From positions 1-64,000 of the IMG/VR virus record IMGVR_UViG_3300025121_000776: a DNA stretch of 64,000 nucleotides; one strand, written 5' to 3'. A program made the translations under genes and the position numbers. Positions 1 through 64,000 of the stretch are shown here, one piece after another. Numbering within the stretch: position 1 is the stretch's first letter; each line of letters opens with the position of its first letter. The notes beneath the pieces are model-generated. The model was not told where the DNA came from. It did no database searches and saw only the letters and a program-made list of their open reading frames with translations. Origin of the DNA: a virus.

Positions 1-158
1 AGCATATTCAAACATAAACGGAGAAAAATTCAATTTTTCAACAAAATATTTAAATGATAGATATTTGATTAATAGTATAATAGACTATAATTTAGTAGAT
101 TTTTCAAATATTTTCGGATGCCATCAAGAATTAGAATTTAAATTTAAAAAAATATAAT

Positions 159-956
159 ATGAAATTTGTTTCCAACCATTATGTTGCACCAGCCCCATCG
201 TCAATAGAATACGATATACATCCTTTTAAAATTATAGTTCCATTTTATAATGCGGCCAATTTCTTAGAACAGTGTATTAACTCAGCTATTACACAAAAAT
301 ATCCAAACTACAAAGTTATTTTTATTGATGATGCATCTACAGATAACTCCTGGGATTTATTACCACACAGCAATGAAATAACTATTTGCATAAAGAATGA
401 GAAGAATGTAACCGCACTTCCAAATATTCACAAGGCAATAATGGAATATTGTGAACCAAATGACATTGTAGTTTTGCTTGATGGGGATGATTGGTTGCCA
501 AACAAAAATGTACTTAAAATTTTAAATGAAAATTATTGTAGAAATGATTGTTGGATAACTTATGGACAAGCTTCATGGACAGATGGAAGAAGGGGTTTCG
601 CTTCAGAATATTCTCAAATAGAATTTGATAATCTAAGAAAAGCGAACTTTAGAATTTCTCACATAAGAACATTTAAAGCAGGATTATATCAGAAAATAAA
701 AGAACAAGACTCAGATTTTTCTTGTTTAAAAGATAAAAATGGTGATTTTTATAGAATGACATATGATGTGGCGATAATGTGGCCAATAATGGAAATGGCT
801 GGGCTTAGTAGAGTTAAATTCATTGATGAAATATTATACATCTACAATCGAAACAATCCCATTAGTGATGATAAAATGAATCAACAATTGCAATGGGATA
901 TTCATAAAGAAATTTCTCTAAAACAATCATTTAAAAAAATAGAAAATTATGTTTGA
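159..956 (+). CDS. Glycosyltransferase family 2 (GT-A)
   Basis: IIVPFYNA...IDDASTDNS and LDGDDWL motifs; paralog of 1817..2563. Confidence 0.85.
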   Translation: MKFVSNHYVAPAPSSIEYDIHPFKIIVPFYNAANFLEQCINSAITQKYPNYKVIFIDDASTDNSWDLLPHSNEITICIKNEKNVTALPNIHKAIMEYCEPNDIVVLLDGDDWLPNKNVLKILNENYCRNDCWITYGQASWTDGRRGFASEYSQIEFDNLRKANFRISHIRTFKAGLYQKIKEQDSDFSCLKDKNGDFYRMTYDVAIMWPIMEMAGLSRVKFIDEILYIYNRNNPISDDKMNQQLQWDIHKEISLKQSFKKIENYV

Positions 957-1815
957 TTATAAAAAAATAGCAGAAGATAATATAGTTATCATTAAGAATC
1001 CAGAAGAAATATGTGATATTAATTTTTTGATTCCAGTTCGTGGAAGAAGAGAATTTGCAAAACCAATGTATAATAGTTTTTTAAAAGCAAAAGAAAAGTC
1101 AAAACTTAATATTGTATACACAGTAATAGAACATTCTTATATTGCAGAACATGCAAAATTTTGTAAAGATAATAAAATTAACTATATTTGGATTAAATGT
1201 GAAGAAAGTGAACTGTTTAACAAATGCCTATCTTACAATATGGGAGCTTTATATTCAAATATATCTAAATATTTCATTTTTCACGATGTAGATTGCCTTA
1301 TACAATCGGACTTTTTTAACAAAGTAGAATCAAACATTTATAACAATAAATGTAAGGCACTACAATGTTTTCAACAAAGACGTGTCTTGTATTGTGACAT
1401 TGATTTAACAAATGAAATTATTCAAGAAAAAATAAACATAGATGATTTAAGTCTAGGATTTAAAGGAGTAGATTTGCCTAGATTAGGAGGTAAGGTGATG
1501 CTTGGAGCTCCAGGGGGGTCTATAATGGTAGAAAGAGGTTTGTTTTTTGACGTAGGTGGTTATGATGCAGATTTATTTTTAGCTAATTCTCCAGAAGATT
1601 CATATTTTTGGGAAAAAATTGACACTTGGGATAAAATGCATGTAGCCGAAAGTCCCCCAATAGATATTTTTCATATGTATCATCCTCCAACTTATTTCAG
1701 TAATCCATTTATTAATGAAATGAAAGCTATATATGAAGAATTTAAAAATAAATCATCTTTCGAAAAGATAAAACAAATAATAGTGAAAAGCGAACACATA
1801 AAAAAATTCTTATAA
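949..1815 (+). CDS. Putative glycosyltransferase (GT2/GT7 C-terminal-like)
   Basis: LIPVRGR start, FHDVD DxD-like motif, GGS...GGYD...PED and HMYH C-terminal motifs. Confidence 0.65.
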   Translation: MFDYKKIAEDNIVIIKNPEEICDINFLIPVRGRREFAKPMYNSFLKAKEKSKLNIVYTVIEHSYIAEHAKFCKDNKINYIWIKCEESELFNKCLSYNMGALYSNISKYFIFHDVDCLIQSDFFNKVESNIYNNKCKALQCFQQRRVLYCDIDLTNEIIQEKINIDDLSLGFKGVDLPRLGGKVMLGAPGGSIMVERGLFFDVGGYDADLFLANSPEDSYFWEKIDTWDKMHVAESPPIDIFHMYHPPTYFSNPFINEMKAIYEEFKNKSSFEKIKQIIVKSEHIKKFL

Positions 1816-1816
1816 A

Positions 1817-2563
1817 ATGGAAGAAAATCATTTTACGATAATTATAGACGCATGTAATCATGAAAAGTGGATTGAGCAATGTTTAAACACAGCCTTAAAT
1901 CAAAAATATAAAAACTATGAAGTAATTCTCGTTGATGCAAAATCTACAGACAAAACTTTTGAAATAGCAAAAAGATATTCTGAAGAATATTCAAGTTTAA
2001 AAATATTTCAAAATGAAACTCGTGTACCACAAATAGCAAACATGTTATGGTTAACAAAGCTTTCGAAACCAAATACAATTTGTGTTAGTTTAGATGGAGA
2101 CGATTATTTAAATGGAGGTAAGGTATTAAATAAACTTAACAATATTTATAATTCTGGAGATGTTTGGATGACTTACGGAACGTATTGTGAATTTCCATAT
2201 AGAAGTGTTTCTCATATTTACCATGCATATCCAGATAGTGTGATTGCAAGCAATGGATTTAGGGAACACCAATGGCTTGGGTCACACCTAAGAACATATC
2301 GAAGAGAACTTTTCCTTTTAATAGATGAAAAAGACTTCAAATTTAGCGATGGGCGTTGGTTAGATACAGCTGGCGATTTAGCTTTCCAATTTCCAATGCT
2401 TGAAATGTCTGCAGAAAAATCTAGATATATTTCAGAAATTTTATATATTTATAATGTGGCAAATCAAAATAGTGATGGAAATACAAACGCTCCAAGACAA
2501 AGAGAGGTAGAGGCTGTAGTACGAGCAAAAGTAAAATACCAAAGAATCGAAAAAATATATTAG
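1817..2563 (+). CDS. Glycosyltransferase family 2 (GT-A)
   Basis: VILVDAKSTD, LDGDDYL, HLRT motifs; colinear with 159..956. Confidence 0.85.
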   Translation: MEENHFTIIIDACNHEKWIEQCLNTALNQKYKNYEVILVDAKSTDKTFEIAKRYSEEYSSLKIFQNETRVPQIANMLWLTKLSKPNTICVSLDGDDYLNGGKVLNKLNNIYNSGDVWMTYGTYCEFPYRSVSHIYHAYPDSVIASNGFREHQWLGSHLRTYRRELFLLIDEKDFKFSDGRWLDTAGDLAFQFPMLEMSAEKSRYISEILYIYNVANQNSDGNTNAPRQREVEAVVRAKVKYQRIEKIY

Positions 2564-2566
2564 AAT

Positions 2567-3283
2567 ATGATAGTTGGAAACGGAATGTTGGCAAATGCAT
2601 TTAATCAATATATAAATGATGACAAAATCATTATATTCGCATCTGGAGTGTCTAATTCAAAAGAGCAGAATGATAAAGAGTTTGAAAGGGAATTTGAGCT
2701 GCTAAAATCTTTTTCTGTAACACATAAAAAACTGGTATACTTTAGTACATGTAGTATATTTGATGAAAGTCTTTTAGCTTCTAAATACATAAAACATAAA
2801 ATAAAAACAGAGACATTTATAGAAAAGAGCTTCAAAAATTATTTAATCTTAAGATTGCCAAATGTTGTTGGTAAAACAAATAATGCAAACACCTCTTTTA
2901 ATTATTTTAAAAACAAAATTTTGAAAGGGGAACGTTTGGAATTGCAAGAAAACGCCACACGGTATTTCATAGACATTGATGATTTAGCTGCTATTTTACC
3001 TTATATTATTTCTGACGAAAAAGAATTCAATAAAAGTATAAATATTTGTTTTAACAATAAAATTAATGTTATAAATTTAGTCTTATTGCTTGAAAGTTTT
3101 CTTGAAACAAGAATAGATAAGTCCCCAATTGAAGGCGGAAAAGATTACAATGTAGATAATTTATATTTTATGAACATTGTAGGTGATAAAAAAATTAAAA
3201 TAAACAAAGAATATAATAATAACTTAATAAAAAAATATCTAAAAACTAATTATGGGAACAATTATTTACACAGAAATATATAA
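2567..3283 (+). CDS. NAD-dependent epimerase/dehydratase-like (short SDR)
   Basis: IVGNGMLA Rossmann-like start, FASGVSNS, YFSTCS, YxxxK (YIKHK), ILRLPNVVG. Confidence 0.6.
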   Translation: MIVGNGMLANAFNQYINDDKIIIFASGVSNSKEQNDKEFEREFELLKSFSVTHKKLVYFSTCSIFDESLLASKYIKHKIKTETFIEKSFKNYLILRLPNVVGKTNNANTSFNYFKNKILKGERLELQENATRYFIDIDDLAAILPYIISDEKEFNKSINICFNNKINVINLVLLLESFLETRIDKSPIEGGKDYNVDNLYFMNIVGDKKIKINKEYNNNLIKKYLKTNYGNNYLHRNI

Positions 3284-4136
3284 TTGCGGTCTTATTGGCA
3301 AAAAATGTCTTGAAAGTTTTTTTAAATATCACCCAGATATTAAAATCTATGTTGCTGGAACATGTAAAGATTTTAAAGAATTGGGAAAATTTAAAAACAT
3401 AGAATACATAGATTTTACAGGCGATATTAATCTTTTAAATATGTACAAAAACGCAGGTCATTTGGGGACTGCATATATATTTTCAAAAGTTTTAAAAAAC
3501 GAATACGGAGATTATAATAAAATAATACATTTTGATAGTGATGTTATATTTCGTGCAGAATGTTTAAGTTATATATTAGATAAGTTTAGTGAAGGTTACG
3601 ATTTAATAGGACCACGAAGATTGTATGAAAAAAATGAAGCAAATAAAAGCGGACAATATGATGGAATATCCGATGTTGTTGGCACATATTTTTTTGGATA
3701 TAACAATAAAAAAATAACAAACTTTGACTTTAACACAATACATCAAATGGTTGTTGGATATCATAATCCTATTGGATTTCCCGCTATTGATTTTTTTGAC
3801 CCCATATCATTTGATATTTTAAAAAATGGTGGAAAAATATATCATCTGGATTATGAAAAATTTGGGTCTCCAAATGAAAACGCAAACTGGCACAACAAAT
3901 ATGGAGAATTAAATAAAATTATGGATTTTGGAGATAACATAATCCATTTTGCAGGCGTTGGGTCGGGTCAAAATTTTACAAAAAACGGAAATGGTAATGT
4001 TCCATATACATATAGTGAATGGGCAAAGGAAAGATATTCGTTGTATATGAAGCTACTTTATAATGAAGAAATTGGAATTGGGTATAACAAAAATGTGTAT
4101 AAAACTATAAAAGAAGCGCTAAAGGATTTATTATAA
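3252..4136 (+). CDS. Putative GT-A fold glycosyltransferase
   Basis: IIHFDSDVIF DxD motif, late IIHFAGVGS motif; island context. Confidence 0.45.
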   Translation: MGTIIYTEIYNCGLIGKKCLESFFKYHPDIKIYVAGTCKDFKELGKFKNIEYIDFTGDINLLNMYKNAGHLGTAYIFSKVLKNEYGDYNKIIHFDSDVIFRAECLSYILDKFSEGYDLIGPRRLYEKNEANKSGQYDGISDVVGTYFFGYNNKKITNFDFNTIHQMVVGYHNPIGFPAIDFFDPISFDILKNGGKIYHLDYEKFGSPNENANWHNKYGELNKIMDFGDNIIHFAGVGSGQNFTKNGNGNVPYTYSEWAKERYSLYMKLLYNEEIGIGYNKNVYKTIKEALKDLL

Positions 4137-4181
4137 ATTTTCTTAATAAATATATTAATAAAATCAAACACAGCCAACAGC

Positions 4182-4982
4182 ATGAAAACCATTAAAGTAT
4201 ATTGTAGTTTTGGTTGGACTTTTGATTTTGAGCATGAAAAACAAATTGAATTATTTGTGGACATGTATCAGTGCCAATTGGCAAGTAATGATGCTGTAAA
4301 AGTTTTACTTCTTATAGAATCATCCGCAATAATTAAAAACATCATTGAGTCAGCAATTCAAAATCATCATTTATTTGATTATATACTAACTTTTGATGAA
4401 GATGTCTTGAAAAGTTGCAAAAACGCTTATCTTTTTGAGTATGGTACAACATTTCTAAAAGACCCATTTGAATTCACGGAAAAAAAATTTAGTGTATCTA
4501 CAGTAGTTGGTGGAAAGAATGAAACAACAGGACACCTTATGAGGCATAAGTTATGGGAAAGACAAGAACAAATAAAAATTCCTAAAGATTTTTTTTTAAG
4601 CGGAACTTTCCCTGGAGAAATTAAACACGCAAGAAACACACAAACGCTGGGAGTTGAAAAAAACATTTTATTTGACAGCCAATTCCACATAGCAATAGAA
4701 AATATAAAAAGAGATTATTATTTTACAGAAAAGCTTATCGATTGTTTAAAAACAAAAACAATTCCAATATATTATGGAAGCAAGGAAATTGGAAACTACT
4801 TTAATAAGGAAGGAATGTATATTGTCAATAGTGTTGATGAAATAATTGATGTATGTAATAATTTAACGGAAAACACATATAATGAAAAAATTAAATTTAT
4901 TGAAGAAAATTTTGAGAAAAGCAAAAGATTCTGGGACTATAAAGAAGCTATAAAAAACAAACTAAAAGAATTAATTAAATAA
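4182..4982 (+). CDS. GT10-like (fucosyltransferase-like) glycosyltransferase
   Basis: FHIAIEN...YFTEKLIDC...TIPIYYG motif typical of the GT10 C-terminal domain. Confidence 0.7.
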   Translation: MKTIKVYCSFGWTFDFEHEKQIELFVDMYQCQLASNDAVKVLLLIESSAIIKNIIESAIQNHHLFDYILTFDEDVLKSCKNAYLFEYGTTFLKDPFEFTEKKFSVSTVVGGKNETTGHLMRHKLWERQEQIKIPKDFFLSGTFPGEIKHARNTQTLGVEKNILFDSQFHIAIENIKRDYYFTEKLIDCLKTKTIPIYYGSKEIGNYFNKEGMYIVNSVDEIIDVCNNLTENTYNEKIKFIEENFEKSKRFWDYKEAIKNKLKELIK

Positions 4983-4985
4983 AAC

Positions 4986-5900
4986 ATGAAAAAATACAAA
5001 GTAATATGTTTTATAAATTCAGCAGGAATAAATGTTATTTTAAAAAACATAGAAGACACGATGAATTCAATAAAAAATAACATTAATGTTGAGTTTGGGT
5101 TTTATATATGTACAGATACAGAAGATAGAAAAAAAACAATAGACAACATAGTAAAAAAAAACAATCTTAGTAATGTCGTTATTGAGATTGTAGTTAAAAC
5201 CAAAAGTTGGGCTAAAAACTTTAATGAGTTTTTTATAAAATACAAAGATGACGCCGATTATATTTTATGCTCTCATGATGATTTAATTATAAGAACTTTT
5301 GATTTTTTCAATATTACAATGAATGAAATTAGTGGCCATGAAGATGAAATAGGATGGATTGCTTATACATCTGATTCATATTACAGAATATCAAACATAT
5401 CTGTTTGTCAAACCGCTAGAGAAATGTTTTGCAAAGATAGATTTACTTGGCCAAAAACATACGAATTACATAAAATGGAAACTTCTTATAATAAAGATTA
5501 TTTAGATATGCCCCAAAGAACATGTAAAGTTGCTGGGTTTTTCTTGCACTTAAATTTAATAAAAACAGAAAATTTAGAAAAAATAGGATTGTGTCCAGAA
5601 TGGGGAAATTATACATTATTAACAGATGAACATTGGTCTCTTGCAACTTTGGTAAAAAATATGTGGACAGTTTGGGTTCCTCAAGTTTTTTATGACCACC
5701 CCATTAGAGGAAATGAAAGAGTCTTTGTTGGTATACAAAATCAAGCACAAACAGAATCTCAATTTTATAATTTATGGGGATTTGATTATCAATCACCATT
5801 ATCCGATGAAAAAATAAAAGAAGTATGTAACAAGTTTCAAAACACAAACATTGGGTTTTTTAACGATAAAAATACCTATAACTATCAATATTTAAAATAA
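4986..5900 (+). CDS. Putative GT-A fold glycosyltransferase
   Basis: YILCSHDDLII acidic motif, late D-E-H and DHP motifs; island context. Confidence 0.45.
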   Translation: MKKYKVICFINSAGINVILKNIEDTMNSIKNNINVEFGFYICTDTEDRKKTIDNIVKKNNLSNVVIEIVVKTKSWAKNFNEFFIKYKDDADYILCSHDDLIIRTFDFFNITMNEISGHEDEIGWIAYTSDSYYRISNISVCQTAREMFCKDRFTWPKTYELHKMETSYNKDYLDMPQRTCKVAGFFLHLNLIKTENLEKIGLCPEWGNYTLLTDEHWSLATLVKNMWTVWVPQVFYDHPIRGNERVFVGIQNQAQTESQFYNLWGFDYQSPLSDEKIKEVCNKFQNTNIGFFNDKNTYNYQYLK

Positions 5901-5914
5901 TAAACTTTAAAATT

Positions 5915-6652
5915 ATGAAATTACAATTAGAAAATATCATAGATAAACATATTGGACAAAAATGTATTGTGGCAGCACAAGGACCAAGTCTTAATCAATA
6001 CTTAGATAAATTAAGTTCTTTAAAAGATGTGGGGTATACACTTATTTCATGTAACTCATGGCAAGAATTTCACCCAAGTTGTTCTCCTCATTATTGTGTT
6101 TTGGCCAACAATGTAGAAACATGTAAAAGCAAGCTTGATTTGGTTAATCATCATAACATAACGTTAATTTATGCAGATACTGTTGATTTAGTAGACCAAG
6201 ATTGGTTAGAAAAAAATTTAAAAGTTGACTTTTTACCATACGACCAAAGACATTTTGATGGGAAAGAATGTGTTGATTGCAGAACAAGAGCGGGGTGTGA
6301 AAAATATTTTGACCCAAAACGCTTAACAATACAAGAGCAATTACAAAAATATACTGGATTTGATAAACATTATGATTGCGGTAGCACAGTCGCACTACAT
6401 ATGGTAGCAGTTGCCATTTTAATGGGGTTTTCAGATATTTATCTCACGGGGTTAGATTTTAATTACCGTATTGGATATGCATCAAATCTAAGTAATATTC
6501 CAGTCTCAGATTTAAATCATTTTGATATTTATGGTAAAGGAATTTTAGAAGATATGGAAATTATTGCCAAATCAGCTGAAAAAAAAGGTGTTAAAATATA
6601 TAATTTAAATAAAAATTCACACTGGAAAATTTTTAATTATATTGAAATTTAA
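5915..6652 (+). CDS. DUF115 / Maf-like (MptE-like fold) protein, candidate ulosonate transferase
   Basis: IVAAQGPSLN, ISCN, STVALHMVAVAILMGFSDIYLTGLDF, IYNLN motifs. Confidence 0.7.
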   Translation: MKLQLENIIDKHIGQKCIVAAQGPSLNQYLDKLSSLKDVGYTLISCNSWQEFHPSCSPHYCVLANNVETCKSKLDLVNHHNITLIYADTVDLVDQDWLEKNLKVDFLPYDQRHFDGKECVDCRTRAGCEKYFDPKRLTIQEQLQKYTGFDKHYDCGSTVALHMVAVAILMGFSDIYLTGLDFNYRIGYASNLSNIPVSDLNHFDIYGKGILEDMEIIAKSAEKKGVKIYNLNKNSHWKIFNYIEI

Positions 6653-6653
6653 T

Positions 6654-6684
6654 TTTGAAATTATGTAAATATTTCATATTATTG
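6654..6684 (+). promoter_or_regulatory. Near-consensus Bacteroidota primary-sigma promoter (-33/-7)
   Basis: TTTG 6654-6657, 19-nt spacer, TATTATTG 6677-6684 (1 mismatch to TAnnTTTG), ahead of the 6716 operon. Confidence 0.4.
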
Positions 6685-6715
6685 CAACAGCAAATCTTAA
6701 AAACAAGTTTTACAT

Positions 6716-7510
6716 ATGAAAAAGCATATAAATTTAATTGCATATGACAATTATGAAACAATTGACTCCAAAGAGGCTATTGAAAAATATAGAAAAGAAA
6801 AGATAAATGGGGTGAAAGGGTCAATTGAGTTTATACAAAACATTTTTTTAAAAAAACAAATTGACAAACTAAATGTTTTAGAAATTGGTTCTGGAAACTC
6901 AAAAGTACTATACGCATTAGAAGAACATGCTATATTAAATAGTGGAATAGGTATAGAGGTCAGCAAAAGCAGATTCGAATTTGCAGAAAAGTGGAAGCGT
7001 GACATGAATTTTAATAAAACTACTAATATAAATAAAAATATTTTTGATATAAATTTTGAAAAAATTAAAAATATTGATTTATGTATAGGATTTGATTTAG
7101 TTTTTCAATTTTTTCTTCCAATGGGCGAAAATTTTGATTATAACATTTTAAAAAAAATTTATAATTCATTAAAAACTGATGGGGTTTTAATTCTAGAATT
7201 ATCAAATTTAACTCAAATGAAAAATAAAAAAACATGGGACGAATTTTATGAGCCAGACCCATGGAGATTTTCTTTGTGGAACTGTCAATATGATGAAGAA
7301 AAGGAGTTTTTACAGTGGGACAAATATTTTATTCACAGAACCGAAGCAAAAATAGATAAAACATCAATTGTATTAAAGCAATATTCAAAAAAACAAATAG
7401 AAACACTTCTTAAATCTGTTGGATTTAAAAACATAAGTTTCTGTGGAAATTTAAATGATGACAAGTATGTTGGAAAAGAATTTGAGTTTGTAGTAATGGG
7501 AGAAAAATAA
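6716..7510 (+). CDS. Class I SAM-dependent methyltransferase
   Basis: VLEIGSGNS motif I, GIEVS, LKTDGVLILE. Confidence 0.8.
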   Translation: MKKHINLIAYDNYETIDSKEAIEKYRKEKINGVKGSIEFIQNIFLKKQIDKLNVLEIGSGNSKVLYALEEHAILNSGIGIEVSKSRFEFAEKWKRDMNFNKTTNINKNIFDINFEKIKNIDLCIGFDLVFQFFLPMGENFDYNILKKIYNSLKTDGVLILELSNLTQMKNKKTWDEFYEPDPWRFSLWNCQYDEEKEFLQWDKYFIHRTEAKIDKTSIVLKQYSKKQIETLLKSVGFKNISFCGNLNDDKYVGKEFEFVVMGEK

Positions 7511-8178
7511 TGGTTACTTTAATTTTAGCAAGAGGTGGCAGCAAAAGAGTGCCAAATAAAAACATTTTAAAAATAGGAAAATACCCATTAATAGCATTTC
7601 CAATAATGGCTGCTATAAAACTTGGGCATGACGTCTACGTTTCAACAGACAGTATTAAAATTAGAAATGTTGCAAAAAAATATGGAGCAAAAGTGATTGA
7701 TAGACCACCTCACCTATCAACTAGCTCTTCTTTGGACATAGACGCCTTTAGGCACTTTGTGTCAGAAACAGGAATAATAGAGGATATTTTACATCTTAGA
7801 GCCACAACTCCTCTTGTAAATAATGATGAATTAGAAAAAATTATTTCTTTTTTTCAAAAAAACAAGGATGTTTGCACTTCTTTAAGAACTGCACACGAAT
7901 CATCTGAAACGGCTTATAAGTTTTTTAAAAAAAATGGAATTTATTGGAATGGATTATTTAATAAAAGTGGAGAATATTACAATAAACCAGGTCAAGAATT
8001 GCCAAAAACATTTGTCCCAAATGGATATGCCGATATTGTAAGACCGTTATATTTTATGAAAAACGAAAATTTACATGGCAACAAAATACTTTCTTACATT
8101 ACTGAGTTTGCTCCAGAAGTAGATATTATAAGAGATTTTGAATATTTAAAATTCTATTACAAAAAATATTATGTATAA
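7510..8178 (+). CDS. neuA: Acylneuraminate/ulosonate cytidylyltransferase (NeuA/PseF family)
   Basis: ILARGGSKRVPNKN, VSTDS, RP..L, LRATTPL, NGYADI, EVD...DFE motifs. Confidence 0.85.
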   Translation: MVTLILARGGSKRVPNKNILKIGKYPLIAFPIMAAIKLGHDVYVSTDSIKIRNVAKKYGAKVIDRPPHLSTSSSLDIDAFRHFVSETGIIEDILHLRATTPLVNNDELEKIISFFQKNKDVCTSLRTAHESSETAYKFFKKNGIYWNGLFNKSGEYYNKPGQELPKTFVPNGYADIVRPLYFMKNENLHGNKILSYITEFAPEVDIIRDFEYLKFYYKKYYV

Positions 8179-9499
8179 ATTCACAGAAAAGCCTTTTAAA
8201 ACACAAAGGATAAATACAAAAAACAGAACTATTGTTACTGACATCCCAGCTCAAGATACCATTGATATAATTGAAAAATGTAAACAATTTGAGCCATCAT
8301 CTATGAACAATCAATTGCCAATAGTTTGGGACAGAGCTAAGGATTATCAAATTTTTGATAATTCTGGAAACGTTTGGATTGATTTCACTTCGGGAATTTT
8401 TGTAACAAACGTTGGACATTCGCATCCGAAAGTAAAAGAGGCGATAATAAAAACGGTTGAAAAAGATTTGTTAAACGCATATTATTATCCGACAAAAGAA
8501 CGTGCTGAATTTGGAGAGTTGCTTATAAAAAAAACTGGATTTGAAAAAGTTTTCTTTTTATCTACTGGGTCAGAAGCAGTAGAAGCAGCCATAAAGATGT
8601 CAATTAAATATACAAAAAAGAAAAGAGTTTTATCATTTACGCAATCATTTCATGGCAAAACAATGGGAGCTCAATTGGTTGGAGGAAAGCAAAAAGAAAA
8701 AGAGTGGATTCCAACAAATTCTTATGTAACTCATATTTCATTCCCTTATCCATGGATTTTAGAAGAAAAAAAAATGACTGGTAAAGAGTTTTTTACCCAA
8801 ACATTTGAGAATATAAACCCAAAAGAATTTTCAGCTGTCATAACAGAACCATATCAAGGGTGGTGTGCAGCTTTCCTTCCTAAAGATTATGCCCAAGAAT
8901 TAAGAAAATGGTGTACAAAAAATGAGGTATTGCTTATCGTAGATGAAGTCCAATCTGGGTTTGGAAGAACGGGTAAATTGTTTGCCTATGAACATTTTGA
9001 AATAAAACCAGACATAATAACCTGTGGAAAAGGAATATCTTCAAGTTTGCCAGTTTCAGCAGTTCTTACAAGTTTTGATATTGCAGAGGTTTGTGATTCT
9101 TTGAATAGTACTCATGGTGGAAATCCAATTGGAATTGCAGCTTCCCATGCATCTTTGATGGTTTTATTTGAAGAAAACTTAATCGTTAAATCTAAAACAA
9201 AAGGAGAACTTTTAAATAAGCTTCTTTTGCAATGGAAAAAAGAAATGCCAAATAATGTGACAAAAGTATATTGCAAAGGTTTATTGGCCAGTGTTTTTAT
9301 AGAATCAGAACTTGGTGAAAATGATGTTTTTGTAGATAAGCTAATTGAGGTAGCCATGAGAAAAGGTCTTATGTCTGTAAGAACATGCAGCGGAACATTA
9401 AAAATAGGTCCTCCATTATCTATTCCAGAAGATGCATTAATTGAAGGTGTTGAAATTTTAAAAGAAAGCTTAAAAGAATGTTTAGACATGTTGGTATAG
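8171..9499 (+). CDS. PLP-dependent aminotransferase class III
   Basis: IDFTSGIFVTNVGHSHP, STGSEAVEAA, SFHGKT, DEVQSGFGRTG, GKGIS, STHGGNP. Confidence 0.9.
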   Translation: MYKFTEKPFKTQRINTKNRTIVTDIPAQDTIDIIEKCKQFEPSSMNNQLPIVWDRAKDYQIFDNSGNVWIDFTSGIFVTNVGHSHPKVKEAIIKTVEKDLLNAYYYPTKERAEFGELLIKKTGFEKVFFLSTGSEAVEAAIKMSIKYTKKKRVLSFTQSFHGKTMGAQLVGGKQKEKEWIPTNSYVTHISFPYPWILEEKKMTGKEFFTQTFENINPKEFSAVITEPYQGWCAAFLPKDYAQELRKWCTKNEVLLIVDEVQSGFGRTGKLFAYEHFEIKPDIITCGKGISSSLPVSAVLTSFDIAEVCDSLNSTHGGNPIGIAASHASLMVLFEENLIVKSKTKGELLNKLLLQWKKEMPNNVTKVYCKGLLASVFIESELGENDVFVDKLIEVAMRKGLMSVRTCSGTLKIGPPLSIPEDALIEGVEILKESLKECLDMLV

Positions 9500-9903
9500 T
9501 GGTAAAAGATTTAGAAAAACAATTAATGTTTTATAAAGACTTTTTAGGTTTAGAAATTTATTATGACGAAATTGAGAGCGGCGAATTCTTATCTTTTATA
9601 TTAAATAGTCCTAATTCTAAAGCTAGAATAATAAAATTGGGAAAAAACAAAGAGACAATTGTAGAATTATTAAAATTCTCAAATGTACATTTCCTTAATT
9701 TTTCTAAGAAAACATTATGCAAACAAAATAATATTACCCATTTTGCTTTAACAGTTGGCGGCTTAGATGAGTTGTTTTTGGAATTGTCAGAAAAAAAAGT
9801 TGTCTTTGTAAGTAAGCCAAAAATATCTATTGATGGGAAATGTAAAGTTTGTTTTTGTCGAGATTTTGAAGGTAATTTTATAGAGTTAGTTGAAAAATTA
9901 TGA
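9478..9903 (+). CDS. VOC (glyoxalase/epimerase) family protein
   Basis: RHVGIVVKDLEK..FY...LG, HFAL, FCRDFEGNFIEL; TTG start overlapping the previous stop. Confidence 0.85.
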   Translation: MFRHVGIVVKDLEKQLMFYKDFLGLEIYYDEIESGEFLSFILNSPNSKARIIKLGKNKETIVELLKFSNVHFLNFSKKTLCKQNNITHFALTVGGLDELFLELSEKKVVFVSKPKISIDGKCKVCFCRDFEGNFIELVEKL

Positions 9904-11288
9904 AAATTTTATTAGTAGTCTATGATAATGGGTCTCATATTCATTGGTTTCCGCAGGGTATAGCTTACATTGCAGCTGCTTTAAAAAAAAATCATGAGGT
10001 TAAAATTTACAACCAGGACATACATCATTATCCCGAAGAACATTTAACAAATTATCTAAATGAAAATAAATTTGATTTAATCGGAATAGGAGTTATAGGA
10101 GGGTATTATCAGTATATAAAACTTTTAAAATTATCAAAAGCCATAAACAATTCTATTAATCGACCATATTTTGTAATAGGGGGTCATGGTCCATCTGCCG
10201 ACCCAGAGTATTTTTTAAAAAAAACAAGAGCAGATTTTGTTGTTGTTGGAGAGGGAGAAGAAACAATTGTAGAATTAGCAGAGGAATTAGAAAAAAAAAT
10301 AAAGAAGTTTGAAAATATTGATGGAGTTGCGTTTTGGAAGAAATCTAAGATAGTAATTAATAAGAGAAGACAAGTTGTTAAAAATATTGATTTATTACCA
10401 CTTCCCGCATATGATTTATTTCCTATAGAGCACTATAGACTTTCGCAAGAGCCAAATTCAAGTGGCACTGATTTTGTCATTCCAATTTTAACTGGAAGAG
10501 GTTGTCCGTTTACTTGCAATTTTTGTTATAGAATGGATAAAGGCTTTAGAGTTAGAAACAATAATGCTATTATCGAAGAAATTAAATTCTTGAAAAAAAA
10601 ATATAATATAAATTATTTTTCTTTTAGCGATGAGCTTTTAATGTCTTCTAAAAAAAGAGTTATTAGCTTATGTGAAGATATCATAAAAGAAAATTTAAAT
10701 ATTAAATGGAATTGCAATGGAAGGTTAAATTATGCAACCAAAGATGTTGTTGAAATTATGAAGAAGGCTGGGTGTGTTTTTATTAATTATGGAATTGAGT
10801 GTTATGATGATGAAATTTTGAAAATAATGAATAAAAAACTAACAGTAGAGCAAATAAAAACTGGAATTGAAAACACATTAGAAGTTGGAATAAGTCCTGG
10901 CTTTAATATAATATTTGGAAATATTAATGAGGATACAAATACTTTAAATAAAGGTGTTGAATTTTTACTAGAGCATGATGATTGTTCACAAATAAGGACA
11001 ATTAGACCAGTTACTCCCTATCCAGGAAGCCCTTTGTATTATTATGCAATAGAAAATGGCATGCTAAAAGATTGTGAAGATTTTTATGAACATAAACACA
11101 CGAATTCAGATTTATTAAGTGTAAATTTTACAAAATTAACGGATGAAGAGTTTTATAAAGCTATTTATCAAGCAAATGAAAAATTGCTAAACAATTATAT
11201 AGAAAAAACTAAAGAGAAAAATAAAAAAACATTAGACTCTTTATATAAAAGTAAAAATGCAGAATTCAGAGGATTTAGAAAAGTATAA
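9900..11288 (+). CDS. Cobalamin-binding radical SAM enzyme
   Basis: N-terminal B12-binding domain (GGHGPS, VVGEGEET), GRGCPFTCNFC CxxxCxxC motif, PYPGSPLY. Confidence 0.9.
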   Translation: MKILLVVYDNGSHIHWFPQGIAYIAAALKKNHEVKIYNQDIHHYPEEHLTNYLNENKFDLIGIGVIGGYYQYIKLLKLSKAINNSINRPYFVIGGHGPSADPEYFLKKTRADFVVVGEGEETIVELAEELEKKIKKFENIDGVAFWKKSKIVINKRRQVVKNIDLLPLPAYDLFPIEHYRLSQEPNSSGTDFVIPILTGRGCPFTCNFCYRMDKGFRVRNNNAIIEEIKFLKKKYNINYFSFSDELLMSSKKRVISLCEDIIKENLNIKWNCNGRLNYATKDVVEIMKKAGCVFINYGIECYDDEILKIMNKKLTVEQIKTGIENTLEVGISPGFNIIFGNINEDTNTLNKGVEFLLEHDDCSQIRTIRPVTPYPGSPLYYYAIENGMLKDCEDFYEHKHTNSDLLSVNFTKLTDEEFYKAIYQANEKLLNNYIEKTKEKNKKTLDSLYKSKNAEFRGFRKV

Positions 11289-11327
11289 TTAATAAAACAA
11301 GAAAAAAAAGAAAGATAAAAAAATAGC

Positions 11328-11930
11328 ATGGATAATTTAAAAACAATAGATACTAGATTATCTGACCACATTAGAATGGTTATAGATATTATGAAAAATG
11401 ATAAAATAACTAAAACAATTAGTTCCACTGCTGAAACTATTATTAAAGCTTTAAAAACAAAAAAAAAGGTATTAATATGCGGTAACGGCGGCTCTGCTGC
11501 CGATGCTCAACATATTGCCGCTGAGTTATCTGGCAGATTTAGATTTGATAGAAAACCTTTGTTTGCTGAAGCATTACACACTAATAGCTCTTACTTAACT
11601 GCGGTTGCTAATGATTATGGTTATGAGTTTATATATTCTAGACTATTAGAATGCATGAGTAATTCTGGTGATATACTAATTGGAATTTCCACTTCTGGAA
11701 ATTCTAAGAACATTATAAATGCTATGATTGAAGCTAGAAAACAAAATATGATTATCGTTTCATTAACTGGTGAAACTTTTAATGAAATGGATAAGTTAGC
11801 TGATTATTCAATTAAAATTCCATCTACCGATATTGCCAGAATTCAAGAAGGACATATATTGGCTGGCCATATAATATGCGAGATAATAGAAAATAAACTT
11901 TTTAATAATGAATACAAACGGACTAACTAA
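11328..11930 (+). CDS. gmhA: Sedoheptulose-7-phosphate isomerase (SIS domain)
   Basis: ICGNGGSAADAQHIAAEL, TAVANDYG, ISTSGNS, IQEGH motifs. Confidence 0.9.
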   Translation: MDNLKTIDTRLSDHIRMVIDIMKNDKITKTISSTAETIIKALKTKKKVLICGNGGSAADAQHIAAELSGRFRFDRKPLFAEALHTNSSYLTAVANDYGYEFIYSRLLECMSNSGDILIGISTSGNSKNIINAMIEARKQNMIIVSLTGETFNEMDKLADYSIKIPSTDIARIQEGHILAGHIICEIIENKLFNNEYKRTN

Positions 11931-12705
11931 CATAAACATCGAGCTAACTAATAAATGCAACAAAAGTTGCTGGATGTGTGGAAGAAGAAAACTAGAAAAG
12001 AAAATGCCAGATTTCAAAAACTTTTACAACAAAGAGATGGATTTCTCTTTGTTGGAAAAAATCTCTAAAGAAACTCCTTTTGGAATCACCGTTCAACTCC
12101 ACAATAACGGAGAACCACTTCTATATTCAAGATTTGGAGATGCTGTGAATTTATTTAATAACCAAATAGTAAATATTGTAACAAATGGAAAATTGCTTTT
12201 AAAAAAATATGATGAAATAGTTGAAAACTTAGACACTTTATCTATTTCCGTTTTTGAGAATGATATAGAAAGTGAAAAACAATTTGAAATAATTAAAAAA
12301 TTTTTAAAGAAAAAAGGCAGCAAAAGCCCCTATACGACTCTTAGGCTTGTTGGTAATGTCGAGAGACAAAAATATGAAAACCTAAATACTCAAATAATAA
12401 GTAGGACTCTCCATTCTCCAATGGGAAGTTTTGAATATAGAAGAGACCCAACAGTTCCAGAAACGGGTATTTGTCTAGATTTTCTTAATCATCTAGCAAT
12501 TAATTTTGAAGGTAATGTTTCTATTTGCGTAAGATTCGACCCTAATAAACTTGGAGTCATAGGAAATGTTAAAGAAAATACCCTGCAAGAAATATGGAAC
12601 AGCGAAAAAAGAATGGAGTGGAAATTATCCCACATCAAAGGGGAAAGAAACAAAGTTCCACTTTGTTCTTATTGTAAATTTTGGGGAATACCCACTGGAA
12701 ATTAA
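11908..12705 (+). CDS. Radical SAM protein with SPASM/twitch domain
   Basis: ELTNKCNKSCWMC, GEPLL, C-terminal C..LAINFEGNVSIC...GNV..TLQEIWN...CSYC. Confidence 0.85.
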   Translation: MNTNGLTNINIELTNKCNKSCWMCGRRKLEKKMPDFKNFYNKEMDFSLLEKISKETPFGITVQLHNNGEPLLYSRFGDAVNLFNNQIVNIVTNGKLLLKKYDEIVENLDTLSISVFENDIESEKQFEIIKKFLKKKGSKSPYTTLRLVGNVERQKYENLNTQIISRTLHSPMGSFEYRRDPTVPETGICLDFLNHLAINFEGNVSICVRFDPNKLGVIGNVKENTLQEIWNSEKRMEWKLSHIKGERNKVPLCSYCKFWGIPTGN

Positions 12706-12715
12706 AAAAGAGTTG

Positions 12716-12759
12716 ATTTATAATTTTTTTTTAATTATCTTTAAAAAAAAATTATAAAT
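12716..12759. repeat. Perfect 19-bp AT-only inverted repeat just upstream of neuB
   Basis: ATTTATAATTTTTTTTTAA (12716-12734) / TTAAAAAAAAATTATAAAT (12741-12759), 6-nt loop; ATG at 12761. Confidence 0.75.
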
Positions 12760-12760
12760 T

Positions 12761-13585
12761 ATGAAAAATAAAGTGTTTTTAATTGCAGAAATTGGACTGA
12801 ATCACAACGGGGATATAGATTTAGCCAAAAAACTAATTACTAAAGCAAAAAATTCGGGAGCTGACGCTGTTAAATTCCAAAAAAGAACAATAGATTCAGT
12901 CTATTCAAAAGAAGAGCTAGATAAACCAAGAGAATCTCCTTGGGGAACAACAACAAGACAGCAAAAGGAAGGTTTGGAATTTTCTATTGAACAATATATT
13001 GAGCTCGAAAAATATTCCAAAGACCTTTCTCTGGATTTTATAGTTTCATGTTGGGATGAAAATAGTTTAGATTTAATAGAAAAAAACTTAAATGTAAAAT
13101 ATCATAAAATTGCTTCTGCTATGTTAACTGACAAAAGCTTTTTAGACAAAATAAATGAAACTAAAAAACCAGTTATTGTTTCAGTTGGAATGAGTACAGA
13201 AGAAGAAATTAAAAACGCAGTAAATCAATTATATAATGTCGAATACATTTTATCTTGCACTAGTACATACCCTACAAAAAAAGAAGAAGTTAATTTAAAA
13301 GCTATTTCGTCACTTAAAAATATGTTTCCAGATAAAAAAATAGGATTTTCGAACCACTACAACGGCCTTATGGCTTGCTTTGGAGCTACAGCTTTTGGTG
13401 CTGAATGTATTGAGTTTCACATTACGTTAGATAGAACTATGTATGGTTCTGACCAAGCAGCCTCAGTAGAGCGCTCTGAAGACTTAATTGAAGGTATAAG
13501 GACAATGCAGAAACTTTTAGGTGATGGAGTAATAAAGATATATGATTCAGAAATTCCAATTTTACAAAAATTAAGAAAAAAATAA
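12761..13585 (+). CDS. neuB: NeuB-family PEP-dependent ulosonate synthase, short form without C-terminal SAF/AFP-like domain
   Basis: IAEIGLNHNGD, ADAVKFQKR, KIASA, SCTSTYP, GFSNH, IEFHITLD...GSDQAAS. Confidence 0.9.
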   Translation: MKNKVFLIAEIGLNHNGDIDLAKKLITKAKNSGADAVKFQKRTIDSVYSKEELDKPRESPWGTTTRQQKEGLEFSIEQYIELEKYSKDLSLDFIVSCWDENSLDLIEKNLNVKYHKIASAMLTDKSFLDKINETKKPVIVSVGMSTEEEIKNAVNQLYNVEYILSCTSTYPTKKEEVNLKAISSLKNMFPDKKIGFSNHYNGLMACFGATAFGAECIEFHITLDRTMYGSDQAASVERSEDLIEGIRTMQKLLGDGVIKIYDSEIPILQKLRKK

Positions 13586-13589
13586 TGTA

Positions 13590-15071
13590 ATGAAAAAGAT
13601 TTTAGTTATTATAGGACAACACAGAAGCGGAACCTCTATGTTGTCTGGTTCGCTAGAATTAGCAGGTGGATGGTTGGGAATAAATTACCAATTTGAAGCT
13701 GACCAGTATAATCAGAAAGGATATTTTGAAAACAAATGGACTGATGAGTTTAACAATAGAGTGCTTAGAAGGCTTCACTGTGACTGGCATCATGTTACAC
13801 ATATTCCAGACAATTGGTTAGACCATGGATTTAACGATTTATACAACGAATTAATAGAGTATATAGCTTATGATTTAAGCCATTTACCAGAAAACAAATT
13901 TTATGTAATTAAAGACCCTAGAATTTCTTTGATTTTACCAATATACCTTAAAGCATTTGACAGTTTAAATATTGATGCCAAATTTATCTTTTCAGACAGA
14001 GAAACAGAGGAAATAGTAAATTCAATTTTTCACAGAGATGGTTTAGAAAAAAACATGGTAAGAAATGCAGTTATTAATCACAGACATTATGCTAAAAAAC
14101 ATTTAAAAGAAGGCGACTATATATGGACAAATACATTTTCAAATATGTTTTATAGACCAGATAAATTTTTAAAATTCATCAAAGAAAAATTTAATATTCC
14201 TATGGATGTTTCCCCAGAAGCATTAAAGAATATAAGTCAATTTGTAGATGTAAATTTAAAAAATCATAATAAAGGGAAAAATTGTAAAGTAATCGCAACA
14301 TATTTTGGACCTAGAAGAACTCAAATTTCATATCACAAAGAAAGTAATGTAAAGGGAATTATTGATAAAGTCTCTGGAGAAGAATCAAGCCTACGAGCCA
14401 TAAAAGAGCTTATTGAAAATGAAAGAAAAATTGATTCTGGAGTATTCATGGATACAATAATCGTAAATCATGATATATCTGAATTAGTAGAAATTCCAAA
14501 AGCTAAAAGTTATTTAGAGGAAATTGACGGTACTCCAACTCTAAATGGTGTGATAAAAATCATAAATAGACCATGGAATAAAGGAATTGGGGGAAGTTTT
14601 GGCTCGTTTGATTATGCGTTTCAGCATTTTAAAAATGATTATGAATATTGGTTTTTCACTGAAGATAATGTTATTCAAATAGAAAACAATTACTTTAAGG
14701 CGTGTATAGAACAATTAAAAGAAGATATCACTATTGGATTTGTTTGTGCATATAGATATACAACACTTGCTGAAAATAAACATGAAAAATCTCATTGCCA
14801 TGGTGGATGTGGAGCAACTCATATTGACAAACTAAACATAATTAATAAAGAATTAGGACATTTGCCTTATTTTGAGTTACCATATACAACTCAAATGACA
14901 CAATATGCCAAAAATGAATCTGCTTTTAATTTTGTAAGTGGACAATGGTATGGCAAATTTGAAGAAATTGGCGAAGTTAATTTTACAAATGCATATATTC
15001 AAGCAGGATATAAATTAAAAGATATTAATTTTGATTTAAAACTTTGTCGTTATTATCTTGATTATTATTAA
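13590..15071 (+). CDS. Sulfotransferase-family domain fused to a GT-A-like domain
   Basis: GQHRSGTSML 5'-PSB-like loop, KDPRISL, R...E...S; C-terminal half paralogous to 15093..15842. Confidence 0.65.
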   Translation: MKKILVIIGQHRSGTSMLSGSLELAGGWLGINYQFEADQYNQKGYFENKWTDEFNNRVLRRLHCDWHHVTHIPDNWLDHGFNDLYNELIEYIAYDLSHLPENKFYVIKDPRISLILPIYLKAFDSLNIDAKFIFSDRETEEIVNSIFHRDGLEKNMVRNAVINHRHYAKKHLKEGDYIWTNTFSNMFYRPDKFLKFIKEKFNIPMDVSPEALKNISQFVDVNLKNHNKGKNCKVIATYFGPRRTQISYHKESNVKGIIDKVSGEESSLRAIKELIENERKIDSGVFMDTIIVNHDISELVEIPKAKSYLEEIDGTPTLNGVIKIINRPWNKGIGGSFGSFDYAFQHFKNDYEYWFFTEDNVIQIENNYFKACIEQLKEDITIGFVCAYRYTTLAENKHEKSHCHGGCGATHIDKLNIINKELGHLPYFELPYTTQMTQYAKNESAFNFVSGQWYGKFEEIGEVNFTNAYIQAGYKLKDINFDLKLCRYYLDYY

Positions 15072-15092
15072 TTTTTTGATTATTTTTATAAA

Positions 15093-15842
15093 ATGAAAGT
15101 TTGTAAAGTAATAACAACTGTTTTTTTAGGTAGAAAAATTAGGGAAGATACCACAAGGTGTGGCGTTCCAAGAGGATTGTTTAATCATTCTCAAAATTTT
15201 CCTACCCCACAATCTGTGATTGAATTATTAAAACTAACAATTATTTTAGAAGAAAAATCTTATTCAGGAACAGAAACTGATATTGTTATAGTAAACAATG
15301 ATGTTGATTTTAAAGAAGGAAATGAGTTTTTAAAATCTATTGATGGTAAAAAAATTAGCAATGGAATAATACGAGTTTTTTTTCGAGAAAATTTTGGTCG
15401 CTCTTTTGGAGGCTACAATTATGCTTTTAATATTTTAAAAAATGAGTATGATTACTTTATTTTTACAGAAGACGATATAATAATCCACCGTACAAATTAT
15501 GCAATTAGAGCAATAGAGTTGTTTAATAGCGAAAAAAACATAGGTGCTGTAGCATACCAATCAACATCTATTCAGCACTATAATAAAGTAGCCTCACAAG
15601 AGCACATTCACATACACGGGGGAGTTTGTCTCTCAAGTACAAAAGTTTTAAAAAAGGTGTGTGGTAAATTGGGAAGTTTACCACATTGCAAACAAGGTGA
15701 TTCACAATCGTATGAAGATATAATTGTAAATGGGGAGATAGCATTTACAAATGAAATTTATAAATTAGGTTATGACTTAGTGAATGTCGATGAAAAATTT
15801 TATGACTATGCTTATGATTATATGAGAAACATAATTTTATAA
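15093..15842 (+). CDS. Putative GT-A-like protein, paralog of the C-terminal domain of 13590..15071
   Basis: Shared CKVI.T.F, IVN.D, G.SFG...YAF, F.FTED(D/N), H.HGG, GE..FTN motifs. Confidence 0.5.
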   Translation: MKVCKVITTVFLGRKIREDTTRCGVPRGLFNHSQNFPTPQSVIELLKLTIILEEKSYSGTETDIVIVNNDVDFKEGNEFLKSIDGKKISNGIIRVFFRENFGRSFGGYNYAFNILKNEYDYFIFTEDDIIIHRTNYAIRAIELFNSEKNIGAVAYQSTSIQHYNKVASQEHIHIHGGVCLSSTKVLKKVCGKLGSLPHCKQGDSQSYEDIIVNGEIAFTNEIYKLGYDLVNVDEKFYDYAYDYMRNIIL

Positions 15843-15844
15843 AA

Positions 15845-16633
15845 ATGAATAAACTATCAATATGTATTCCAACTTACAATAAAGAAGGGACAAAACACAA
15901 CGAATCATACAACAATATTACAATGTTGTTAGATTTATTTGAAAGTATTGCAATACAAACATTTAAAGATTATGAAACTATAATTTCAGACCACTCTATT
16001 GATGATAGTGTTAAAGCAATTTGTGACGAATGGAAAGAAATAATAAATATAAAATATTACAAATTCGAAGAAAAATATGGTAGTTGTGAGGCAAATTTAA
16101 ATAATGCAATGAGAAAAGCAACGGGGAAATATATCAAACCAATGTTACAGGATGATTTTTTTTATAACTCAACTGCTTTAGAAAAAATGGTTGCTGCTAT
16201 GGAAAACGGGACTGATGGCTGGGTGGTTGCAGGTAGCGTTTGTATTAACGAAAATGCAAAAAAAAATTTTTACGGTTACCTTGTTCCAAAAATTGTTTCT
16301 AAAGAAGAAATGCTAGAGGGCAATAATTACATGGGAGGCCCATCTGTTATTATGCACAAAAACGAAGATACATTCTATGATGAGTGTTTAATTTGGTTAA
16401 TGGATGTAGAATTTTATTGTAGATTGCTTGATAAATATGGTAACCCATACTTCATAGAAGATACTTTCACTGTTAGTAGAATTAGAGCAGATGGAATATC
16501 AAATACAATGATTTCTTCTGGTATAATAGAAGATGAAAAGAAATATTGTTCCGACAAACTGCATTCTTCTTTAAAAAACATAGAACAATATCCAGCTATT
16601 TATGAAAGAGTTAAAAACAATAAAATAATATAA
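15845..16633 (+). CDS. Glycosyltransferase family 2
   Basis: LSICIPTYN, IISDHS, NLNNAM...G.YIKPMLQDD, GGPS, WLMDVEF. Confidence 0.8.
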   Translation: MNKLSICIPTYNKEGTKHNESYNNITMLLDLFESIAIQTFKDYETIISDHSIDDSVKAICDEWKEIINIKYYKFEEKYGSCEANLNNAMRKATGKYIKPMLQDDFFYNSTALEKMVAAMENGTDGWVVAGSVCINENAKKNFYGYLVPKIVSKEEMLEGNNYMGGPSVIMHKNEDTFYDECLIWLMDVEFYCRLLDKYGNPYFIEDTFTVSRIRADGISNTMISSGIIEDEKKYCSDKLHSSLKNIEQYPAIYERVKNNKII

Positions 16634-16635
16634 AA

Positions 16636-17178
16636 ATGTCATCATACGAAAAAAATGATTTTTATTCTGATTTTTCTCAGATAATTTTAAAGATAAATCC
16701 GCAATTAATTGTGGAATTTGGCATTCTAGATGGATACTCTTTGGATGCTTTTGTTGATTGTAGAAACGAAGTGTGTGAAATTCATGCTTATGATTTGTTT
16801 GATGATTTCCCATTTAATGCAGCAGATTTTAGTACCATACAAAAAATATATGGACACTTTAAAAATATAAAAATAGAAAAATTAGATTTTTATAAAGGGG
16901 TCGATAGATATAAAGATGAATCAATAGACATTCTTCATGTTGATATCGCAAACAATGGAGATGTATATAAGTTTGCAATTGAAAATTATATGAAAAAAAT
17001 TAAAAAAGGGGGAGTTATGTTATTAGAGGGAGGGTCAAAAGAAAGAGATGAGGTTGAATGGATGAATAAATTTAGCAAAAGAAAGATAAATCCATATATA
17101 GAAAGTATAAAAGATAACTTTGACATATCCATAATAGAAAAATTTCCATCAGTAACAATAATAAAAAACAAGTCTTAA
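16636..17178 (+). CDS. Class I SAM-dependent methyltransferase (Methyltransf_24-like)
   Basis: IVEFGILDGYS, IDILHVDIA, KKGGVMLL. Confidence 0.7.
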   Translation: MSSYEKNDFYSDFSQIILKINPQLIVEFGILDGYSLDAFVDCRNEVCEIHAYDLFDDFPFNAADFSTIQKIYGHFKNIKIEKLDFYKGVDRYKDESIDILHVDIANNGDVYKFAIENYMKKIKKGGVMLLEGGSKERDEVEWMNKFSKRKINPYIESIKDNFDISIIEKFPSVTIIKNKS

Positions 17179-17179
17179 A

Positions 17180-18373
17180 ATGAAAAAACCAGAAAATAAA
17201 ATACCTTTATTTAAGGTGTATATGAGCGAAGACGTTATTAAACCTCTATCAGAAGTTTTAATGTCTGGATATATAGGACAGGGGGCAAAAGTAGAAGAAT
17301 TTGAAAAAATTTTAAAAGAATACCTGCAAAATTATTTAGTTGTAACAACAAATGCTGGAACTTCTGCTGCGCATTTAGCATTAAGATTGTTAAAAAATCC
17401 AGCTGAAAATACTGAATCATATTTTGGAACAGCGTTTATTTCAAAAAAATGGTCTGGAATAAATGATGGCGATGAGGTTCTTGCGACTCCGCTGACCTGC
17501 ACGGCATCAAATTTTCCAGCTTTAGCAAACGGAATGAGAATAAAGTGGGTTGATGTAGATTCAAATACTTGTAACATGGATTTAGAAGATTTGGCAAGAA
17601 AAATAACTCACAAAACAAAGATTATAATTCCAGTTCACTGGGGCGGATACCCAAACGATTTAGACAAAATAAAAGAAATTCAAGAAAAAGCAGAACATAT
17701 GTTTGGATTTAAACCAGCTGTCATAGAAGATTGTGCCCACGCATTTGGCTCAACTTATAAAAACAAAAAAATTGGAAACCATGGCAATGCTTGTTTCTTC
17801 AGCTTTCAAGCAATAAAACATTTAACTACTGGGGATGGCGGAGCATTAGTCTTACCGCACAAAGAATTATATGATAGAGCAAAATTATTAAGATGGTATG
17901 GAATTGATAGAGAAACGAATTCTAAAGATTTTAGATGTGAAGATGATATCGCAGAATGGGGATACAAATTTCATATGAATGATATTAATGCAACTATTGG
18001 AATTCACAATTTTCCACACGCATTAGAGGTTGTAAAAAAACATCAAGAAAATGCTAATTTTTATAATGAAAATTTAAAAAATGTTCCTGGAGTCACATTA
18101 ATGGAAAACAGCCCAGACAGAAAATCATCCTATTGGATTTATACAATAAAAGTAGAAAAACGTGATATGTTTATGGATTATATGAAAGAATGTAACATTA
18201 TGGTTAGTAGGGTTCACGAAAGAAATGATAAACATTCTTGTGTTAAAGAATTCAAAGCTATTCTACCAAATTTAGATAAACTTACACAGGAGATGATTTG
18301 TATTCCAGTAGGATGGTGGATTACATCAGAAGAAAGGCAATATATTGTTGATTGTATTAAAAAAGGGTGGTAA
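17180..18373 (+). CDS. DegT/DnrJ/EryC1/StrS sugar aminotransferase
   Basis: NAGTSAAHLA, PVHWGG, IEDCAHAFG, SFQAIKHLTTGDGG with the catalytic Lys present. Confidence 0.9.
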   Translation: MKKPENKIPLFKVYMSEDVIKPLSEVLMSGYIGQGAKVEEFEKILKEYLQNYLVVTTNAGTSAAHLALRLLKNPAENTESYFGTAFISKKWSGINDGDEVLATPLTCTASNFPALANGMRIKWVDVDSNTCNMDLEDLARKITHKTKIIIPVHWGGYPNDLDKIKEIQEKAEHMFGFKPAVIEDCAHAFGSTYKNKKIGNHGNACFFSFQAIKHLTTGDGGALVLPHKELYDRAKLLRWYGIDRETNSKDFRCEDDIAEWGYKFHMNDINATIGIHNFPHALEVVKKHQENANFYNENLKNVPGVTLMENSPDRKSSYWIYTIKVEKRDMFMDYMKECNIMVSRVHERNDKHSCVKEFKAILPNLDKLTQEMICIPVGWWITSEERQYIVDCIKKGW

Positions 18374-18389
18374 TTAAATAAAAAATAAA

Positions 18390-18926
18390 GTGGAACAATT
18401 TACTGGATTAAAGCACCCAATACAAAATTATCCGTTTAGACAAGCTTTAGGCGTGGTAAAATACTTGATACCATATATAAAAAATAAATCTGTATGTGAT
18501 TTAGGTTGTGGATGTGGAGACATCCTTGTGGAAATGCAGAAACATGCCAAGTCAATAGTTGGAATTGAAAATGATTTAAGATTTAAACAAGCAATAGAGG
18601 ATGTTGAAGAAGAAAGGAAATTTATTATATGGGGCGATTTGTTTGAAGTGGATATTCCAAAATGTGACGTTTACTTTATTTGGATATCATCAGATAAAAA
18701 GATGAATGAAAAAATAATAAACCTATTAGAAGAAGGTGTTATAATAATTGACCCTACAATTAGATTGGATTTATTTTCAGGAAATAAAAATTTAGAATTG
18801 ATTGATACAATTGAGTGCAGTTATGATGAAAGTGAGTATATCGGATTTGATGATATTATTATTGACGGAAATCCATTCCCCTCAATTGGAGAGCGCAAAT
18901 TCAAAATTTATAAAAAAATTTCCTAA
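18390..18926 (+). CDS. Class I SAM-dependent methyltransferase
   Basis: VCDLGCGCGD motif I, VGIEND; GTG start. Confidence 0.7.
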   Translation: MEQFTGLKHPIQNYPFRQALGVVKYLIPYIKNKSVCDLGCGCGDILVEMQKHAKSIVGIENDLRFKQAIEDVEEERKFIIWGDLFEVDIPKCDVYFIWISSDKKMNEKIINLLEEGVIIIDPTIRLDLFSGNKNLELIDTIECSYDESEYIGFDDIIIDGNPFPSIGERKFKIYKKIS

Positions 18927-18928
18927 GT

Positions 18929-20882
18929 GTGTCAAAAAAATACTCAATACAACTAGTTCAGTTTAATAACAAATATGGTTCACAAGTTTACCTACCATAT
19001 AGCATTGGGATTTTATCTAGTTATGCTTTAGCAGATAAGGAAATTTTAGACAAATTTGAATTTAAAGAATTTATTTCTATTATAGAAAGTGTTCCCGACT
19101 TAGTAAAAAAAATAGGACATTCTTGGAATTTCTTGTTATAATTGGAATTGGGAATTAAGTTTAAAATTGGCAGAAGAAGTAAGAAAAACAAATCCCAATT
19201 GTTTAATAATTATGGGTGGTCCACAAATTCCTAATGAAATTTCTAATTTTTTTGAACTACACCCATTTGCTGATATTGCTGTGCATGGAGAGGGAGAAGT
19301 GACTTTTCATGAAATATTAAAAAAATATTCTTCAGACCTAAGCAATCTTAAAAAAATACCTGGAACCACATTTTATGACAGAAAAAATAATAAAGTTATA
19401 AAATCTTTACACAGGGATATAATTTCTGACCTTAATATTATACCCTCACCTTACTTAAGTGGAATATTTGACAAGTTGTTGGATGATAGAGAATATGCAT
19501 GGATGATAACCTGGGAAACTAATCGTGGATGTCCGTTTAAATGTACTTTTTGCGATTGGGGTTCGGCCACAGAATCTAAAGTTAGAAAATTTGATAACGA
19601 TAGATTATTAAAAGAATTGGATTATTTTTCAGAAAAAAAAGTTGAACTTATATTTGGAGCAGATGCTAATTTTGGCATATTCAAAAGAGATAAAGAATAC
19701 GCAATAAGAATGGCCGACAACAAAGAGAAGTGTGGATATCCAAAACAATTTAGAGTTTGTTTTACAAAGAACTCTACAGATAAAGTTTTTGAGTTATCTC
19801 AAATTTTTGATAAAGCTAGAATGAACAAAGGGGTGTCAATAAGTATGCAGTCCTTAAACACACAAACTTTACAAAACATCCAAAGGACAAATATAAAAAT
19901 GGATTTTTTCAATGAGTTGCAAAAAAGATATAATGCGCATGGGCTTACTACATATACTGAATTGATTTTACCACTTCCAGGAGAAACTTATGAATCATTT
20001 ATTGATGGAATAGATTTACTTCTTGACAATTCACAACATTCTGGAATTGTTGTTTATAATTGTGTGGTAATGCCAAACGCAAAGATGGGAAATGCGCAAT
20101 ACAAAGAGAAATTCGGCTTAAAAACAACAAAAATCCCCATCTTCCAAGCTCACTCTGATTTTAAAAATTCATTTGATGTAATAGAAAAAGAAGAACTTGT
20201 TATTGAAACTAAAACTATGAATAAGTTTGATTATATAAAGTCTTTTAAGTATAGTTGGATAGTTCAGAGCATGCATATGTTGGGGACTTTGCAAATTGTT
20301 GCCATTGTATTTAGATATCATTTTGGAATTAAATATTCAGAATTTTATAAAGGAATTTTAGAATATGGAAAATTAAATCCCCAGACTATAATTGGAAAGG
20401 AAATTAAAAAAATTGATGAAATATTAAATGGAGTATTGGGTGGAAATGGGTTTGAACAAGAGATTGAAGAGTTTGAATCTATAGTTTGGCCACCAGAAGA
20501 AGCTACATATTTAAGAGTTTCTGAAAATATTGACAATTTTTATTCAGAAATAGGAGATTTTCTGTACAAAAAGTATCACAACCTTTTTAAAGACAATGAA
20601 ATTCTAAACGATATATTAAAATATCAAAAAATAATAAATGTAAGATTTGACAACCAATCTAATAAAACAATTTCTTTATCTTATGACATTCATAATTTTT
20701 TTGAAGATTGTAGAGTGGGAATTTTTAATGAACTCGAAAAAAAAGAAGTCAGCATCTCAATTTTTCCAAGCACATCATTTAAAAACAAAAAAGACTTTTC
20801 AAGAGAAGTCGTTTGGTATGGGAGAAAAGGAGGAAAATTTTTCCACTCAGCAAAAGAAATAACAAAAGTTAACACAATATGA
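18929..20882 (+). pseudogene. Cobalamin-binding radical SAM enzyme split by a frameshift near 19113-19116
   Basis: 18929..19141 encodes the B12-domain start (YLPYSIGIL); the +1 frame from 19116 reads DILGISCYNWNWELSLKLAEE into the 19167..20882 ORF with NRGCPFKCTFC. Confidence 0.75.
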
Positions 20883-21673
20883 AACAGATTATAAATTCTT
20901 ACACATATCCAGACTTCCCAAATATAGAAGTTGATTATAAAAAACAAATAAGATTTTTTGTTGATGGGTTTGAGGGCTATTACGTAAATGAAGATAGTTT
21001 TAAAATACTAATGGTAAAAGAGGTTGAAGAAATATGTAAACTTAAAAAAGTTGTAATAGAAAATCAACATATGTTTGACGCTATATTAACTTATGATGAA
21101 GATATTTTAAATAATTGTAAACATTCATATTTTATGCCATTTGGTACCACCTGGATTCACGATTATAAGTTTCCAGAAAAAAAATTCCAAGTATCAAATA
21201 TTACAGGACACAAAGAATTTACAAATGGACATTTGTTGAGAAAAAAAATACATTATAAACAAAAAAGCATAACAACCCCAACAGATTTTTATATAAGTAA
21301 ATTTCTTGGAGTAGAAAATTTTAATAATAACAAAATACTTGGAGAGTTTAAAGACCCCCTTTTTGACTCACAATTTCATATTTGCATAGAGAACTCAAGG
21401 CAGAAAAATTGTTTTACAGAAAAAGTAATGGATTGTTTTGTTACAAAAACAGTTCCCATATACTGGGGATGTCCAAATATTGGAGATTTTTTTGACACAG
21501 ACTCAATTTTCATCGTTAATAATTTTAAAGAGATTATAGACTGTTGCAACAACTTAACATCAGAAACTTATCAAAATATGCTTCCGTCAATAGAAAAAAA
21601 CCTTGAGCTATCAAAAAACTATTCTGATTCAGTCGATAATATTAAAAAAATACTCAAAAAGATTTTATATTAA
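20879..21673 (+). CDS. GT10-like glycosyltransferase, paralog of 4182..4982
   Basis: FHICIEN...CFTEKVMDC...TVPIYWGC motif. Confidence 0.7.
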   Translation: MKQIINSYTYPDFPNIEVDYKKQIRFFVDGFEGYYVNEDSFKILMVKEVEEICKLKKVVIENQHMFDAILTYDEDILNNCKHSYFMPFGTTWIHDYKFPEKKFQVSNITGHKEFTNGHLLRKKIHYKQKSITTPTDFYISKFLGVENFNNNKILGEFKDPLFDSQFHICIENSRQKNCFTEKVMDCFVTKTVPIYWGCPNIGDFFDTDSIFIVNNFKEIIDCCNNLTSETYQNMLPSIEKNLELSKNYSDSVDNIKKILKKILY

Positions 21674-21714
21674 AAATAATTTTTATTATATTCTATAAAA
21701 ATTATTTTTAATAT
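21667..21714. repeat. Perfect 20-bp AT-only inverted repeat spanning the GT10 stop and GT11 start
   Basis: ATATTAAAAATAATTTTTAT (21667-21686) / ATAAAAATTATTTTTAATAT (21695-21714), 8-nt loop; includes TAA 21671-21673 and the AT of ATG 21713. Confidence 0.75.
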
Positions 21715-22501
21715 GGATAAAGTATCTGCAAAACTTAAGGGCGGATTGTGTAATTACATGTTTCAAATAGCATGTGCGTATTCTTATTCTATAAAAAACA
21801 ACAAAGAGTGTTTTTTTACAACAGATGATTCTGTGGTAAGGCACAATCATGTAGATAATTATAAAAACAATGTTTTAAATAATGTAGTTTTTCTTAACAC
21901 CTACAACTTCAATTCTTTTGCAAAGTATAATGAGCCTCATTATTACTATACAGAAATTCCTAGTTTTAATGATAATGTATATTTAGATGGAGATTTTCAA
22001 AGTGAAAAACACTTTAAGAAAAATGAAAAAGAAATTAAAACACTTTTTTCTTACCCCAACGAAGTAGTAAGTAAAATTGTAAACAAATGGGAGCATTTAC
22101 TAAAAAAAGAAACATGTTCTATTCACATAAGAAGAGGAGATTATCTAAAATATCAAGATGCTTATACAATTTTGGGTTTAGATTATTATTTAAAAGCGTC
22201 TGAACAAATGCCAGAAAATAGTATTTTTCTCATTTTTTCCGATGATTTACAATGGTGTAAAGACAATTTTCCAGAAATTCCAGAAAAATTTATTTTTATA
22301 GAGTCACAAAAGGATTATGAAGATTTATTGCTCATGTCTTTGTGTAAAAATAACATAATTTCAAATTCATCATTTTCTTGGTGGGCAGCCTGGCTTAACT
22401 CAAATGAAAATAAAATTGTCATAGCTCCAAATAAATGGTTTAGTGTTAAGTCTTCTTATAATACTAAAGATTTGTATTGTGATAATTGGATAAAATTATA
22501 A
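21713..22501 (+). CDS. GT11 alpha-1,2-fucosyl/colitosyltransferase
   Basis: LKGGLCNYMFQ, YLDGDFQSEKHF, SIHIRRGDY, FLIFSDD..WC, IISNSSFSWWAAWL. Confidence 0.85.
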   Translation: MDKVSAKLKGGLCNYMFQIACAYSYSIKNNKECFFTTDDSVVRHNHVDNYKNNVLNNVVFLNTYNFNSFAKYNEPHYYYTEIPSFNDNVYLDGDFQSEKHFKKNEKEIKTLFSYPNEVVSKIVNKWEHLLKKETCSIHIRRGDYLKYQDAYTILGLDYYLKASEQMPENSIFLIFSDDLQWCKDNFPEIPEKFIFIESQKDYEDLLLMSLCKNNIISNSSFSWWAAWLNSNENKIVIAPNKWFSVKSSYNTKDLYCDNWIKL

Positions 22502-22510
22502 ATTAAATAT

Positions 22511-23434
22511 ATGAAAGCAATAGTAACAGGCTCAAATGGGCTTTTAGGCTCAGCGTTAAAAAACAATTTAGGAGAGGGACATATTTATCACACTAGACAA
22601 AATTGTGATTTATTAAGAACAAACGAGGTAAATTCTTATTTCTCAGAATTAAGCAGTAAAAATCCCCCAGATACAATTATACATTGTGCAGCAAGAGTTG
22701 GGGGCGTACAAGCCAATATGGATAATAATAAAGGCTTTTTCTTAGAAAATCTTTATATAAATAATGCCATAATTGGCGCAGCAGTTGTTTATGATTATAA
22801 AAATGTTGTAAATATTTTATCTACCTGTATTTTTCCAGACAAAGAGGTTATATATCCACTGACCGCAGACCAAATTGATAACGGGACTCCCCACCCATCA
22901 AATCATGGCTATTCTTATTCAAAAAGACTTTTATATCATTCCACAAGATACTGCAGAGAGGTTACGGGAAACAATTGGATTTCTATTATTCCAAATAATA
23001 TTTATGGAGAAAATGATAACTTTAATTTAGAAAAAGGTCACCTGGTTCCTGCTTTAATAAGAAAAGCGCATGAGGCATCTATTTCTGGGGAAGATTTTAT
23101 TGTATGGGGAGATGGAACTCCATTGAGACAATTTTTATATTCAGATGACCTGGCAAAAGTTATTTTGTGGGCTATTGAAAATTGGGATTCTGGCGTTCCT
23201 ATGATGGCTGTAAACGAAACTGAGTATTCTATTAAACAAATCGTAGATGTCATCGCAAATCGCTTTAAAATAAGCCAGGATAGAATTAAATATGATATTA
23301 CCAAACCAAAAGGACAATTTAGAAAACCAGCCAAGTCAGATATCCCAAAAGAATTCAAACTTACAGGAATTGAAGAAGGGTTAAACAAAACAATAGATTG
23401 GTATTTAAAAAACATAAATAACTTTAGAAAATAA
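22511..23434 (+). CDS. fcl: GDP-L-fucose synthase / ColC-like epimerase-reductase
   Basis: TGSNGLLGSA, HCAARVGG...N, STCIFP, YSYSKR, PNNIYG..DNF, HLVPALIRK, WGDGTPLRQFLYSDD. Confidence 0.85.
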   Translation: MKAIVTGSNGLLGSALKNNLGEGHIYHTRQNCDLLRTNEVNSYFSELSSKNPPDTIIHCAARVGGVQANMDNNKGFFLENLYINNAIIGAAVVYDYKNVVNILSTCIFPDKEVIYPLTADQIDNGTPHPSNHGYSYSKRLLYHSTRYCREVTGNNWISIIPNNIYGENDNFNLEKGHLVPALIRKAHEASISGEDFIVWGDGTPLRQFLYSDDLAKVILWAIENWDSGVPMMAVNETEYSIKQIVDVIANRFKISQDRIKYDITKPKGQFRKPAKSDIPKEFKLTGIEEGLNKTIDWYLKNINNFRK

Positions 23435-23435
23435 T

Positions 23436-24602
23436 ATGGCAAAAATTACTTTAGTAAGCGATACAATTAACAGGGAAGATGTTAATGCTTTAATAGAATG
23501 GTTACAACAAGACCCAATTCCAAGGCTAACAAAAGGTGACCTCACCGTTTCGTTAGAAAAAAAATGGGCAAAAAAAGTTGGAACAAAATATTCTGTATTT
23601 GTAAACTCTGGTTCATCGGCTATTTTGTTATTATTAGCAGCGTTAAAAGAAACTGGAAAATATAGCAACAAAATAATATGTCCAACCCTTAGCTGGATAA
23701 CAGATATAAGTTCTCCTATATTACTTGGATTTGAACCTATATTGTGTGATTGCAATTTGGAAGATTTATCTTGTGATTTAAACAATTTAGAACAAATATT
23801 CAAAGAAAACCAGGGCGATAAACCAATGCTGTTTATTTCTGTATCTCCTTTAGGAATAGTGCCTAAGATGAAAGAAATTCTAGAATTGTGTGAAAAATAT
23901 AATGTAAAATTATTAGAAGATAATTGTGAAAGTATGGGGTCTAAATATAGTGGGCAGATGCTTGGCTCATTTGGTTTAGCATCTGTTTATAGTATGTATT
24001 TTGGACACCATATCTCAACAATTGAAGGGGGTCTTATAAATACCAGTGATGATGAACTAAATACGATTTTGTTAGCAATGAGAAGTCATGGATGGAATAG
24101 AGATTTGTCATCTGAAGCCAAACAAAGCTTAAAAAAAGAATGGAATACTTCTGACTTTGACGAATTGTATTGTTTTTATTATCCAGGATTAAATCTACGT
24201 TCCACAGACGTTCAAGCATTTATTGGATTAAGGGCAATAGAAAAATTAGATTCTTATAGCGTGCTTCGCAATAGAAATTTTTGCTATTATCAAGATTTAA
24301 TAAAAAATAATAAGCTTAAGCTAGAAAATAGAGAAAGCTCATTTATTTCAAATCTTGGATACCCAGTAATTCACAAAGAAAGAAATGCTATTGTGGATGA
24401 ATTACAAAAAAACAAGATAGAAGCTAGACCATTAATAGCAGGCTCAATAGCTAATAAGCCGTTCTGGATAAAAAGATATGGAAAAACTACATTCCCGAAT
24501 GCAGATATAGTAGATAAGTTTGGACTTTATTTACCAAATCATCAAGATTTATCTTTGGAAGACATAACTTTTATTTCAAATATTATTAATAAATTTTCCT
24601 AA
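23436..24602 (+). CDS. colD: ColD-like GDP-4-keto-6-deoxymannose 3-dehydratase (DegT fold, His in place of catalytic Lys)
   Basis: [29 protein letters not shown] (H at the Lys position), RSHGWNRD without the E1 GRDCxC Fe-S motif. Confidence 0.75.
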
Positions 24603-24661
24603 TTTTATCTTTAATTTATTATTTTCTGTTGCTATATTTTAATTGTTTAAACATAAAATAT

Positions 24662-25693
24662 ATGCAAAAGAAAGTTTTAATATTTGGAATTACAGGTCAA
24701 GATGGTTCGTATTTATCTGAATTGCTATTAGAAAAAAATTATGAAGTTCATGGAGTGATTAGAAGAAGTAGTTCTTTTAACACAAGAAAAATAGACCACA
24801 TTTACGATAAATTAAAATTACATTACGGAGATGTAACTGACCCCCTTGTAATTTCTAATCTACTTGATAAAATACGCCCAGATGAAGTTTATAATCTTGC
24901 CGCACAATCACATGTTCAAGTGTCTTTTGAAATTCCGTATTATACGGGGCAAGTAGATGCAATAGGAACGTTAAACATTTTAGAAGCAATAAAAAACCAT
25001 TGCCCCAAATCAAAGTTTTACCAAGCATCAACTTCCGAGCTCTTTGGCAAAGTTCAAGAAACTCCACAAAAAGAAACAACTCCATTTTATCCAAGAAGTC
25101 CATATGGTGTAGCAAAGTTATACGGATATTGGATTGTAAAAAACTTTAGAGAAGCTTATGGAATGTTTGCGTGCAACGGAATTCTATTTAATCATGAAAG
25201 TCCAAGGCGTGGATTGACTTTTGTCACCAGGAAAATTACATCCGAATTAGTAAGAATAAAGTACGGTGACAAAACTACTACATTAAAACTTGGAAACTTA
25301 GAGGCACAAAGAGACTGGGGGCACGCAAAAGAATACGTGGAAGGAATGTGGAGAATGTTACAACAAAACGAACCAGAAGATTTTGTATTGGCTACTGGAA
25401 AACTCTGTTCCGTTAGACAATTCATTGAACTTGCTGCAAAAGAATTGGATTATGAGATTGAATGGATAGGTGATGGAATAGATGAAAAAGGATATGACAA
25501 AATAACTGGTAAATTATTAGTTGAGATTGACCCAAAATATTTTAGACCAACAGAAGTTGACTTGCTTTTGGGAGACGCTACCAAAGCAAAAGAGAAGTTG
25601 GGCTGGGAACCAAAAATAAAATTTGAAGACTTGGTTAAAGAAATAATAAAAGGCGACATTGAACAACTTGTAAATTATGGAAAAATAGAATAA
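24662..25693 (+). CDS. gmd: GDP-mannose 4,6-dehydratase
   Basis: [59 protein letters not shown]; ATG at 24662 preferred over TTG 24629. Confidence 0.95.
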
Positions 25694-25695
25694 AT

Positions 25696-25726
25696 TTTGT
25701 ATTTCTATTTTTATTTTATATATTTG
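25696..25726 (+). promoter_or_regulatory. Bacteroidota-type primary-sigma promoter (-33/-7)
   Basis: TTTG 25696-25699, 19-nt spacer, TATATTTG 25719-25726; ATG at 25747. Confidence 0.65.
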
Positions 25727-25746
25727 CCCAAATAAAAACAATAGAC

Positions 25747-27306
25747 ATGAAATTTAAAGACTTAACAGAAAACGACATTAATTATGCAAGAAAAATTTAT
25801 AAAGACAATTCTTTATCTTGGGACACAAGAATGTTAACGCTAATGAATTTTTTTAATAAAGGAGAGCGCACTGTAAGGAAATGGTGTTCTGAAAAATTAG
25901 GCTTTGCCGAAAAAAACGAAGTACTTCCAGAGCAACTAGAAGTTGCAAAACAAAAACAACATGATGTAAGTAAAAAAAGATTTTTGATTACTGCGGCACA
26001 AAATGCAACCAAAATAAATGTAGGGTTTTGGAAAAATTTGCAAGTATATGCAGAACATATTGGAGCAGAAATTTTAGTAATTCCATATAGATATCACAAT
26101 CCCACTAGTATTATTTTAGAAACAGATAAAAAACAAGAGTGGTGGGATGATAAAATTATTCCATATTTAACTTTAAATAGACATGACCTAAACAATAAAT
26201 TAACTGTACTTAGCAACGTTAAGATTCAGCCTACTGCAATGCTTCCATTGCAAAATCTCGAATCACTTTGTAGAGAGTCGTGTATAGTAGGGCATCCTAG
26301 AGTGCATATGAAATCTTTACCAGTTATAGATGATAAACCAAGAATTATGTTTACAACTGGCAATTTAACTAAACCAAATTTCACCGATTCAAAAATTGGG
26401 CATATTTCAGAATTTCATTTAACATATGGCGCTGTAATTGTAGAAATAAAAGATGAAGAAACTTTTTATGCAAGACAAATAACTGCAAAAGATAATGGCA
26501 ATTTTAATGATTTATATTGGAATGTTAATGATGGAAAAGTAACAAGAAATCACGAAGTATCAGCGGTAATTAAAGGTGATATACATTATGGAGCTCATGA
26601 CGAAAAGGTTATTAATAGGTCATTTTCAGAATTGATTCCTAAATTAAATCCTAAAGAAATATTTTTACACGATTTAGCAGACTTTAAAAGCATTAATCCA
26701 CACGAAGAAAAAAACTGGATTCAACAATATAGAAATGAAGTAGAAGAAGTAAGTTCATTAAAGAATGAAATTGAAAAAATACTAAATTTCTTAGATACTA
26801 TTAAAAAATATAACTTAGTTATTGTTTTTTCTAATCACGATAACTTCCTTGATAGATTTATTATCAACGCAGACCCTAAAAAAAATATAAAGAATGCATT
26901 TGAGTTTATTGAATACGCAAAAGTTTTATTAGAAAATAAGGCTCCAAACGGACTTCTGGGGTATATAATAAATCAAAAATTTCCAAATATTAAATGTTTA
27001 CCCAGAGACGGTTCATATAAAGTAAAGGGGTGGGAATTAAGTAAACATGGAATGGATGGTGCAGGAGGGTCTAAAGGAGGTATTCAACAATTTAAACGCC
27101 TAAACACAAAAATTGTAACTGCTCACTCACACGGTGTAGCAAGATTTGATGGTGCGGTACAAGTTGGATGTAATTGTAAATTAAGACAGGGCTATAATCA
27201 TGGAGCATCTGATTGGGTACACTCAGATGTTATCATTCATAACGATGGAAAGTGCCAAACTATTTTATATATCGGAAAAAACGCAGAATTTACTACTTTT
27301 GAATAA
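25747..27306 (+). CDS. Calcineurin-like metallophosphoesterase with N-terminal HTH (T5 A1-like)
   Basis: ITAAQNAT, GDIHYG, HDLAD, SNHD, KHG, AHSH motifs; GERTVRKW HTH-like segment. Confidence 0.65.
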   Translation: MKFKDLTENDINYARKIYKDNSLSWDTRMLTLMNFFNKGERTVRKWCSEKLGFAEKNEVLPEQLEVAKQKQHDVSKKRFLITAAQNATKINVGFWKNLQVYAEHIGAEILVIPYRYHNPTSIILETDKKQEWWDDKIIPYLTLNRHDLNNKLTVLSNVKIQPTAMLPLQNLESLCRESCIVGHPRVHMKSLPVIDDKPRIMFTTGNLTKPNFTDSKIGHISEFHLTYGAVIVEIKDEETFYARQITAKDNGNFNDLYWNVNDGKVTRNHEVSAVIKGDIHYGAHDEKVINRSFSELIPKLNPKEIFLHDLADFKSINPHEEKNWIQQYRNEVEEVSSLKNEIEKILNFLDTIKKYNLVIVFSNHDNFLDRFIINADPKKNIKNAFEFIEYAKVLLENKAPNGLLGYIINQKFPNIKCLPRDGSYKVKGWELSKHGMDGAGGSKGGIQQFKRLNTKIVTAHSHGVARFDGAVQVGCNCKLRQGYNHGASDWVHSDVIIHNDGKCQTILYIGKNAEFTTFE

Positions 27307-28573
27307 CTCCATATTCAATTAATTTATTTTCTATATCTTTTATTTCATTAATTACTATTAAGAGAATATTGTTGTTATTACAGTATTCTTTTTTTATCTT
27401 ATCATGTCTTACTGTATACTCTAAAGATTTGTCCCCTCCAAAGAAACTTATAGGAGAATAATGCTGAATTCCGTTAAATTCGATGCAACAATTACTTTTT
27501 GGTAAATAAAAGTCAAATGGCAATAAACCTTTGTCTTTACAGTTATTGAATTTATGCTGAGATAAAAAACATATGTTATTTTTATTTAAGAAGTTTCTTA
27601 TTAGCTTTTCTCCAACAGATTCTTTGCAAATAGGGCATCCACATGCAGCGAGATGTGTGCCAGCAACCTGTTCAAAAATTCCATGCTTTTTACAAATTAT
27701 TTTTATTTTACTTATATTGTTCTTATACACAGATACGGAGTAATCATATTTTTCTCCATGTATTAATTTTGATTTATTTACAAATTCATCTGTTGTTAAT
27801 TTTTTTGTTTTGGAACATTGTATACATCCGTGTTTTTTTAAGTGTTTTGATGCTTTTTGTTTAAAATTTCCATGCTTCGGGCATATTATAATTACTTTAT
27901 CATCCATCGTTTTATAATTTACTAAAAAATAATTGTATTTAAAATTATGAATTAAATTTGCTTTTTTAATAAACTCTTCTTTGCTTAAGGGATAATTTGG
28001 AGAGCATTTTTTACAACCTACTTTATCATTTGTGTGAGAATTCGCTCTCACCAAAAAGTTTCCATGTATAGGACATGTGATTGTAATTTTTTTGTCTCCA
28101 CTTGTATATATAGATAAGGAATAATCATATTTATCTCCGTGAATTTTTTTCGATTTCTTTATGAAATCTTCAGATGTCATTTTATTATTACCAGCACACT
28201 TTTGACACCCGCTACCAAGTAGATGCCTATGTGGAGTTTGCTTAAATACTCCATGAGTTTTGCACATTATTTCAACTTTACTTTTATTGCTTTTATATAT
28301 GACTAATGAATAATCATATTTTTCTCCATGAATTTTTTTTGATTTTTTTATAAATTCATAAGTTGTTAAAAATTTATTTAAAGTGCATTTTTTACATCCA
28401 CATCCTTGATTAATGTGATAATCTGGGATTTGTTCAAATATTCCATGAGTTTTACAGATGATTTTTATTTTTTTATGGCTATTTTCATATTCAGTTAAAG
28501 AATAATCGTATCTGTCTCCATGTACTTTTTTTGCTCTTAAAACAAAGTCTTGTGTTGTTAATTTTTTAGGCAT
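27293..28573 (-). mobile_element. Homing-endonuclease-like protein: five DUF723-type Cys/His repeats plus a PD-(D/E)xK/Vsr-like nuclease domain
   Basis: 5 x F..K...IHG..YDYS...Y....K..I.C..HG.F......H....GC..C; then S.GE..I...L, PFDFYLP...CIEFNGIQHY; ATG at 28573 preferred. Confidence 0.8.
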
Positions 28574-28730
28574 GATATTCACCTTTCATTTTGTTAAAAT
28601 GCTCAATTAACAACCACTCAATAAATTTAGATTTGTTTTTAATTTCTTCTAAATGAATGTATAATTCATTAGGAATTCTCACAGCAATCGTTTGTTTTTG
28701 TTTTTCTAAATCAATTTTCTTTCTTCCCAT
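28566..28730 (-). CDS. Small ribbon-helix-helix-like DNA-binding protein (54 aa, not in ORF track)
   Basis: MGRKKIDLEKQKQTIAVRIPNELYIHLEEIKNKSKFIEWLLIEHFNKMKGEYHA; overlaps the endonuclease start. Confidence 0.55.
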   Translation of the reverse strand: MGRKKIDLEKQKQTIAVRIPNELYIHLEEIKNKSKFIEWLLIEHFNKMKGEYHA

Positions 28731-28795
28731 AATAAATATTATTAATGTTTACTATAAATAGAAGTAAAAAATAAAAACAGAACAGGTCGTGTAAA

Positions 28796-28930
28796 TTATT
28801 TTTGTTTTTTTTCTATATATTCTTTTAAAAGCCTAATTATCAATTTACTTTTATTAAAGTCACCTTCTTCTAATTTTTTTATAGTTTCTGGAGATAAAGT
28901 GATACTTAATTTCATAGTTTCGTTTTTCAT
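28796..28930 (-). CDS. Small ribbon-helix-helix-like protein (44 aa, not in ORF track)
   Basis: MKNETMKLSITLSPETIKKLEEGDFNKSKLIIRLLKEYIEKKQK; alternating beta-strand then two helices. Confidence 0.55.
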   Translation of the reverse strand: MKNETMKLSITLSPETIKKLEEGDFNKSKLIIRLLKEYIEKKQK

Positions 28931-28988
28931 AGATTTATTTTATTTTAAATATAATTAAAAAACTTATAAAATACAAAATATTTTTAAT

Positions 28989-29017
28989 AAGCCTTTACAT
29001 TCGTGAAGGCTTTTTTT
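28989..29017 (+). terminator. Rho-independent terminator
   Basis: AAGCCTT...AAGGCTT stem followed by a T7 run. Confidence 0.7.
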
Positions 29018-29050
29018 ATTTTTCTCATAATTAATTAAAAAATTAAATTT

Positions 29051-29278
29051 ATGAAGAATAGTGAAAAGTCAATTAATGGCAAAAGAATTTTTATCGTTTA
29101 TACAAATGTGGGAAATCTATCGGATACCGAAATTCTACCCTACATGGGAAAAGCAAAATTAGCATTTAAAGAAATAGAAAAATTTGATGATGCAATTGTC
29201 ATTTATATTCCCATTAGAGGCGAAAACAGTAGGTGGAAACCATTTTTTGCTAAAATAAAATATTATGAGAAACGATAA
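29051..29278 (+). CDS. Small hypothetical protein
   Basis: 75 aa ORF with A-rich leader; RIFIVYTNVGNL segment. Confidence 0.55.
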   Translation: MKNSEKSINGKRIFIVYTNVGNLSDTEILPYMGKAKLAFKEIEKFDDAIVIYIPIRGENSRWKPFFAKIKYYEKR

Positions 29279-29645
29279 AATTATTAATGAAATTAGAATA
29301 AGATTAGGTGCTCCAACGATTGCAATCGAGTTGATTGATGAGCAAATCAAAGAAGCTATTAGAATTGCCAAGGAAGAATTTACATTCATTACATCATCTG
29401 TTGGAATAACTCCAAGGTTAGGAGTAAAAAACATCTGGATAAAAAGATATACCTTGGCAGTTTGCAAAGAAATGCTTGGTAGAATTAGGGGAAAATTCGA
29501 AAAAATTCCTATGTCAGAAAATGGAAATGAGATGGATGCAAAAGCTCTCTTAAAAGAATCTACAGATGAAAAAAACCTTTTATTCAGAATGTGTATAAAC
29601 CAAACTCCAGAGCAGTTTATATTGCTTGGGAAAGATAAAATATAA
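29265..29645 (+). CDS. Short neck/head-closure protein (T4 gp13-like fragments)
   Basis: IRIRLGAPTIAIELIDEQIKEAI and WIKRYTLAVCKEMLGRIRGKF resemble the gp13 N- and C-terminal motifs. Confidence 0.5.
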   Translation: MRNDKIINEIRIRLGAPTIAIELIDEQIKEAIRIAKEEFTFITSSVGITPRLGVKNIWIKRYTLAVCKEMLGRIRGKFEKIPMSENGNEMDAKALLKESTDEKNLLFRMCINQTPEQFILLGKDKI

Positions 29646-29654
29646 AAATAAATC

Positions 29655-30434
29655 ATGAAAAAATTAGGAATCGCAATTGATGGCGTTATAAGAAATTATC
29701 TTGATGCATTTGACAAACAGTATAGAAAAGCATTTATTCATAATGCAAACATTGTTCAAATGGATGAAGAATTTCAATTTAAAGACCCGACTGAAAAAGA
29801 CTTAGAGGAGGCAACAAAAAGAATTGAAGAAAAAACAAAGGAGTTAATTTCTTTGCCAGTGGACTCACTTGATTTACTTAACCACTATCAATTCAATGAA
29901 ATCAAAGAATTTGAAAATGAAAATGCATTTAAAACCCCAGAAGACTCCGAATTCAACAATTTTAATATGGAAACAGAGTTCAAAAATAGAATTCTAACTC
30001 CGCAGGAAGCACTGCACAAATTTATGTATGAAAAGTACCCTTTTAGAATTTTCGGAGATTCAGAAGAATATCAGAACGCAATGAGTCACTTTAATAGGAT
30101 TCAAGCATATGGGTTGCAACACAATCTATTTGAAACTATTCTTATCACAGACTTAAAAGCTAACGCTGTGACTGCAAATTATTTTTTCTTACATAAAACT
30201 GGCTGTAGAGCAAAAAGCGTACAAGTTGCAAAGGATAATGTAGATAAATGGAATTTTTGTGACGTTCTAGTTGATGCATCTCCAGAGGCATTTCAAAATA
30301 AACCAGATGGAAAAATATCTATTAAAATAGAAAGATTATTTAATCAATATGATGAAGCAGATTATTCGCTTAAGCATCTTAAAGATTTGAATAATGAAAT
30401 GTTACTTAAAAAATTATTTATTGTCAATGGATAA
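29655..30434 (+). CDS. HAD / 5'-nucleotidase-like protein with degenerate motif I
   Basis: LGIAIDGVIRN start (DxDG with first Asp replaced by Ala), DVLVDA, late YN-like motif (FNQ). Confidence 0.5.
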   Translation: MKKLGIAIDGVIRNYLDAFDKQYRKAFIHNANIVQMDEEFQFKDPTEKDLEEATKRIEEKTKELISLPVDSLDLLNHYQFNEIKEFENENAFKTPEDSEFNNFNMETEFKNRILTPQEALHKFMYEKYPFRIFGDSEEYQNAMSHFNRIQAYGLQHNLFETILITDLKANAVTANYFFLHKTGCRAKSVQVAKDNVDKWNFCDVLVDASPEAFQNKPDGKISIKIERLFNQYDEADYSLKHLKDLNNEMLLKKLFIVNG

Positions 30435-31122
30435 TTTTGCAAAAAGATACAAATATTTAGTTAAATATCCTTTAAACGAGGAAATGACAATTTCGCCAAG
30501 CTTCCAAAATAATGTTTTTGAGAAGAATGATGCACGGAAAAGCATTGCTTTAGAAGTTGGAGTTGATGATGAAAATAAAGAACAAAATAGAATTAATCTT
30601 ATTTTACAATTTAGCAATGCAAGTGGTTATAAAGAATTGGTTTTTTATTTTAATGTAACTGATGAAGAAAACAGCAAAACAACAGTTGTTCCAGCCGCTA
30701 TATATGATAAAAATATTGTAAAAAGACATCTTCCAAAAGAACTGTTAGGTAAAAATGTTTTTAGAGATAAAATAAATGAAATGTTTAAAATACTTATAAT
30801 TATGGAAAAACCAGATTACTTTTTTATGGAATCATATGAAGACTTCAAAGATTACAAACAAATATCTTATTACGAACAATTAATAAAATTGATTACAGAC
30901 AATGGGTATGAAATAGAAAAACAAGGAGTTAATATTAACAAAAAATATTATTGGAAATTTGTAAACAAAGTTATTTTAGAAACCGAAGAATATAAAGACA
31001 AAATTAAAAATGAAGATTTTATACCTTGCAGAAACAATGTTCCTGATTATTGGGAAAAGATGGATGAGCTTTGTGAAGCGTCTTTAATAAGAAAAAACGC
31101 TAAAGAATCTACAGAAAAATAA
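30427..31122 (+). CDS. Hypothetical protein
   Basis: Long ORF tiling between neighbours; ATG 30427 avoids a large overlap. Confidence 0.6.
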   Translation: MDNFAKRYKYLVKYPLNEEMTISPSFQNNVFEKNDARKSIALEVGVDDENKEQNRINLILQFSNASGYKELVFYFNVTDEENSKTTVVPAAIYDKNIVKRHLPKELLGKNVFRDKINEMFKILIIMEKPDYFFMESYEDFKDYKQISYYEQLIKLITDNGYEIEKQGVNINKKYYWKFVNKVILETEEYKDKIKNEDFIPCRNNVPDYWEKMDELCEASLIRKNAKESTEK

Positions 31123-31155
31123 ATATAATTTATATAATCAATTAAAAACAATAAT

Positions 31156-32238
31156 ATGAAAAAAATTAAAGATTCAGCAAAAGCTGAAATGAAAAAAGCA
31201 GTTCAAAAAGAACTGTCAAGAATAATGGCAAAACAAATTGCAAAAGAAGACTTTTTTAAAGAAATGGTACAAGAAATAGTATCAGATTTTTTTGAAGAAG
31301 ATGCAATTAAGGAAACAGCTATTCCACACCCAGAACAACCATGGAATTGGGGCACAACTACACCAGAAAGATTAAAGCTTTTGGCTGGAATAAAAAAGGG
31401 CGAATTAAAAGATGAGTTTTCTAAAATTATTAACAAAAATCTTAATAGCGAAGAAAAGGAATATTTTGAACAAATAGCTGATTCCCCCAATATCAAAAAC
31501 TCACCAGACTTCAATAGGCTAATTAAAAGAAAAAACTCAAATGTTCTTTTTACAGATGAGCAAATGAGAACTTTATTTGACCCAGCCCGTTTGGCTGAAA
31601 AAGAAAAAGCACAATCTAGCTACTCAAATGATATTGTTTTTGGAAAAGCAAATCCGCAAAACATAAACAAACTTAGTGGTTTTGTAAAAGACCAGGCAAT
31701 TGAAGATTATTCACGAATTAACTACACGCAAGAAGTTAAAGATAATTTATTTGATTACATTAAAAATAACAAATCTTCTTTAGAGGCAACACATGAACAA
31801 TTCCACATTAATCCCATTAATTCAATGGAAAGGTATCATGTAACAAATAAAAAAAATTTACATCTAGATAAAACTGAGGTGGCCTATAAATTCAACAGAG
31901 GAGCTTATAATATAAATCCAGAGCACTTTTCTTTTAATGTAGAAATAAAAACAAATACAAAAACAAACATTAAGGCTGTACTGTTAAACGATGTTTATTT
32001 AAAAGGAGAATATTTTCCTCATGGACACATTACTTTTGATGATGTGACAAAGCTTTTAGATATAGCACAGCAAATTTATTCTGATACAATAATTTGTCCT
32101 CTTTCAGAAACTCGCATAGAAGAAACTCAAGTAGAAAGAGTTAATAGAATTAAAAAACCAAGACGTAGCATAGTTTCAGCAAGTTTTAAATCATCGAAAC
32201 CTAAAAAAATCAATAAAAAAGAAAGAAAAGTTAAATAA
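31156..32238 (+). CDS. Hypothetical protein with basic C-terminus
   Basis: 360 aa ORF; no recognised motif. Confidence 0.65.
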   Translation: MKKIKDSAKAEMKKAVQKELSRIMAKQIAKEDFFKEMVQEIVSDFFEEDAIKETAIPHPEQPWNWGTTTPERLKLLAGIKKGELKDEFSKIINKNLNSEEKEYFEQIADSPNIKNSPDFNRLIKRKNSNVLFTDEQMRTLFDPARLAEKEKAQSSYSNDIVFGKANPQNINKLSGFVKDQAIEDYSRINYTQEVKDNLFDYIKNNKSSLEATHEQFHINPINSMERYHVTNKKNLHLDKTEVAYKFNRGAYNINPEHFSFNVEIKTNTKTNIKAVLLNDVYLKGEYFPHGHITFDDVTKLLDIAQQIYSDTIICPLSETRIEETQVERVNRIKKPRRSIVSASFKSSKPKKINKKERKVK

Positions 32239-32298
32239 CCGTTTATTTTACTTTAAAAAATAAATATAATTAATTTAAATAACTGAAAAAAATATCAT

Positions 32299-33483
32299 AT
32301 GGAAGAACAAGTGATTGAAAAAACTCAGATAGACCACAATGAATTGGTTGAATCTGTAATTGAAAAAGTAAGAACTAATAAATCAAAGTATTATTTTTAC
32401 TGCCCACCTCTTAATACTGCAAGTGGCGGAATTGGAGTACTAATTAAATTAGCTAGAATTTTAAAAACTGAGGGTTATGATTCTAAAATCGTATTTGAGC
32501 CCAGACAAGACCAAAAGGCTTCTTATGAGGAATCAAAAAAACACAATAAGCAAGTTGATATTTTTGAAAAGTTTAATCCAACTTGGTTAGATTTCGATTA
32601 TTCTGATATCGAATTTCTTCCTTTGGGAGATAAGGCAATTACTTACAATGATGGTACAAAACAAGAATGTGCTGCTTTAAATGTAAACCCAGAAGATTTT
32701 TTCATTATTCCAGAAGGGTTTCCAAATGTAATGAAAAAAACTATGCAGGTTGCATGTAAAAAAATCGTTTTAGCACAAAGTTGGTTTTATGTCCTTAACG
32801 CCTTAAATACTGGTGAAAACTGGCAAAGTATGGGTGCCTTTGATGTAATTTCTGTTTCGGCTGCAATTACTGAATATTTAAATACTGTTATGCCTGGCTT
32901 AAAAATTAAAAACTTTTCGCAAGGAATTAATAGAAAAATATTTAAAGTTCCTGGAAAAAAATCCAACAAATATCCAATGATTGGATTCATGGGAAGTAGA
33001 GGGCAAGAAAATCAAATGAAAACTTTTAATATTATTAAAACTTTTCAAGCTTTTTATCCACACTTAAGATGGGTTAGATTTATTCAATTAGGAGGATTGT
33101 CTAAAAAAGATTTCGCAGAGAGATTATCAAGTTGCGCATTTGTTTTATACACAGATGATATTGCTGGATTTGGGACTCTTCCTTTAGAGGCGATGGCAAC
33201 TGGAACACACGTTGTTGGGTGGAATGCATATGGAGGAAAAGAGTATGTTACCGCAGAAAATGGATTTTGGACTGTGAATGGAGATATTTTTCAGACAGCA
33301 GAAATTTTAGGCATCGCTATTGATAAATGGTTAAATGGAGAATTGGATGCTGAAGAAATTCAAGAATCATATGAAAAAACCTTATCAAAATACACAGAAG
33401 AAGGTGAAAAAGAAAATATTTTACAAATTATTAACCAATATAAAAACGAAAGAATCAATGAACTTGAAGGACTTAAAAAATAG
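32299..33483 (+). CDS. GT-B (GT4-like) glycosyltransferase
   Basis: SGGIGVL, IIPE, AGFGTLPLEAMATGTHVVG motif. Confidence 0.75.
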   Translation: MEEQVIEKTQIDHNELVESVIEKVRTNKSKYYFYCPPLNTASGGIGVLIKLARILKTEGYDSKIVFEPRQDQKASYEESKKHNKQVDIFEKFNPTWLDFDYSDIEFLPLGDKAITYNDGTKQECAALNVNPEDFFIIPEGFPNVMKKTMQVACKKIVLAQSWFYVLNALNTGENWQSMGAFDVISVSAAITEYLNTVMPGLKIKNFSQGINRKIFKVPGKKSNKYPMIGFMGSRGQENQMKTFNIIKTFQAFYPHLRWVRFIQLGGLSKKDFAERLSSCAFVLYTDDIAGFGTLPLEAMATGTHVVGWNAYGGKEYVTAENGFWTVNGDIFQTAEILGIAIDKWLNGELDAEEIQESYEKTLSKYTEEGEKENILQIINQYKNERINELEGLKK

Positions 33484-34396
33484 CAATGTACTTGTCGCTA
33501 TATATATAGATGACTTAAGTAATTTAACAACTTTAGAAGAAACTTTTTATAGTATTTCTAAACAAACACACCCAATAGATTTGTTGGTGTTACATCCAGA
33601 ATTTTCAGAAGACCAACTTAATTCTTTAAAAGAAGCGCTAACCAATCCGAAAATTGTTTTGAGAAAACAAAATGAAAAAAGGGAATTTGAAGAAGAAATT
33701 TTAACAACCGATGAAAAAATTAATTATTTTTTATCAGTTTCTACCGCTGAGTCATTTTCTAAAATATTCAATGATGGATTTAATATCGCCTTAGAAAATG
33801 AATATGAATTCTATTCTGTTATAGAAACAAATGATGTAGTCGGGTTAAATTGGTATTCTCATGCAAATATTTATGCAAAAGAAAACGAAAACATTTCTAT
33901 CTTTTTTCCAATCATTAGGAATACCGTAAATGGAGTTTTTAGTAGTTTAATAAACGAAGCTCCGTGGGCTGAAGGAATGGCTGAAGAGGCAGGAAAAGTA
34001 GATTCAAATTTATTGTCAAGATTTAATTGTATTATTCCACTAAGCGCTATATTCAAAATAAGTATCCTTAAAGAGTACAGTGAACAAAAGCATGATGGAA
34101 AATATTACCCATTTAAAGAAAGTTTAAAAATAAGTCATTATTATGAATTTCTTATGAGGATGGTTTATAATGATGTGAAAGCCATGTGTGTTCCAAGAAT
34201 TGGATACGAGTTTAAAGTAAAAAATTCTGAAACCTTCAAACATACAGGTTGCAAAATTCCTCAAAACTTATCACAAATTCCTATTGATAAAGGTGGAATA
34301 ACACCAGCAGAGGGTAGTTTTTGGATGAGCTTAGCTAAAAAAGAATACTTTTTTGACGAAGATAGGAATAAGGTTTATGAAGAAGCTAAACAGTAA
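33458..34396 (+). CDS. Divergent GT-A-like glycosyltransferase
   Basis: YSISKQT, FNDG..ALE.EYEFYSVIETND, YEFLMRM...VPRIGY; ATG 33458 (MNLKD) preferred. Confidence 0.5.
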   Translation: MNLKDLKNSNVLVAIYIDDLSNLTTLEETFYSISKQTHPIDLLVLHPEFSEDQLNSLKEALTNPKIVLRKQNEKREFEEEILTTDEKINYFLSVSTAESFSKIFNDGFNIALENEYEFYSVIETNDVVGLNWYSHANIYAKENENISIFFPIIRNTVNGVFSSLINEAPWAEGMAEEAGKVDSNLLSRFNCIIPLSAIFKISILKEYSEQKHDGKYYPFKESLKISHYYEFLMRMVYNDVKAMCVPRIGYEFKVKNSETFKHTGCKIPQNLSQIPIDKGGITPAEGSFWMSLAKKEYFFDEDRNKVYEEAKQ

Positions 34397-35423
34397 AAAA
34401 AAGTCAGAGCAAGACTTTGATAAGGTTTGTGAAAAAGATTCTGTACTTTTTTTAAATGAAGGAACTGAAGAAAGAGTTAATTTAGGTGAAGAATTAAAGT
34501 TACATAATGATTTAACAAAAGAGCCATCTAACTCTTTATCTGAAGACCTTGAAGATGAAGAGTTAATTTTAGAATCTGACATTAGAGCTGAGGCAGATGA
34601 GTTAATACTTGACGAAAAAAGCATCAAAACATATTGGACCGATGAAACTGAAGATGGAATTGTTGAGTTTTTATATTTGAATGAGTTTTTTTATGAAAAC
34701 AGAATAAAAGAAGAACACGAAGATGCAGTAAAAGAGAAGCGACCAGTAAATAAATCTTATTGTAGGGATATGGAAATGAAAATGGAGGCAGTCTTGCAAA
34801 TACAAGACCGTTATTCTCAAAGGGAAAAAATATTTAGACAAAAAATAGAAACTCCTCTTAGAAAATTGGTAGAAAACATTCTTTTTAATTATAGGTTGTT
34901 TATCCCAGATTCAGATTCGAAAACTCAGCAAAAAGATTGTTTTACTTTTTTATATCTCAAGTTTTCAAATTTTAATCCCTGGCGAAAAACAAAATCGTTT
35001 TCATATTTTGGCACAATAGCAAAACATTATTTTTTAGGAAATAAAAAAGAATATTCTAAAAATGTAAAGATTCTATATGATTATGATACAAACAAAGAGG
35101 AAGCTGATAATAAAAAAATAGAAGACCCAAAGCCATATGCAAAAGAGGATACGTCATTAGATTTGTTTAATTTCATTATAAACTCCATAGAAACCGAACT
35201 AAACAAAAATTCTTTATCAAAAAATGACCAAAAGGTTGGAGATGCAATCATTCAAATATTTAAAAATCACGAAATTTTGGGGGTTTACAACAAAAATCAG
35301 GTTTATCAACTAATAAAAGAAAACACAGGGCTAGAAACAAAGGATATTACATATTCTTTGCACAGATTCAGAATAGTATATAAAGTATTAAAACAAGAAT
35401 TTGTACAAAAAAAAGAAGATTAA
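34353..35423 (+). CDS. Phage sigma-factor-like protein (candidate late sigma)
   Basis: YWTDETEDGIVEF, KLVENI..Y, FNPWRKTKSFSYFGTIAKHYF (region-2-like, cf. T4 gp55 PFAYFT), C-terminal HTH-like segment; ATG 34377 possible. Confidence 0.55.
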   Translation: MTKIGIRFMKKLNSKKKSEQDFDKVCEKDSVLFLNEGTEERVNLGEELKLHNDLTKEPSNSLSEDLEDEELILESDIRAEADELILDEKSIKTYWTDETEDGIVEFLYLNEFFYENRIKEEHEDAVKEKRPVNKSYCRDMEMKMEAVLQIQDRYSQREKIFRQKIETPLRKLVENILFNYRLFIPDSDSKTQQKDCFTFLYLKFSNFNPWRKTKSFSYFGTIAKHYFLGNKKEYSKNVKILYDYDTNKEEADNKKIEDPKPYAKEDTSLDLFNFIINSIETELNKNSLSKNDQKVGDAIIQIFKNHEILGVYNKNQVYQLIKENTGLETKDITYSLHRFRIVYKVLKQEFVQKKED

Positions 35424-35442
35424 TATTTTTTTTTTAGCCATA

Positions 35443-35450
35443 TATTTATA
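35443..35450 (+). promoter_or_regulatory. TATTTATA octamer, putative phage late promoter
   Basis: 14 nt upstream of ATG 35465, first gene of the structural block; motif recurs before many genes. Confidence 0.55.
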
Positions 35451-35464
35451 TAAAAATTAAAACT

Positions 35465-35851
35465 ATGGCTGAAAAATTAGAAATTTCAAAAGATGGCTAC
35501 TTAAATCTAGTAAAAAGAGTTTTCGACAATAAGCTTGAAGAACGAGAACTTGCTTTAGATAGATATAGAAAAGCCGATGACCAAATGGAATCTGCTGAGC
35601 AATTTATGCTAATGGGAAAAAATGCTGTTGCTTTTTTAAACTTAGCATCAATTTCCACAAACGATTTAGCAGCTCTTGCCAAAGAAATAAAAAGCATTGT
35701 TTATAAAAGTGAGGGGGGCGATGATGCTGGCTTTAACTTGTCAGATGAATGGAAAGATGCTATTAGCGAAAAAATAGAGGAAGCTGAAAAGCGAAGTACA
35801 AGAAGAGATGATATTGAAAATGATGAACCACAATCAATCCCTTTAAAATAA
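35465..35851 (+). CDS. Hypothetical helical protein
   Basis: 128 aa ORF downstream of the sigma-like gene. Confidence 0.65.
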   Translation: MAEKLEISKDGYLNLVKRVFDNKLEERELALDRYRKADDQMESAEQFMLMGKNAVAFLNLASISTNDLAALAKEIKSIVYKSEGGDDAGFNLSDEWKDAISEKIEEAEKRSTRRDDIENDEPQSIPLK

Positions 35852-37320
35852 TGGCATATACAATTCCTTTAGACCAGCCCCTAAGTGAAACTCAAGCTAA
35901 ATTAATTGCTCAAGTTGGGTCAATGAAAAATCTTGCTGATTTGCCTTTTTTGAAAAAATTTAAAACCTTTTTTAAACAGGGAGATGGCATGTCTTTATTT
36001 GATTATTTAATGAAAGTTTTAAGGTCAATGGGTATTGACTCTCAAATTTTATTATCAGCTTTCCTTAATGATTTATTTAGAACCGAAAAGCTAGTTGAGT
36101 TGATTTTAAGAGCAGTGAGTCAGTTGGCTACGGTTGCAAAAGTTAAATTAAATCAAGACCCAAGTATTATATTTATCATTCCAACTGGAACTATGACAAA
36201 TGATGAAAAAAAAGCATTATCTGATATAAATTACAATTGGTTAAATTCTGGACTTATAAAACAAACTTTGACAACACTTGTAGGTGTTGTCAAAATTAGA
36301 ATTATTCAAGAACTTATGATTCTAATTTTTGGAAAACCGAAAAAAAACGAAGCTGCTTTTGGTAGTGACAACGCATTAACTTATAACCAAACAAGATTCA
36401 GTGAACTTATGGACGAGGCGGTTTGTGGAAGTTCAATCTTTAGTGTATCAAGTTCAGCAAATGTTAGAAATGAAGATTTAGAATATAATAGACTTAAAAA
36501 AATAGAACAAATACAAAATGGAAATCTTTCATTTAAGGTGACTTGCCAAGGCGTTGAAATCACTTTGCCAGATGACCCAATGTATTTATTTAGAGATGCT
36601 CCACCAGGAATTATGGGCTCTCAGCCAGTAACTCCACAAGAAGCAATGACAAATGTATTTAACATTGTCGGAAATCAAATTCAAAAAGGAACATCTGGGG
36701 ATAGCAGCCAATCAAATGCAAGCTCTGGGGCAAAAAGTTTTACTCAAAGTTTTCTTGAAACTTTAGTTACTTCTATAACAACTTTGTTAAAACCAATTTT
36801 TTTAGGAATAACAGCTATGGTACCAGGTTCGCCTGCATCAATGGGGATTACTGGAGATGCCTATGATATGTTAAAAGATGGTTTGTTAATGTTTATATTT
36901 AACAATTCTACACAACCAAACTATGGAGGTCTTGAGACAATAGATTATCACCCATATTCAAGTTGTGATATTTTAAGAAATAAATTAGATAAAAACAACT
37001 TAGATGATACTCAGAAGAAAAAAACAGCTTTAACAACTATATTGTGTAATTTAATTTTAAACATGGTTTTGGGGTTTATTTTAGCATATGTTCTTGAAAA
37101 AGTTAAAAAATTAATTGTAAAATATATAGTTAAAAGAGCACAAGAAAGGATAAAGAGAAAAATTGAAAAAATGAAAGCTAAATTAGACGAAAAAACTGGT
37201 GGAAGGCAAAGAAGAAAAGTGGAAAAATCTGCGAGACAAGTTAAATTAATGAAGAAAGTTATTCCTGTGTTAAGTGTTGCAAAAAATTCAGTTATTAACA
37301 ATATAAATATCAATTCTTAA
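35851..37320 (+). CDS. Hypothetical protein (probable virion/tail protein)
   Basis: 489 aa ORF, TAATG coupling, basic C-terminal helix. Confidence 0.6.
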   Translation: MAYTIPLDQPLSETQAKLIAQVGSMKNLADLPFLKKFKTFFKQGDGMSLFDYLMKVLRSMGIDSQILLSAFLNDLFRTEKLVELILRAVSQLATVAKVKLNQDPSIIFIIPTGTMTNDEKKALSDINYNWLNSGLIKQTLTTLVGVVKIRIIQELMILIFGKPKKNEAAFGSDNALTYNQTRFSELMDEAVCGSSIFSVSSSANVRNEDLEYNRLKKIEQIQNGNLSFKVTCQGVEITLPDDPMYLFRDAPPGIMGSQPVTPQEAMTNVFNIVGNQIQKGTSGDSSQSNASSGAKSFTQSFLETLVTSITTLLKPIFLGITAMVPGSPASMGITGDAYDMLKDGLLMFIFNNSTQPNYGGLETIDYHPYSSCDILRNKLDKNNLDDTQKKKTALTTILCNLILNMVLGFILAYVLEKVKKLIVKYIVKRAQERIKRKIEKMKAKLDEKTGGRQRRKVEKSARQVKLMKKVIPVLSVAKNSVINNININS

Positions 37321-37323
37321 TTT

Positions 37324-37740
37324 ATGGCATTTATAAATATAGACCCCAGTTTAGATATTGCAGAAGAAATTGCTGATTTATTAATGACTTTCATTAGTGA
37401 TAGTGTTGAATTTAATAGAAATTTGACAGTTTACGAAATATTGGCTCAAAAAATAAGACCAGGTTTAAATTCTGAAATTTTAGCAAACTCAATCGTTTCA
37501 AGATTTAAAGAAATTGGAATACCAACTGGACCTCTTGTTAATGGCGCTACAAATGTTATGGAAGCTTTTGTGGTTATTATATGTGAAGAGATTATTAATA
37601 CTTTACAAGATGATATGAGGGTTGATATTGGTATTTTTCCAGGTGGAACCGTTAATGCAAATGGTGCTAATGCTGGAGGACCAGTTGTTTCTATTGGAAC
37701 AACCATAACTGCACAACAAGGAATTGGAATAGCAAGATAA
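37324..37740 (+). CDS. Hypothetical protein (probable baseplate component)
   Basis: 138 aa, Gly-rich C-terminal beta segment. Confidence 0.55.
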   Translation: MAFINIDPSLDIAEEIADLLMTFISDSVEFNRNLTVYEILAQKIRPGLNSEILANSIVSRFKEIGIPTGPLVNGATNVMEAFVVIICEEIINTLQDDMRVDIGIFPGGTVNANGANAGGPVVSIGTTITAQQGIGIAR

Positions 37741-37741
37741 T

Positions 37742-37969
37742 ATGGATAAAAAAACTAAAGCGGAACTTCTCGAAGAGGTTAGGAATTTAGCAGACAAGCA
37801 TGCTGAATTAAAATCAACAATTACAGAAATGCTTGACGAGGCAGAAAAAAAGAAGCTTGAATATGATAAAATTATTGAATTAAAGTCGATAGTTACAGAA
37901 ATATTAAGCGAGATAGACAAAATAGAATTAGAATATAGCAGAGTTGTTGAGGAAATTAAAAAAAATTAA
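37742..37969 (+). CDS. Small coiled-coil protein
   Basis: 75 aa heptad-rich ORF. Confidence 0.6.
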   Translation: MDKKTKAELLEEVRNLADKHAELKSTITEMLDEAEKKKLEYDKIIELKSIVTEILSEIDKIELEYSRVVEEIKKN

Positions 37970-37971
37970 TT

Positions 37972-39315
37972 ATGCCAGGAATTGACAGTATATCAAAAAG
38001 CAGCTTACAAAAGAACGGAGTAGGAGATTATAGTGCAAATATTGGAAGCGATAGAGCAATTTATCCAGCTATAGTTGTTCCATATGGCACAAATGATAAT
38101 TCAGAACAAAATAGAATAAGGGCAAGAATTGTTGAAGTGGATGAAAATGGAAAAATAAAAGGAAAAACAGATTCAACTCCTAAAGCTGCAGATGGAATAG
38201 AAAACTATAACAATTATTCTGGCAAAGACAGAGGAATAAATGATGAAAATCTTGTTTTGTGTATTCCGCTTTTGCCAGAATTTTTTCACGTAAGGCCACA
38301 AGTCGGGGAAATGGTTTTTGTTATTTTAGAAAATCCCAAAGATACCGCTGGAGCAAGATATTGGATTGGCCCTATTATATCATCTAAACTTAAATTAGAG
38401 TCTCAATTATATGAAGATGCCGTTAAAATATTTAACAAAACGGATTTTATCTCAAATACTAAAACCAGTAGTTCTATTGAATTAACAAACCTTCTTCCTA
38501 GCGAATCTGACGTAGCATTGCAAGGTAGAAATGATGCGGATTTGATGCTTAAAAACAGAGAGCTATTACTTGTTTCTGGAAAATTTAATAATAGAAAAAG
38601 TGGAAATTTAACTATAAACACAGATTCTCCTTCTTTTCTAAGACTTAAACAATTTGATAATTTAAATATACAAACACCAATTCCTCCACCTTCTGTTATA
38701 ATTTATGGTATTAGCGCCGATGTAATGATAGACACAAATGGTTTATTTATAGGAACAATTGTCGTAACACATTTAACAAGTAACGGAGAATTAAAAAGAG
38801 AAACAAACTCTTATTCAAATAGAAAATTTATTATTGATTGGCTAAAAGAAAAAATTAAAGAGGCAAAAGAAAAATATAAAGGGTGGAAATTTTCTTCTAA
38901 TGCTGATGAATTTAAAACGGAACCAGCAAATGCTAACATAAAACCAACGCCTACTCCAACTACATCGCCACCAACAAGTAATCAGCAATTGTTACAAAAA
39001 TTTTCTCAAGCGACATTATTGTCAACCAATATTAACATTTATTCTCCGAGGGGGAAATTTAGAGGAAATGATTTAAAAAATTTTGAAAAAAATGCAGATT
39101 TAAAATCTTTTGGTGAATTTGCAGACACATTACATCCAGCTATTTTTGGAGACGAAGTAGTTAGATTGTTTGATATTATAATTAAACTGTTATTAACACA
39201 CATTCACACACCTCAAATGCCCCTTTTAACAACTGCATTAGCCGATGAGTTAAAAAAATACACAGTAGACGGATATCTACAGAATCTATTATCTTATCAT
39301 GTTAGAATTAATTAA
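37972..39315 (+). CDS. Baseplate hub/central spike (gp5/gpV-like OB-fold)
   Basis: RIRARI, PLLP..FHVRPQVGEMVFV...RYWIG OB-fold; DVALQGR; C-terminal THIH HxH motif. Confidence 0.7.
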   Translation: MPGIDSISKSSLQKNGVGDYSANIGSDRAIYPAIVVPYGTNDNSEQNRIRARIVEVDENGKIKGKTDSTPKAADGIENYNNYSGKDRGINDENLVLCIPLLPEFFHVRPQVGEMVFVILENPKDTAGARYWIGPIISSKLKLESQLYEDAVKIFNKTDFISNTKTSSSIELTNLLPSESDVALQGRNDADLMLKNRELLLVSGKFNNRKSGNLTINTDSPSFLRLKQFDNLNIQTPIPPPSVIIYGISADVMIDTNGLFIGTIVVTHLTSNGELKRETNSYSNRKFIIDWLKEKIKEAKEKYKGWKFSSNADEFKTEPANANIKPTPTPTTSPPTSNQQLLQKFSQATLLSTNINIYSPRGKFRGNDLKNFEKNADLKSFGEFADTLHPAIFGDEVVRLFDIIIKLLLTHIHTPQMPLLTTALADELKKYTVDGYLQNLLSYHVRIN

Positions 39316-40742
39316 AATGGTTTTATAACTCTAAAATCCAATCGCTCTGGCATAACTCTACTGGTACCCATTTCATTAATTTTAAAACTTATTTGATATG
39401 TTTGATTTTGTAAAAACCACGAAGCATCTATATCAAAATAATTCGTTTTACAATCATCTATAACAGCTTGATTAACTTCAGTCCACGGAATTATTTCATT
39501 TAGACTATTCATTATTATTCTATATTGTAATGAATATGATGTTGATGGCTTGTTTGTACTAAAATTCACTCTTAAATCACAGTAAACTCTTATTTTATCG
39601 TCTTGATGAAGAATTGCACCTTGTTCTAACCCATAAGGTTCAAGAACATATTCGTTTATAGTTGGTATATTAGATGTAAAATAATTGTTTTGTATCTGAA
39701 ATGTTTGTGAAATGTTTTGATTATCATAATTGCTAAAACTTACATTATTCCAAACATCTGTATATTTTTGTCCAGCAGTTGCTGCAGACATCCAAACATT
39801 TATATAATAAGTTCCTGTACACAATTGACTTGGAGTTAAACCAGAATATCCAGATACAATTGTGTTTCCTAATTTTATATCAACTGTAACAGCTGTCAGA
39901 TTTGCAATGTTTACAAAATTATGACCGCTAAAAGTATACAAAAATAGATTAGATGGTCTATTGTTGGCAACTTGTTTTCTATCATCTTGAATAACTTGAC
40001 TATAACCAACTTCAATGAATGGTTTAAATGCTGTGTTTGTTTTTTCTGTAAAAAAAGAAGAAATATATCTTGTATCTGTACTGAGTAATTCATAATCTGT
40101 TCTGTAAGCTATACCAAAACCATAATTTTCAGAACCACCACTTAACCAATTTCTCACTATATCTGTAACATCAAAATCTATATCTTCATTACCAAGGTCA
40201 AAGTGTTGAGTAGAATAAAACGTTACTGCAGTTGAGGCTGTGGGATTTGTAAACACACCTGGGTCATCCCAATCACTCGTAGATGTTGCTGATATCCAGT
40301 TGGAAACTCCAGAATACATTGGATTTCCATTTTGCTTAACGATATAATATTCTTGCATTAAATCATAGCCTCTACCTTCTTCCCAATCTTTGTTTATAGG
40401 GAAACAAATTAAATCAAAAGAAGTGGCAATTTTTTTTCTTAAAATATCATGCTCATATTCATCTTCAAGAATAGAATCTTTTGGAATTGAGTTTTCTAAT
40501 TTTAATTTATATGAAGTTATAAAAGATTCGTTTATTTCTTTTATGCTCATTTTTTGTTGTAGATTAGTTAAATCAAATTTAACTAAAAATCTACTTATTG
40601 AATTTCTTTTATCTGGTGCAGTATCAGTTCCTCCGCCACCATACCATAAATCTGTAACAGCATTTTGACCAGAGTTTAATGAACTAAAGCTGCTACTAGC
40701 AATTGTATTGCTTTTTGAAGGGTAAATTCTAAAAATTGACAT
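39312..40742 (-). CDS. Conserved phage structural protein (DNRLRE-like domain)
   Basis: IYPSKSNTI, SRFLVKFDL, WEEGRG, DIDFDVTDIVRNWL, SFFTEKTNT..P. Confidence 0.55.
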   Translation of the reverse strand: MSIFRIYPSKSNTIASSSFSSLNSGQNAVTDLWYGGGGTDTAPDKRNSISRFLVKFDLTNLQQKMSIKEINESFITSYKLKLENSIPKDSILEDEYEHDILRKKIATSFDLICFPINKDWEEGRGYDLMQEYYIVKQNGNPMYSGVSNWISATSTSDWDDPGVFTNPTASTAVTFYSTQHFDLGNEDIDFDVTDIVRNWLSGGSENYGFGIAYRTDYELLSTDTRYISSFFTEKTNTAFKPFIEVGYSQVIQDDRKQVANNRPSNLFLYTFSGHNFVNIANLTAVTVDIKLGNTIVSGYSGLTPSQLCTGTYYINVWMSAATAGQKYTDVWNNVSFSNYDNQNISQTFQIQNNYFTSNIPTINEYVLEPYGLEQGAILHQDDKIRVYCDLRVNFSTNKPSTSYSLQYRIIMNSLNEIIPWTEVNQAVIDDCKTNYFDIDASWFLQNQTYQISFKINEMGTSRVMPERLDFRVIKPF

Positions 40743-40755
40743 TTTGTTTTTTTAT

Positions 40756-40836
40756 TATAAATATCTTACTTTATTGTTTTTTTGGCATGCATAATAATAA
40801 ATATAAATGTTTATTTTTTTTTGGATAATATTTATA
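40756..40836. promoter_or_regulatory. Divergent pair of TATTTATA octamers
   Basis: Minus-strand copy 40756-40763 (13 nt before ATG 40742) and plus-strand copy 40829-40836 (19 nt before ATG 40856). Confidence 0.6.
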
Positions 40837-40855
40837 TTAAAATAACAATAAAGCT

Positions 40856-41236
40856 ATGGAATCACTAGGAATAAAATTCCCATTTACTGAAACATATGAC
40901 GGTGGAATAATAGGAGTCACGCAGACTGATATTCAAAAAACAAAATCTGATTTATTAGCGTTTCTTGTACTTAAAAGAGGACAAAGGCCTATGCACAATT
41001 CTTTATATTCCCCTATATATGATTATATAATGGAGGTTTGGGATGAGATGACTGAAACAAGTTTAAATGATGATTTGAGACAGAAACTCAATGATTTTTT
41101 TCCAGAAATAGAGGTTAATAATATTGCTTATAGCTTTGAAGAGGCAGAAAATCTCTTACATATAACTATTTATTATACAATTATTGACTTAAAAGTAAAA
41201 GATAATGTTTCTTTGGACTTAGTTCTTGAATCTTAA
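40856..41236 (+). CDS. Baseplate wedge subunit, gp25/GPW-like
   Basis: GIKFPF, KSDL..FL...GQRPM....S.I..Y..E, I..FFPEI.V. Confidence 0.8.
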   Translation: MESLGIKFPFTETYDGGIIGVTQTDIQKTKSDLLAFLVLKRGQRPMHNSLYSPIYDYIMEVWDEMTETSLNDDLRQKLNDFFPEIEVNNIAYSFEEAENLLHITIYYTIIDLKVKDNVSLDLVLES

Positions 41237-41249
41237 AAAAAAATAAAAA

Positions 41250-43151
41250 ATGGCAAATTTAAATTTAAACGCACAATTTTCTCAATCTGCAGTTGGAATC
41301 AAACAAGTAAATTACTTAAGTAGAGACTTTCAAACTATTAGAACAGATTTAATTAATTATTTAAAAGCTTTTTTTCCAGAGCAATGGCAAGATTTTAATG
41401 TTGCATCTCCAGGAATGGCACTTTTAGAACTTAATGCTTATGTTGGTGACTTATTGTCTTTTTCTATTGATAAAAAATATAACGAACTTTTCCTTGATGG
41501 AGTGCAACAAAGAAGTGCTGTTTATAGAATGGCAAAAACATTCGGATTTAAAGTTCCTGGAACAAGACCATCTCTTACGATTGTAGATATTACTATAGAG
41601 GTTCCTACAACTGCAAATGGTCCAGATTATAGTTATACTCCACTTCTTAGAGCTGGATTACAAATTAGAGGCGGGGGACAAACATTTGAAACAGTTTATG
41701 ATATAGATTTTGCAAACGATTTTAGTGAAGACGGAAGAACAAATAGAACAATACAACCCGTTCTTAATGGAAATCAAGACCTTATAAAATACAGAATTTT
41801 AAAAAGAGAAGTTGTAAAAGCTGGAGTTACAAAAATTTTAAAAATAGAAGTCGCATCTGGAGACCAAAAGCCTTTTATGCAATTTACATTGCCAGAAACA
41901 AATGTATTAGAAATAACAGATGTAATTATTGAATCTGGGGTTGGACTTAATAGAACTCCATCTTACGAAGATTTCCACGATTCAAGCAAAAGATATTGGG
42001 AAGTTGATTATTTAGCAACAGATAAAATTTTTGTAAATGATGACAATGAGATTACAACTAGTGGAATAAAAATTGGAAAATATTTGGAAATTTCAAAAAG
42101 ATTTATAAAAGAATTTATGTCAGATGGAAGTTGTAAATTAACTTTCGGAGGTGGGTCTGAAAATTATGATTCCTATTCAGATTATTTGCAAAACTTAACA
42201 AATACAAATGGGTGTACAACGATGACAGACCTTAATGTGTCTTCATTACTACTTAATCCATCACTTGGGGAAATGGTGCCAGGAAATTGTACAATATATA
42301 TAAAATATAGAATTGGCGGAGGAATATTAAGTAATATAGGGTCTAATGTTTTACAGTCTGTAAGCAATGTAAATGGTATAATTTTAGGCACTGATGCTTC
42401 ATTAAATCAAGCCGTATTATCTTCAATAAGAGCCAATAACCCAATTCCAGCAATCGGAGGAAGAGGACTTCCAACTGTAAGCGAAATTAAAAACTTCATA
42501 TCTTCAAATTTTGCATCGCAAGATAGATGTGTAACCTTAGAAGATTATATTTCAAGAGCATATCAAATCCCAGGAAAATTTGGCGCCCCATTTAGAGTTC
42601 ATGGCATTGTAGATGACAACAAAGTTATTTTATATATTTTAACAATGGATGCTAATGGAAAACTTAATGCTATTTCTACAGGAGAAATAAAAAGGAATTT
42701 GGTAACCTATATAATTCCATACAGAATGATTAATGATTTTGTAGAAATTAATGATGGAAAATTTATTAATCTTAGTGTTGAAGCTGATTTATTTATTGAT
42801 AAAACATATAACGCAAGTGAAGTAAAATTAAATGCTATACTTAAAATTAAAGAATTTTTTACAACAGATAATTGGCAAATGAACCAACATATTTACGTTT
42901 CACAATTAACAGATATTTTAAGAGAAGTGCCTGGTGTTATAAATGTAGTTGATGTGAGATTTTTTAATTTAGAGGGTGGTCCATACTCCACAGTATTGTG
43001 CTCTCAAGCAACAGGCGGAAGAACTCAAGATGTTAATTTAGGAGTTTATAGCACACAAATAGAATATGTTGATAATGCTATATACAGTACACCTCTTTCT
43101 ATGTTTGAAATTCGATATAGTGAAAAGGATATAAAAGTTCGTGCAAGTTAA
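41250..43151 (+). CDS. Baseplate wedge subunit (gp6 / baseplate J-like)
   Basis: YLSRDFQTIRTDL, DFN.ASPGMALLEL.AY.GD.LSF, YRIGGG..SN, SQDRCVTLEDY. Confidence 0.8.
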   Translation: MANLNLNAQFSQSAVGIKQVNYLSRDFQTIRTDLINYLKAFFPEQWQDFNVASPGMALLELNAYVGDLLSFSIDKKYNELFLDGVQQRSAVYRMAKTFGFKVPGTRPSLTIVDITIEVPTTANGPDYSYTPLLRAGLQIRGGGQTFETVYDIDFANDFSEDGRTNRTIQPVLNGNQDLIKYRILKREVVKAGVTKILKIEVASGDQKPFMQFTLPETNVLEITDVIIESGVGLNRTPSYEDFHDSSKRYWEVDYLATDKIFVNDDNEITTSGIKIGKYLEISKRFIKEFMSDGSCKLTFGGGSENYDSYSDYLQNLTNTNGCTTMTDLNVSSLLLNPSLGEMVPGNCTIYIKYRIGGGILSNIGSNVLQSVSNVNGIILGTDASLNQAVLSSIRANNPIPAIGGRGLPTVSEIKNFISSNFASQDRCVTLEDYISRAYQIPGKFGAPFRVHGIVDDNKVILYILTMDANGKLNAISTGEIKRNLVTYIIPYRMINDFVEINDGKFINLSVEADLFIDKTYNASEVKLNAILKIKEFFTTDNWQMNQHIYVSQLTDILREVPGVINVVDVRFFNLEGGPYSTVLCSQATGGRTQDVNLGVYSTQIEYVDNAIYSTPLSMFEIRYSEKDIKVRAS

Positions 43152-43171
43152 TGGTTATAATAAAATTGTAA

Positions 43172-46100
43172 ATGCAAGAAGAAATTTTAATAAATAAAAG
43201 CCGATTAGGCACAACTATTCATTTTTTTAATACGGATATTAATGAAAACAACTATTCTGTTTCCACAATACCCGCTATTGTTAAAATAAATAGCAATTTA
43301 GATGTGCCAATAGAATTAAATGCTTACGATGGCGTTTTTTTAACTGGAACTAATTCAACTGTTTTGTGGAAAAGAAATGCTGAGCAAAACTTTGAATTTG
43401 ACACCTTTTTGCCTAATTTAAATTACATCACTGGTAGAACTTTTTCACAAGTCTCTGAAATTGTATTATCTAATTCTAAAAAGGATTTAATGAGAAATAA
43501 ATTTATAAACTCAATGAATTCTCTTTTTACTGCAGGTACTACAACATATGTTTTCTTTGAAGATATAGAAATTGACGATTTGTTTGTAAATATTAAATTA
43601 GAAAGAACCTTTGACGTGCTTAATACATTGAACATTTATAATAAAGTTGACGGTGAACTTACTAAAAGAGAATCTCCTATAGGAGTTGTTTTTGGAAAAC
43701 TAGAAGCTATACAAAAGCTTTCAGATGCAAATGGAAATAAATTAAGAATTCCTTTAAGAAATGTTCCAATAGGAGTTTTTGTGCCATCAGACGATTACCC
43801 AGACCCAAACACAATGGATGATGATGGCAACAGATTAAGATTAAATTATAAAACTTTTCCTGTGACTAAATCCGAACAGTATTTTAACCCAGAATCTTTT
43901 GATATTGATAATAAATTTTTGATTGACATTCCTTTAAATGGGATTAGTCCTCACCCAACATTTCAAAATGTTGTGTATACTAATCAAAATGGAGAATTTA
44001 TTTTGCATGATGTTGAAATTGGGGGGCAGATTTTGTTTTTCGAAGTTGATTTATTAAAACAAGGTTTAACAAAGGATGAAGTTGCACTAAATTTCTTTCC
44101 ATATCCACCTTCTTTTGAAAATGTTTCTATTGATACAATTCCTCATTATTTTTATAGAGCAATTCCCATTGACGTTGTTCCAAGCTGGGGAGTATCTTTT
44201 CAAACTGGATACACTGAAGTTGATGTTGCTGTAAATTTGGACTTGAGAAAATGGACTACATATATTATTCCTCCAGTTACATATAATAATTTTCCAATAG
44301 ATTCTGCAGAATATCAAGAAATATCAAGAGCTCCTCTTACTGTAAAAATTAGAGATATGAGTAGATTCAATGCGTTAAATGCTGTTTCTACCGATATTAA
44401 TTTAAAATCAGAAACATATCCATCGAAACAAATTCAAATGGTGGAAATTGAAAATATAATTGACAAAAACGCTGACCAGCAATGGGAGTGGGCAAATGAA
44501 TTTTCTCAAATAAAAGATAAGGCATTATTTTACACATATGGATATCATGCTATAAAATTACCAGCTAATATTTATGATGATGAAAATTATAAAACCGATT
44601 TATCTGGAAATCCCAAAATAAATGAATATTCACAAGGAGTTTGGTTGTGTGGTTATCAACTTAAAGTATATTTAACCGCAGAAAACACATATTACAGAAC
44701 AACGGGGATGGAAGTTGGATACCATCAAGTTTCACCAAATCCTTGGTTTGATAGAGACCACTTTCATTGTTGTTTAAATGATAATATTAACGCTTATTCT
44801 AATAGTACCATTGATAATGGATTTGGAGTTATGGGAGTTGGAATTGGAACATTTCCATATGAAAAGGTTTGGTCAAAAAATTATCCAACAAAATATTCAA
44901 TCCCCAAAAAACCATTAATCGCAAATTTTACCAATCCATATACAGGAAGAACGTATATAGAAACTCCCGTGTGGAAAGATGGAGACTTAATACTTGGAAA
45001 TTCATATGAAGTCGCTAATGGGTTTGGACTAGGTTGGAACGATAATGTAATCCAATATACAGATTTTGCTACAGATGTTATAGGGGCAGCTGGAAATGCT
45101 GATATGTACAAATATGAGCCAGTAGGAAATGATATTGCTGGGTGTTATGTAAATGGATATACCCCAGATTTCGATTGGGCTGGACTTGGAGCTACATCAA
45201 ATGTCATAAATGCAGAAAAATATCAAAGAACAGAAGCTGGATATGGATATTTTTTATACCCATCAAGTTTACCAAGAATAATAACATATCCATGGTATTA
45301 CGATGGTCTTCATATTAACGAAACAGATTATGTACTTCACAATGGAAGTAATACAACACATGATGATGCTGTAAATTTAGGATATAATAATATTTCTGCA
45401 TGGGCTCATCACTATCATTCTTTTAGTGTATTAAACAAAGGAAAAAGTATAGCAATGGATTTAAGCAATAAATCTCTTCCAGACGACTTCCCAATAATTA
45501 ACGACAGACTTAATATATATAGAATAATTGATGGGAGACATAGATTGCCATACACTACAAAACAGAAAAGTATTTCAACTTATGCAAGGTTACATTTTGG
45601 GGGATATGCTAATAGATTTTTTTCATTAACAGTTACAAATTTAGGAGAGGGAAATGCATCCCTTAAAAACACTCTTAATTATGGAGGAGTCCCAATAAAG
45701 TTATTTAATCCAAATATGCCAGTAGAAACTCATTATTTTGGAAGCTCTTTTGTTTTAAAACCAAATGGGTATTTTAGTGTGTTTTATGGAGATAACACTA
45801 CTGGAATAGAATTAACTATGGCATTTACTGCAATGGATTTTCCTGGAAATAGCAACTACAGCGATATAGATAATCAATATACAAAAACAAAGTATTTAAT
45901 AGGTATAACCGCAAGTGAACCTCTTGATAGTACTATGTATACATTAGGAGGCCATATAGAAATACCTTGGAATGTACAAGCATTACAAAGTAATGCTATT
46001 CTAAATTGGATGGTTGTCTCAGACACCGAAGGTGGAGACAACGGAAGATTGTATGCTGGAGTTGCTGCGGGAACTGGTTGCCAAGGAGGCGATTGTAAGA

Positions 46101-46180
46101 TATCTACTATATCTATTATACAATATACTGACACCCCTGACCACCCGCTCAATAATAGTCCTTATTATATAAATGATTAA
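43172..46180 (+). CDS. Large probable virion/baseplate protein
   Basis: 1002 aa; TNQNGEFILHDVEIG prealbumin-like segment; structural context. Confidence 0.6.
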   Translation: MQEEILINKSRLGTTIHFFNTDINENNYSVSTIPAIVKINSNLDVPIELNAYDGVFLTGTNSTVLWKRNAEQNFEFDTFLPNLNYITGRTFSQVSEIVLSNSKKDLMRNKFINSMNSLFTAGTTTYVFFEDIEIDDLFVNIKLERTFDVLNTLNIYNKVDGELTKRESPIGVVFGKLEAIQKLSDANGNKLRIPLRNVPIGVFVPSDDYPDPNTMDDDGNRLRLNYKTFPVTKSEQYFNPESFDIDNKFLIDIPLNGISPHPTFQNVVYTNQNGEFILHDVEIGGQILFFEVDLLKQGLTKDEVALNFFPYPPSFENVSIDTIPHYFYRAIPIDVVPSWGVSFQTGYTEVDVAVNLDLRKWTTYIIPPVTYNNFPIDSAEYQEISRAPLTVKIRDMSRFNALNAVSTDINLKSETYPSKQIQMVEIENIIDKNADQQWEWANEFSQIKDKALFYTYGYHAIKLPANIYDDENYKTDLSGNPKINEYSQGVWLCGYQLKVYLTAENTYYRTTGMEVGYHQVSPNPWFDRDHFHCCLNDNINAYSNSTIDNGFGVMGVGIGTFPYEKVWSKNYPTKYSIPKKPLIANFTNPYTGRTYIETPVWKDGDLILGNSYEVANGFGLGWNDNVIQYTDFATDVIGAAGNADMYKYEPVGNDIAGCYVNGYTPDFDWAGLGATSNVINAEKYQRTEAGYGYFLYPSSLPRIITYPWYYDGLHINETDYVLHNGSNTTHDDAVNLGYNNISAWAHHYHSFSVLNKGKSIAMDLSNKSLPDDFPIINDRLNIYRIIDGRHRLPYTTKQKSISTYARLHFGGYANRFFSLTVTNLGEGNASLKNTLNYGGVPIKLFNPNMPVETHYFGSSFVLKPNGYFSVFYGDNTTGIELTMAFTAMDFPGNSNYSDIDNQYTKTKYLIGITASEPLDSTMYTLGGHIEIPWNVQALQSNAILNWMVVSDTEGGDNGRLYAGVAAGTGCQGGDCKISTISIIQYTDTPDHPLNNSPYYIND

Positions 46181-48167
46181 TAAAATGGACGAAAGAAAAA
46201 AAACATTATTAGGAAATAAAGACATATTATCAAGGAAAACACAAGACTTTTATGTTGATGTAAATCTTTCTATAGATAATAGGGAAATTATACCATATAA
46301 GTATGATAATATATTTGATTTAACAAAATTTTACAACAAAGAAAGAAATGAATGCAGAAGTTTTGTTATATATGGGATAATAGATTCTTATGTTTGTGAC
46401 TGTAATAATTTAACTATAAAAATATATGATAGCACATCACTATATTCAAACCTTTTGTCAACTGTACAAACTCAAGATATAGTATCAACTCAAATGCAAT
46501 TTCCAAATATTTATGGTAGACTTAAAGGAAAATATATAATTGATAATATTCCTGTAAACTATACTGGATATTCAGTATTTTTAAAACTTGAATCTACAGA
46601 TAGTTTTATAAATCAACAAATTCAAGACAATGTATTTGAACAGCAATTAATTTTTACAACCTTAACGATGAGTAGTTCTGGAGAAAAAGTAGTTGAAAAA
46701 CTTAATTATGGATTGAATGAGGCTGTTACAGATTGTGATGGAAATGTTTTTGAAATAAATAACGATTTTGATTTTTTTTATAATAAGCATTGGATTAAAA
46801 AGAATTTATCAGTTTCAAATTTAAATAGAATCTGGATTGGTAACGAAGAAACAAAATTTTGTGAAACGCAGCAGAATCCAATATATCATGGGAGAACTGT
46901 ATATGGTGTTTTTAATACTGGATATTTCGCATATGGAGAAGTAATGGAGGTTTACGAAATAAACACATCTTCAACAGGAAATTATGAGCCAAATACAGGA
47001 ACAACTCATTATATTCCCCATGTTCCAAGTAATGGATTGTGTCCAACAACTGATACATATAGTTTTACATTTGAACGTGTATTTTCTGCAGCAACTGGAA
47101 ATCTTATTTGGACAGCATCAATAATATGGCCATATGAAAATGCTGTTAATATTTTCCCTTTAAATCCAAACTCAAATGGGTATCCATATTATGAAACACA
47201 ACTTATGAAAACAGAACCAGTTTCTGGAATTAACATTTATAATAGTTACATTAATACTTATTGGGATTTTTTGTATTTCAGATATCAAAATGGTCAACAA
47301 TTTACTGGAGATACATTTAATTTTAATATAACGCAAAACACAATAATTGAGGGAGTTTATCAAGAAATTTGCCCATTATCTTTATATGTAAATCCTGTTT
47401 TTATAAACCCAAATTATTTTTCAGAACCAGCTGCGCCATATAGCTCTGTAACCTACAATCAAAACTCTGGGCAAAACCATGTTAATAAAAAAACGAAATT
47501 TTCTAATGGAGAACAGGTTCAAGTAATTATATCACAGCCTTATTATTATATAGATGATTTTAATATTACTGGGTCAAGTTTAGTTCAAAACAATTATACT
47601 CCTAGTAACTTTGCGTCTTTTATGATGATGATGACTGAGGATACTTATGTTGATTTATTTTATAAGAAATTTCTTACTCTTGATGTGGTTACTGCAACGA
47701 CTGTATCTAAAACACATTATGGGCACAATCAAGATTTAACAGGCACAGCCACAGGTGGATTGAAACTTGATATATTCACTCCAGTATTACCTTCAACCCA
47801 ACAATCAACCACTGGACAAGTAATGCTTCCATCGGGGTATACGATGTCTCCTCTTAATTTATTTGACCAATCACAAGTTTATATTTCGACACAATCAAAT
47901 TGGTGGCCACAAATAAACCCCAAGGTAGGAGAAATTTATACAGCAAAAACGCAATCGTGGGAAGGAGTTTTTGTACTTAATCAAGGAGGCGGGTCTACTT
48001 TCTATGATATTTATGAAGAAATGCCAGGAACATGGTTTTTTACTGGAACCACAGCAGGCGGGGCAACTATTATTCCTTCTTCTCCAAACTTATTGCATAT
48101 TTATGTTACAGGAAACACAGAGGCTATAATTACTTGGATTTTTACTCCAGCACCACACAATATATAA
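46173..48167 (+). CDS. Probable virion protein with T/S/G-rich C-terminal half
   Basis: 664 aa ORF in the structural module. Confidence 0.6.
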   Translation: MINKMDERKKTLLGNKDILSRKTQDFYVDVNLSIDNREIIPYKYDNIFDLTKFYNKERNECRSFVIYGIIDSYVCDCNNLTIKIYDSTSLYSNLLSTVQTQDIVSTQMQFPNIYGRLKGKYIIDNIPVNYTGYSVFLKLESTDSFINQQIQDNVFEQQLIFTTLTMSSSGEKVVEKLNYGLNEAVTDCDGNVFEINNDFDFFYNKHWIKKNLSVSNLNRIWIGNEETKFCETQQNPIYHGRTVYGVFNTGYFAYGEVMEVYEINTSSTGNYEPNTGTTHYIPHVPSNGLCPTTDTYSFTFERVFSAATGNLIWTASIIWPYENAVNIFPLNPNSNGYPYYETQLMKTEPVSGINIYNSYINTYWDFLYFRYQNGQQFTGDTFNFNITQNTIIEGVYQEICPLSLYVNPVFINPNYFSEPAAPYSSVTYNQNSGQNHVNKKTKFSNGEQVQVIISQPYYYIDDFNITGSSLVQNNYTPSNFASFMMMMTEDTYVDLFYKKFLTLDVVTATTVSKTHYGHNQDLTGTATGGLKLDIFTPVLPSTQQSTTGQVMLPSGYTMSPLNLFDQSQVYISTQSNWWPQINPKVGEIYTAKTQSWEGVFVLNQGGGSTFYDIYEEMPGTWFFTGTTAGGATIIPSSPNLLHIYVTGNTEAIITWIFTPAPHNI

Positions 48168-48178
48168 ATTGATAAATC

Positions 48179-49048
48179 ATGAATCTTAATAAATCATATA
48201 TAAAAAAGAAGTTATACTTAAAACCAGTATTAACCATGTCTTCAAAAGATAAGGACAATGCGTTCTATATTGATGTTTTGTTAACAAAAACATTTGAAAT
48301 AATAGATTACGTTGATACTAAAAAGAATGAGAAAATATATACAATAGAAAGACAACAAATAAATCCGTATTATATCAACTTTGGATTTTTTAATACCACC
48401 AACAGAATAAAAGCAAACAAAGGAAAAGATTTAAATTCAGATATGATAAATTATTTAAGAAAGACCTATTCTCAAGAATATATAGTTGATTCTTACCAAA
48501 TATTATATATTAGAAAATTATCTGAAACTTATACAAATAATAATCCAAATGACCCTCTTAACAATTATTTGCAATTTATTATTGATGTTCCTTCTCGAAA
48601 ATTAGACCTTCCATCTTTAAATGGGCAATTATTGAGAAAATTTAGGTTATCTGGAACATCATATTATGATGGAGTTTATATTTATGATTCTTATTTAAAA
48701 GACCCTGCCCCAGATAATACAATTTCTATACTTATGTGTAAGCCAGATAAACCATTGCAAGGCAATTCGTTTACATATAATAACTGGAATTATGTTGCGG
48801 TAGACCCTAATATAGCAACAATACAAATTATAAATGACAGATTAAATAGTACCACAGAAGAAGCACATTTTGATGACCCCAACTGGGATATTAAAACGTG
48901 GTTTAATGATGTTGGATACAATAAAATGCTTTTAAACAAAGATGTAACAACTGGTGATAATGAAATAGAAAAATTAGAAAAATTAAATCTTGACTCAAGC
49001 AGTATAGTATCTAAAGCTTATTTTTTTCCTATACCTATAAATAAATAA
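48179..49048 (+). CDS. Hypothetical protein
   Basis: 289 aa ORF in the structural module. Confidence 0.6.
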   Translation: MNLNKSYIKKKLYLKPVLTMSSKDKDNAFYIDVLLTKTFEIIDYVDTKKNEKIYTIERQQINPYYINFGFFNTTNRIKANKGKDLNSDMINYLRKTYSQEYIVDSYQILYIRKLSETYTNNNPNDPLNNYLQFIIDVPSRKLDLPSLNGQLLRKFRLSGTSYYDGVYIYDSYLKDPAPDNTISILMCKPDKPLQGNSFTYNNWNYVAVDPNIATIQIINDRLNSTTEEAHFDDPNWDIKTWFNDVGYNKMLLNKDVTTGDNEIEKLEKLNLDSSSIVSKAYFFPIPINK

Positions 49049-49050
49049 AG

Positions 49051-50697
49051 ATGGAACAAGTCCACGAAATATTATTAAATAGATTTTTTAGCGCAGAAAC
49101 TGCAACTATAAATATTGATGGAATTTTGCAATATTCTAATGAATATTATTTAAATCCAACTGGAGTAGCAGATGAGGTTGTAGACTTCTCAAATGTAAGA
49201 GGGTTTTTATCTAATGAAAACAACCAAAAGATTGTAAAAGCATATTTTTCTTTTATAACTTCTTCTACGATAATGAATTCTTTAATTCCTCCTGCATTCG
49301 CCCCAACCGCAGCATTTAAAGATATATATTACGATGATGAAAAATTAGCAAATTCTTTTAATAATTTCTATAATTCATCAATTGCGAGAGGACAAGACTC
49401 AAGTTTTTTGGTAAATCCAGATATTACAAAAAACTCTATTTCTAATCAATTATTAGCAGGAGATGGAAAAGAAAATATAACACAAACTGTTTATCATAAT
49501 AATTATTATTGGCAAAGTCCAATTCCAGCCACACCTGCTTATTCTCCAGAAAAACACCCATTTACCGCTGTAACTTTAAGTATAAATGATGGTGATAGAA
49601 ATTTAAATGGAGAAGAAAGATTTGTAGAAAAATCTTTAGGGCAAAATTATTATATAAATGTTTTTTTAGAAAAAAACTATACTCAAATGTCAAAAATAAG
49701 CTTTGAGGTGTGCGAAGACTTTGTTTTTAAAGTAATTAACAATAATTCTACTTTTTCTCAAAACACAATAGATAAAATAAAGCATGATGATTATTTTAAA
49801 TCAACAACTAAGGGGATTGATAACTATGATTTGCAGACAACAGAATCTCATTCATTACATCCAAGTACAAGTGGAGAGATAAATTTAGGTTATGATAATT
49901 ATAATAGTTATGATAGTTATTATTATCAAGGAAATGGTATTGTGGTAAACGGAGTAACTGGAACGCCACTAATTCAATGTTTTGTTGACCCAAATTTTAA
50001 AATAAATGAAAACGAAATATGGTCAGATGATATAAATATTCAAAATGTTGTTATATCTAATTCCGCAAATAAAATAATGAACTTAAATAGTTTAATAAAA
50101 ATTGATGCGTCTTTAATACAAAACAGCGATTTATTACAAACAGATTTTGTTGTTTTAGTTATAAGTACAATTTTATTTAATAATAGTGATTTTAAACTTA
50201 GTGGGTCTCTTGCTTTGAGCAAGCAAGGAACTGTGTATAAAAATTATTTAAAGGATGTTGATTTTTCAGTAACAAATAACAATCAAACGGCATCAATGTC
50301 TATTTCAAGTGATGTTGTAATAGAAAATTTTAACCCGAATAATATGCCAACTCAAGCTGTAAACTTTATAAACTCTATATATTTAGCTGGTTTGCATATC
50401 GAAAAAATAAAAAAAGTATTTATACAAGACCCAGATTATTATGTAAATGTTTTTTCTGTATTTACAAATTTAGCACAATTAGATTTGTTTTTAAAAATAG
50501 AAGAGTTGCCCGCAAATGAATTTAACTACAGGTTGCTTAATTATGATTATATTTTAGAAAAAAAGGTTGATAGAAATTATAAAAAAGATTATGTGGATTT
50601 AGAAAATTTTATTCCATTTTTTGAACCGATATCAATAAGTAAAAATTCTTTAATTAAACCAGATTCAGAATTTGCAACTTCAAACAAGATAATATAA
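49051..50697 (+). CDS. Hypothetical protein
   Basis: 548 aa ORF in the structural module. Confidence 0.6.
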   Translation: MEQVHEILLNRFFSAETATINIDGILQYSNEYYLNPTGVADEVVDFSNVRGFLSNENNQKIVKAYFSFITSSTIMNSLIPPAFAPTAAFKDIYYDDEKLANSFNNFYNSSIARGQDSSFLVNPDITKNSISNQLLAGDGKENITQTVYHNNYYWQSPIPATPAYSPEKHPFTAVTLSINDGDRNLNGEERFVEKSLGQNYYINVFLEKNYTQMSKISFEVCEDFVFKVINNNSTFSQNTIDKIKHDDYFKSTTKGIDNYDLQTTESHSLHPSTSGEINLGYDNYNSYDSYYYQGNGIVVNGVTGTPLIQCFVDPNFKINENEIWSDDINIQNVVISNSANKIMNLNSLIKIDASLIQNSDLLQTDFVVLVISTILFNNSDFKLSGSLALSKQGTVYKNYLKDVDFSVTNNNQTASMSISSDVVIENFNPNNMPTQAVNFINSIYLAGLHIEKIKKVFIQDPDYYVNVFSVFTNLAQLDLFLKIEELPANEFNYRLLNYDYILEKKVDRNYKKDYVDLENFIPFFEPISISKNSLIKPDSEFATSNKII

Positions 50698-50729
50698 AAA
50701 TTTTAAATTATTTATAAAAAAATAAAATT

Positions 50730-51608
50730 ATGGCAGTAGGAATTTACGGAACGAAGAAATTGGCAGACATAGATTATAATGACTTAGACATTCTATATGC
50801 ATTTGCCCCAAACAGAGAAACAGTAACGGATAATCAATTAAATCCATTATTTTCCACTATATCAAGTAGTGATTTTGCAAAAATGTTCGGTGCAGATGGC
50901 GCCTATAAATTAAAACTTCCAGCAACTACATTTAATAAATTGGGATTTTATGTGGTTTTAATAAAACCCAAGACTTTTGAGACTAATATAATAGATTGTT
51001 CTTTTATAGTGACTGAGACAAACGAAGACATACAAATTTCAAGAAAAGGTATAGTTATTCCAAAATTACAATTTCAGGGCACTGGAAGCTTAATAGGTTA
51101 TCAAATTGAGTACTTTGATGATAATGGAATTAAAATTAAAAACTTTCATAAAATTATAACTGGAAGTGACTCTGTAAGTCCTGCTCAAAACACAAATCAA
51201 CAAATGGCAGGTTCAACAACAAGTTATTCATTAAATGACAGCGGAGATTCTTTGTTTCTTACTTTAACTCCAGACGAAATTAGTCTTATATCAAATACAG
51301 CAAGGGCTGACCTTGGAAAAGCTGGCCAAAAAATTCTTATCTCAAATACATTTTTTGACCCAACAATGTTGGAAATAGAAATGGTTGACCAAACAATAAA
51401 AACGTTGAGCTACGGTATTTTTGGAAACTCTACAAAAGATATGGAAACTGGATTATTCTCCATATTTGATGAAAACAATAATCTTTATAAACAATATAAT
51501 TTGTTAACTAGAAAAAAAGTGTTCTCAAATGGTAACGTTGACTATAAAGAAGGTAGAACAATTATTAACTATAATCAAACCTTTAATGATTTGTCACAAA
51601 ATCAATAA
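50730..51608 (+). CDS. Conserved phage structural protein
   Basis: MAVGIYGT start, Y.LKLP...FNKLG.Y, NT.FDP..LEIEMV; TATTTATA at 50709-50716. Confidence 0.6.
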   Translation: MAVGIYGTKKLADIDYNDLDILYAFAPNRETVTDNQLNPLFSTISSSDFAKMFGADGAYKLKLPATTFNKLGFYVVLIKPKTFETNIIDCSFIVTETNEDIQISRKGIVIPKLQFQGTGSLIGYQIEYFDDNGIKIKNFHKIITGSDSVSPAQNTNQQMAGSTTSYSLNDSGDSLFLTLTPDEISLISNTARADLGKAGQKILISNTFFDPTMLEIEMVDQTIKTLSYGIFGNSTKDMETGLFSIFDENNNLYKQYNLLTRKKVFSNGNVDYKEGRTIINYNQTFNDLSQNQ

Positions 51609-51634
51609 AAAGCCCCAAATTCTGGGTCAGTTCA

Positions 51635-52024
51635 CTATGTGTAGTTATATCCAGCAGTCCAATAAAATGTTCCTGTTCCTCCTCGATAAATAAATGAAAG
51701 GACGTCTTGAACTCCTATTCCAGTAGTGAATAAAATTGTTCCAGCGCCACCATTTACAACTTTACTTGTAGCAGGTAAAGTTAGTGAATAATTTCCTGCC
51801 CCCCCTTGTTCAACAATTATGTTTCCATAATCTCCGTCAGAAACATTTGTTATTGATAAAATTCTTGTTGCCGCAAGAGTTATTTCTGCATTTTTTCCTA
51901 AAGAATAATCCCATATTATCGTTGCGGCATCTGTAAGTGTTTGGAAGGTTTGTGAACTAAAGGCATTGTTTATAGCAATTCTTCCTTGGTCATAAGTATA
52001 TCCAGTTTGTATTAATTCAGCCAT
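51635..52024 (-). CDS. Small tail-fibre-associated beta-domain protein
   Basis: TLTDAATIIWD..LG.NA.ITL..TR.L.ITN, IVEQGGAG...LTLP; minus-strand TATTTATA at 52037-52044. Confidence 0.5.
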   Translation of the reverse strand: MAELIQTGYTYDQGRIAINNAFSSQTFQTLTDAATIIWDYSLGKNAEITLAATRILSITNVSDGDYGNIIVEQGGAGNYSLTLPATSKVVNGGAGTILFTTGIGVQDVLSFIYRGGTGTFYWTAGYNYT

Positions 52025-52091
52025 TTTTCTTTTTTTTATAAATAGTTAGAATATTTTATTTAAAGTAGTAATTACCTAATGTGTCAAAAAA

Positions 52092-53801
52092 TTAAACAAA
52101 ATAGTTTTCATTAGCCATTTTATCCCATGTGTCAACATTATTGCTCCACAACAATTTTAATCTAAATGACAAAGATGTATCTCCAGTTATACTTATTACC
52201 CTACTATCTTGCTGATATCCTCTGTAATATGTATTAAGAGCGTATGTTCCAGCCTCTAAGCTATCAAATAAATAATTTCCCAAAGAATCTGTTGATTGAG
52301 TTACATAACTTGTGTTTGGATAAATTAACTGTATAGTTGCTCCAGTAACCGTACTTCCAGAAACAGTACCACTTAAAATAAAACTATCAAGAGTTGTTAT
52401 ACCATAATCTAAATAATCTGGATATTCTAATTTTGGTAAAGCATCTACATACGGACTATCAGATTCAACTGAAATATAAGTGTTAAACGCATTATAAGAG
52501 GTTGTGGCACTGTTTATATCAGAAAAGGTAACAACTCTTTGTTTAACTCCAAATAAGTTTATAAGTTCTTTAACATTGCCTATTCTATATAGAAATGTTT
52601 TTCCAGGTGACAAAGACACAGACATTTTTCTTATTACGTCTGTTGTTTTTTGTGTTATTGACCAAGGTTCTACATCTGTTCCCAGCATTTCATTAGTGCT
52701 CAATCGAGTATCTTCTTTGGAAATTGGATATGAGTATACCGTTCCACTAAACGTTGTATCTCCAGTATTATAAACAACCTGTAATACAAAATTATCTCCG
52801 TCATCTGTTTCAGACCATCTCCATGTTGGAGAAAAAGTAGTTAACTGCCCAGAAACCAAAGGTGATTCCCATTTTGGCTTATTAGGAATTAAAAAATATG
52901 TAAAAAAATTTCCCACAACACTTACTCCAGAGAATGTACCTGCAGTTATAGTGTGTGCTCTATTTAAAGTAGTTTCTGTAAAATCCTTTTGATAATCTAT
53001 TAGAATAAGATTTTTGTTTGAATCTATTTGATAAAACTCTGTATAATCAGCTCCCTGCTCTCTTTGAAAGTTAAATTGAGTTGTAATAAAATATTGTGCA
53101 TAATCTTGGAATAATTGGAATTTATAATCACCTTTTTTCTTTTGATATTCATCTAAAAATAAATTATAGACATCAGTCGTAATACCAGTTGTGGTAGCTG
53201 TAATGGTTAAAATTGGATTTTCCAACAAACTTCTTATTGGCGCTAATTTATCATTATTATCAGTACTACTAATTTTTGAGGGGAAAAGTTTTGGCGCTGA
53301 TTTTTGAGTTGTATTTGTTTTTGATGTTGTTCTACTGGTAGATGTTGTTTTTATGCTGCCACTTTCATCAGTAAAAGTTTCTTTAATTTCCTCTGTCGAA
53401 CTATCTTCAATTTCTTCTATGCTTTTTCTTATTATTTCAGATGCATATTTAGAAAATTCATCATATGGAATTCTATAAATGTTATGCTTGATAGTTGTAC
53501 CAGTTCCAAAACTTATTGTGTTTGCAGTAAATACAAAACGAATAAAAGGTCTTGATATATTAGTGAAAATTGAATAAATATCTTGATTATAATAATTTGG
53601 TGTACCACCCATTGTATAATATAACGGAGTATCAAAAGTAAAATATGAAGCACCATATTGACTAACATCAATAAATTTATTAATATAAAAACTTTCTGCA
53701 GAGCTAATAGTTGTGCTATTTCCAAATGGAGAATTGCCAGAATGTTTCTGAATTTCTTTCTTAAGAAAAGTTTGAAGAGTTGTATTGTATATTAATGGCA
53801 T
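52092..53801 (-). CDS. Probable virion protein with C-terminal carboxypeptidase-regulatory/prealbumin-like domain
   Basis: ILSGTVSG...GATIQL...TDSLGNYLFDSLEAGTY. Confidence 0.55.
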   Translation of the reverse strand: MPLIYNTTLQTFLKKEIQKHSGNSPFGNSTTISSAESFYINKFIDVSQYGASYFTFDTPLYYTMGGTPNYYNQDIYSIFTNISRPFIRFVFTANTISFGTGTTIKHNIYRIPYDEFSKYASEIIRKSIEEIEDSSTEEIKETFTDESGSIKTTSTSRTTSKTNTTQKSAPKLFPSKISSTDNNDKLAPIRSLLENPILTITATTTGITTDVYNLFLDEYQKKKGDYKFQLFQDYAQYFITTQFNFQREQGADYTEFYQIDSNKNLILIDYQKDFTETTLNRAHTITAGTFSGVSVVGNFFTYFLIPNKPKWESPLVSGQLTTFSPTWRWSETDDGDNFVLQVVYNTGDTTFSGTVYSYPISKEDTRLSTNEMLGTDVEPWSITQKTTDVIRKMSVSLSPGKTFLYRIGNVKELINLFGVKQRVVTFSDINSATTSYNAFNTYISVESDSPYVDALPKLEYPDYLDYGITTLDSFILSGTVSGSTVTGATIQLIYPNTSYVTQSTDSLGNYLFDSLEAGTYALNTYYRGYQQDSRVISITGDTSLSFRLKLLWSNNVDTWDKMANENYFV

Positions 53802-53812
53802 TTTTTAAATTT

Positions 53813-56260
53813 TTAATTGGTAATTACTTGCTCGTTTACAAAATTTTCAGATGTCTCACTTATAGAAATATTTGTTATAGTTACAGCAGGAACATTAGTG
53901 TTTATATAATTTTCATTAACAAAACAATTTATAGAACATATACTTAAATTTGCACTATGTGTGTTTATAATATTTACACCAATATCTGCTATATTTATTG
54001 AATTGCTCAAAGTGTCTATATATCCAATATTAATTGATATAGGAGATTTACTAACAGCAATTGTTGGTGTAAATATAAAATTAATATTTACAGGAGCTAA
54101 TTGTGGATTTAAATCATCTGGAAAACCCTTTCGAAACATAGACCCTCTATCAATTCCTTCTCTATAAACAAATCTTTGTCTATGGAAAACGGGGTTTTTA
54201 TATGTAGTTGAAACGCCTTCGTCAAAAATTGTTGTTGCTGGAACTAATTGCAATACATAATCTCCCAATTGAACTTCTAATAATTCTAAATATGCTTCTA
54301 ATCTACCAATTGTTAAATGACTATTTGCTGGATAAGTCGCATAATAATAGGCTAAATAAATGTTTTCTAATTCTGGATAACTCCAGGTTGTATGTACTTG
54401 AGAATTTGTTTTTCTCGTTGTCGGGTCAATTGAATTTGTATAAACATAATCTATATACTGACTTAGAGTCATAGCTGTCACATTAATTGGAGAAACATCA
54501 TCGCAAGTAAATGTTAAATATTCAAATGGTACAGTTAGCGAACTAAAAGATGGACATCCGCTGCCCCAACTCCAACAACTACATGGTTCTTGATAAAACT
54601 CAAAAACATCACATTCAACAGCAAGTGATGGCTCAAATCTAATTGTAGCCTCTTTTGTGTTTACAACGTTTCTTGTTCCATAGATTGTATCTCCAGTTTG
54701 TGTTTTAATATTATCTATTCTTGCTATTGGATTAAATTCTGGCATCCATTGAGTAATGTATTTATCTCCATCGCCCCTACCAAACCCCCCTTCTTGAAAT
54801 ACATAGGTACTAGCATCATATTTAATATACCCGTCACTATCTATTTTATCATTTAAATCTGGAATTTGTTGTGTAATATCATAAACAAACTCATTGAAAT
54901 TAATTAAACAATCTGGGGCACCCAATAATTTAAAAATAAACATAATTGCATCCCTGGTTCCTTTTTTCTTATACAGCCAAACTAGATTTACTAAAATTCT
55001 TCTCCAAATTTCCACATTGAAATATGAGAAAGAATTTGATTGCGAATCTAAATCTGATGTTAAATAATCAAGTAAATCCAACTCACTAAATCCATCAGCA
55101 AGTTTCCATCCCAAAAGTTGACTTAATTTAAGCATGAATTTTTGAGGAACAGTTTCTTCGTTGTTATATTCTACACTATGTGCATAAGCTATAGCATCTA
55201 TGTAGTTTTTAAGTTTATCAAACTCATATGCATAAGTTTGAACTATTGTTCTATATATTTGTCCATCAGAATCTAATTCTAAATAATTTTCTGGAATAAC
55301 AGTTTTTATAAAAATATCAGTTTTTTCATCATCAACTTTTTCAGCGGCAAGCAATAAATTATCTCTAAAAGTTTCAAATTCAGCTCCATACGAATTTGGA
55401 GCAAACCCATCAATAGTTCTTGGCCACAAAAAGCTTTGGTTAAATGAATCATCTTGAGGAGTTTCTATTGCTGGAATTAAAAATGTACATCCACTTACTC
55501 CGCCCATTAACAATTGAGTTTCTAAAGATGTGATTGACTTATTGTAATCATACACTCTTTCTTTTGTGGGCCTTATATAAACAGCATTATCATAAGTTGT
55601 AATACTATTTCCATCCATTAACCACTCTTTTACCTCAAAATACATATATGTTCCAGAAAGAGAGTAGTTGCTTATAGAAAAAACATCTGTTCCCCCGCTT
55701 AATTGTATACAAAATTTGCCATAATCATAAGGCAAGCTTAAATTATTTTCTGTTACAGCAGATGTTAATGCGATTTCTCCTTGATTTGTTATTCCAGAAA
55801 TTGGAATTTTAAATATAGAAGTTTTTTCAAGTGTAATTCCATTGTAATTTTCTACGTAATCATAAATATTATTAGTTCCACCACTACACAAAATAGCATA
55901 AGGAAAGTTTTCAATTATTCTATTAATCGCAGTTGCAACATTAGTATAAAAAGAAGAAAAATAAGAATAGCTTTTTGGATTATTTTTAGGTAAATTTAAT
56001 TCATTATGCTGTACAAACGAGCTTGTTGCGTTATTTGTAAAATTTACAGCATTTAAAGTTTCTAAGTTATCAAATGTTCCAAATTGAGAATGTTGCGTAT
56101 TAGCGGTAAGCGTATTTAACGTATAATCTCTCTCAATAGTAAAATCACCAAAACTAAATATAGCCTCAGATTTTGAAGCTACCAGTCTTTTTTCTTGTCC
56201 TGGTCTATAATTTATAGACAGCGTTGTAGCTGAATTTGGTATTGTGCTAAAAATAGGCAT
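53813..56260 (-). CDS. Baseplate/tail protein with P2 gpI-like segment
   Basis: VP..F..KLSQLLGW, WRRILVNL..LYKKKGTR.AI....LLG. Confidence 0.6.
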   Translation of the reverse strand: MPIFSTIPNSATTLSINYRPGQEKRLVASKSEAIFSFGDFTIERDYTLNTLTANTQHSQFGTFDNLETLNAVNFTNNATSSFVQHNELNLPKNNPKSYSYFSSFYTNVATAINRIIENFPYAILCSGGTNNIYDYVENYNGITLEKTSIFKIPISGITNQGEIALTSAVTENNLSLPYDYGKFCIQLSGGTDVFSISNYSLSGTYMYFEVKEWLMDGNSITTYDNAVYIRPTKERVYDYNKSITSLETQLLMGGVSGCTFLIPAIETPQDDSFNQSFLWPRTIDGFAPNSYGAEFETFRDNLLLAAEKVDDEKTDIFIKTVIPENYLELDSDGQIYRTIVQTYAYEFDKLKNYIDAIAYAHSVEYNNEETVPQKFMLKLSQLLGWKLADGFSELDLLDYLTSDLDSQSNSFSYFNVEIWRRILVNLVWLYKKKGTRDAIMFIFKLLGAPDCLINFNEFVYDITQQIPDLNDKIDSDGYIKYDASTYVFQEGGFGRGDGDKYITQWMPEFNPIARIDNIKTQTGDTIYGTRNVVNTKEATIRFEPSLAVECDVFEFYQEPCSCWSWGSGCPSFSSLTVPFEYLTFTCDDVSPINVTAMTLSQYIDYVYTNSIDPTTRKTNSQVHTTWSYPELENIYLAYYYATYPANSHLTIGRLEAYLELLEVQLGDYVLQLVPATTIFDEGVSTTYKNPVFHRQRFVYREGIDRGSMFRKGFPDDLNPQLAPVNINFIFTPTIAVSKSPISINIGYIDTLSNSINIADIGVNIINTHSANLSICSINCFVNENYINTNVPAVTITNISISETSENFVNEQVITN

Positions 56261-56275
56261 TTAATTTTTATTTTT

Positions 56276-56382
56276 TATAAATATTAGCAAAAAAGATTTA
56301 AAAATAAACTATAACAGTTTTTCATTGCATTAACTATTTATTTTAAAAAAAAGTTTGAATATTTTTTATTTGATTATTTATA
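56276..56382. promoter_or_regulatory. Divergent pair of TATTTATA octamers
   Basis: Minus-strand copy 56276-56283 (15 nt before ATG 56260) and plus-strand copy 56375-56382 (16 nt before ATG 56399). Confidence 0.6.
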
Positions 56383-56398
56383 AGAAAAAATTAATAAA

Positions 56399-58432
56399 AT
56401 GAGTTATTTAGTTCAAGAACCATCAAATTTCATAAACATCAAACTCACCGACACTGGAAGAAGGTTGTTGTCTTTGGGAGCATTAACTTTCAACAAAATA
56501 ATTCTTTCTGATAGAGAAATCAACTATAGTATGGGAAGAAGCGGTTATGACCTTTGTCACAATAGAGTTTTATCTCCAAAAGATGACCAACCGAAATTTA
56601 ATTTTAATTTTGACGCATCAACCCCAGCTACAATAAATGGACAAAACTTAACAAGTGCCAGACAAATTGTAACAGCCATGACAAATTCTATTGGGTTTTT
56701 TTCTGGTGGTTCTGGCGGCTTTTTTATAAAAACAACCGCTTCAGAAGGACAAGGAGAACCTTTAGGGGTAGCTGAAATAGATTATTCTTTAACTATTCCA
56801 AGTGGTGGAACTGAAATTTATTTTACTGCAGGAGGATATTCTGCAAACACAGGAAATTTGGTTTATATTCCTTGGGAACCACCACAATATAGCGGAATAA
56901 CAAATTCTGGAAGTACTATTTTTAGTGGAAGACCAAATGTTTCTCTTTGGTACAGAGTTCAAGGAAGAAGTGGCTTAAAATTAGATTTAGATAGAAGTAC
57001 TCCAAATTTTGGAAATTCATCTATTGCTGGCTCAACACAAAAAATTAAAGCATATTTTTATCCGTTTGGGGAAGTTGAAGATTATTATGGGTCTGGAGTA
57101 ACAACTAATTGTGGAATTTGGAATATGAATATTATAAGAACATCTTCTGAAATAGGCACAACAGTTGCAATGAGTGGATACACAACTTATGGGTCTATAG
57201 ACTTTAATGGAACAAAACAATATCTTGGATTTGATAATGAAACAAAAGCTTTTGGAATAATACATTACACAAACAAATATTCTGGAAACACTTATGCAGA
57301 ACAACTTGTACCTGGTACAGTTAAATTAGAAATTCCAAACATAATGTGGCATAAATATTTTTCTACACAAGTAGGACAAGAAATGAGTTATGGAATCACT
57401 TTATATGATTCTTATGGAAATAATATATTCGATAATGTGGCTCAAACAAGTTATAAAGAATTAAGAGATGGAATTTCAAGCACCTCTAATGTTGTAGGAA
57501 GAGTTTATTATAAATTAAAAATTATCATCATAACCGACCAAGAATTATTAACGGTATTAACATATAAATCAAATAGAAATTATACATTACCAAAAGTTAA
57601 TTTAAATTTAATGCCCTCTAACTCAGTAGCAAATGCAACTGGATTATGTAAAACAGATTATTCTTACTATGTAACATATGTAACTTATAGTAACACTTAT
57701 TTAAGCGGGACAAGTTATGGATATCCACAAAGTCTACCATGCTCATATGTCGAAAGAATAGATGGGCAAACCGATTCTAATGACATGGGTTCTGTTTTAG
57801 CGGTAAGTTTTCCTTCTTTTGCATTTCCTTTTATGAGAAATTCCGCAAACTTAGAAACACTAAGTGGAACTGGTTGGAACGCAAATTCTATACAAATATT
57901 ATTGCAAGAAATCACAACATCTGCAACAACTTTGGTTGGCGACTTACCAACAGGTAATTGGAAATTAATTTCTAATGGAATTGGAAATGGAATTTATACT
58001 GGAGAAACTGGACAAAACACAATTGCCCCACAAAGCTTACAAAGTCATGCGTTTATGATTACTCAACAAGATTATGATTCTGGAACAACTTATTCTTTAA
58101 TTGGGCAATTTTCAGCATTTACGTCAAATATAGATTTTGCAGCATCTAGCGGATTAACTTTTGGAAATGAAACATTTTTCTATGGTAATTTAACAACAGG
58201 AATTCAAGCAAACGTTTTCAAAACTATAATTACAGTATTTGCTAGAAATGATGAATTTAATTCATCTACATACAATTCAACATTTAATTCTTTATATGAT
58301 GAAAATACTTTTATTACAGAGATAGGAATATTAAATGCCAATGACGAATTGGTTGCTGTAGCAAAACCTTCATATCCCATAAAGAAAAATGAATCAAGAT
58401 ATTTAGCATTTCAATTAGAATTAGATTTTTAA
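56399..58432 (+). CDS. Baseplate/tail-collar-like structural protein
   Basis: IKLTDTGRRLL...SDREINY N-terminal motif and FITEIGILN..DELVAVAK C-terminal motif. Confidence 0.6.
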   Translation: MSYLVQEPSNFINIKLTDTGRRLLSLGALTFNKIILSDREINYSMGRSGYDLCHNRVLSPKDDQPKFNFNFDASTPATINGQNLTSARQIVTAMTNSIGFFSGGSGGFFIKTTASEGQGEPLGVAEIDYSLTIPSGGTEIYFTAGGYSANTGNLVYIPWEPPQYSGITNSGSTIFSGRPNVSLWYRVQGRSGLKLDLDRSTPNFGNSSIAGSTQKIKAYFYPFGEVEDYYGSGVTTNCGIWNMNIIRTSSEIGTTVAMSGYTTYGSIDFNGTKQYLGFDNETKAFGIIHYTNKYSGNTYAEQLVPGTVKLEIPNIMWHKYFSTQVGQEMSYGITLYDSYGNNIFDNVAQTSYKELRDGISSTSNVVGRVYYKLKIIIITDQELLTVLTYKSNRNYTLPKVNLNLMPSNSVANATGLCKTDYSYYVTYVTYSNTYLSGTSYGYPQSLPCSYVERIDGQTDSNDMGSVLAVSFPSFAFPFMRNSANLETLSGTGWNANSIQILLQEITTSATTLVGDLPTGNWKLISNGIGNGIYTGETGQNTIAPQSLQSHAFMITQQDYDSGTTYSLIGQFSAFTSNIDFAASSGLTFGNETFFYGNLTTGIQANVFKTIITVFARNDEFNSSTYNSTFNSLYDENTFITEIGILNANDELVAVAKPSYPIKKNESRYLAFQLELDF

Positions 58433-58469
58433 AAAAATTTTTTAATATATTTATAAAAAAAAATAAATT

Positions 58470-58910
58470 ATGGGGCAAATATTATCATCAGATACAGTTT
58501 ATGCAGTAGCATACTTAACAGAAAAGGGAAGAAATTATCTTTTTGACCCAATGGGGTCTAATAGATTCGTAGAGCAAATTATAGGTGGAAATACAGTAAC
58601 AATAGATTTATTTAAAATCACTTATTTCTCAATGTCTGACCCAGATACAAATTATAACTTAACATCTGGAGTGCTATTGGAAACTGGCGACATTATAGAT
58701 GTTTCTGGAAAAAATGAAGGATGTATTAAAGGTACTTTAACTGGAGAAGAAATTAATTTAATTTCTTATAACGGAGTAGTTGGAGGGAATATTAATAATG
58801 ACCCAGTTGATATTCCAGCAGACGCACCAGTAGAAATTACAGTAGATTATACAGATGTTCAATTTCCATTGTCTATTGATATCATACCTTCAGCCCCAAC
58901 TGCAAATTAA
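58470..58910 (+). CDS. Structural protein, paralog of the 56399 N-terminus
   Basis: AYLTEKGRNYL...FSMSDPDTNY; TATTTATA at 58448-58455. Confidence 0.55.
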   Translation: MGQILSSDTVYAVAYLTEKGRNYLFDPMGSNRFVEQIIGGNTVTIDLFKITYFSMSDPDTNYNLTSGVLLETGDIIDVSGKNEGCIKGTLTGEEINLISYNGVVGGNINNDPVDIPADAPVEITVDYTDVQFPLSIDIIPSAPTAN

Positions 58911-58927
58911 TTAACAACAAATAAATT

Positions 58928-59611
58928 ATGGCAACAAGTCTAAATACAACTAATTTAAATTCAGTAAGTGCTGTTTTAACAAAAAACGCAATATCTGAAA
59001 GTACAATAAATAGAGATTTGGCATCTCAATTAAGTTCGGCAACAAAAAAACAGTCAAATGGTGACCCTACATCATTGCTTACTTATGCAATGAAGTTCAC
59101 AAGCTATGATATGACTGTTCCAACAAAACAAAAAATTATTCCAGAAACATTTACAATGAATGCTTGCTTTCCTGGATTAAAAAATCTTAGCGTTACTCCT
59201 CCAATTTATGTTTTACAATTTCCAGGAACATCATTTGGACTTATATTTTTCTTTCCCAATAGCAATGACGTAAAATCTTATGATGAGTTTCGTTTTGGCT
59301 TTGGAGAAGTAGATGCTACTTATGATATTGGATGGAGAGTTTATAAAACAAGGGTTTCAGATGTTTATAAACAAGTTTTTACAACTTGGTGTATGACATT
59401 GCCAAATAATGTTTCCGACCTAGCAACTACTCCAGGAGTTTCATCTAAATCAAAAACAATTACATCTGAATTGAGTAAAATGGAAAAAACACTTAACTTT
59501 TCAGTGGCTGGAGCTTCCACTGGCGATAGAGGGGTAAAAAACATCTCAGTTAGATTTAATTATATTCCAGGTTCTGTACCAACAGTTCCACCAGTATCAA
59601 CAATAGCATAA
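58928..59611 (+). CDS. Hypothetical T/S-rich structural protein
   Basis: 227 aa ORF in the structural module. Confidence 0.55.
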   Translation: MATSLNTTNLNSVSAVLTKNAISESTINRDLASQLSSATKKQSNGDPTSLLTYAMKFTSYDMTVPTKQKIIPETFTMNACFPGLKNLSVTPPIYVLQFPGTSFGLIFFFPNSNDVKSYDEFRFGFGEVDATYDIGWRVYKTRVSDVYKQVFTTWCMTLPNNVSDLATTPGVSSKSKTITSELSKMEKTLNFSVAGASTGDRGVKNISVRFNYIPGSVPTVPPVSTIA

Positions 59612-59638
59612 AAACAAGAATAAATAAAAATCAAAAAT

Positions 59639-60841
59639 ATGCCACAAGAAATTAATAAATGCGCAGTAAATAATACAATTTCATTAAGAAAAGAAGTTGC
59701 TTCATCTGTATCGCTTTCCAATTCTCAAATTTCATATACTTTAGCAGATAGAACAGCTGTAAGCGTAAAATATGGGAATTATTTTACTGCATTTAATATT
59801 CCTCATATAGGGAATAATCAAATATTTTATAGTGGAGGAAGTGTTGCTTCCGCAGCAAGAGCCCACCCAGAATTATTTCAACTTAATGTTGATAAAATTG
59901 TAATAATTCCAATTGGAGTAAATCATTTTAATGAATATATTGATGGAAGGTCAATTACGTTAACAGTTCCACAGTGGGGCGGAACTTCTAAAACTGTAAT
60001 ATCAAGTTTTTATTCAGATGAACAAAGAACTTTAAAAAAAGCTGACTCCCCATTACCTCAATACTTTGGTCCAAAAAATGTAGCATTTCTATTTTCAAAT
60101 GATATAAATACTCCATATACAGGAACTTCTAACGCTGGAGCTATAACTCATAATTTAGCAGCATGGAACCCAACAACTGACTATAGAGATAGACCATCTG
60201 CTGTTGCATATTCTCAATTAGAAACATCAGATTTAAACACTGACACAAGAGCTTGGACTGTTGCAAAAAAAGCAGTAGCAGTTAATCAAGCATATCCAAA
60301 ATCACTTCTTGCATCTCAAGACCTTTTAAATGGGTATAATTATGACATTCCAGTTGGATTTGTTTGTTTAGATAAAGGATTTATTATACTTACACATCCA
60401 GAAATTATAAACGATATTCCTTGGACTTCTGGAAGTACAAGTTGTGTTCCTGGTTATGATAATGGAAGTTTAATGACAAATGATGGAGAAAATGTTATAA
60501 TAGGCTCAAATGCTGGCGCAACAAGCGCAACTACAAGTATTGTTTTTACAAGCACAACATCAACTTTAAATTTTGTTGATATGAGCGTAAGATATATGAC
60601 ATCTGTGTTATGTATAGCAATGCCAAAAACATTTTTTATATCAAAAAATCCAACATGGCCATTGCAAAGAAATTTAATAGAGGCAAGTCCTAATGGAAAT
60701 CAAAATTTTGATTCTATTTTTGTCACTCAAATTGGTTTATATAATGCTATGGAAGAATTAATTGCTGTCGCCAAACTTGATAGACCAGTTGAAAAAACAT
60801 ATGATAACATCATGACGTTTAATCTAGAAATTGACGTTTAA
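59639..60841 (+). CDS. Structural protein, paralog of the 56399 C-terminus
   Basis: FVTQIGLYNAMEELIAVAKLDRPVEK...F.LEID. Confidence 0.55.
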   Translation: MPQEINKCAVNNTISLRKEVASSVSLSNSQISYTLADRTAVSVKYGNYFTAFNIPHIGNNQIFYSGGSVASAARAHPELFQLNVDKIVIIPIGVNHFNEYIDGRSITLTVPQWGGTSKTVISSFYSDEQRTLKKADSPLPQYFGPKNVAFLFSNDINTPYTGTSNAGAITHNLAAWNPTTDYRDRPSAVAYSQLETSDLNTDTRAWTVAKKAVAVNQAYPKSLLASQDLLNGYNYDIPVGFVCLDKGFIILTHPEIINDIPWTSGSTSCVPGYDNGSLMTNDGENVIIGSNAGATSATTSIVFTSTTSTLNFVDMSVRYMTSVLCIAMPKTFFISKNPTWPLQRNLIEASPNGNQNFDSIFVTQIGLYNAMEELIAVAKLDRPVEKTYDNIMTFNLEIDV

Positions 60842-60850
60842 TTATAAAAT

Positions 60851-60891
60851 AAACAAAAAAAGGGAGGACAAAATTCTCCCTTTTTTTGTTT
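60851..60891. terminator. Bidirectional rho-independent terminator
   Basis: 16-bp perfect inverted repeat AAACAAAAAAAGGGAG / CTCCCTTTTTTTGTTT ending the structural block. Confidence 0.8.
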
Positions 60892-60946
60892 AACCATTGA
60901 TTTTATTTTTTTATTATTTATATTTTTAATTATAAAATTAAAAACA

Positions 60947-61492
60947 ATGTTACTATCCTTAGACATCAGCTCAAGCTGCATCGGTTATTCAGTATTTAAC
61001 GAGAAAAATACTTTAATTGAATTAGATTATGTAAGTTTTGATAGCAAAGCATCTTTATTTCAGAGGTTGGAGTATTTTAAAGAGAAAATATCATATTTGT
61101 TAAAATTTGATATTACAGCAATTGCAATAGAAGAACCTTTGAAAAAATTTAAAGGAAAGTTTTCATCAGCAGAAACAATTGCTTTATTAAATTTCTTTAA
61201 CGGAATGATTAGCTCTTTTTTATATAGTCATTTTAAAATTGAACCCGTTTATTATAATGTAAACAATGCGAGAAAAGTCGTTTTCCCAACTCTTAAAATA
61301 ACAAAAGAGGGAGCATCTACAAAACACCAAATTTGGGAAGAGGTTGTAAAACTTGAACCACAAATAAATTGGAAATATGGTAAAATTAGCAGAAAATTAA
61401 TGGTCGAAAACTATGATATGGCCGATTCATATGTAGTTGGAAAGTGTTACATAAAAATGTTCGAGACACAAAACTCTAAAATATTAAAATAA
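60947..61492 (+). CDS. RuvC-like Holliday junction resolvase
   Basis: LSLDISSSCIGY, IAIEE, N..RK, D.AD motifs (RNase H fold). Confidence 0.8.
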   Translation: MLLSLDISSSCIGYSVFNEKNTLIELDYVSFDSKASLFQRLEYFKEKISYLLKFDITAIAIEEPLKKFKGKFSSAETIALLNFFNGMISSFLYSHFKIEPVYYNVNNARKVVFPTLKITKEGASTKHQIWEEVVKLEPQINWKYGKISRKLMVENYDMADSYVVGKCYIKMFETQNSKILK

Positions 61493-61558
61493 CTTAAGAA
61501 TTTTGTGTTTTTTTTTATATTTATATTCGATTTAAACTTAACTTAAAATTTTTTAAAG

Positions 61559-61735
61559 ATGAAAAAACTATTAGTATTATTCGCAATTTCAGCAATTACA
61601 TTAACTTCATGTAATTCAACAGTGTCAACAGAGTCTGTAGAGGCTTCTATTGACTCGGTAATGGTAGCAGACACAACTTGTCTTAGTATAGACACATGCG
61701 CTGTAAAAGTAGATTCATGTGCTGTTGTAAAATAA
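61559..61735 (+). CDS. Small lipoprotein (58 aa, not in ORF track)
   Basis: MKKLLVLFAISAITLTSC signal peptide II with lipobox LTSC; mature part NSTVSTESVEASIDSVMVADTTCLSIDTCAVKVDSCAVVK. Confidence 0.7.
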   Translation: MKKLLVLFAISAITLTSCNSTVSTESVEASIDSVMVADTTCLSIDTCAVKVDSCAVVK

Positions 61736-61752
61736 ATACAAATTTATTTAGC

Positions 61753-61793
61753 AAACAAAAAACTCCCAAGTTAGACTTGGGAGTTTTTTGTTT
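61753..61793. terminator. Bidirectional rho-independent terminator
   Basis: 19-bp perfect inverted repeat AAACAAAAAACTCCCAAGT / ACTTGGGAGTTTTTTGTTT, 3-nt loop. Confidence 0.8.
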
Positions 61794-61806
61794 TACCACT
61801 TTTTAC

Positions 61807-61837
61807 TTGGAAAATTCAATATTTTACAATACATTTG
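61807..61837 (+). promoter_or_regulatory. Bacteroidota-type primary-sigma promoter (-33/-7)
   Basis: TTG 61807-61809, 20-nt spacer, TACATTTG 61830-61837; ATG at 61844. Confidence 0.6.
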
Positions 61838-61843
61838 CAAATT

Positions 61844-62842
61844 ATGGAAGACCAAAAGTTTATTATATTATCAATACTTAAGAATTTTCTAGGAGAGCCA
61901 AAATCATCAAGAGACTTGGAGTCAAGAAAACAATGGGAGTTTAATTGCCCAAATCACTACTGTAGAAATGATAATAATAAATATAATTTAGCTTTTAACA
62001 CAGATGACAATATTTATAAATGCTGGAAATGCAAAGACAGCGGTATTATTCATAAATTAGTGTATAAATATGGGTCAGAAGCGGATAATAAAAAACTTAA
62101 GCTTATAATGCCAACATATACAGGTAGCTTTATAAATATTTTTAGAAAACCGTCAATAAATCACAATTTAATATCTTGTCCTCTTCCCGAAGGGTATACT
62201 CCTTTAACAAATACAATAAGCTCTTTAATGCATAAATTAGCGCTTGACTACGCAATTAATACAAGAAAACTTTCAGTACAGCAAATTGTAGAGCATAAAA
62301 TCGGGTATACAGAAATAGGGAACTATAGGAACAGAATAATAATTCCATCTTTTAATGAATATGGAAACATTAATTATTTCGAAGCCAGAGCGTTTCTAAA
62401 AGGCGCCAAACTTCCATATTATAAACCAGATAAAAAAGCATTTCTAGATAAAAACATTCCAGAAAAATATGATATAATATTTAACGAAAAAAATATAAAC
62501 TGGGATTTGCCAGTGTATTTGGTAGAGGGAGTGTTTGATATGTTCAGAATTCCGAATTCAATTCCTATGTTAGGAAAAACTCCATCATGGTTATTGCTTT
62601 CAAAACTTATTGAACATAATGCTACAATTATAATCTGCCTTGATGAAGATGCTTTTAGGGATAGTTTAGAAATTTATGAGAAACTTTCTTCTTTAGATTT
62701 GGATGTTTATTTTGTAGATTTAAAGGGGTTTTCTGATATTTCTTTCTGTTATGAAAACTTCGGGCAAAAAGCAGTTATAAATCTTTTAAAAACCAGAACA
62801 AAAATAGACTTTATGTATAAAATATCAAAAATATTAAATTAA
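61844..62842 (+). CDS. DNA primase (Zn-finger plus Toprim)
   Basis: CPNHYC...KCWKC zinc finger, NRIIIP, LVEGVFD, CLDED Toprim motifs. Confidence 0.85.
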   Translation: MEDQKFIILSILKNFLGEPKSSRDLESRKQWEFNCPNHYCRNDNNKYNLAFNTDDNIYKCWKCKDSGIIHKLVYKYGSEADNKKLKLIMPTYTGSFINIFRKPSINHNLISCPLPEGYTPLTNTISSLMHKLALDYAINTRKLSVQQIVEHKIGYTEIGNYRNRIIIPSFNEYGNINYFEARAFLKGAKLPYYKPDKKAFLDKNIPEKYDIIFNEKNINWDLPVYLVEGVFDMFRIPNSIPMLGKTPSWLLLSKLIEHNATIIICLDEDAFRDSLEIYEKLSSLDLDVYFVDLKGFSDISFCYENFGQKAVINLLKTRTKIDFMYKISKILN

Positions 62843-63723
62843 GCTTTTGTTTTTATAAACAATTTGCTTCTGGAATTTAGTTCGGCAAGCCTAAAATGCT
62901 CTTTGATTTCTAAAAACTTTTTATATTTTCTTTGCAATCCAATGTTATCCAATTCTATTGTTTTATAAATATACTCACCAAAGCTTAGTAATGATTTTTT
63001 GTTCGTAAATCTTAAACAAGATGATTTGTTGCCGTTTTTATTTATTGTCTTTTTTATTGTATAATTACAACCCTTCATCCCCATCAAATTTTCAAAATCT
63101 ACCCAACTCTGCTCATAAGAACCAGATATGGCATATTGCTTACAAAATCCATTTGGATTTGTATAAAAGCAACCATCTCCATCTGAAAATCCAAGAAAAA
63201 AATAACTTTTTAATTCATCTGGAACTTTACTTAAAATTTTTGTTGGAGAAACCAATGACTTTTTATCATAATCATTTTCTAATAAAAAATCATATATAAA
63301 TGGGTTTGTAGTTGATATTATTGTTGTTTCTTTCCATGATTCTTTTCGTTTACATTTATAATATTTCCATGTTCCAATAGAATTAAACAAATCTTTTATT
63401 TACTCCATATCTTCGCTTACTATTTTTAAAACTGTAATACAAGAATTGTATCTTTTATCATGACCAATGTGCCCATCTGCCCACAAAAATCCCAATATGT
63501 AAGCAACTTCTGGACATTCTACTTTTATAATTTTATTATGATTTATATTAAATTTATCATTTTTTATATAAGATAAATTTAATTTTTGTACCATCCACTT
63601 AATATTACACTTAGTTCTTTTTAAAAAATCCATGCAATATTTAGTTTTCTTTTCCTTATAATTCTCTTTTAAAAAATTTATATCACTTTCTGTCCATTTC
63701 TCAGATTTAATGTGCTCTTTCAT
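62839..63723 (-). pseudogene. Two-motif LAGLIDADG homing endonuclease interrupted by one in-frame TAA (63400-63402)
   Basis: AYILGFLWADG and YFFLGFSDGDG motifs lie in two ORFs in the same frame: SEDME*IKDLFNSIG. Confidence 0.8.
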
Positions 63724-63731
63724 AATTATCC

Positions 63732-63911
63732 TTATTGATTATTTAGCATTTGTTCCATAGATTCTCTTACAAATTCAGATATTTTAATAATTTTTCCTCG
63801 TTGAACGCTTTGTTCAATTGTTTTTTTAACACATCTTTGATATAAATCATCGCTTAATCTAAATGTTAATGTTCTAAATTCTATCAATTTGCCTTCATTT
63901 TTGTTTTTCAT
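63732..63911 (-). CDS. Small ribbon-helix-helix-like protein (59 aa, not in ORF track)
   Basis: MKNKNEGKLIEFRTLTFRLSDDLYQRCVKKTIEQSVQRGKIIKISEFVRESMEQMLNNQ; minus-strand TATTTATA at 63941-63948. Confidence 0.55.
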   Translation of the reverse strand: MKNKNEGKLIEFRTLTFRLSDDLYQRCVKKTIEQSVQRGKIIKISEFVRESMEQMLNNQ

Positions 63912-64000
63912 AAAAATTGTTTTTAAATTATTTTGTCTTATATAAATATATTAAAAAAATTATAGAATATAAATATTTAAAGCAATTCTTTTAAAAATAA

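Follow-up and report, generated by a model that had tools for sequence, protein, structure and literature searches.

A mosaic glycan-synthesis island in a large uncultured phage without recognisable membrane export genes

Some 30 genes, spread over about 25 kb of a large uncultured phage, form a glycan-synthesis gene set that belongs to the phage itself. Broadly similar large clusters of sugar genes have been described before in big phages. Here, we tentatively propose a cassette-swappable pathway leading to a decorated hetero-oligosaccharide, most likely carried by proteins of the phage particle, a proposal to which we give somewhat less than an even chance.

The island and its neighbourhood

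The stretch analysed here (the window) comprises the first 64 kb of a 186,855-bp contig. The original prediction placed the island at 159-25693, and 28 plus-strand ORFs of 141-571 aa are indeed tightly packed there, with only eight spacers of at least 25 nt between them. However, this range leaves out a gene cut by the contig start, so that the island begins before base 159, as well as two glycosyltransferase genes at 32299-34396. The Pfam search assigned 25 of the 28 ORFs to glycosyltransferase, nucleotide-sugar or tailoring families, in keeping with the earlier view that nearly all of them encode glycan enzymes, and three (4986, 13590 and 15093) had no match. The island is delimited by the following genes:

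2-157, plus strand: 3' end of the first island gene (a 29th), cut by the contig start; frame 2 open to the stop
25747-27306, plus strand: T5 A1-like phage gene, the right-hand boundary (phrog_1745, E 9e-136)

The truncated gene aligns to the C-terminal part of the first island gene of G001, a 291-kb relative estimated as 91% complete, with 95% identity over the last 43 nt; that first gene encodes 266 aa, and its product has no Pfam match. On the other side, A1-like homologs are present in 1129 phage records, and the contig also carries gp25-like and gp6-like baseplate wedge genes, a RuvC-like resolvase and a primase, so that the A1-like gene adds to the phage genes (baseplate, resolvase, primase) recognised at the outset.

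The contig begins within a gene and has no terminal repeat, which might suggest a fragment of a bacterial O-antigen or capsule locus misassembled onto phage DNA. However, sugar genes lie directly against the A1-like gene in nine syntenic IMG/VR contigs from nine metagenome datasets, the far side of the G001 island is bounded by HNH, PhoH and other phage genes, leaving phage genes on both sides, and composition is constant across the join, with a uniform GC content of 27-31% over the island and the phage genes. An artefact is thus extremely improbable, and the chimeric join at 25.7 kb that had been named as a possible refutation is contradicted by the same junction in nine independent contigs.

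The search of related phage genomes called for earlier thus recovered the locus in these nine contigs, with varying content. G001 keeps the end modules and a NeuB, radical SAM and GT42-like core, and lacks about 10 of the window's island genes. L003, the nearest relative by flanking gene (A1-like protein 87% identical), has transketolase, HAD, FkbM and RmlD-type genes instead. In these comparisons, the island is a mosaic of conserved end modules around swappable middle modules.

Transferases, activated sugars and tailoring enzymes

Pfam places GT2 or GT2-like enzymes at 159, 949, 1817 and 15845, with a weak match at 3252, GT10-like enzymes at 4182 and 20879, and a GT11 enzyme at 21713:

159-956, plus strand: GT2 glycosyltransferase (PF00535, 68.2 bits; 80% identity to the G001 homolog)
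949-1815, plus strand: GT2-like glycosyltransferase (PF10111, 30.1 bits against a cut-off of 27.3; 78% identity in G001)
1817-2563, plus strand: GT2 glycosyltransferase (PF00535, 65.9 bits; 87% identity in G001)
3252-4136, plus strand: probable GT-A protein (weak GT2 match, PF00535 E 0.0096, under cut-off; 80% identity in G001)
4182-4982, plus strand: GT10-like (fucosyltransferase-type) glycosyltransferase (PF00852, 28.6 bits)
15845-16633, plus strand: GT2 glycosyltransferase (PF00535, 60.3 bits)
20879-21673, plus strand: GT10-like glycosyltransferase (PF00852, 27.2 bits)
21713-22501, plus strand: GT11 (alpha-1,2-fucosyl/colitosyl-type) glycosyltransferase (PF01531, 91.4 bits)
32299-33483, plus strand: GT4 (GT-B) glycosyltransferase outside the island (PF00534, 33.2 bits)
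33458-34396, plus strand: divergent GT2-family (GT-A) protein beside the GT4 (start uncertain, ORF opens at 33335)

In G001, the homologs of the 3252 ORF and of the gene that follows it form a single, fused 556-aa ORF. The GT10-like protein at 20879 shows 59-76% identity to its homologs in L003, L004, L014 and L015, those of L006 and L013 being more distant. No other protein of the neighbourhood is as conserved as the GT4, which shows 64-84% identity across eight syntenic relatives, and 44% in a further one, L006, the most distant, and has no homolog in GenBank phages. Its neighbour has no Pfam match itself, but 37 of the 54 relatives recovered by a profile search match PF00535; its AF2 model is poor (pLDDT 48.5), with only a Rossmann-like N-terminal domain recognisable. 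A sigma-like gene and the baseplate module lie shortly downstream of this pair, which occupies 32.3-34.4 kb.

The right end of the island encodes enzymes that, together with the GT11 transferase, make up a GDP-colitose set:

22511-23434, plus strand: Fcl/ColC-like GDP-4-keto-6-deoxy-sugar reductase (SDR; PF01370, 139 bits; GDPFucSynFcl 178.6 bits against a cut-off of 500)
23436-24602, plus strand: ColD-type GDP-4-keto-6-deoxymannose 3-dehydratase (DegT-family; best PDB match ColD/WbdK 2GMS, E 5e-53)
24629-25693, plus strand: GDP-mannose 4,6-dehydratase, Gmd (PF16363, 479 bits)

The signature of the second enzyme is a histidine in the place of the aminotransferase lysine, since its motif HHISTIEGG aligns with HHIATMEGG of ColD.

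A CMP-ulosonic-acid set consists of a NeuB-like synthase, a cytidylyltransferase and a transferase of GT42/Maf fold, the synthase being adjoined by a radical SAM enzyme:

5915-6652, plus strand: minimal sialyltransferase-fold (GT42/Maf-type) transferase (MptE/Maf-type PF01973, 44.6 bits, above cut-off)
7510-8178, plus strand: CMP-sugar-acid cytidylyltransferase, PseF/NeuA/KdsB class (PF02348, 78.4 bits; best NCBIfam match PseF, 79 bits, far under the equivalog cut-off)
11908-12705, plus strand: radical SAM/SPASM enzyme (PF13186 and PF04055; conserved next to NeuB; 67% identity in G001)
12761-13585, plus strand: NeuB-type ulosonic-acid synthase, short form lacking a SAF domain at the C-terminus (PF03102, 216 bits; NeuB_NnaB 230 bits and PseI 170 bits, both under cut-off; 81% identity in G001)

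Judged by recognisable enzymes, this pathway is incomplete, as neither a PseB/LegB-type dehydratase nor a NeuC-type epimerase was found in the contig. The AF2 model of the 5915 protein (pLDDT 94.4) has CstII/CstI as its best Foldseek matches (E 1e-7, TM about 0.5), and Maf 5MU5 is matched at E 5e-6, from which the protein is presumed to be an ulosonic-acid transferase. Full-length Maf proteins, whose substrate is flagellin, have flanking domains that this 245-aa enzyme lacks, and it is as close or closer to CstII, whose acceptor is lipo-oligosaccharide.

The remaining island genes are tailoring enzymes or proteins awaiting a family:

2567-3283, plus strand: short SDR/epimerase-family protein (PF01370, 28.6 bits, profile positions 66-240 only)
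4986-5900, plus strand: protein without family assignment (no Pfam match at E up to 0.1, no PDB match, no homolog in G001 or its island)
6716-7510, plus strand: SAM-dependent methyltransferase (PF13847, 32.4 bits)
8171-9499, plus strand: class-III PLP aminotransferase (PF00202, 283.9 bits; reaches no equivalog)
9478-9903, plus strand: VOC/glyoxalase-fold protein (PF13669, 36.8 bits)
9900-11288, plus strand: B12-binding radical SAM enzyme (PF02310 and PF04055)
11328-11930, plus strand: GmhA-like sedoheptulose-7-phosphate isomerase, SIS domain (PF13580, 91.5 bits; TIGR00441 188.8 bits, cut-off 209)
13590-15071, plus strand: 493-aa protein with a probable sulfotransferase-like region (no Pfam match itself)
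15093-15842, plus strand: protein without family assignment (no Pfam match, no PDB match)
16636-17178, plus strand: methyltransferase, Methyltransf_24 (PF13578, 28.3 bits)
17180-18373, plus strand: PseC/LegC-class nucleotide-sugar aminotransferase (DegT-family; PF01041, 262.7 bits; PseC 226 bits, under cut-off)
18390-18926, plus strand: probable methyltransferase (weak; several families, E 1e-3 to 1e-2, all under cut-offs)
18929-20882, plus strand: KedN5-like B12 radical SAM C-methyltransferase, split by a frameshift (NF033712, 272 bits)

Remote relatives of the 13590 protein carry PF13469 or PF00685, and some bear the name sulfotransferase. The last gene lies in two ORFs, a conserved one of 70 aa (18929-19141) and one of 571 aa (19167-20882), and the intact 656-aa G001 protein aligns with it in two frames that switch near an A8 run at about 19103-19112; the 70-aa ORF thus appears to be the frameshifted N-terminus of the 19167 radical SAM gene. 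By Pfam, the island holds three radical SAM enzymes (9900, 11908, 19167) and three methyltransferases (6716, 16636, 18390).

With two B12 radical SAM enzymes (one KedN5-like), a SPASM radical SAM enzyme, class-III and DegT aminotransferases, a VOC protein and several methyltransferases, this set recalls the sugar tailoring of secondary metabolites. The product could then lie off both particle and envelope, as a free oligosaccharide, a glycosylated small molecule or a glycan on cytoplasmic host proteins, serving to take over the host or to fight competitors, and none of the searches points to an acceptor. However, about ten glycosyltransferases, including GT10, GT11 and GT42-type enzymes, would yield an oligosaccharide typical of surface glycoconjugates, and an aglycone pathway, a carrier and an exporter are all absent, which makes this explanation unlikely.

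Export machinery and the acceptor of the glycan

In a Kyte-Doolittle scan (19-residue window), no island protein has two or more hydrophobic segments, and the two single-segment matches are core helices of soluble folds, in the 5915 model and in a PLP enzyme. Over the full 186,855 bp of the contig, a single protein is multi-pass, namely a cation-efflux (CDF) transporter. The Bac_transf and Glycos_transf_4 profiles, representing both PGT superfamilies, found nothing in the contig or in the 91% complete G001, where nothing past the far island boundary resembles a flippase, polymerase or PGT. The absence of multi-pass and lipid-carrier machinery, originally claimed for the island, is therefore borne out and extended to G001, and the export genes whose presence just upstream of the window had been named as a possible refutation have no counterpart beyond that far end. 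An 8-TM protein of G001 resembles a tape measure protein, which is a lead only.

We infer the composition of the product, its inner and outer parts and, above all, its acceptor as follows. Rare activated sugars would be made and then joined into a decorated hetero-oligosaccharide at the cytoplasmic face of the membrane. Host GDP-mannose would be converted by Gmd, ColD and the Fcl/ColC-like reductase to GDP-colitose, while the NeuB-type synthase and the cytidylyltransferase would provide a CMP-activated ulosonic acid; amino, C-methyl and O-methyl derivatives are likely, and sulfated ones possible. About ten soluble transferases (GT2, GT10, GT11, GT42/Maf-fold) would join these sugars. An invariant inner part may come from the GT4 and GT2-like pair at 32.3-34.4 kb, and the outer part would then be added by the variable island. 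The most likely acceptor would be at least one protein of the phage particle itself; such proteins need no flippase, polymerase or lipid carrier because they fold and assemble in the cytoplasm and exit by lysis. Particle glycosylation in Chlorovirus and Mimivirus sets a precedent. Another is the cytoplasmic self-glycosylation of mycobacteriophage capsid and tail-tube proteins, as far as described in the summary of Freeman et al. (2023) given in PMC12619734. In the structural region, the protein at 52092-53801 has a Ser/Thr-rich linker (20 S/T in 40 residues) and is a possible candidate acceptor.

The position of the island does not favour a virion-protein acceptor, since it lies beside the early-type A1-like gene, outside the virion module, and lacks a late-like motif: TATTTATA occurs 20-32 nt upstream of 23 genes, mostly at 35-112 kb, the region with recognisable baseplate genes, and in none of the eight island spacers. 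Also counted against this proposal are the frameshifted radical SAM gene, the incomplete ulosonic-acid pathway and the short, CstII-like transferase.

The extension of undecaprenyl-linked glycans is also the work of soluble or peripheral transferases, so that missing export genes are compatible with the use of host machinery. Of the original reading, a phage with a very large glycan set and no membrane machinery stands, whereas its cytoplasmic acceptor was an inference. The phage's soluble transferases could instead extend undecaprenyl-linked intermediates of the host (O-antigen, capsule or the general O-glycan of Bacteroidota), the host supplying the initiating transferase, the flippase or ABC transporter, and the ligase or oligosaccharyltransferase, and exporting the product; during a long infection, this might block superinfection or keep progeny off debris. 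We consider such envelope remodelling a serious possibility, although on the improbable side. The island's place beside an early-type gene without the late-like motif fits it, as does the likeness of the 5915 transferase to CstII, an enzyme acting on lipo-oligosaccharide. To our knowledge, colitose is known from bacterial O-antigens only, in line with remodelling. A further point in its favour is a similar soluble cluster of 13 genes in the cultured cyanomyovirus ACG-2014f, whose ColD-like gene is 32% identical to the window's. Flippases and polymerases are usually specific, and those of the host would have to accept a foreign, often-swapped glycan of about ten sugars. Moreover, classical seroconverting phages have membrane proteins (GtrA/GtrC types), of which this phage has none. 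Remodelling is the standing interpretation of analogous transporter-free clusters in cyanomyoviruses, such as P-SSM2 (24 genes; PMC1079782) and S-SCSM2R (22 genes, 13 glycosyltransferases; PMC12801897), and in jumbo phages in general (PMC7824862), but this literature demonstrates such a function for no lytic phage.

Phage DNA had been offered as another acceptor, in which case the island would hypermodify hydroxymethylated bases with glycans. The phage has a thymidylate-synthase-family gene, and according to bioRxiv 10.1101/2023.12.21.572611, phage glycosyltransferases are able to attach various glycans to DNA as hypermodifications. However, the thymidylate-synthase-family protein is ThyA-like, matching genuine thymidylate synthases best (E 2e-66) and retaining the uracil-specifying Asn in its QRSAD..NIA motif; no Tet/JBP dioxygenase was found in the contig or G001, by a profile equally silent in control genomes; the window's GT4 has no homolog among GenBank phages, those with known DNA glucosyltransferases included; and ten fucosyl- and sialyl-transferase-type enzymes are unlike DNA modification systems. 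DNA is thus a very unlikely acceptor, and that alternative goes unsupported.

The mosaic variation of the island is as expected of a surface-exposed antigen under diversifying selection. A phage without membrane export genes of its own would most likely coat its own particle with sugar, or else borrow the export machinery of its host.

The phage contig and its glycan-synthesis island

The viral record, whose first 64 kb form the window, is a contig of 186,855 bp with 29.6% GC, in which neither a direct nor an inverted terminal repeat is present and whose completeness is estimated by CheckV at 57%. GC stays flat, at 27-31%, over the island of glycan-synthesis genes and the phage genes alike. 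Besides a tail-assembly-like gene, the contig carries the genes listed below. The PHROGs search named few genes across 29-60 kb, leaving the majority without a name, and a Megablast search of 40-62 kb against GenBank phages gave zero matches.

Landmark genes of the contig
25747-27306: T5 A1-like gene (phrog_1745, E 9e-136)
40856 and 41250: gp25-like and gp6-like baseplate wedge genes (PHROGs)
60947: RuvC-like resolvase
61835: primase
124596-125549 (G000:C1:124596-125549; L001:4597-5550): CDF cation-efflux transporter (PF01545, 130.9 bits; 73% identity in the syntenic relative G001)

The nearest deposited relatives of the A1-like protein belong to Maribacter and Flavobacterium phages (41-42% identity), which hints, by sequence relationship, at a Bacteroidota host. 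The phage may fall in or near the moraphages, a recently named set of freshwater jumbo phages that infect Bacteroidota and have four core orthogroups of glycosyltransferases (PMC12619734).

Two further observations concern the contig. A thymidylate-synthase-family protein (G000:C1:93702-94967; L038:1498-2763) is 421 aa long, whereas the solved enzymes have 264-316 aa, and aligns with these in four separate stretches, so that insertions would lie at about residues 160-185, 239-282 and 349-383. Between a zinc-ribbon/DUF723-like gene on the minus strand (27293-28582) and the next gene, a stretch of 576 bp (28583-29158) holds no ORF of at least 80 aa.

The island comprises 28 plus-strand ORFs within 159-25693, most of them abutting or overlapping, and 25 of these are assigned by Pfam to glycan-building families. 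Nucleotide-sugar genes are clustered with glycosyltransferases, as in O-antigen and capsule loci. Since no NCBIfam equivalog cut-off is reached, the island enzymes are considered divergent, with their enzyme classes still consistent.

Enzyme classes of the island (159-25693, plus strand)
GT2 or GT2-like transferases: four firm and one weak (Pfam)
Other transferases: two GT10-like, one GT11, one PF01973 (MptE/Maf-type)
Sugar-acid and heptose-type enzymes: cytidylyltransferase, NeuB, GmhA-like SIS protein
PLP-type enzymes: two DegT-family and one class-III aminotransferase
SDR-type enzymes: two SDR enzymes and GDP-mannose 4,6-dehydratase (Gmd)
Radical SAM enzymes: three, two of them B12-dependent and one SPASM
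Tailoring enzymes: three methyltransferases and one VOC protein

The ORF at 13590-15071 has no Pfam match, and its remote relatives carry sulfotransferase domains; PDB sequence searches with 4986-5900, 15093-15842 and, outside the island, 33335-34396 gave nothing usable. The gene of a KedN5-like B12 radical SAM enzyme (18929-20882) is represented by ORFs of 70 and 571 aa in different frames, and by a single intact ORF of 656 aa in G001. The frame switches close to an A8 run (about 19103-19112), and this could be either an assembly error or a genuine frameshift. At 3252-4982, a GT2-like and a GT10-like gene are separated by a 45-nt spacer, and G001 has a single 556-aa ORF in their place (G001:C1:203370-205040), so that, judging from the two sequences, two transferases would have been fused or split naturally.

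Locus boundaries and exchange of cargo among relatives

The original prediction held that this phage encodes a glycan factory without export or lipid-carrier machinery, acting on a cytoplasmic acceptor. Two sequence-level objections bear on it, namely that the island is chimerically joined to phage genes at 25.7 kb, and that genes for a flippase, a polymerase or an initiating phosphoglycosyltransferase (PGT) lie just beyond the far end of the island. An IMG/VR scan using the A1-like protein, followed by one using its alignment, resulted in 18 loci. In ten of them, from nine different contigs, synteny with the window extends to both sides of A1 (L003, L004, L006, L013, L014, L015, L018, L019 and L023, with L005 duplicating L003); the other eight have A1 alone in common. 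Sugar genes lie immediately upstream of A1 in every syntenic locus, and the block downstream of A1 common to these loci contains homologs of 29655, the glycosyltransferase GT4 (32299-33483), 33335, 34353, 35465, 35851, 37324 and 37972. The same junction in nine contigs rules against a chimeric join.

The far side of the island is provided by G001 (locus L004), a relative of 290,886 bp and 91% completeness that is collinear, in reverse, with our contig from about 208 to about 28 kb; this collinearity implies that our contig is missing roughly 110 kb of the full genome. The island of G001 spans 189.8-208.9 kb and has one extra plus-strand gene ahead of the homolog of 159-956; the 3' end of this extra gene corresponds to the truncated gene at 2-157 of the window. 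Past this gene, on the opposite strand, G001 encodes an unknown protein, an HNH endonuclease, PhoH, a homing-endonuclease-like protein, a GT1-like protein and an ADP-ribosylglycohydrolase, and none of the products of these genes beyond the island is membrane-bound. No flippase, polymerase or PGT gene is thus found beyond the far end in this 91% complete genome. Synteny across A1 and the far-side boundary in G001 therefore dispose of both objections. The island is real, well bounded and owned by the phage, and the explanation that a fragment of a bacterial locus was misjoined to phage DNA has become exceedingly improbable.

Conservation with respect to G001 is concentrated at the ends of the island, with 53-87% identity over 159-4982 and 59-83% over 18929-25693. 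A conserved core consists of the GT42-like gene (69%), the SPASM radical SAM gene (67%) and NeuB (81%). About ten genes have no counterpart in G001 (those starting at 4986, 6716, 8171, 9478, 11328, 13590, 15093, 16636, 17180 and 18390), and three further ones have counterparts at only 29-35% identity. Gmd adjoins A1 in G001, L013, L014, L015, L018, L019 and L023, and homologs of GT11, of the reductase and of the ColD-like protein are present wherever the sequence of the relatives extends that far, also in L006, though there without a Gmd match. The closest relative by A1 (L003/L005, 87% identity) is devoid of this colitose set, and carries instead an SIS protein, a split transketolase, a HAD phosphatase, DUF3431, DegT, an RmlD-like reductase, an FkbM methyltransferase, a GT10-like protein and a lysine-aminomutase-like radical SAM enzyme. 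A constant position with a cargo that is exchanged among relatives represents the same pattern as in O-antigen and capsule loci.

Donor pathways and lipid-carrier machinery

Two sugar modules can be distinguished in the island. The first is a putative colitose set, recognisable from Gmd, ColD, an Fcl-like reductase and GT11. Gmd matches PF16363 with 479 bits over its full length. The best PDB matches of the protein at 23436-24602 are ColD/WbdK (E 5e-53), and its motif HHISTIEGG aligns to HHIATMEGG, with a His at the position of the aminotransferase Lys, which is the signature of the ColD 3-dehydratase. For ColC the candidate is an Fcl-like SDR (178.6 bits, where the Fcl equivalog cut-off is 500), and its location between ColD and GT11 fits this role.

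The second module relates to ulosonic acids. It includes a PEP-condensing synthase of NeuB type in its short form (PF03102, 216 bits), a CMP-activating cytidylyltransferase (PF02348, 78 bits), both lacking equivalog-level assignment, and a PseC-like aminotransferase. The steps ahead of the synthase would require a 4,6-dehydratase (PseB/LegB) or a 2-epimerase (NeuC), together with an N-acetyltransferase and a hydrolase. A 2-epimerase of NeuC type is not detected in the contig (no PF02350 match), and for the PseB/LegB-type 4,6-dehydratase the sole PF02719-like match in the contig is Gmd itself; three island ORFs without assignment could fill these gaps in the pathway. NeuB-like genes occur in 3 of 50,697 GenBank phage records, no cyanophage being among them, and our literature search returned no description of phage-encoded ulosonic-acid glycosylation.

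The transferase of this module would be the protein encoded at 5915-6652, which carries a PF01973 (MptE/DUF115) domain (44.6 bits against a cut-off of 34.6) and matches none of the 50,697 GenBank phage records. Its 245-aa model consists of one domain with a pLDDT of 94, and Foldseek ranks CstII/CstI (E 1e-7, TM about 0.5) above 5MU5, a Maf structure (E 5e-6, TM 0.50). All 24 relatives found, in a search restricted to 134-429 aa, have 184-329 aa. The exact protein (P0084) is listed on six contigs, the longest of 540,462 bp, so that this phage may also have been assembled at greater length, or as a concatemer.

A close parallel to this second module is found in the Maf flagellin islands of Campylobacter, Aeromonas, Clostridium and Magnetospirillum, in which protein glycosylation takes place in the cytoplasm and needs neither lipid carrier nor flippase. 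These islands share with that of the phage a NeuB/PseI-type synthase, a CMP-activating enzyme, a PseC-type aminotransferase, a PF01973 transferase and methyltransferases. However, the phage transferase does not have the full-length Maf architecture, since it has 245 aa and no flanking domains, while the solved Maf chain (5MU5) has 632 residues, and the phage island carries many extra GT2, GT10 and GT11 enzymes.

Regarding membrane proteins, a simple Kyte-Doolittle hydropathy scan, as opposed to a trained predictor, found at most one hydrophobic segment in any island protein, and when extended to all ORFs of the contig it returned the CDF transporter as the sole multi-pass protein. Initiating transferases of the PglC type have a single re-entrant helix. 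As these would slip past such a scan, both PGT superfamilies were searched by profile: PF02397 and PF00953 (the WbaP/PglC Bac_transf type and the WecA type) have no match, at E up to 0.1, in our contig or in G001, both profiles being positive in 10-13 control genomes. Among the G001 proteins, at least five hydrophobic segments are found only in the CDF homolog and in a 1105-aa protein with eight TM segments. Over its C-terminal half, the 1105-aa protein is similar to tape measure proteins (ESM Atlas 0.93), a resemblance to be taken as a lead only. G001 also encodes two small proteins with three hydrophobic segments each. By the hydropathy scan, neither of the two genomes encodes a flippase, polymerase, ligase, chain-length regulator or ABC permease/transporter. 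The predicted lack of multi-pass membrane proteins and of an initiating transferase in the island is hence borne out by both kinds of search. This sets the phage apart from the Gram-negative Wzx/Wzy or ABC O-antigen and capsule loci, such as those of the colitose-containing E. coli O55 and O111, which have the same Gmd, ColD, ColC, GT11, GT2 and NeuB-type modules and are likewise mosaic and swappable, but rely on an initiating phosphoglycosyltransferase, flippase, polymerase, chain-length regulator or ABC transporter.

Conserved transferases and the acceptor of the glycan

GT4 (32299-33483), located outside the island, is the most conserved protein of the neighbourhood, with 64-84% identity in eight relatives, and has zero matches among GenBank phages. 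The ORF that follows (33335/33458-34396) takes its GT2 label solely from the Pfam matches of its profile-search relatives, 37 of the 54 family members matching GT2. Its model is poor (pLDDT 48.5), with VIA-align matches of a generic Rossmann-like kind (Z up to 8.7), and hhalign against the island GT2 proteins is not significant (probability 3%). In all relatives (nine related loci) this ORF opens about 140-150 nt inside the 3' end of GT4, in the +1 frame, and the tblastn alignments of both GT4 and the next ORF cross the overlap at 33335-33483. This may be only nucleotide conservation, with the true start at 33458, the alternative being a conserved overlap or a frameshift fusion. Upstream, adjoining GT4, the 360-aa product of 31156-32238 has 37-38% identity in the closest relatives, against 76-84% for its flanks, and no homolog is detected in more distant relatives; by this comparison it would be a local hypervariable gene.

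The next gene, 34353-35423, encodes a conserved 356-aa protein with ESM Atlas similarity of 0.98 to phage sigma factors and with Sigma70_r2 on 21% of one cluster; it is possibly a late sigma factor, the resemblance being a lead only. The run of baseplate genes comes after it. In 23 genes, the majority at 35-112 kb and nine of them in the baseplate stretch at 35-61 kb of the window (e.g., 35443, 40829, 50709, 56375 and 58448), the motif TATTTATA precedes the start codon by 20-32 nt. It is not found upstream of the eight island genes that have a spacer, of A1 or of GT4. The late promoter of T4 is TATAAATA and, by likeness to it, TATTTATA is likely to be a late-promoter-type element. Another motif class, CCCC..TTCTTTATA, dominates 130-180 kb. 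A shared promoter AATAAATATA, 37-40 nt upstream of 4182, 31156 and 32299, was rejected, since its placement is not conserved among relatives and three instances do not suffice.

The mechanism is well supported up to the step at which the glycan meets its acceptor. For this last step we tentatively favour virion or other phage proteins. Particles are assembled in the cytoplasm and leave by lysis, so that a particle protein could be glycosylated without any export step. In line with this, the near-complete G001 brings no export genes, frequent exchange of cassettes would strain the specificity of the host flippase and polymerase, and the two conserved transferases adjoin the late module. Giant viruses offer a precedent for particle glycosylation. 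A search for Ser/Thr-rich tails on particle proteins gave one linker and nothing decisive: the 569-aa protein of the structural region encoded at 52092-53801 (minus strand) has 24% Ser/Thr and a mucin-like linker at about residues 133-185 (20 S/T per 40 residues), followed by a C-terminal domain, and from its composition it is conceivable as an O-glycosylation substrate.

Against an acceptor on the particle stands the possibility, somewhat doubtful in our view, that the host envelope is remodelled by transferases acting on host lipid-linked glycans. Extending transferases of this kind are soluble in any case, the substrate of CstII is a lipo-oligosaccharide, and the island adjoins an early-type gene (A1-like). 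This is also how the literature interprets cyanophage and jumbo-phage clusters, without experiments (PMC1079782, PMC7824862, PMC12801897). A free or other product is unlikely. Phage DNA as the acceptor is very improbable and finds no support: no Tet_JBP match was found (a profile positive in no control genome either), the thymidylate-synthase-family protein appears ThyA-like, with the Asn conserved, although its sequence taken by itself would also be compatible with a dUMP hydroxymethylase, and GT4 has no homolog in GenBank phages.

The cyanomyovirus clusters termed 'LPS' or cell-wall clusters (P-SSM2, S-SCSM1/S-SCSM2R and ACG-2014f) likewise consist of soluble glycosyltransferases, NDP-sugar dehydratases or epimerases, an aminotransferase, and methyl- and sulfotransferases in a large myovirus, and the co-occurrence on one contig of contiguous soluble genes of this type with gp25-like and gp6-like baseplate genes is as in large-myovirus clusters. 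Their content differs among related phages and their acceptor is unknown (PMC1079782, PMC12801897). Soluble transporter-free clusters have been known since P-SSM2, with 24 such genes (PMC1079782), and S-SCSM2R has 22, including 13 transferases (PMC12801897). In the cultured ACG-2014f phages the cluster comprises 13 genes, and the one inspected has no annotated transporter. It includes a ColD-like gene, the sole cluster gene compared, which shares 32% identity over 99% of its length with that of the island. In contrast to these clusters, the island is bigger, with 29-30 genes in a single block, adds a NeuB-type synthase, a cytidylyltransferase, a GT42/Maf-fold transferase, three radical SAM enzymes and the colitose set, and belongs to a phage whose suspected host, from the Flavobacterium and Maribacter phage relatives of A1, is in the Bacteroidota.

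A second precedent for glycosylated particles is that of mycobacteriophages, where, according to Freeman et al. 2023 as summarised in PMC12619734, soluble phage glycosyltransferases modify capsid and tail-tube subunits in the cytoplasm. The island differs in comprising about 30 genes, full donor pathways included, outside the head/tail module. The mycobacteriophages reportedly have a few glycosyltransferases, with host-made sugar donors. The clusters of giant viruses (Mimivirus/Megavirinae fibrils, chloroviruses) encode pathways for rare bacterial-type sugars, have about 6-12 genes, vary across related lineages, and build, in the cytoplasm and independently of the secretory machinery of the host, particle glycans that have been determined chemically. 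However, these viruses infect eukaryotes and their virions are unrelated to those of this bacterial phage.

Taking the particle as acceptor, a fuller picture can be proposed, still more tentatively: a clade of phages of about 300 kb, probably infecting Bacteroidota, would build, entirely in the cytoplasm, an O-antigen-like, serotype-variable heteroglycan on their own particle proteins. Colitose and a sialic-acid-like ulosonic acid would be among its sugars, and the glycan would be methylated and perhaps also sulfated. Two conserved 'core' transferases would start it, and a swappable island of 20-25 kb would complete it.

Soluble transporter-free glycan clusters in large myoviruses are already known. 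What sets the present locus apart is the scale, the colitose set, the ulosonic-acid module with a sialyltransferase-fold enzyme, the three radical SAM enzymes, the mapping of both locus boundaries, and the exchange of cassettes among close relatives. Big sugar-gene clusters recur in large phages, and in the literature surveyed no target has been determined for the lytic ones. The present locus makes a clean case, being fixed between known phage genes, with its content exchanged among close relatives and with a near-complete relative lacking export machinery. If the glycan is on the particle, these phages would have their own 'serotypes', with a bearing on adsorption, grazing, immune recognition and phage engineering. 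If it is on the host surface, a lytic phage would rewrite an O-antigen-like coat through the exporters of its host, with a bearing on superinfection exclusion. In both cases, the island supplies enzymes for rare sugars, among them colitose, ulosonic acids and sugars with C-methyl groups. Should the fuller picture of a particle glycan be true, it would be to bacterial viruses what fibril glycosylation is to giant viruses, and no more complex glycosylation of a phage virion would be known.

Follow-up and report, generated by a model that had tools for sequence, protein, structure and literature searches.

The window that we analysed, a stretch of 64,000 nucleotides, covers the first 64 kb of a groundwater virus contig with a total length of 187 kb. 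It contains nine open reading frames between positions 5915 and 13585, all on the + strand, and Pfam searches upheld the domain assignments that a preliminary description of this tight gene run had made for all nine. The reading frames overlap by 1 nt at 7510, 8 nt at 8171, 22 nt at 9478, 4 nt at 9900 and 23 nt at 11908, so that each of the five stop/start overlaps named before was recovered from the ORF coordinates, and the + strand is free of terminator-like sites from 4800 to 15500. The nine genes probably form a co-transcribed operon within a hypervariable glycan island. This island is 25 kb long and is followed downstream by baseplate genes; the phage structural genes on the contig (a baseplate wedge protein and phrog_1745), together with the virus record, support the view that the system is phage-borne. 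The phage that carries the operon is a large, uncultured jumbo phage from groundwater whose baseplate is of the myovirus type (T4-like), and the operon is contained in the groundwater metagenome assemblies of two studies. It is flanked by a divergent GT2-fold glycosyltransferase, u304 (4986..5900, + strand), for which a Pfam search gave no match; its assignment comes from comparison with GT2 clusters (atlas feature score 0.98, structure TM 0.68) and from a 70% ortholog that adjoins the DUF115 gene in another locus (L055). u304 probably works with the operon enzymes in a common glycan assembly line.

The last gene of the operon encodes a short NeuB-family ulosonate synthase of 274 aa (12761..13585, + strand; Pfam NeuB, 216.2 bits) in which the SAF domain is absent. 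It stayed under the NCBIfam cut-offs for both NeuB_NnaB (230.5 bits) and PseI (169.9 bits), and both metal-binding His positions align to those of PseI (8h2c). Relatives of this NeuB were found in 58 viral loci and, in their thousands, in metagenomes; of 60 related loci, 35 encode a small HAD-like protein together with the short NeuB. The CMP-ulosonate synthetase (7510..8178, + strand) belongs to the NeuA/PseF/KdsB family of cytidylyltransferases (Pfam CTP_transf_3, 78.4 bits; all NCBIfam equivalogs below cut-off), and natural fusions of this enzyme with a class III aminotransferase occur (P0198 and P0210). It is preceded by a class I SAM-dependent methyltransferase (6716..7510, + strand; Pfam Methyltransf_31 and related families), orthologs of which (41-43% identity) occupy the same position in L003, L015 and L055.

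As in the Neu5Ac (NeuC/B/A), legionaminic (LegB/C/H/G/I/F) and pseudaminic (PseB/C/H/G/I/F) acid routes, a NeuB-family synthase, a CTP_transf_3 enzyme and a dedicated transferase are thus encoded together. In contrast to these routes, the operon has no NeuC, LegG, PseG or SAF domain and no nucleotide-sugar 4,6-dehydratase, DegT aminotransferase or acetyltransferase, it misses all NCBIfam equivalog cut-offs, and its tailoring genes encode a class III aminotransferase, a VOC protein and two radical SAM enzymes. The earlier view of an unusual set of enzymes that make, tailor, activate and transfer an ulosonic acid is supported, and the set fits no canonical Neu, Leg or Pse route. A further point of comparison is the Kdn-9-phosphate route of Bacteroides thetaiotaomicron (BT1714/BT1713) and of animal NANS. 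Its sugar-phosphate logic is suggested here by GmhA and by the HAD-like protein of related loci, but this phage has no HAD-like phosphatase, and the Kdn-9-phosphate route has no counterpart to the amination and radical tailoring of the operon.

One of the two radical SAM enzymes is a BtrN-like 'twitch' dehydrogenase of 265 aa (11908..12705, + strand; Pfam Radical_SAM and SPASM). BtrN was its best match in the PDB by sequence (1.9e-9); the CxxxCxxC motif, the GEPLL motif and three auxiliary cysteines match in the alignment, and seven cysteines are conserved without exception across 28 homologs. BtrN was also the best Foldseek match of the AF2 model (pLDDT 93.6; 1.3e-10), followed by BlsE, SpeY and DesII. 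The matches after BtrN are likewise sugar- or cyclitol-acting radical SAM enzymes.

The butirosin (2-deoxystreptamine) enzymes BtrN and BtrS, and the related SpeY, provide a similar pairing of a compact radical SAM enzyme (about 250-270 aa) with an aminotransferase; the single auxiliary 4-Cys cluster of BtrN and SpeY is common to the phage enzyme, and some lineages substitute a NAD-dependent dehydrogenase, as the phage loci do. However, the structural-alignment identity between BtrN and the phage enzyme is only about 18-20%, and the aminotransferase of the BtrN/BtrS system is of the DegT type whereas the phage partner belongs to class III (class IV in relatives). Because its neighbours are NeuB and the CMP-transferase, the substrate of the phage enzyme would be a sugar acid or its precursor and not an aminocyclitol. 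Most related phage modules have a NAD-dependent SDR in place of the BtrN-like oxidant. Among 40 loci with a class III or class IV aminotransferase, 27 had the SDR without the BtrN-like enzyme, 12 had the BtrN-like enzyme without the SDR, none had both and one had neither (Fisher p = 2e-9, a statistic that ignores the shared ancestry of the loci). Three further loci contain the BtrN-like enzyme together with the SDR and no aminotransferase, which indicates that oxidation need not always be followed by amination.

The aminotransferase is a class III (omega-type) PLP enzyme (8171..9499, + strand; Pfam Aminotran_3, 283.9 bits) in which K287 and the DEVQSGFGRTG motif are invariant. It is followed by a VOC-superfamily metalloenzyme (9478..9903, + strand; Pfam Glyoxalase_4/Glyoxalase) with invariant H4, E63, H88 and E136/E139. 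The two occurred together in 19 of 19 loci, with the VOC gene always after the aminotransferase gene, even in distant phages with a P22-like portal, and natural fusions of the two proteins occur. Class III and class IV aminotransferases were mutually exclusive among the loci.

The second radical SAM enzyme is of class B (cobalamin-domain) and belongs to a NeuB-associated family (9900..11288, + strand; Pfam B12-binding 61.9 bits and Radical_SAM 71 bits; CxxxCxxC at 202-209). Orthologs are present in nine phage loci (48-62% identity) and in 13 of the 251 alphaproteobacterial genomes (53-56% identity), and most of them adjoin NeuB. Conservation within the family is high (mean column identity 62%), and NeuB was found close by in 18 of the 20 phage loci and 9 of the 11 alphaproteobacterial loci that we inspected. 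Its profile matched AprD4, OxsB, MgmA, TsrM, CysS and TokK in the PDB. GenK and Fom3 are cobalamin-dependent radical SAM C-methylases that act on sugars or CMP-linked substrates, and they and AprD4 have the same architecture of a B12-binding domain and a radical SAM core as the phage enzyme. The solved relatives are all distant, however (E 1e-9 to 1e-24), and it is the present family that is specifically tied to NeuB clusters. C-methylation is the predicted reaction that we favour.

Among solved structures, however, the nearest over the catalytic core is AprD4 (9e-17 with the single sequence, 7e-24 with the family profile), which is a dehydratase and not a methylase. The enzyme might then dehydrate a vicinal diol to a deoxy-keto or deoxy-aldehyde compound, which the class III aminotransferase would aminate to yield an amino-deoxy ulosonic acid. 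Class III aminotransferases typically use aldehydes or terminal ketones, as do the aminoglycoside 6'-aminotransferases, and the cobalamin-type enzyme and an aminotransferase occur together in 12 of 20 loci. We regard such a dehydration as unlikely. The match to AprD4 is limited to the radical SAM core (163-398), while the N-terminal cobalamin domain matches OxsB and TsrM, in addition to its Pfam match; AprD4 is not known to use cobalamin. Moreover, two minimal loci (L076 and L079) consist of the radical SAM enzyme, a methyltransferase, a HAD-like protein, NeuB and the CMP-transferase, with no aminotransferase or reductase as a partner, so that a self-contained methylation fits better. With the BtrN-like oxidant in the window, a second ketone-forming enzyme would also be redundant.

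The operon also encodes a GmhA-type sedoheptulose-7-phosphate isomerase (11328..11930, + strand; SIS_2). Although its score against TIGR00441 (188.8 bits) stays below the cut-off of 209.45, about 50% of its residues are identical to those of C. jejuni GmhA (1tk9), whose motifs it retains, and on this basis we take it to be authentic. The preliminary description regarded the ulosonate genes as wired to GmhA, an arrangement that proved peculiar to this window. GmhA is present in 13 of 61 NeuB loci, either immediately before NeuB or with one gene inserted between the two, and it is absent from every other locus of the radical SAM type. It is also absent from G001, a 291 kb relative (91% complete) whose NeuB is 81% identical to that of the window. 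In the NeuB tree these two are sisters (support 100/99) outside the GmhA-linked clade; thus, NeuB does not track GmhA.

No match to NeuC/Epimerase_2, SAF, a PfkB kinase (HldE type), a GmhB-type phosphatase or a GT9 heptosyltransferase was found in the 187 kb contig or in G001. NeuC, GmhB and HldE, already reported as missing from the window, therefore do not lie just outside it either. The reported lack of PseC/LegC-like enzymes is true for the operon only, because DegT-family aminotransferases (17180-18373 and 23436-24602) and NAD-dependent epimerase/dehydratases (22511-23434 and 24629-25693) are encoded downstream in the window. As this phage has neither an aldose-forming enzyme of the NeuC, PseG or LegG type nor a small HAD-like phosphatase, the host must supply something.

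Could GmhA provide the aldose? It would convert sedoheptulose-7-phosphate to D-glycero-D-manno-heptose-7-phosphate, which NeuB would condense with PEP to a C10 ulosonate (10-phosphate); tailoring and CMP activation would follow. NeuB and Kdn-9-phosphate synthases accept the manno configuration, which this heptose has. Unless it fed NeuB, GmhA would have no explained role, since HldE, GmhB and heptosyltransferases, the other possible heptose users, are all missing from the phage, and a small HAD-like protein is found in 10 of the 13 loci in which GmhA is close to NeuB. CMP-linked C10 ulosonic acids have also been detected in Magnetospirillum by mass spectrometry (preprint 10.64898/2026.04.20.719630). 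The scarcity of GmhA among NeuB loci, its company with radical SAM genes solely here, the phylogenetic position of NeuB and the missing phosphatase for the terminal phosphate all speak against this route, which we consider possible but improbable and do not favour. Of the two non-canonical aldoses proposed before, heptose-7-phosphate or a sugar that the radical SAM, VOC and aminotransferase enzymes would have aminated or C-methylated, the latter is better supported.

The first gene of the operon (5915..6652, + strand) encodes a single-domain protein of 245 aa that we assign as a Cst-like CMP-ulosonate transferase (GT42-fold, DUF115/MptE-like). Pfam gave MptE-like (44.6 bits) and CST-I (21.8 bits, under the cut-off of 25), and the Cst-I/II sialyltransferases were its only matches in the PDB by sequence. 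G23-P24-S25 is unchanged across 11 homologs. This protein had been described as Maf-like and as attaching the sugar to a protein. In the structural comparison with Maf and MptE suggested at the time, the AF2 model (pLDDT 85) matched CstII best (2e-7), and Cst-II/Cst-I came ahead of Maf (5mu5, 5e-6) and MptE (1e-4). Fold and size are those of Cst-I/Cst-II (GT42), whereas only the core of the 632-aa Maf is matched, the N- and C-terminal domains of Maf flagellin glycosyltransferases are missing and the locus has no flagellin context; transfer to protein is therefore not implied. Identity to Cst-I/II and Maf is 14-20%. The donor is presumably a CMP-ulosonate.

The module recurs in many phages and in some bacteria. 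In L123, L125 and L128, a cassette of CMP-transferase, class III aminotransferase, VOC, NeuB, both radical SAM enzymes and methyltransferase (30-47% identity) sits beside terminase and P22-like portal genes, and their sister locus L127 has the same enzyme set; of the operon enzymes, only GmhA and the DUF115 transferase are not part of this cassette. Its position and that of the jumbo phage island, next to structural genes, would be consistent with transfer of the sugar in the cytoplasm onto virion proteins (capsid, tail, fibres) and not onto a host envelope glycan. Mycobacteriophages decorate virion proteins with simpler glycans. No flippase, polymerase, ABC exporter or polyprenyl-phosphate transferase was matched by Pfam among 29 ORFs (159-27306), and several alphaproteobacterial loci of the cobalamin-type enzyme carry TPR-GT41 transferases of the FlmG (flagellin-glycosyltransferase) type, which suggests protein glycosylation. 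A virion target is thus plausible, but we lean somewhat against it: Cst-I/II, which the transferase resembles, sialylate lipo-oligosaccharide, and the lipid carrier and export systems of the host could serve the phage. In addition, 'LPS gene' islands in the host-recognition clusters of marine T4-like pelagimyophages and cyanomyophages have been read as host O-antigen modification (PMC7029224). Those islands are similarly hypervariable, rich in glycosyltransferase and sugar-synthesis genes and located by tail/baseplate genes of large myophages, but no ulosonic-acid pathway was reported for them, and a term search of that paper found no mention of sialic, neuraminate or Kdo genes. We found no paper describing the present module.

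Taken as a whole, we estimate at roughly 60% the probability that the nine co-oriented genes make, tailor, CMP-activate and transfer a modified sialic-acid-like (ulosonic) sugar. The most likely route is oxidation, transamination and probably C-methylation to a CMP-activated amino-ulosonic acid, with two oxygen-sensitive radical enzymes in the pathway. In the order of steps that we infer, the SAF-less NeuB would condense PEP with an aldose or aldose phosphate, the BtrN-like enzyme would oxidise one secondary hydroxyl to a ketone, the VOC metalloenzyme may epimerise or isomerise beside the new carbonyl, and the class III aminotransferase would convert the ketone, the presumed site of amination, to an amine. 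The cobalamin-type enzyme would alter an unactivated carbon, with C-methylation as the likeliest reaction, and the class I methyltransferase could add an N- or O-methyl group. After activation to the CMP-sugar by the cytidylyltransferase, the small Cst-like enzyme would move the sugar onto a putative acceptor made by the neighbouring GT2, GT10 and GT11 enzymes. GmhA may be a lineage-specific add-on that increases the supply of heptose-7-phosphate.

Finally, a gene that starts 4 nt past the end of NeuB (13590..15071, + strand) encodes a protein of 493 aa without a match in Pfam and NCBIfam searches. The next gene (15093-15842) is its paralog (31%), and the atlas gave a weak sulfotransferase-like lead for the 493-aa protein (score 0.86).

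The nine-gene run at 5915-13585 (+ strand) is a real, recurrent and biochemically uncharacterised operon. The reading with the best support is that it makes an ulosonic acid that carries an amino group, is probably methylated and is activated as its CMP form. The positions and strand of the nine ORFs and the five overlaps between them agreed with the preliminary description, and Pfam upheld all nine family calls: DUF115 protein, methyltransferase, CMP-transferase, class III aminotransferase (AT-III), VOC protein, B12-binding radical SAM enzyme, GmhA, BtrN-like radical SAM enzyme and NeuB. No terminator-like site was found on the + strand within the run. Every enzyme of the operon missed the NCBIfam equivalog cut-offs (GmhA came nearest), indicating that all of them are divergent. 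The IMG/VR virus contig, of which the window is the first 64,000 bases, comprises 186,855 bases (completeness ∼57%, CheckV), and its GC content is 27-31% along the whole window. A baseplate wedge protein (41250-43151) and a phrog_1745 protein (25747-27306) identify the contig as that of a tailed phage whose baseplate is of myovirus type. The operon DNA was found in groundwater metagenome assemblies of two studies, and none of the sequencing runs containing it was listed as RNA. All sizeable ORFs from base 159 to ∼25693 lie on the + strand, and every gene of this glycan island to which Pfam or the atlas could give a family belongs to sugar metabolism or encodes a glycosyltransferase: there are several GT2, two GT10 and one GT11, a Gmd/ColD-like/Fcl-like set, two DegT-family proteins and a third radical SAM protein. 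Four ORFs had no Pfam family (13590-15071, 15093-15842, 18390-18926 and the phrog_1745 ORF, the last lying outside the island), and among the island ORFs Pfam detected no flippases, polymerases, exporters or polyprenyl-phosphate transferases. As the island begins 159 bases from the contig end, it may be truncated. The window gave no match in Rfam or tRNA scans, and promoter-like matches in it were uninformative at 28% GC.

The 274-aa NeuB matched PF03102 with 216.2 bits (cut-off 22.1), which identifies it as a NeuB-family ulosonate synthase, and it has kept both metal-binding histidines (SNH and EFH align to SDH and EKH of PseI, 8h2c). Its scores lay below the equivalog cut-offs of TIGR03569 (230.5 against 399.65) and TIGR03586 (169.9 against 340.25). 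No SAF domain was detected in the protein, on the whole contig or in G001, a 291 kb relative that is 91% complete. The CMP-transferase matched CTP_transf_3 (78.4 against 22.6) and scored 79.2 against 205.7 with the PseF model and far under the cut-off with the KdsB models. While the canonical Neu5Ac and Leg pathways require a hydrolysing UDP/GDP-sugar 2-epimerase, the phage operon is without one. NeuC and the heptose enzymes, reported as missing from the window, were missing outside it as well: in the whole contig and in G001 there was no match to NeuC/LegG (PF02350; the control matched 11 of 14 reference genomes) or, for the ADP/GDP-heptose pathway, to PF00294 (HldE, PfkB), TIGR01656 (GmhB) or PF01075 (GT9). 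Short NeuB relatives were present in viral contigs (58) and, by the thousands, in metagenomes, many of them from Tara samples. Among the deposited phages searched, related NeuB proteins occurred only in a marine virus obtained from a single cell and in one uncultured phage of 484 kb, and in no cultured phage. In three phage islands (L035, L036 and L027) there are two or three NeuB paralogs, divergent from one another and each accompanied by a separate SDR (NAD-dependent dehydrogenase) or CMP-transferase, which suggests that a phage can make more than one ulosonic acid. The phage-type NeuB module (63-70% identity) was also seen in two MAG contigs, one from Pelagibacter (L060, 9.2 kb) and one from Neomarinimicrobiota (L061, 14 kb); both are short and low in GC, and they appear to be phage sequence that binning placed in bacterial MAGs.

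We then clustered all ORFs of 61 loci, which revealed a combinatorial toolkit with NeuB plus a CMP-transferase at its centre. The SDR and a small HAD-like protein were each present in 35 loci, a xylose-isomerase-like TIM barrel in 25, DUF115 in 21 and GmhA in 13. AT-III and VOC always occurred together (19/19 loci), and a class IV aminotransferase (AT-IV) was present in 11 loci, never alongside AT-III. The commonest related order was DUF115, methyltransferase, CMP-transferase, AT-III, VOC, TIM, SDR, GmhA, NeuB. The TIM-SDR pair was not found anywhere on the window's contig; in the window, the B12 radical SAM gene occupies its position and the BtrN-like gene is inserted between GmhA and NeuB. 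The NeuB tree joined the window to G001 with support of 100/99, and the GmhA-linked clade did not include the pair. G001 also held the closest relatives of NeuB (81% identity), the BtrN-like enzyme (67%) and DUF115 (69%), and those of the CMP-transferase, AT-III, VOC, GmhA and the methyltransferase came from another lineage (41-62%). This split indicates that the operon is a recombinant mosaic. Three further loci (L123, L125 and L128) encode the CMP-transferase, AT-III, VOC, NeuB, both radical SAM enzymes and the methyltransferase directly upstream of a terminase and a P22-like portal, and L127, whose flanks lie outside the annotation, has the same enzyme set. These cassettes are only 30-47% identical to the window; the window's operon, minus GmhA and the DUF115 transferase, is thus an old recurrent unit. 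A recurrent 101-aa protein was rejected as a detached SAF domain: it had no SAF match, and its relatives were only the small proteins 9iqw and 1xpj, which we take to be HAD-like. A literature search on 9IQW yielded nothing relevant.

AT-III scored 283.9 bits against 30.5 for Aminotran_3 and reached no NCBIfam equivalog cut-off. The class III signature is kept and K287, the PLP-binding lysine, is invariant in 16 homologs; cellular homologs were found in Fluviispira, Pigmentibacter and Parachlamydiaceae. In the VOC protein H4, E63, H88 and E136/E139 are invariant, presumably the usual VOC metal-binding pattern. Natural fusions of the CMP-transferase with AT-III and of AT-III with VOC place the three proteins in one pathway, near the activation step.

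By sequence, the 265-aa radical SAM/SPASM protein is closest to BtrN, and three cysteines of the auxiliary cluster align between the two. The phage protein has CxxxCxxC at 17-24 and, beyond this motif, exactly Cys189, 207, 253 and 256; all seven cysteines are invariant in 28 homologs. BtrN also ranked first in Foldseek with the predicted structure (pLDDT 93.6; 1.3e-10, TM 0.60/0.64), and BlsE, SpeY and, lower in the list, DesII matched too, all of which presumably act on sugars or cyclitols. The motif, a single predicted four-Cys auxiliary cluster, a size in the range of ∼250-270 aa and the modelled fold together mark it as a BtrN-like twitch radical SAM protein and putative dehydrogenase. With 51 cluster representatives at E <= 1e-30 among 1.84 billion, this is a small family; an alignment-based scan of viral contigs found it in 15 loci, and at E <= 1e-20 it was not detected in 251 genomes sampled from the order to which a Magnetovibrio MAG belongs. 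When we compared the 40 loci with AT-III or AT-IV, 27 had only an SDR, 12 only the BtrN-like enzyme, none had both and one had neither. This complementarity fits one alcohol oxidant per aminotransferase, and it fits the prediction that the BtrN-like enzyme oxidises an alcohol to a ketone. In aminoglycoside pathways BtrN and an NAD-dehydrogenase are alternatives, and the alternation in our loci parallels this. Three loci without an aminotransferase had both the BtrN-like enzyme and an SDR, which would fit an oxidation followed by a reduction, i.e. a net epimerisation. A metagenomic BtrN-like radical SAM protein of 518 aa (P0260) has an N-terminal GIY-YIG nuclease domain, which may reflect the insertion of a homing endonuclease or two genes called as one.

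The B12 enzyme matched PF02310 (61.9 bits) and PF04055 (71 bits) and has CPFTCNFC at 202-209, which makes it a class B radical SAM protein. The closest solved relative of its core is the dehydratase AprD4, followed by OxsB and the methylases MgmA, TsrM, CysS and TokK, and it fell far under all NCBIfam equivalog cut-offs. Its relatives include both a dehydratase and methylases; we favour C-methylation because two minimal loci (L076 and L079: B12 radical SAM, methyltransferase, HAD-like protein, NeuB and CMP-transferase) contain no partner reductase. Orthologs with 48-62% identity were found on nine phage contigs of 38-56% GC, in seven of which they adjoin NeuB; overall, the enzyme lay near NeuB in 18 of 20 loci. 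In bacteria, 13 of the 251 genomes of the Magnetovibrio MAG's order had orthologs (53-56% identity), and in 9 of the 11 bacterial loci fetched, NeuB, CMP-transferases, aminotransferases and methyltransferases lay <=10 kb away. Large neighbouring proteins were annotated in four bacterial loci, and three of these loci had TPR-GT41 proteins of the FlmG flagellin-glycosyltransferase type. At L110:2356-4602 a 748-aa alphaproteobacterial NeuB, a CBS-NeuB-SAF-TIM fusion, adjoins such FlmG-like TPR-GT41 proteins and a B12 radical SAM ortholog; a 748-aa NeuB was also found in L103, L111 and L112, the domain scan covering the L110 protein only. Among cellular loci, the one most like the phage toolkit is the bacterial locus L113 (G244:C17:69000-88999), with NeuB, a TylF-like methyltransferase, two B12 radical SAM paralogs, AT-III (43%), SDR (51%), CMP-transferase and TIM. 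A role of the B12 enzyme as a replacement for TIM had been considered, as it occupies the TIM/SDR slot and the two never occur together in phage loci; this was ruled out by the presence of both in L113 and by the NeuB-SAF-TIM fusions beside the B12 enzyme. Equation of the phage TIM with the fused bacterial TIM domain was also rejected, since the two have no direct similarity (BLASTP E 0.066), and so the fusion is evidence at the family level only.

The 245-aa DUF115 protein matched the PF01973 core with 44.6 bits and scored 21.8 against 25 bits with the CST-I Pfam model, and its only PDB sequence matches were sialyltransferases. With the predicted structure (pLDDT 85), Foldseek listed Cst-II and Cst-I over the whole length, then the core of a 632-aa Maf protein and then the archaeal MptE. 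The Cst match spanned the full length (E 2e-7, TM ∼0.5), while the match to Maf 5mu5 (E 5e-6) had a TM of 0.23 by target. A GPS motif is invariant among the homologs. Maf flagellin glycosyltransferases are ∼600 aa long, with flanking N- and C-terminal domains and a flagellin context, whereas the phage protein has the core within 245 aa; no flagellin was found by the window scans or by family and query searches of the contig. The earlier assignment as Maf-like therefore gave way in the structure comparison, in which Maf matched the core alone, and the protein is predicted to be a Cst-like transferase of miniature size and distinct from Maf.

The GmhA protein came just short of the TIGR00441 cut-off (188.8 against 209.45 bits), is ∼50% identical to C. 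jejuni GmhA and has kept the GNGGSAADAQH, STSG and QEGH motifs. The preliminary description had wired GmhA to NeuB and the radical SAM genes. The adjacency of GmhA and NeuB is borne out in 13 loci, but GmhA occurs with the radical SAM genes in the window alone. This bears on the possibility that GmhA-made heptose feeds NeuB and gives a C10 ulosonate, for which the adjacency and the absence of any other heptose-using enzyme encoded by the phage would speak. GmhA is missing, however, from G001 and from all other radical-SAM-type loci, as expected of an accessory supply gene, and the NeuB phylogeny is decoupled from its presence; we consider such feeding unlikely. A product backbone of more than nine carbons, whether from NeuB with PEP and heptose-7-phosphate, from terminal-carbon methylation by the B12 enzyme or from both, is a tentative possibility. 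If true, these would be the first genes for CMP-linked C10 ulosonic acids, which have been seen only by mass spectrometry in Magnetospirillum (2026 preprint, 10.64898/2026.04.20.719630), and phages would be shown to spread such sugars. The same preprint, which uses backbone marker fragments of m/z 297.09 (C9) and 311.10 (C10), mentions neither radical SAM enzymes nor C-methylation (10.64898/2026.04.20.719630).

The route to an amino-substituted, methylated ulosonic acid would begin with condensation by NeuB, after which the BtrN-like radical enzyme would oxidise a secondary alcohol, VOC would adjust the stereochemistry beside the carbonyl and the aminotransferase would transaminate it. The cobalamin radical SAM modification (probably C-methylation) and methylation by the class I enzyme would follow, and the sugar would then be activated to its CMP form and transferred by the Cst-like enzyme. 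Two oxygen-sensitive enzymes fit a groundwater phage; the relatives that were retrieved together with most of the SDR/TIM versions look marine. As acceptors, virion proteins and host envelope glycans have about the same probability. Since the complete set is phage-borne, down to a putative miniature sialyltransferase, phages may re-coat the host or their own particles. Sialic-acid-like sugars influence the recognition of cells and viruses by phages, immune systems and lectins, and to our knowledge all characterised routes to them rely on the same few enzyme types. The operon, together with related loci on dozens of phage contigs and in some genomes of alphaproteobacteria, indicates an uncharacterised tailoring branch. 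In this branch either an SDR or a BtrN-like radical enzyme, the latter oxygen-sensitive, would oxidise the sugar, aminotransferases of classes not known to act on sialic-acid-like sugars would aminate it, and a tightly conserved cobalamin radical SAM enzyme would carry out a further step. The operon offers candidates for the genes behind amino- and higher-carbon ulosonic acids that are so far unexplained. Our literature search found no description of phage NeuB pathways and no link between radical SAM enzymes and nonulosonic acids. Sugar-gene islands of large marine myophages have been published (PMC7029224); in a term search of that paper sialic, neuraminate and Kdo genes did not come up, and we found neither a NeuB nor an ulosonic pathway described in it.

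Several neighbours of the operon were also recorded. Directly after NeuB, 13590-15071 and 15093-15842 encode paralogs (∼31% identity), the first of which has a weak sulfotransferase-like lead in its N-terminal half (atlas). For the third radical SAM protein (19167-20882, 571 aa, CxxxCxxC at 122-129), G001 has an ortholog of 73% identity in the corresponding position (L002:13148-15118), and the bacterial locus L109 encodes a weakly related protein. At 21713-25693 a GT11 fucosyltransferase-like protein, an Fcl-like reductase, a DegT-fold protein and a GDP-mannose 4,6-dehydratase follow in a row; >40 of the 61 phage loci have relatives of the reductase, the DegT-fold protein and the dehydratase alongside NeuB. 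The gene at 27293-28582 (- strand, 429 aa), with repeated weak zinc-ribbon/treble-clef and DUF723 matches, separates the glycan island from the structural genes.

Follow-up and report, generated by a model that had tools for sequence, protein, structure and literature searches.

In an uncultured phage with a genome of roughly 270–290 kb, five intact and tightly packed genes, all on the plus strand, most likely convert the GDP-mannose of the host to the 3,6-dideoxy sugar colitose, and probably also to some fucose, for attachment to a phage-built glycan. They encode, in order, a GT10-like glycosyltransferase, a GT11 glycosyltransferase, an Fcl/ColC-family reductase (SDR), a ColD-like protein of the DegT fold, and Gmd (Table 1), and they lie in the window analysed here, namely positions 1 to 64,000 (64,000 nucleotides) of the IMG/VR record IMGVR_UViG_3300025121_000776. 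The last four are separated by gaps of 9, 1, and 26–59 nt, with no plus-strand terminator-like site found within the gene run by a simple scan, and the series of GT11, Fcl/ColC-like, DegT-fold, and Gmd frames described in an earlier note on this DNA was confirmed as four intact plus-strand open reading frames. We lean to the view that a plug-in ColD makes a cassette for GDP-colitose out of a phage cassette for GDP-fucose, and that its product would be transferred by donor-tolerant GT11 and GT10 enzymes. The analysis established the gene content, the residues, the phylogenetic placement, the conserved synteny, and the presence/absence polymorphism of ColD.

Table 1. Genes of the putative cassette and a further GT10-like gene of the same island.
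Feature	Coordinates	Strand	Basis
GT10-like glycosyltransferase (fucosyltransferase C-terminal domain)	20879..21673	+	Pfam PF00852
GT11 glycosyltransferase (alpha-1,2-fucosyl/colitosyl-transferase family)	21713..22501	+	Pfam PF01531
Fcl/ColC-family extended SDR, predicted GDP-4-keto-(3,)6-deoxy-D-mannose epimerase/4-reductase	22511..23434	+	Pfam Epimerase 2e-40
ColD-type PLP/PMP-dependent sugar 3-dehydratase (predicted; His191, no Fe-S site)	23436..24602	+	PF01041
Gmd, GDP-mannose 4,6-dehydratase	24662..25693	+	TIGR01472; open frame extends back to TTG 24629
Second GT10-like glycosyltransferase, same island; possible further GDP-L-sugar user	4182..4982	+	Pfam PF00852

The ColD-like protein (388 aa; 6.3e-54 against its Pfam family) has E. 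coli ColD as its best PDB match (2gms, 5e-53, residues 31–383), followed by E1 (3e-33) and PerA (9e-26). In alignment A1, its His191, the first His of its motif, aligns with the catalytic Lys of E. coli PerA and with that of the window's own aminotransferase (17180–18373; QAIKHLTTGDGG), and it corresponds to His188 of E. coli ColD (FYSHHIATMEGG); the His-for-Lys motif reported earlier is indeed present. The same His is found in 18 of 18 other phage-clade relatives aligned and in 136 of the 141 proteins of the similarity neighbourhood, and the motifs EDNCESMG and HGW.R..L are common to the phage protein and ColD. The literature upholds this exchange as a hallmark of ColD, with the addition that it marks the 3-dehydratases E1, ColD, and SpnQ, of which ColD alone is without Fe-S (PMC8987622).

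E1/RfbH, the CDP-6-deoxy-L-threo-D-glycero-4-hexulose 3-dehydrase of the CDP-3,6-dideoxyhexose pathways, resembles the phage protein in its DegT fold, in the His-for-Lys exchange, and in the reaction predicted for the latter, in which a 4-keto-6-deoxy sugar is deoxygenated at C3 (PMC8987622), but it differs in having a [2Fe-2S] site and in requiring the reductase E3. The E1-type Fe-S Cys motif and its insertion are absent from the phage protein, which has no Cys at those positions: it reads HGWNRDLSS, similar to HGWTRNLPK of E. coli ColD, where the true RfbH-type phage proteins have WGRGCYC and, after it, an insertion some 15 residues long with additional Cys, and the earlier statement that a GRDCxC motif is lacking thus holds. 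With this motif absent and a score of 168.6 bits on the RfbH model NF011936 (cut-off 423), on which a genuine phage E1-like protein reaches 447, an E1/RfbH identity was rejected.

The phylogeny against ColD and RfbH that had been proposed was run as an IQ-TREE quick tree, in which canonical ColD and the phage ColD-like clade group together at 99 SH-aLRT, with the RfbH-validated E1-like proteins outside. Within this group, the phage protein falls outside the clade of characterised ColDs (11 rows, 89 SH-aLRT; E. coli, Yersinia, and C. jejuni homologues of 62–67% mutual identity) and belongs to its deep sister clade (35 rows, 99), which has no characterised members and whose other branches have no Gmd nearby. 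We count this position against the GDP-colitose reading, together with an identity of just 32% to the characterised ColD of E. coli O111. In addition, members of the canonical clade act on heptose in C. jejuni, so that the substrate cannot be read from a ColD-like sequence (PMC10440746).

It would be possible to read the whole run as a GDP-L-fucose cassette only, in which the SDR acts simply as an Fcl, while the ColD-like protein is inactive or works in another pathway of the island. An undamaged ColD-like gene, with its catalytic His conserved clade-wide and its place between SDR and Gmd fixed in dozens of phages, speaks against this reading, which we find distinctly improbable. Active-site motifs are the type of site that inteins usually occupy, and the inteins found in relatives of the ColD-like protein sit at its active-site motif, which also speaks against an idle gene. 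A possible variant gives the protein a slow transamination to a 4-amino sugar, like SpnQ without its reductase; however, according to a review, ColD and E1 had no aminotransferase activity under conditions where SpnQ did (PMC8987622). What the fucose-only reading does have in its favour is that SDRs 61–65% identical to that of the window occur in Gmd–SDR pairs without ColD and are labelled GDP-L-fucose synthase by automatic pipelines, that GT10 and GT11 are fucosyltransferase families, and that Gmd, Fcl, and fucosyltransferases have already been annotated as a set in cyanophage S-SCSM1 (PMC9602691).

Gmd scores 531 bits on TIGR01472 (cut-off 415), is 59% identical to Gmd of E. coli O111, and reaches 466 bits against PDB Gmd entries as opposed to 112 bits against the GDP-manno-heptose dehydratase 7us5; by these scores, it is a true GDP-mannose dehydratase and not one of the heptose type. 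Its start is most likely the ATG at 24662 (343 aa), as called on near-identical contigs, and not the TTG at 24629, so that of the earlier gene call the intact frame ending at 25693 stands, while its start does not. A SIS/GmhA-like gene is present at 11328–11930 of the same island. Such a protein could feed a heptose substrate towards GDP-3,6-dideoxyheptose on the model of Campylobacter jejuni HS:5, where the heptose C3-dehydratases are ColD homologues, yet the dehydratase passes the Gmd equivalog cut-off, a search of 186.8 kb yielded no HddC/ManC-type nucleotidyltransferase, and the Pfam scan of island ORFs turned up no family of sugar kinases, which leaves a heptose product extremely improbable. 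In the C. jejuni HS:5/HS:11 pathway, too, a ColD-type, PLP/glutamate-dependent C3-dehydratase acts after a GDP-sugar 4,6-dehydratase (PMC10440746), but the substrate is a heptose, the 4,6-dehydratase is of a distinct kind, and epimerisation and reduction are the work of separate proteins, in place of the true Gmd and the single bifunctional Fcl-type SDR of the window. The earlier description of the cassette as complete-looking is correct from GDP-mannose onward but not for the supply upstream, given that no ManC-type nucleotidyltransferase or other GDP-mannose supply gene was found in 186.8 kb of phage sequence (about 57% of the genome by CheckV), a further point that we count against the GDP-colitose reading.

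The SDR (307 aa) has human GDP-fucose synthase as its best PDB match (1e-58; E. coli Fcl, 4e-38), stays below the NCBIfam cut-off for GDP-L-fucose synthase (NF047922, 178.6 bits vs. 500), and shares 30–31% of its residues with ColC and 30% with Fcl of E. coli, which between them share 39%. Neither a residue signature common to the ColD-associated reductases nor an alignment column marking ColC was found, and from its sequence, the SDR cannot be assigned to ColC over Fcl. Its own clade has 28 ColD-linked and 6 ColD-less members, and its nearest relatives outside this clade belong to the ColD-less phage pairs already mentioned; both this and its equal distance from ColC and Fcl also count against GDP-colitose. 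Ser104, Tyr134, and Lys138 align with Ser107, Tyr136, and Lys140 of E. coli Fcl, and Cys106 and His177 with its Cys109 and His179, which we take to be, respectively, the catalytic triad and the epimerisation pair of the E. coli enzyme (GMER), and all five are invariant in a 19-sequence alignment of the lineage (alignment A2). This conservation is at odds with a 3,6-dideoxyhexose other than L-colitose, in which the SDR would reduce C4 without C5 epimerisation, or with another facial selectivity, giving a D-series sugar or another stereoisomer. The GT11 and GT10 families have beta-L-configured GDP-sugars as donors, which again disfavours such a product, and we give it a slim chance, bearing in mind that the SDR lineage has no characterised member and that in C. 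jejuni exchanges of the C4-reductase after a ColD-type step lead to four 3,6-dideoxy stereoisomers (PMC10440746).

In support of the GDP-colitose reading, the GT11 (7.8e-26 and 91.4 bits against its Pfam family, cut-off 23.9) aligns along its whole length with WbgN of E. coli O55 at 30% identity (3e-33), with the motifs HIRRGDY and SNSSFSWW present, and HIRRGDY and SNSSFSWWAAWL aligning with WbgN. The role of WbgN as a GT11 colitosyltransferase, on which the earlier note relied, is borne out by the literature, where WbgN and human FUT2, both of GT11, take GDP-Col and GDP-Fuc alike (PMC11987014). The phage GT11s did not group according to the presence of ColD, in a comparison that had 7 ColD-less rows only. 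The GT10-like gene product next to GT11 gives 27.2 bits with its Pfam family (cut-off 23.9), covering the C-terminal part only, and its paralogue elsewhere in the island (44% identity) gives 28.6 bits against the same cut-off with partial profile coverage; the former is probably a second transferase for a GDP-L-deoxysugar.

A relative of the ColD-like protein is encoded in at least 312 IMG/VR stretches, and synteny was studied in 80 ColD-seeded viral loci from IMG/VR. SDR, ColD-like, and Gmd genes are consecutive in 51 of these loci, Gmd is present in 64, GT11 in 39, and a GT10-like gene in 33, often adjoining GT11. The proposal that the phage makes and transfers colitose is supported by the agreement of the ColD-like signature, the tree, the Gmd/SDR synteny, and GT11. 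In dozens of phages having the ColD-like gene exactly between SDR and Gmd, the stop and start codons around it often overlap; the same arrangement occurs on phage-like contigs of 227–301 kb with PhoH or T4 gp13-like genes, and the nearest cellular relatives, from Acidobacteriota, also have Gmd and SDR adjoining. In related phages, a 1.1-kb insert with the ColD-like gene is either present or cleanly absent between the reductase and Gmd, as seen on comparing loci L209 and L210, where the insert is 1.14 kb and the flanking SDR and Gmd are 81% and 85% identical at the nucleotide level. No paper on a colitose-type pathway in phages was found, the chemistry itself being known from bacteria, and the predicted colitose-type pathway turns out to be common in phages.

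For the whole route, we infer every catalytic step, transferase donor, and acceptor as follows. Gmd would oxidise and dehydrate host GDP-mannose to GDP-4-keto-6-deoxy-D-mannose, which the ColD-type enzyme would bind through PMP, with His191 as the acid/base expelling the 3-OH, so as to release GDP-4-keto-3,6-dideoxy-D-mannose, with glutamate regenerating PMP and no Fe-S reductase partner being required. The SDR would then epimerise C5 by means of Cys106/His177 and, with NAD(P)H, reduce C4, so that GDP-L-colitose results, and it probably also makes some GDP-L-fucose from unprocessed Gmd product, because the same SDR lineage serves the ColD-less Gmd–SDR pairs of sister phages, in line with the fucose production alongside colitose suggested before. 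GT11, and probably also the GT10-like enzymes, would add the L-sugar to a glycan made by the other soluble transferases of the island.

Compared with the GDP-L-colitose pathway of E. coli O55:H7/O111 (Gmd, ColD/WbdK, and ColC/WbdJ), the phage has the same enzyme families and the same predicted chemistry at identities between 30% (WbgN) and 59% (Gmd). In both, the catalytic Lys is exchanged for His, an Fe-S site is absent, and a GT11 adjoins the cassette, which in O55 is the alpha-1,2-colitosyltransferase WbgN. The ColC-like gene (307 aa) adjoins the ColD-like one (388 aa) in O111 and O55 just as in the phage, with the same order and lengths. The differences are the gene order, SDR–ColD–Gmd in place of the Gmd–ColC–ColD common in cells, the sister-clade ColD-like protein, the phage genome itself, and an island without manB/manC, wzx, wzy, or any membrane protein. 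The phage GDP-fucose sets of the ColD-less IMG/VR loci L183, L185, L188, L191, and L217 (Gmd, Fcl, and fucosyltransferases) share with the window Gmd, the SDR lineage (58–65% identity), GT10/GT11 partners, and a position beside an A1-like gene, and it is the ColD-type gene between SDR and Gmd that sets the window apart and should divert the pathway to a 3-deoxy product. In the cultured Synechococcus phage ACG-2014f (NC_026927), too, a Gmd of 64% identity, an SDR of the Fcl family, and a ColD-like protein of the His type are encoded side by side, with glycosyltransferases after them, and gp223–gp225 are annotated as epimerase, epimerase, and aminotransferase; nevertheless, the order there is Gmd–SDR–ColD, the ColD-like protein belongs to another subclade and is only 32% identical, and the SDR clusters with Fcl of E. 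coli.

Colitose has the reputation of a rare sugar, found in the O-antigens of a few Gram-negative bacteria. Should the proposed pathway be correct, it would be widespread in uncultured large phages, in line with the at least 312 IMG/VR stretches counted above, and present in a cultured cyanophage under the annotation "aminotransferase/epimerase", and the genes of such cassettes would have to be counted as dideoxy-sugar synthesis and not as generic LPS/fucose genes. The presence or absence of ColD would then be a natural experiment in which one inserted gene re-routes a nucleotide-sugar pathway, and the divergent phage enzymes would be new catalysts for GDP-colitose and colitosylated glycans. 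A further idea, which we put forward as tentative and rather doubtful, is that the ColD-type gene is a switch gained and lost in large aquatic phages between a fixed Fcl-type reductase and Gmd, toggling the phage glycan from L-fucose to L-colitose, its 3-deoxy mimic, and back with the transferases unchanged, so that colitose would be a surface-diversification device of the phage.

The cassette would also bear on what phage glycan islands decorate. The surrounding island spans 27 kb and encodes a Maf-like protein alongside its enzymes; since all of these enzymes are soluble and this Maf-like protein accompanies them, the glycan may, as part of the same tentative idea, go directly on virion or other proteins, and not on a lipid-linked host polysaccharide.

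The four genes that the earlier note had placed in series are all intact open reading frames, separated by gaps of 9, 1 and 26–59 nt, and a simple scan of the + strand found no terminator-like site inside the run. The start of the last of them, the Gmd gene, is most likely the ATG at 24662 rather than the TTG at 24629.

Features of the cassette and its surroundings in the window
Feature	Position	Strand	Match or remark
Glycan island	159-25693	+	single island; the cassette is its 3' end
GT11	21713-22501	+	Pfam 7.8e-26
Epimerase/Fcl-like SDR	22511-23434	+	Pfam/NCBIfam
DegT-fold protein	23436-24602	+	Pfam 6.3e-54
Gmd	24662-25693	+	TIGR01472, 531 bits (cut-off 415)
519-aa protein (p519)	25747-27306		first gene after Gmd; no Pfam or NCBIfam match

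Among all PDB sequences, the closest to the DegT-fold protein are four ColD entries (5e-53 to 1e-51), followed by E1 (3e-33) and perosamine synthase (9e-26), and its predicted fold is already fixed by the 5e-53 match to solved ColD; its full-length identity to ColD of E. coli O111, taken from the annotated O111 genome, is 32%. The His motif quoted in the earlier note is present, and when the protein is aligned with its relatives the first His of this motif (His191) falls opposite the catalytic Lys of E. coli PerA and that of the aminotransferase encoded in the window, and in line with His188 of E. coli ColD. The background claimed for ColD is confirmed by a review, according to which His replaces Lys in all three known 3-dehydratases, namely E1, ColD and SpnQ, with E1 and SpnQ having a [2Fe-2S] cluster held by four Cys, and ColD having no such cluster and recycling PMP with glutamate (PMC8987622). 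The E1-type Fe-S motif is indeed absent from the window protein, which reads HGWNRDLSS with no insertion, as E. coli ColD does; the E1-type proteins of other IMG/VR phages carry WGRGCYC and further Cys within an insertion, and one of them, at L227:8727-10037, reaches 447 bits on the RfbH equivalog model, whose cut-off is 423. An E1/RfbH identity, which would share the His-for-Lys replacement, is thus ruled out by a score under this cut-off, by the missing Cys motif and by a position outside the E1-like clade. NCBIfam contains no ColD model, and the true E. coli ColD matches just RfbH and PseC, under their cut-offs, so the missing named match for the window protein is uninformative.

The ColD-type reading is also supported by phylogeny. 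A search of 1.84 billion representatives returned 537 proteins at E<1e-30 to the ColD-like protein, and His occupies the catalytic column in 136 of the 141 sequences surrounding the query. In a quick IQ-TREE tree of 59 rows, rooted on Lys-type aminotransferases, the His-type proteins form a single clade (97), as do the E1-like proteins (98), and canonical ColD, a group composed of E. coli O55, O111 and cellular relatives, makes one clade (SH-aLRT 99) with a 35-row sister clade containing the window protein; the same placement was found in a second tree of 141 rows made with FastTree. The comparison with ColD and RfbH suggested in the earlier note therefore joins the window protein to ColD, with the E1-like proteins apart. 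In each of the sequence features compared the window protein is ColD-like, yet it lies outside the characterised ColD clade. Three ColD-like relatives (P0124, P0128 and P0143; 838–883 aa) contain inteins (Pfam Intein_splicing plus LAGLIDADG_3), inserted directly past the motif with the catalytic His, near residues 192–200 of the window protein, and in L009, a 291-kb contig with an 83%-identical relative, a stand-alone LAGLIDADG/NUMOD3 homing-endonuclease gene (L009:9230-10123) lies between the ColD-like gene and Gmd.

The dehydratase sequence alone cannot fix the substrate, given that ColD homologues that are 62–67% identical to E. coli ColD act on heptose in C. jejuni, where they take part in making GDP-3,6-dideoxyheptoses (PMC10440746). 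With solved GDP-mannose dehydratases the 4,6-dehydratase of the window reaches 466 bits, compared with 112 bits for the one GDP-manno-heptose dehydratase of solved structure, and it is 59% identical to Gmd of E. coli O111; since it is orthologous to Gmd, a heptose pathway is disfavoured. No nucleotidyltransferase was found in the 186.8 kb of the record, about 57% of the genome, and manC may lie in the remainder. From the true-Gmd scores, the 59% identity and the lack of a nucleotidyltransferase, we take host GDP-mannose to be the substrate.

The best solved match of the SDR is human GDP-fucose synthase (1e-58). A call between ColC and Fcl failed both by identity and by tree, because the SDR is equidistant from the two (30–31% identical to ColC of E. 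coli O111 and O55, and 30% to Fcl of E. coli O157, with E. coli ColC and Fcl being 39% identical mutually) and because both ColD-linked and ColD-less members occur in its clade. The catalytic Ser/Tyr/Lys triad and the epimerisation Cys/His pair of E. coli Fcl (GMER) are kept in it as Ser104/Tyr134/Lys138 and Cys106/His177, and all five residues are invariant in an alignment of 19 sequences of the lineage. No convergent columns making up a ColC signature were found when three groups, namely cellular ColC, viral clade A (always with ColD) and the clade of the window's SDR, were compared with ColD-less reductases. The sole parallel tendency is in the residue following the catalytic His: Fcl and viral clade B have Val there, cellular ColC has Met, clade A has Phe, clade C has Met or Leu, and the SDR of the window has Leu. 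This tendency is too weak to serve as a marker. A genome-wide search of the 186.8 kb gave the SDR and Gmd, and no others, as Epimerase-family matches, with a weak partial Pfam Epimerase match (1.1e-6) on a 238-aa ORF at 2567-3283; a second reductase, absent from these matches, may lie in the missing part of this incomplete genome.

We propose that the Gmd would produce GDP-4-keto-6-deoxymannose, from which the ColD-type enzyme would remove the 3-OH by means of PMP and His191, with recycling by glutamate, after which the Fcl-type SDR would epimerise C5 and reduce C4 to yield GDP-L-colitose. Any Gmd product escaping ColD would probably become GDP-L-fucose through the same SDR, and the sugar would be transferred by the GT11 and GT10-like enzymes. 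This transfer would require donor tolerance, such as that documented for WbgN and human FUT2, which both accept GDP-Col and GDP-Fuc, the authors of that work concluding that it is the supply of substrate that determines the glycan (PMC11987014). The GT11 of the window is 30% identical to the colitosyltransferase WbgN and has the family motifs. In phages, the GT11s of ColD-less loci (7 rows only) are interspersed with those of ColD-bearing loci, and one of the seven shares 71% identity with a GT11 that is ColD-linked.

Besides the GT11, the island contains, by Pfam and NCBIfam, several GT2s, two GT10-like genes, NeuB, a CMP-transferase, a Maf-like protein, aminotransferases, radical SAM enzymes and methyltransferases. 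A simple hydropathy scan found no credible transmembrane segment in 29 ORFs (159-27306), and therefore the island has no Wzx flippase, Wzy polymerase or WecA/WbaP-type polyprenyl-phosphate transferase, and all its enzymes look soluble. Hence the acceptor would be either a soluble target, for example a protein of the virion, or, at the cytoplasmic face, a lipid-linked intermediate of the host. As for p519, which is similar to viral 'A1 protein'/calcineurin-like phosphoesterase clusters (ESM Atlas, score 0.96), a role as glycan partner is ruled out, given that it resembles a T5 A1-type phage protein; genes of this type follow the SDR/Gmd genes in relatives both with and without ColD, thus marking the constant 3' edge of an island that otherwise varies.

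The source record is linear, of 186,855 bases and ~29% G+C, the window being its first 64 kb, and CheckV estimates its completeness at ~57%. Near-identical contigs of 277 kb encode proteins identical to those of the window, and T4 gp13-like genes are present on the 277-kb and 291-kb contigs; together with the baseplate-wedge gene of the window, whose product is just 28–30% identical to its Microcystis and Flavobacterium phage counterparts, the contig sizes and these genes identify the virus as a jumbo tailed phage of some 270–290 kb. The largest contig encoding the identical ColD-like protein has 540,462 b, roughly double the length of L005 (277 kb) or L009 (291 kb), and may be a concatemer instead of a 540-kb genome. 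Directly upstream of the cassette, a radical SAM methyltransferase gene (B12-binding; 18929-20882) is split: compared with contig L005, to which it is 99.93% identical, the window is short of 8 nt after AAAATAGGA, a deletion near 19118, so that the 653-aa gene (GTG 18929) is readable only from TTG 19167, as 571 aa without the B12-binding N-terminus, owing to a frameshift or else to a mistake in the assembly. The 25 nt ahead of six start codons (20850-25750) are A/T-rich with no GGAGG-like Shine-Dalgarno sequence, which might be compatible with a host not using SD-led initiation, e.g., Bacteroidota. Outside the window, a third DegT-family match, a weak one (6.8e-10), lies at G000:C1:126891-127424 in a 412-aa open frame.

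A pattern scan found that at least 312 IMG/VR stretches encode a ColD-like relative. In the best 80 of these ColD-seeded loci, all 80 have the catalytic His, 64 have Gmd, 51 have consecutive SDR-ColD-Gmd genes, 39 have a GT11 and 33 a GT10-like gene. In GTDB species genomes, proteins 44–59% identical to the ColD-like protein are confined to a few MAGs, Acidobacteriota among them, with Gmd and SDR adjoining the gene in the Acidobacteriota MAGs; the remaining matches are of the ordinary ColD family (30–37% identity), in the order Gmd-ColC-ColD. The top match among GenBank phages (32%) is in the cultured Synechococcus phage ACG-2014f, where the genes for a 64%-identical Gmd, an SDR of the Fcl family and a His-type 'aminotransferase' are consecutive and precede glycosyltransferases.

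The nearest SDR relatives beyond its own clade (61–65% identity) belong to Gmd-SDR pairs without ColD, and among 80 SDR-seeded viral loci the ColD-like gene is present in 37 and absent from 43. The SDR tree, built like the others with quick or FastTree searches, has three viral clades, one always ColD-linked (46 rows) and another mostly ColD-less, with the window's clade having 28 ColD-linked and 6 ColD-less rows; this tree requires no fewer than 8 changes in ColD linkage, of which well-supported branches force 6. Between loci L209 and L210 the difference is a clean 1.14-kb ColD-like insert, present in L210, between the SDR (81% nt identity) and Gmd (85% nt).

The phage cassette would use the same chemistry, and has the same enzyme families, as the colitose pathway of E. 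coli, Salmonella, Yersinia and Vibrio, but differs from it in its divergent dehydratase and reductase lineages without characterised members, its gene order and its phage setting, and in having no GDP-mannose supply genes in the ~57% of the genome at hand and no Wzx/Wzy among the island ORFs. Gmd-Fcl-fucosyltransferase sets have already been annotated in phages, e.g., S-SCSM1 (PMC9602691), and in full-text literature searches for colitose with phage or virus, judged mostly from titles, no phage-encoded colitose pathway was seen among the papers listed.

Other His-type proteins were also seen in IMG/VR phages. E1/RfbH-type Fe-S 3-dehydrases are encoded at L266:6833-8227 and L251:3688-5004, in addition to the L227 protein, the one that was scored, and a third group of His-type proteins, ~381 aa long and lacking the Cys motif (L041:3986-5131 and L228:8099-9253), adjoins, in several loci, a second, distant Gmd-like SDR. 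Given the E1-type, ColD-like and third His-type groups, 3-deoxysugar pathways of several kinds appear to be present in phages.
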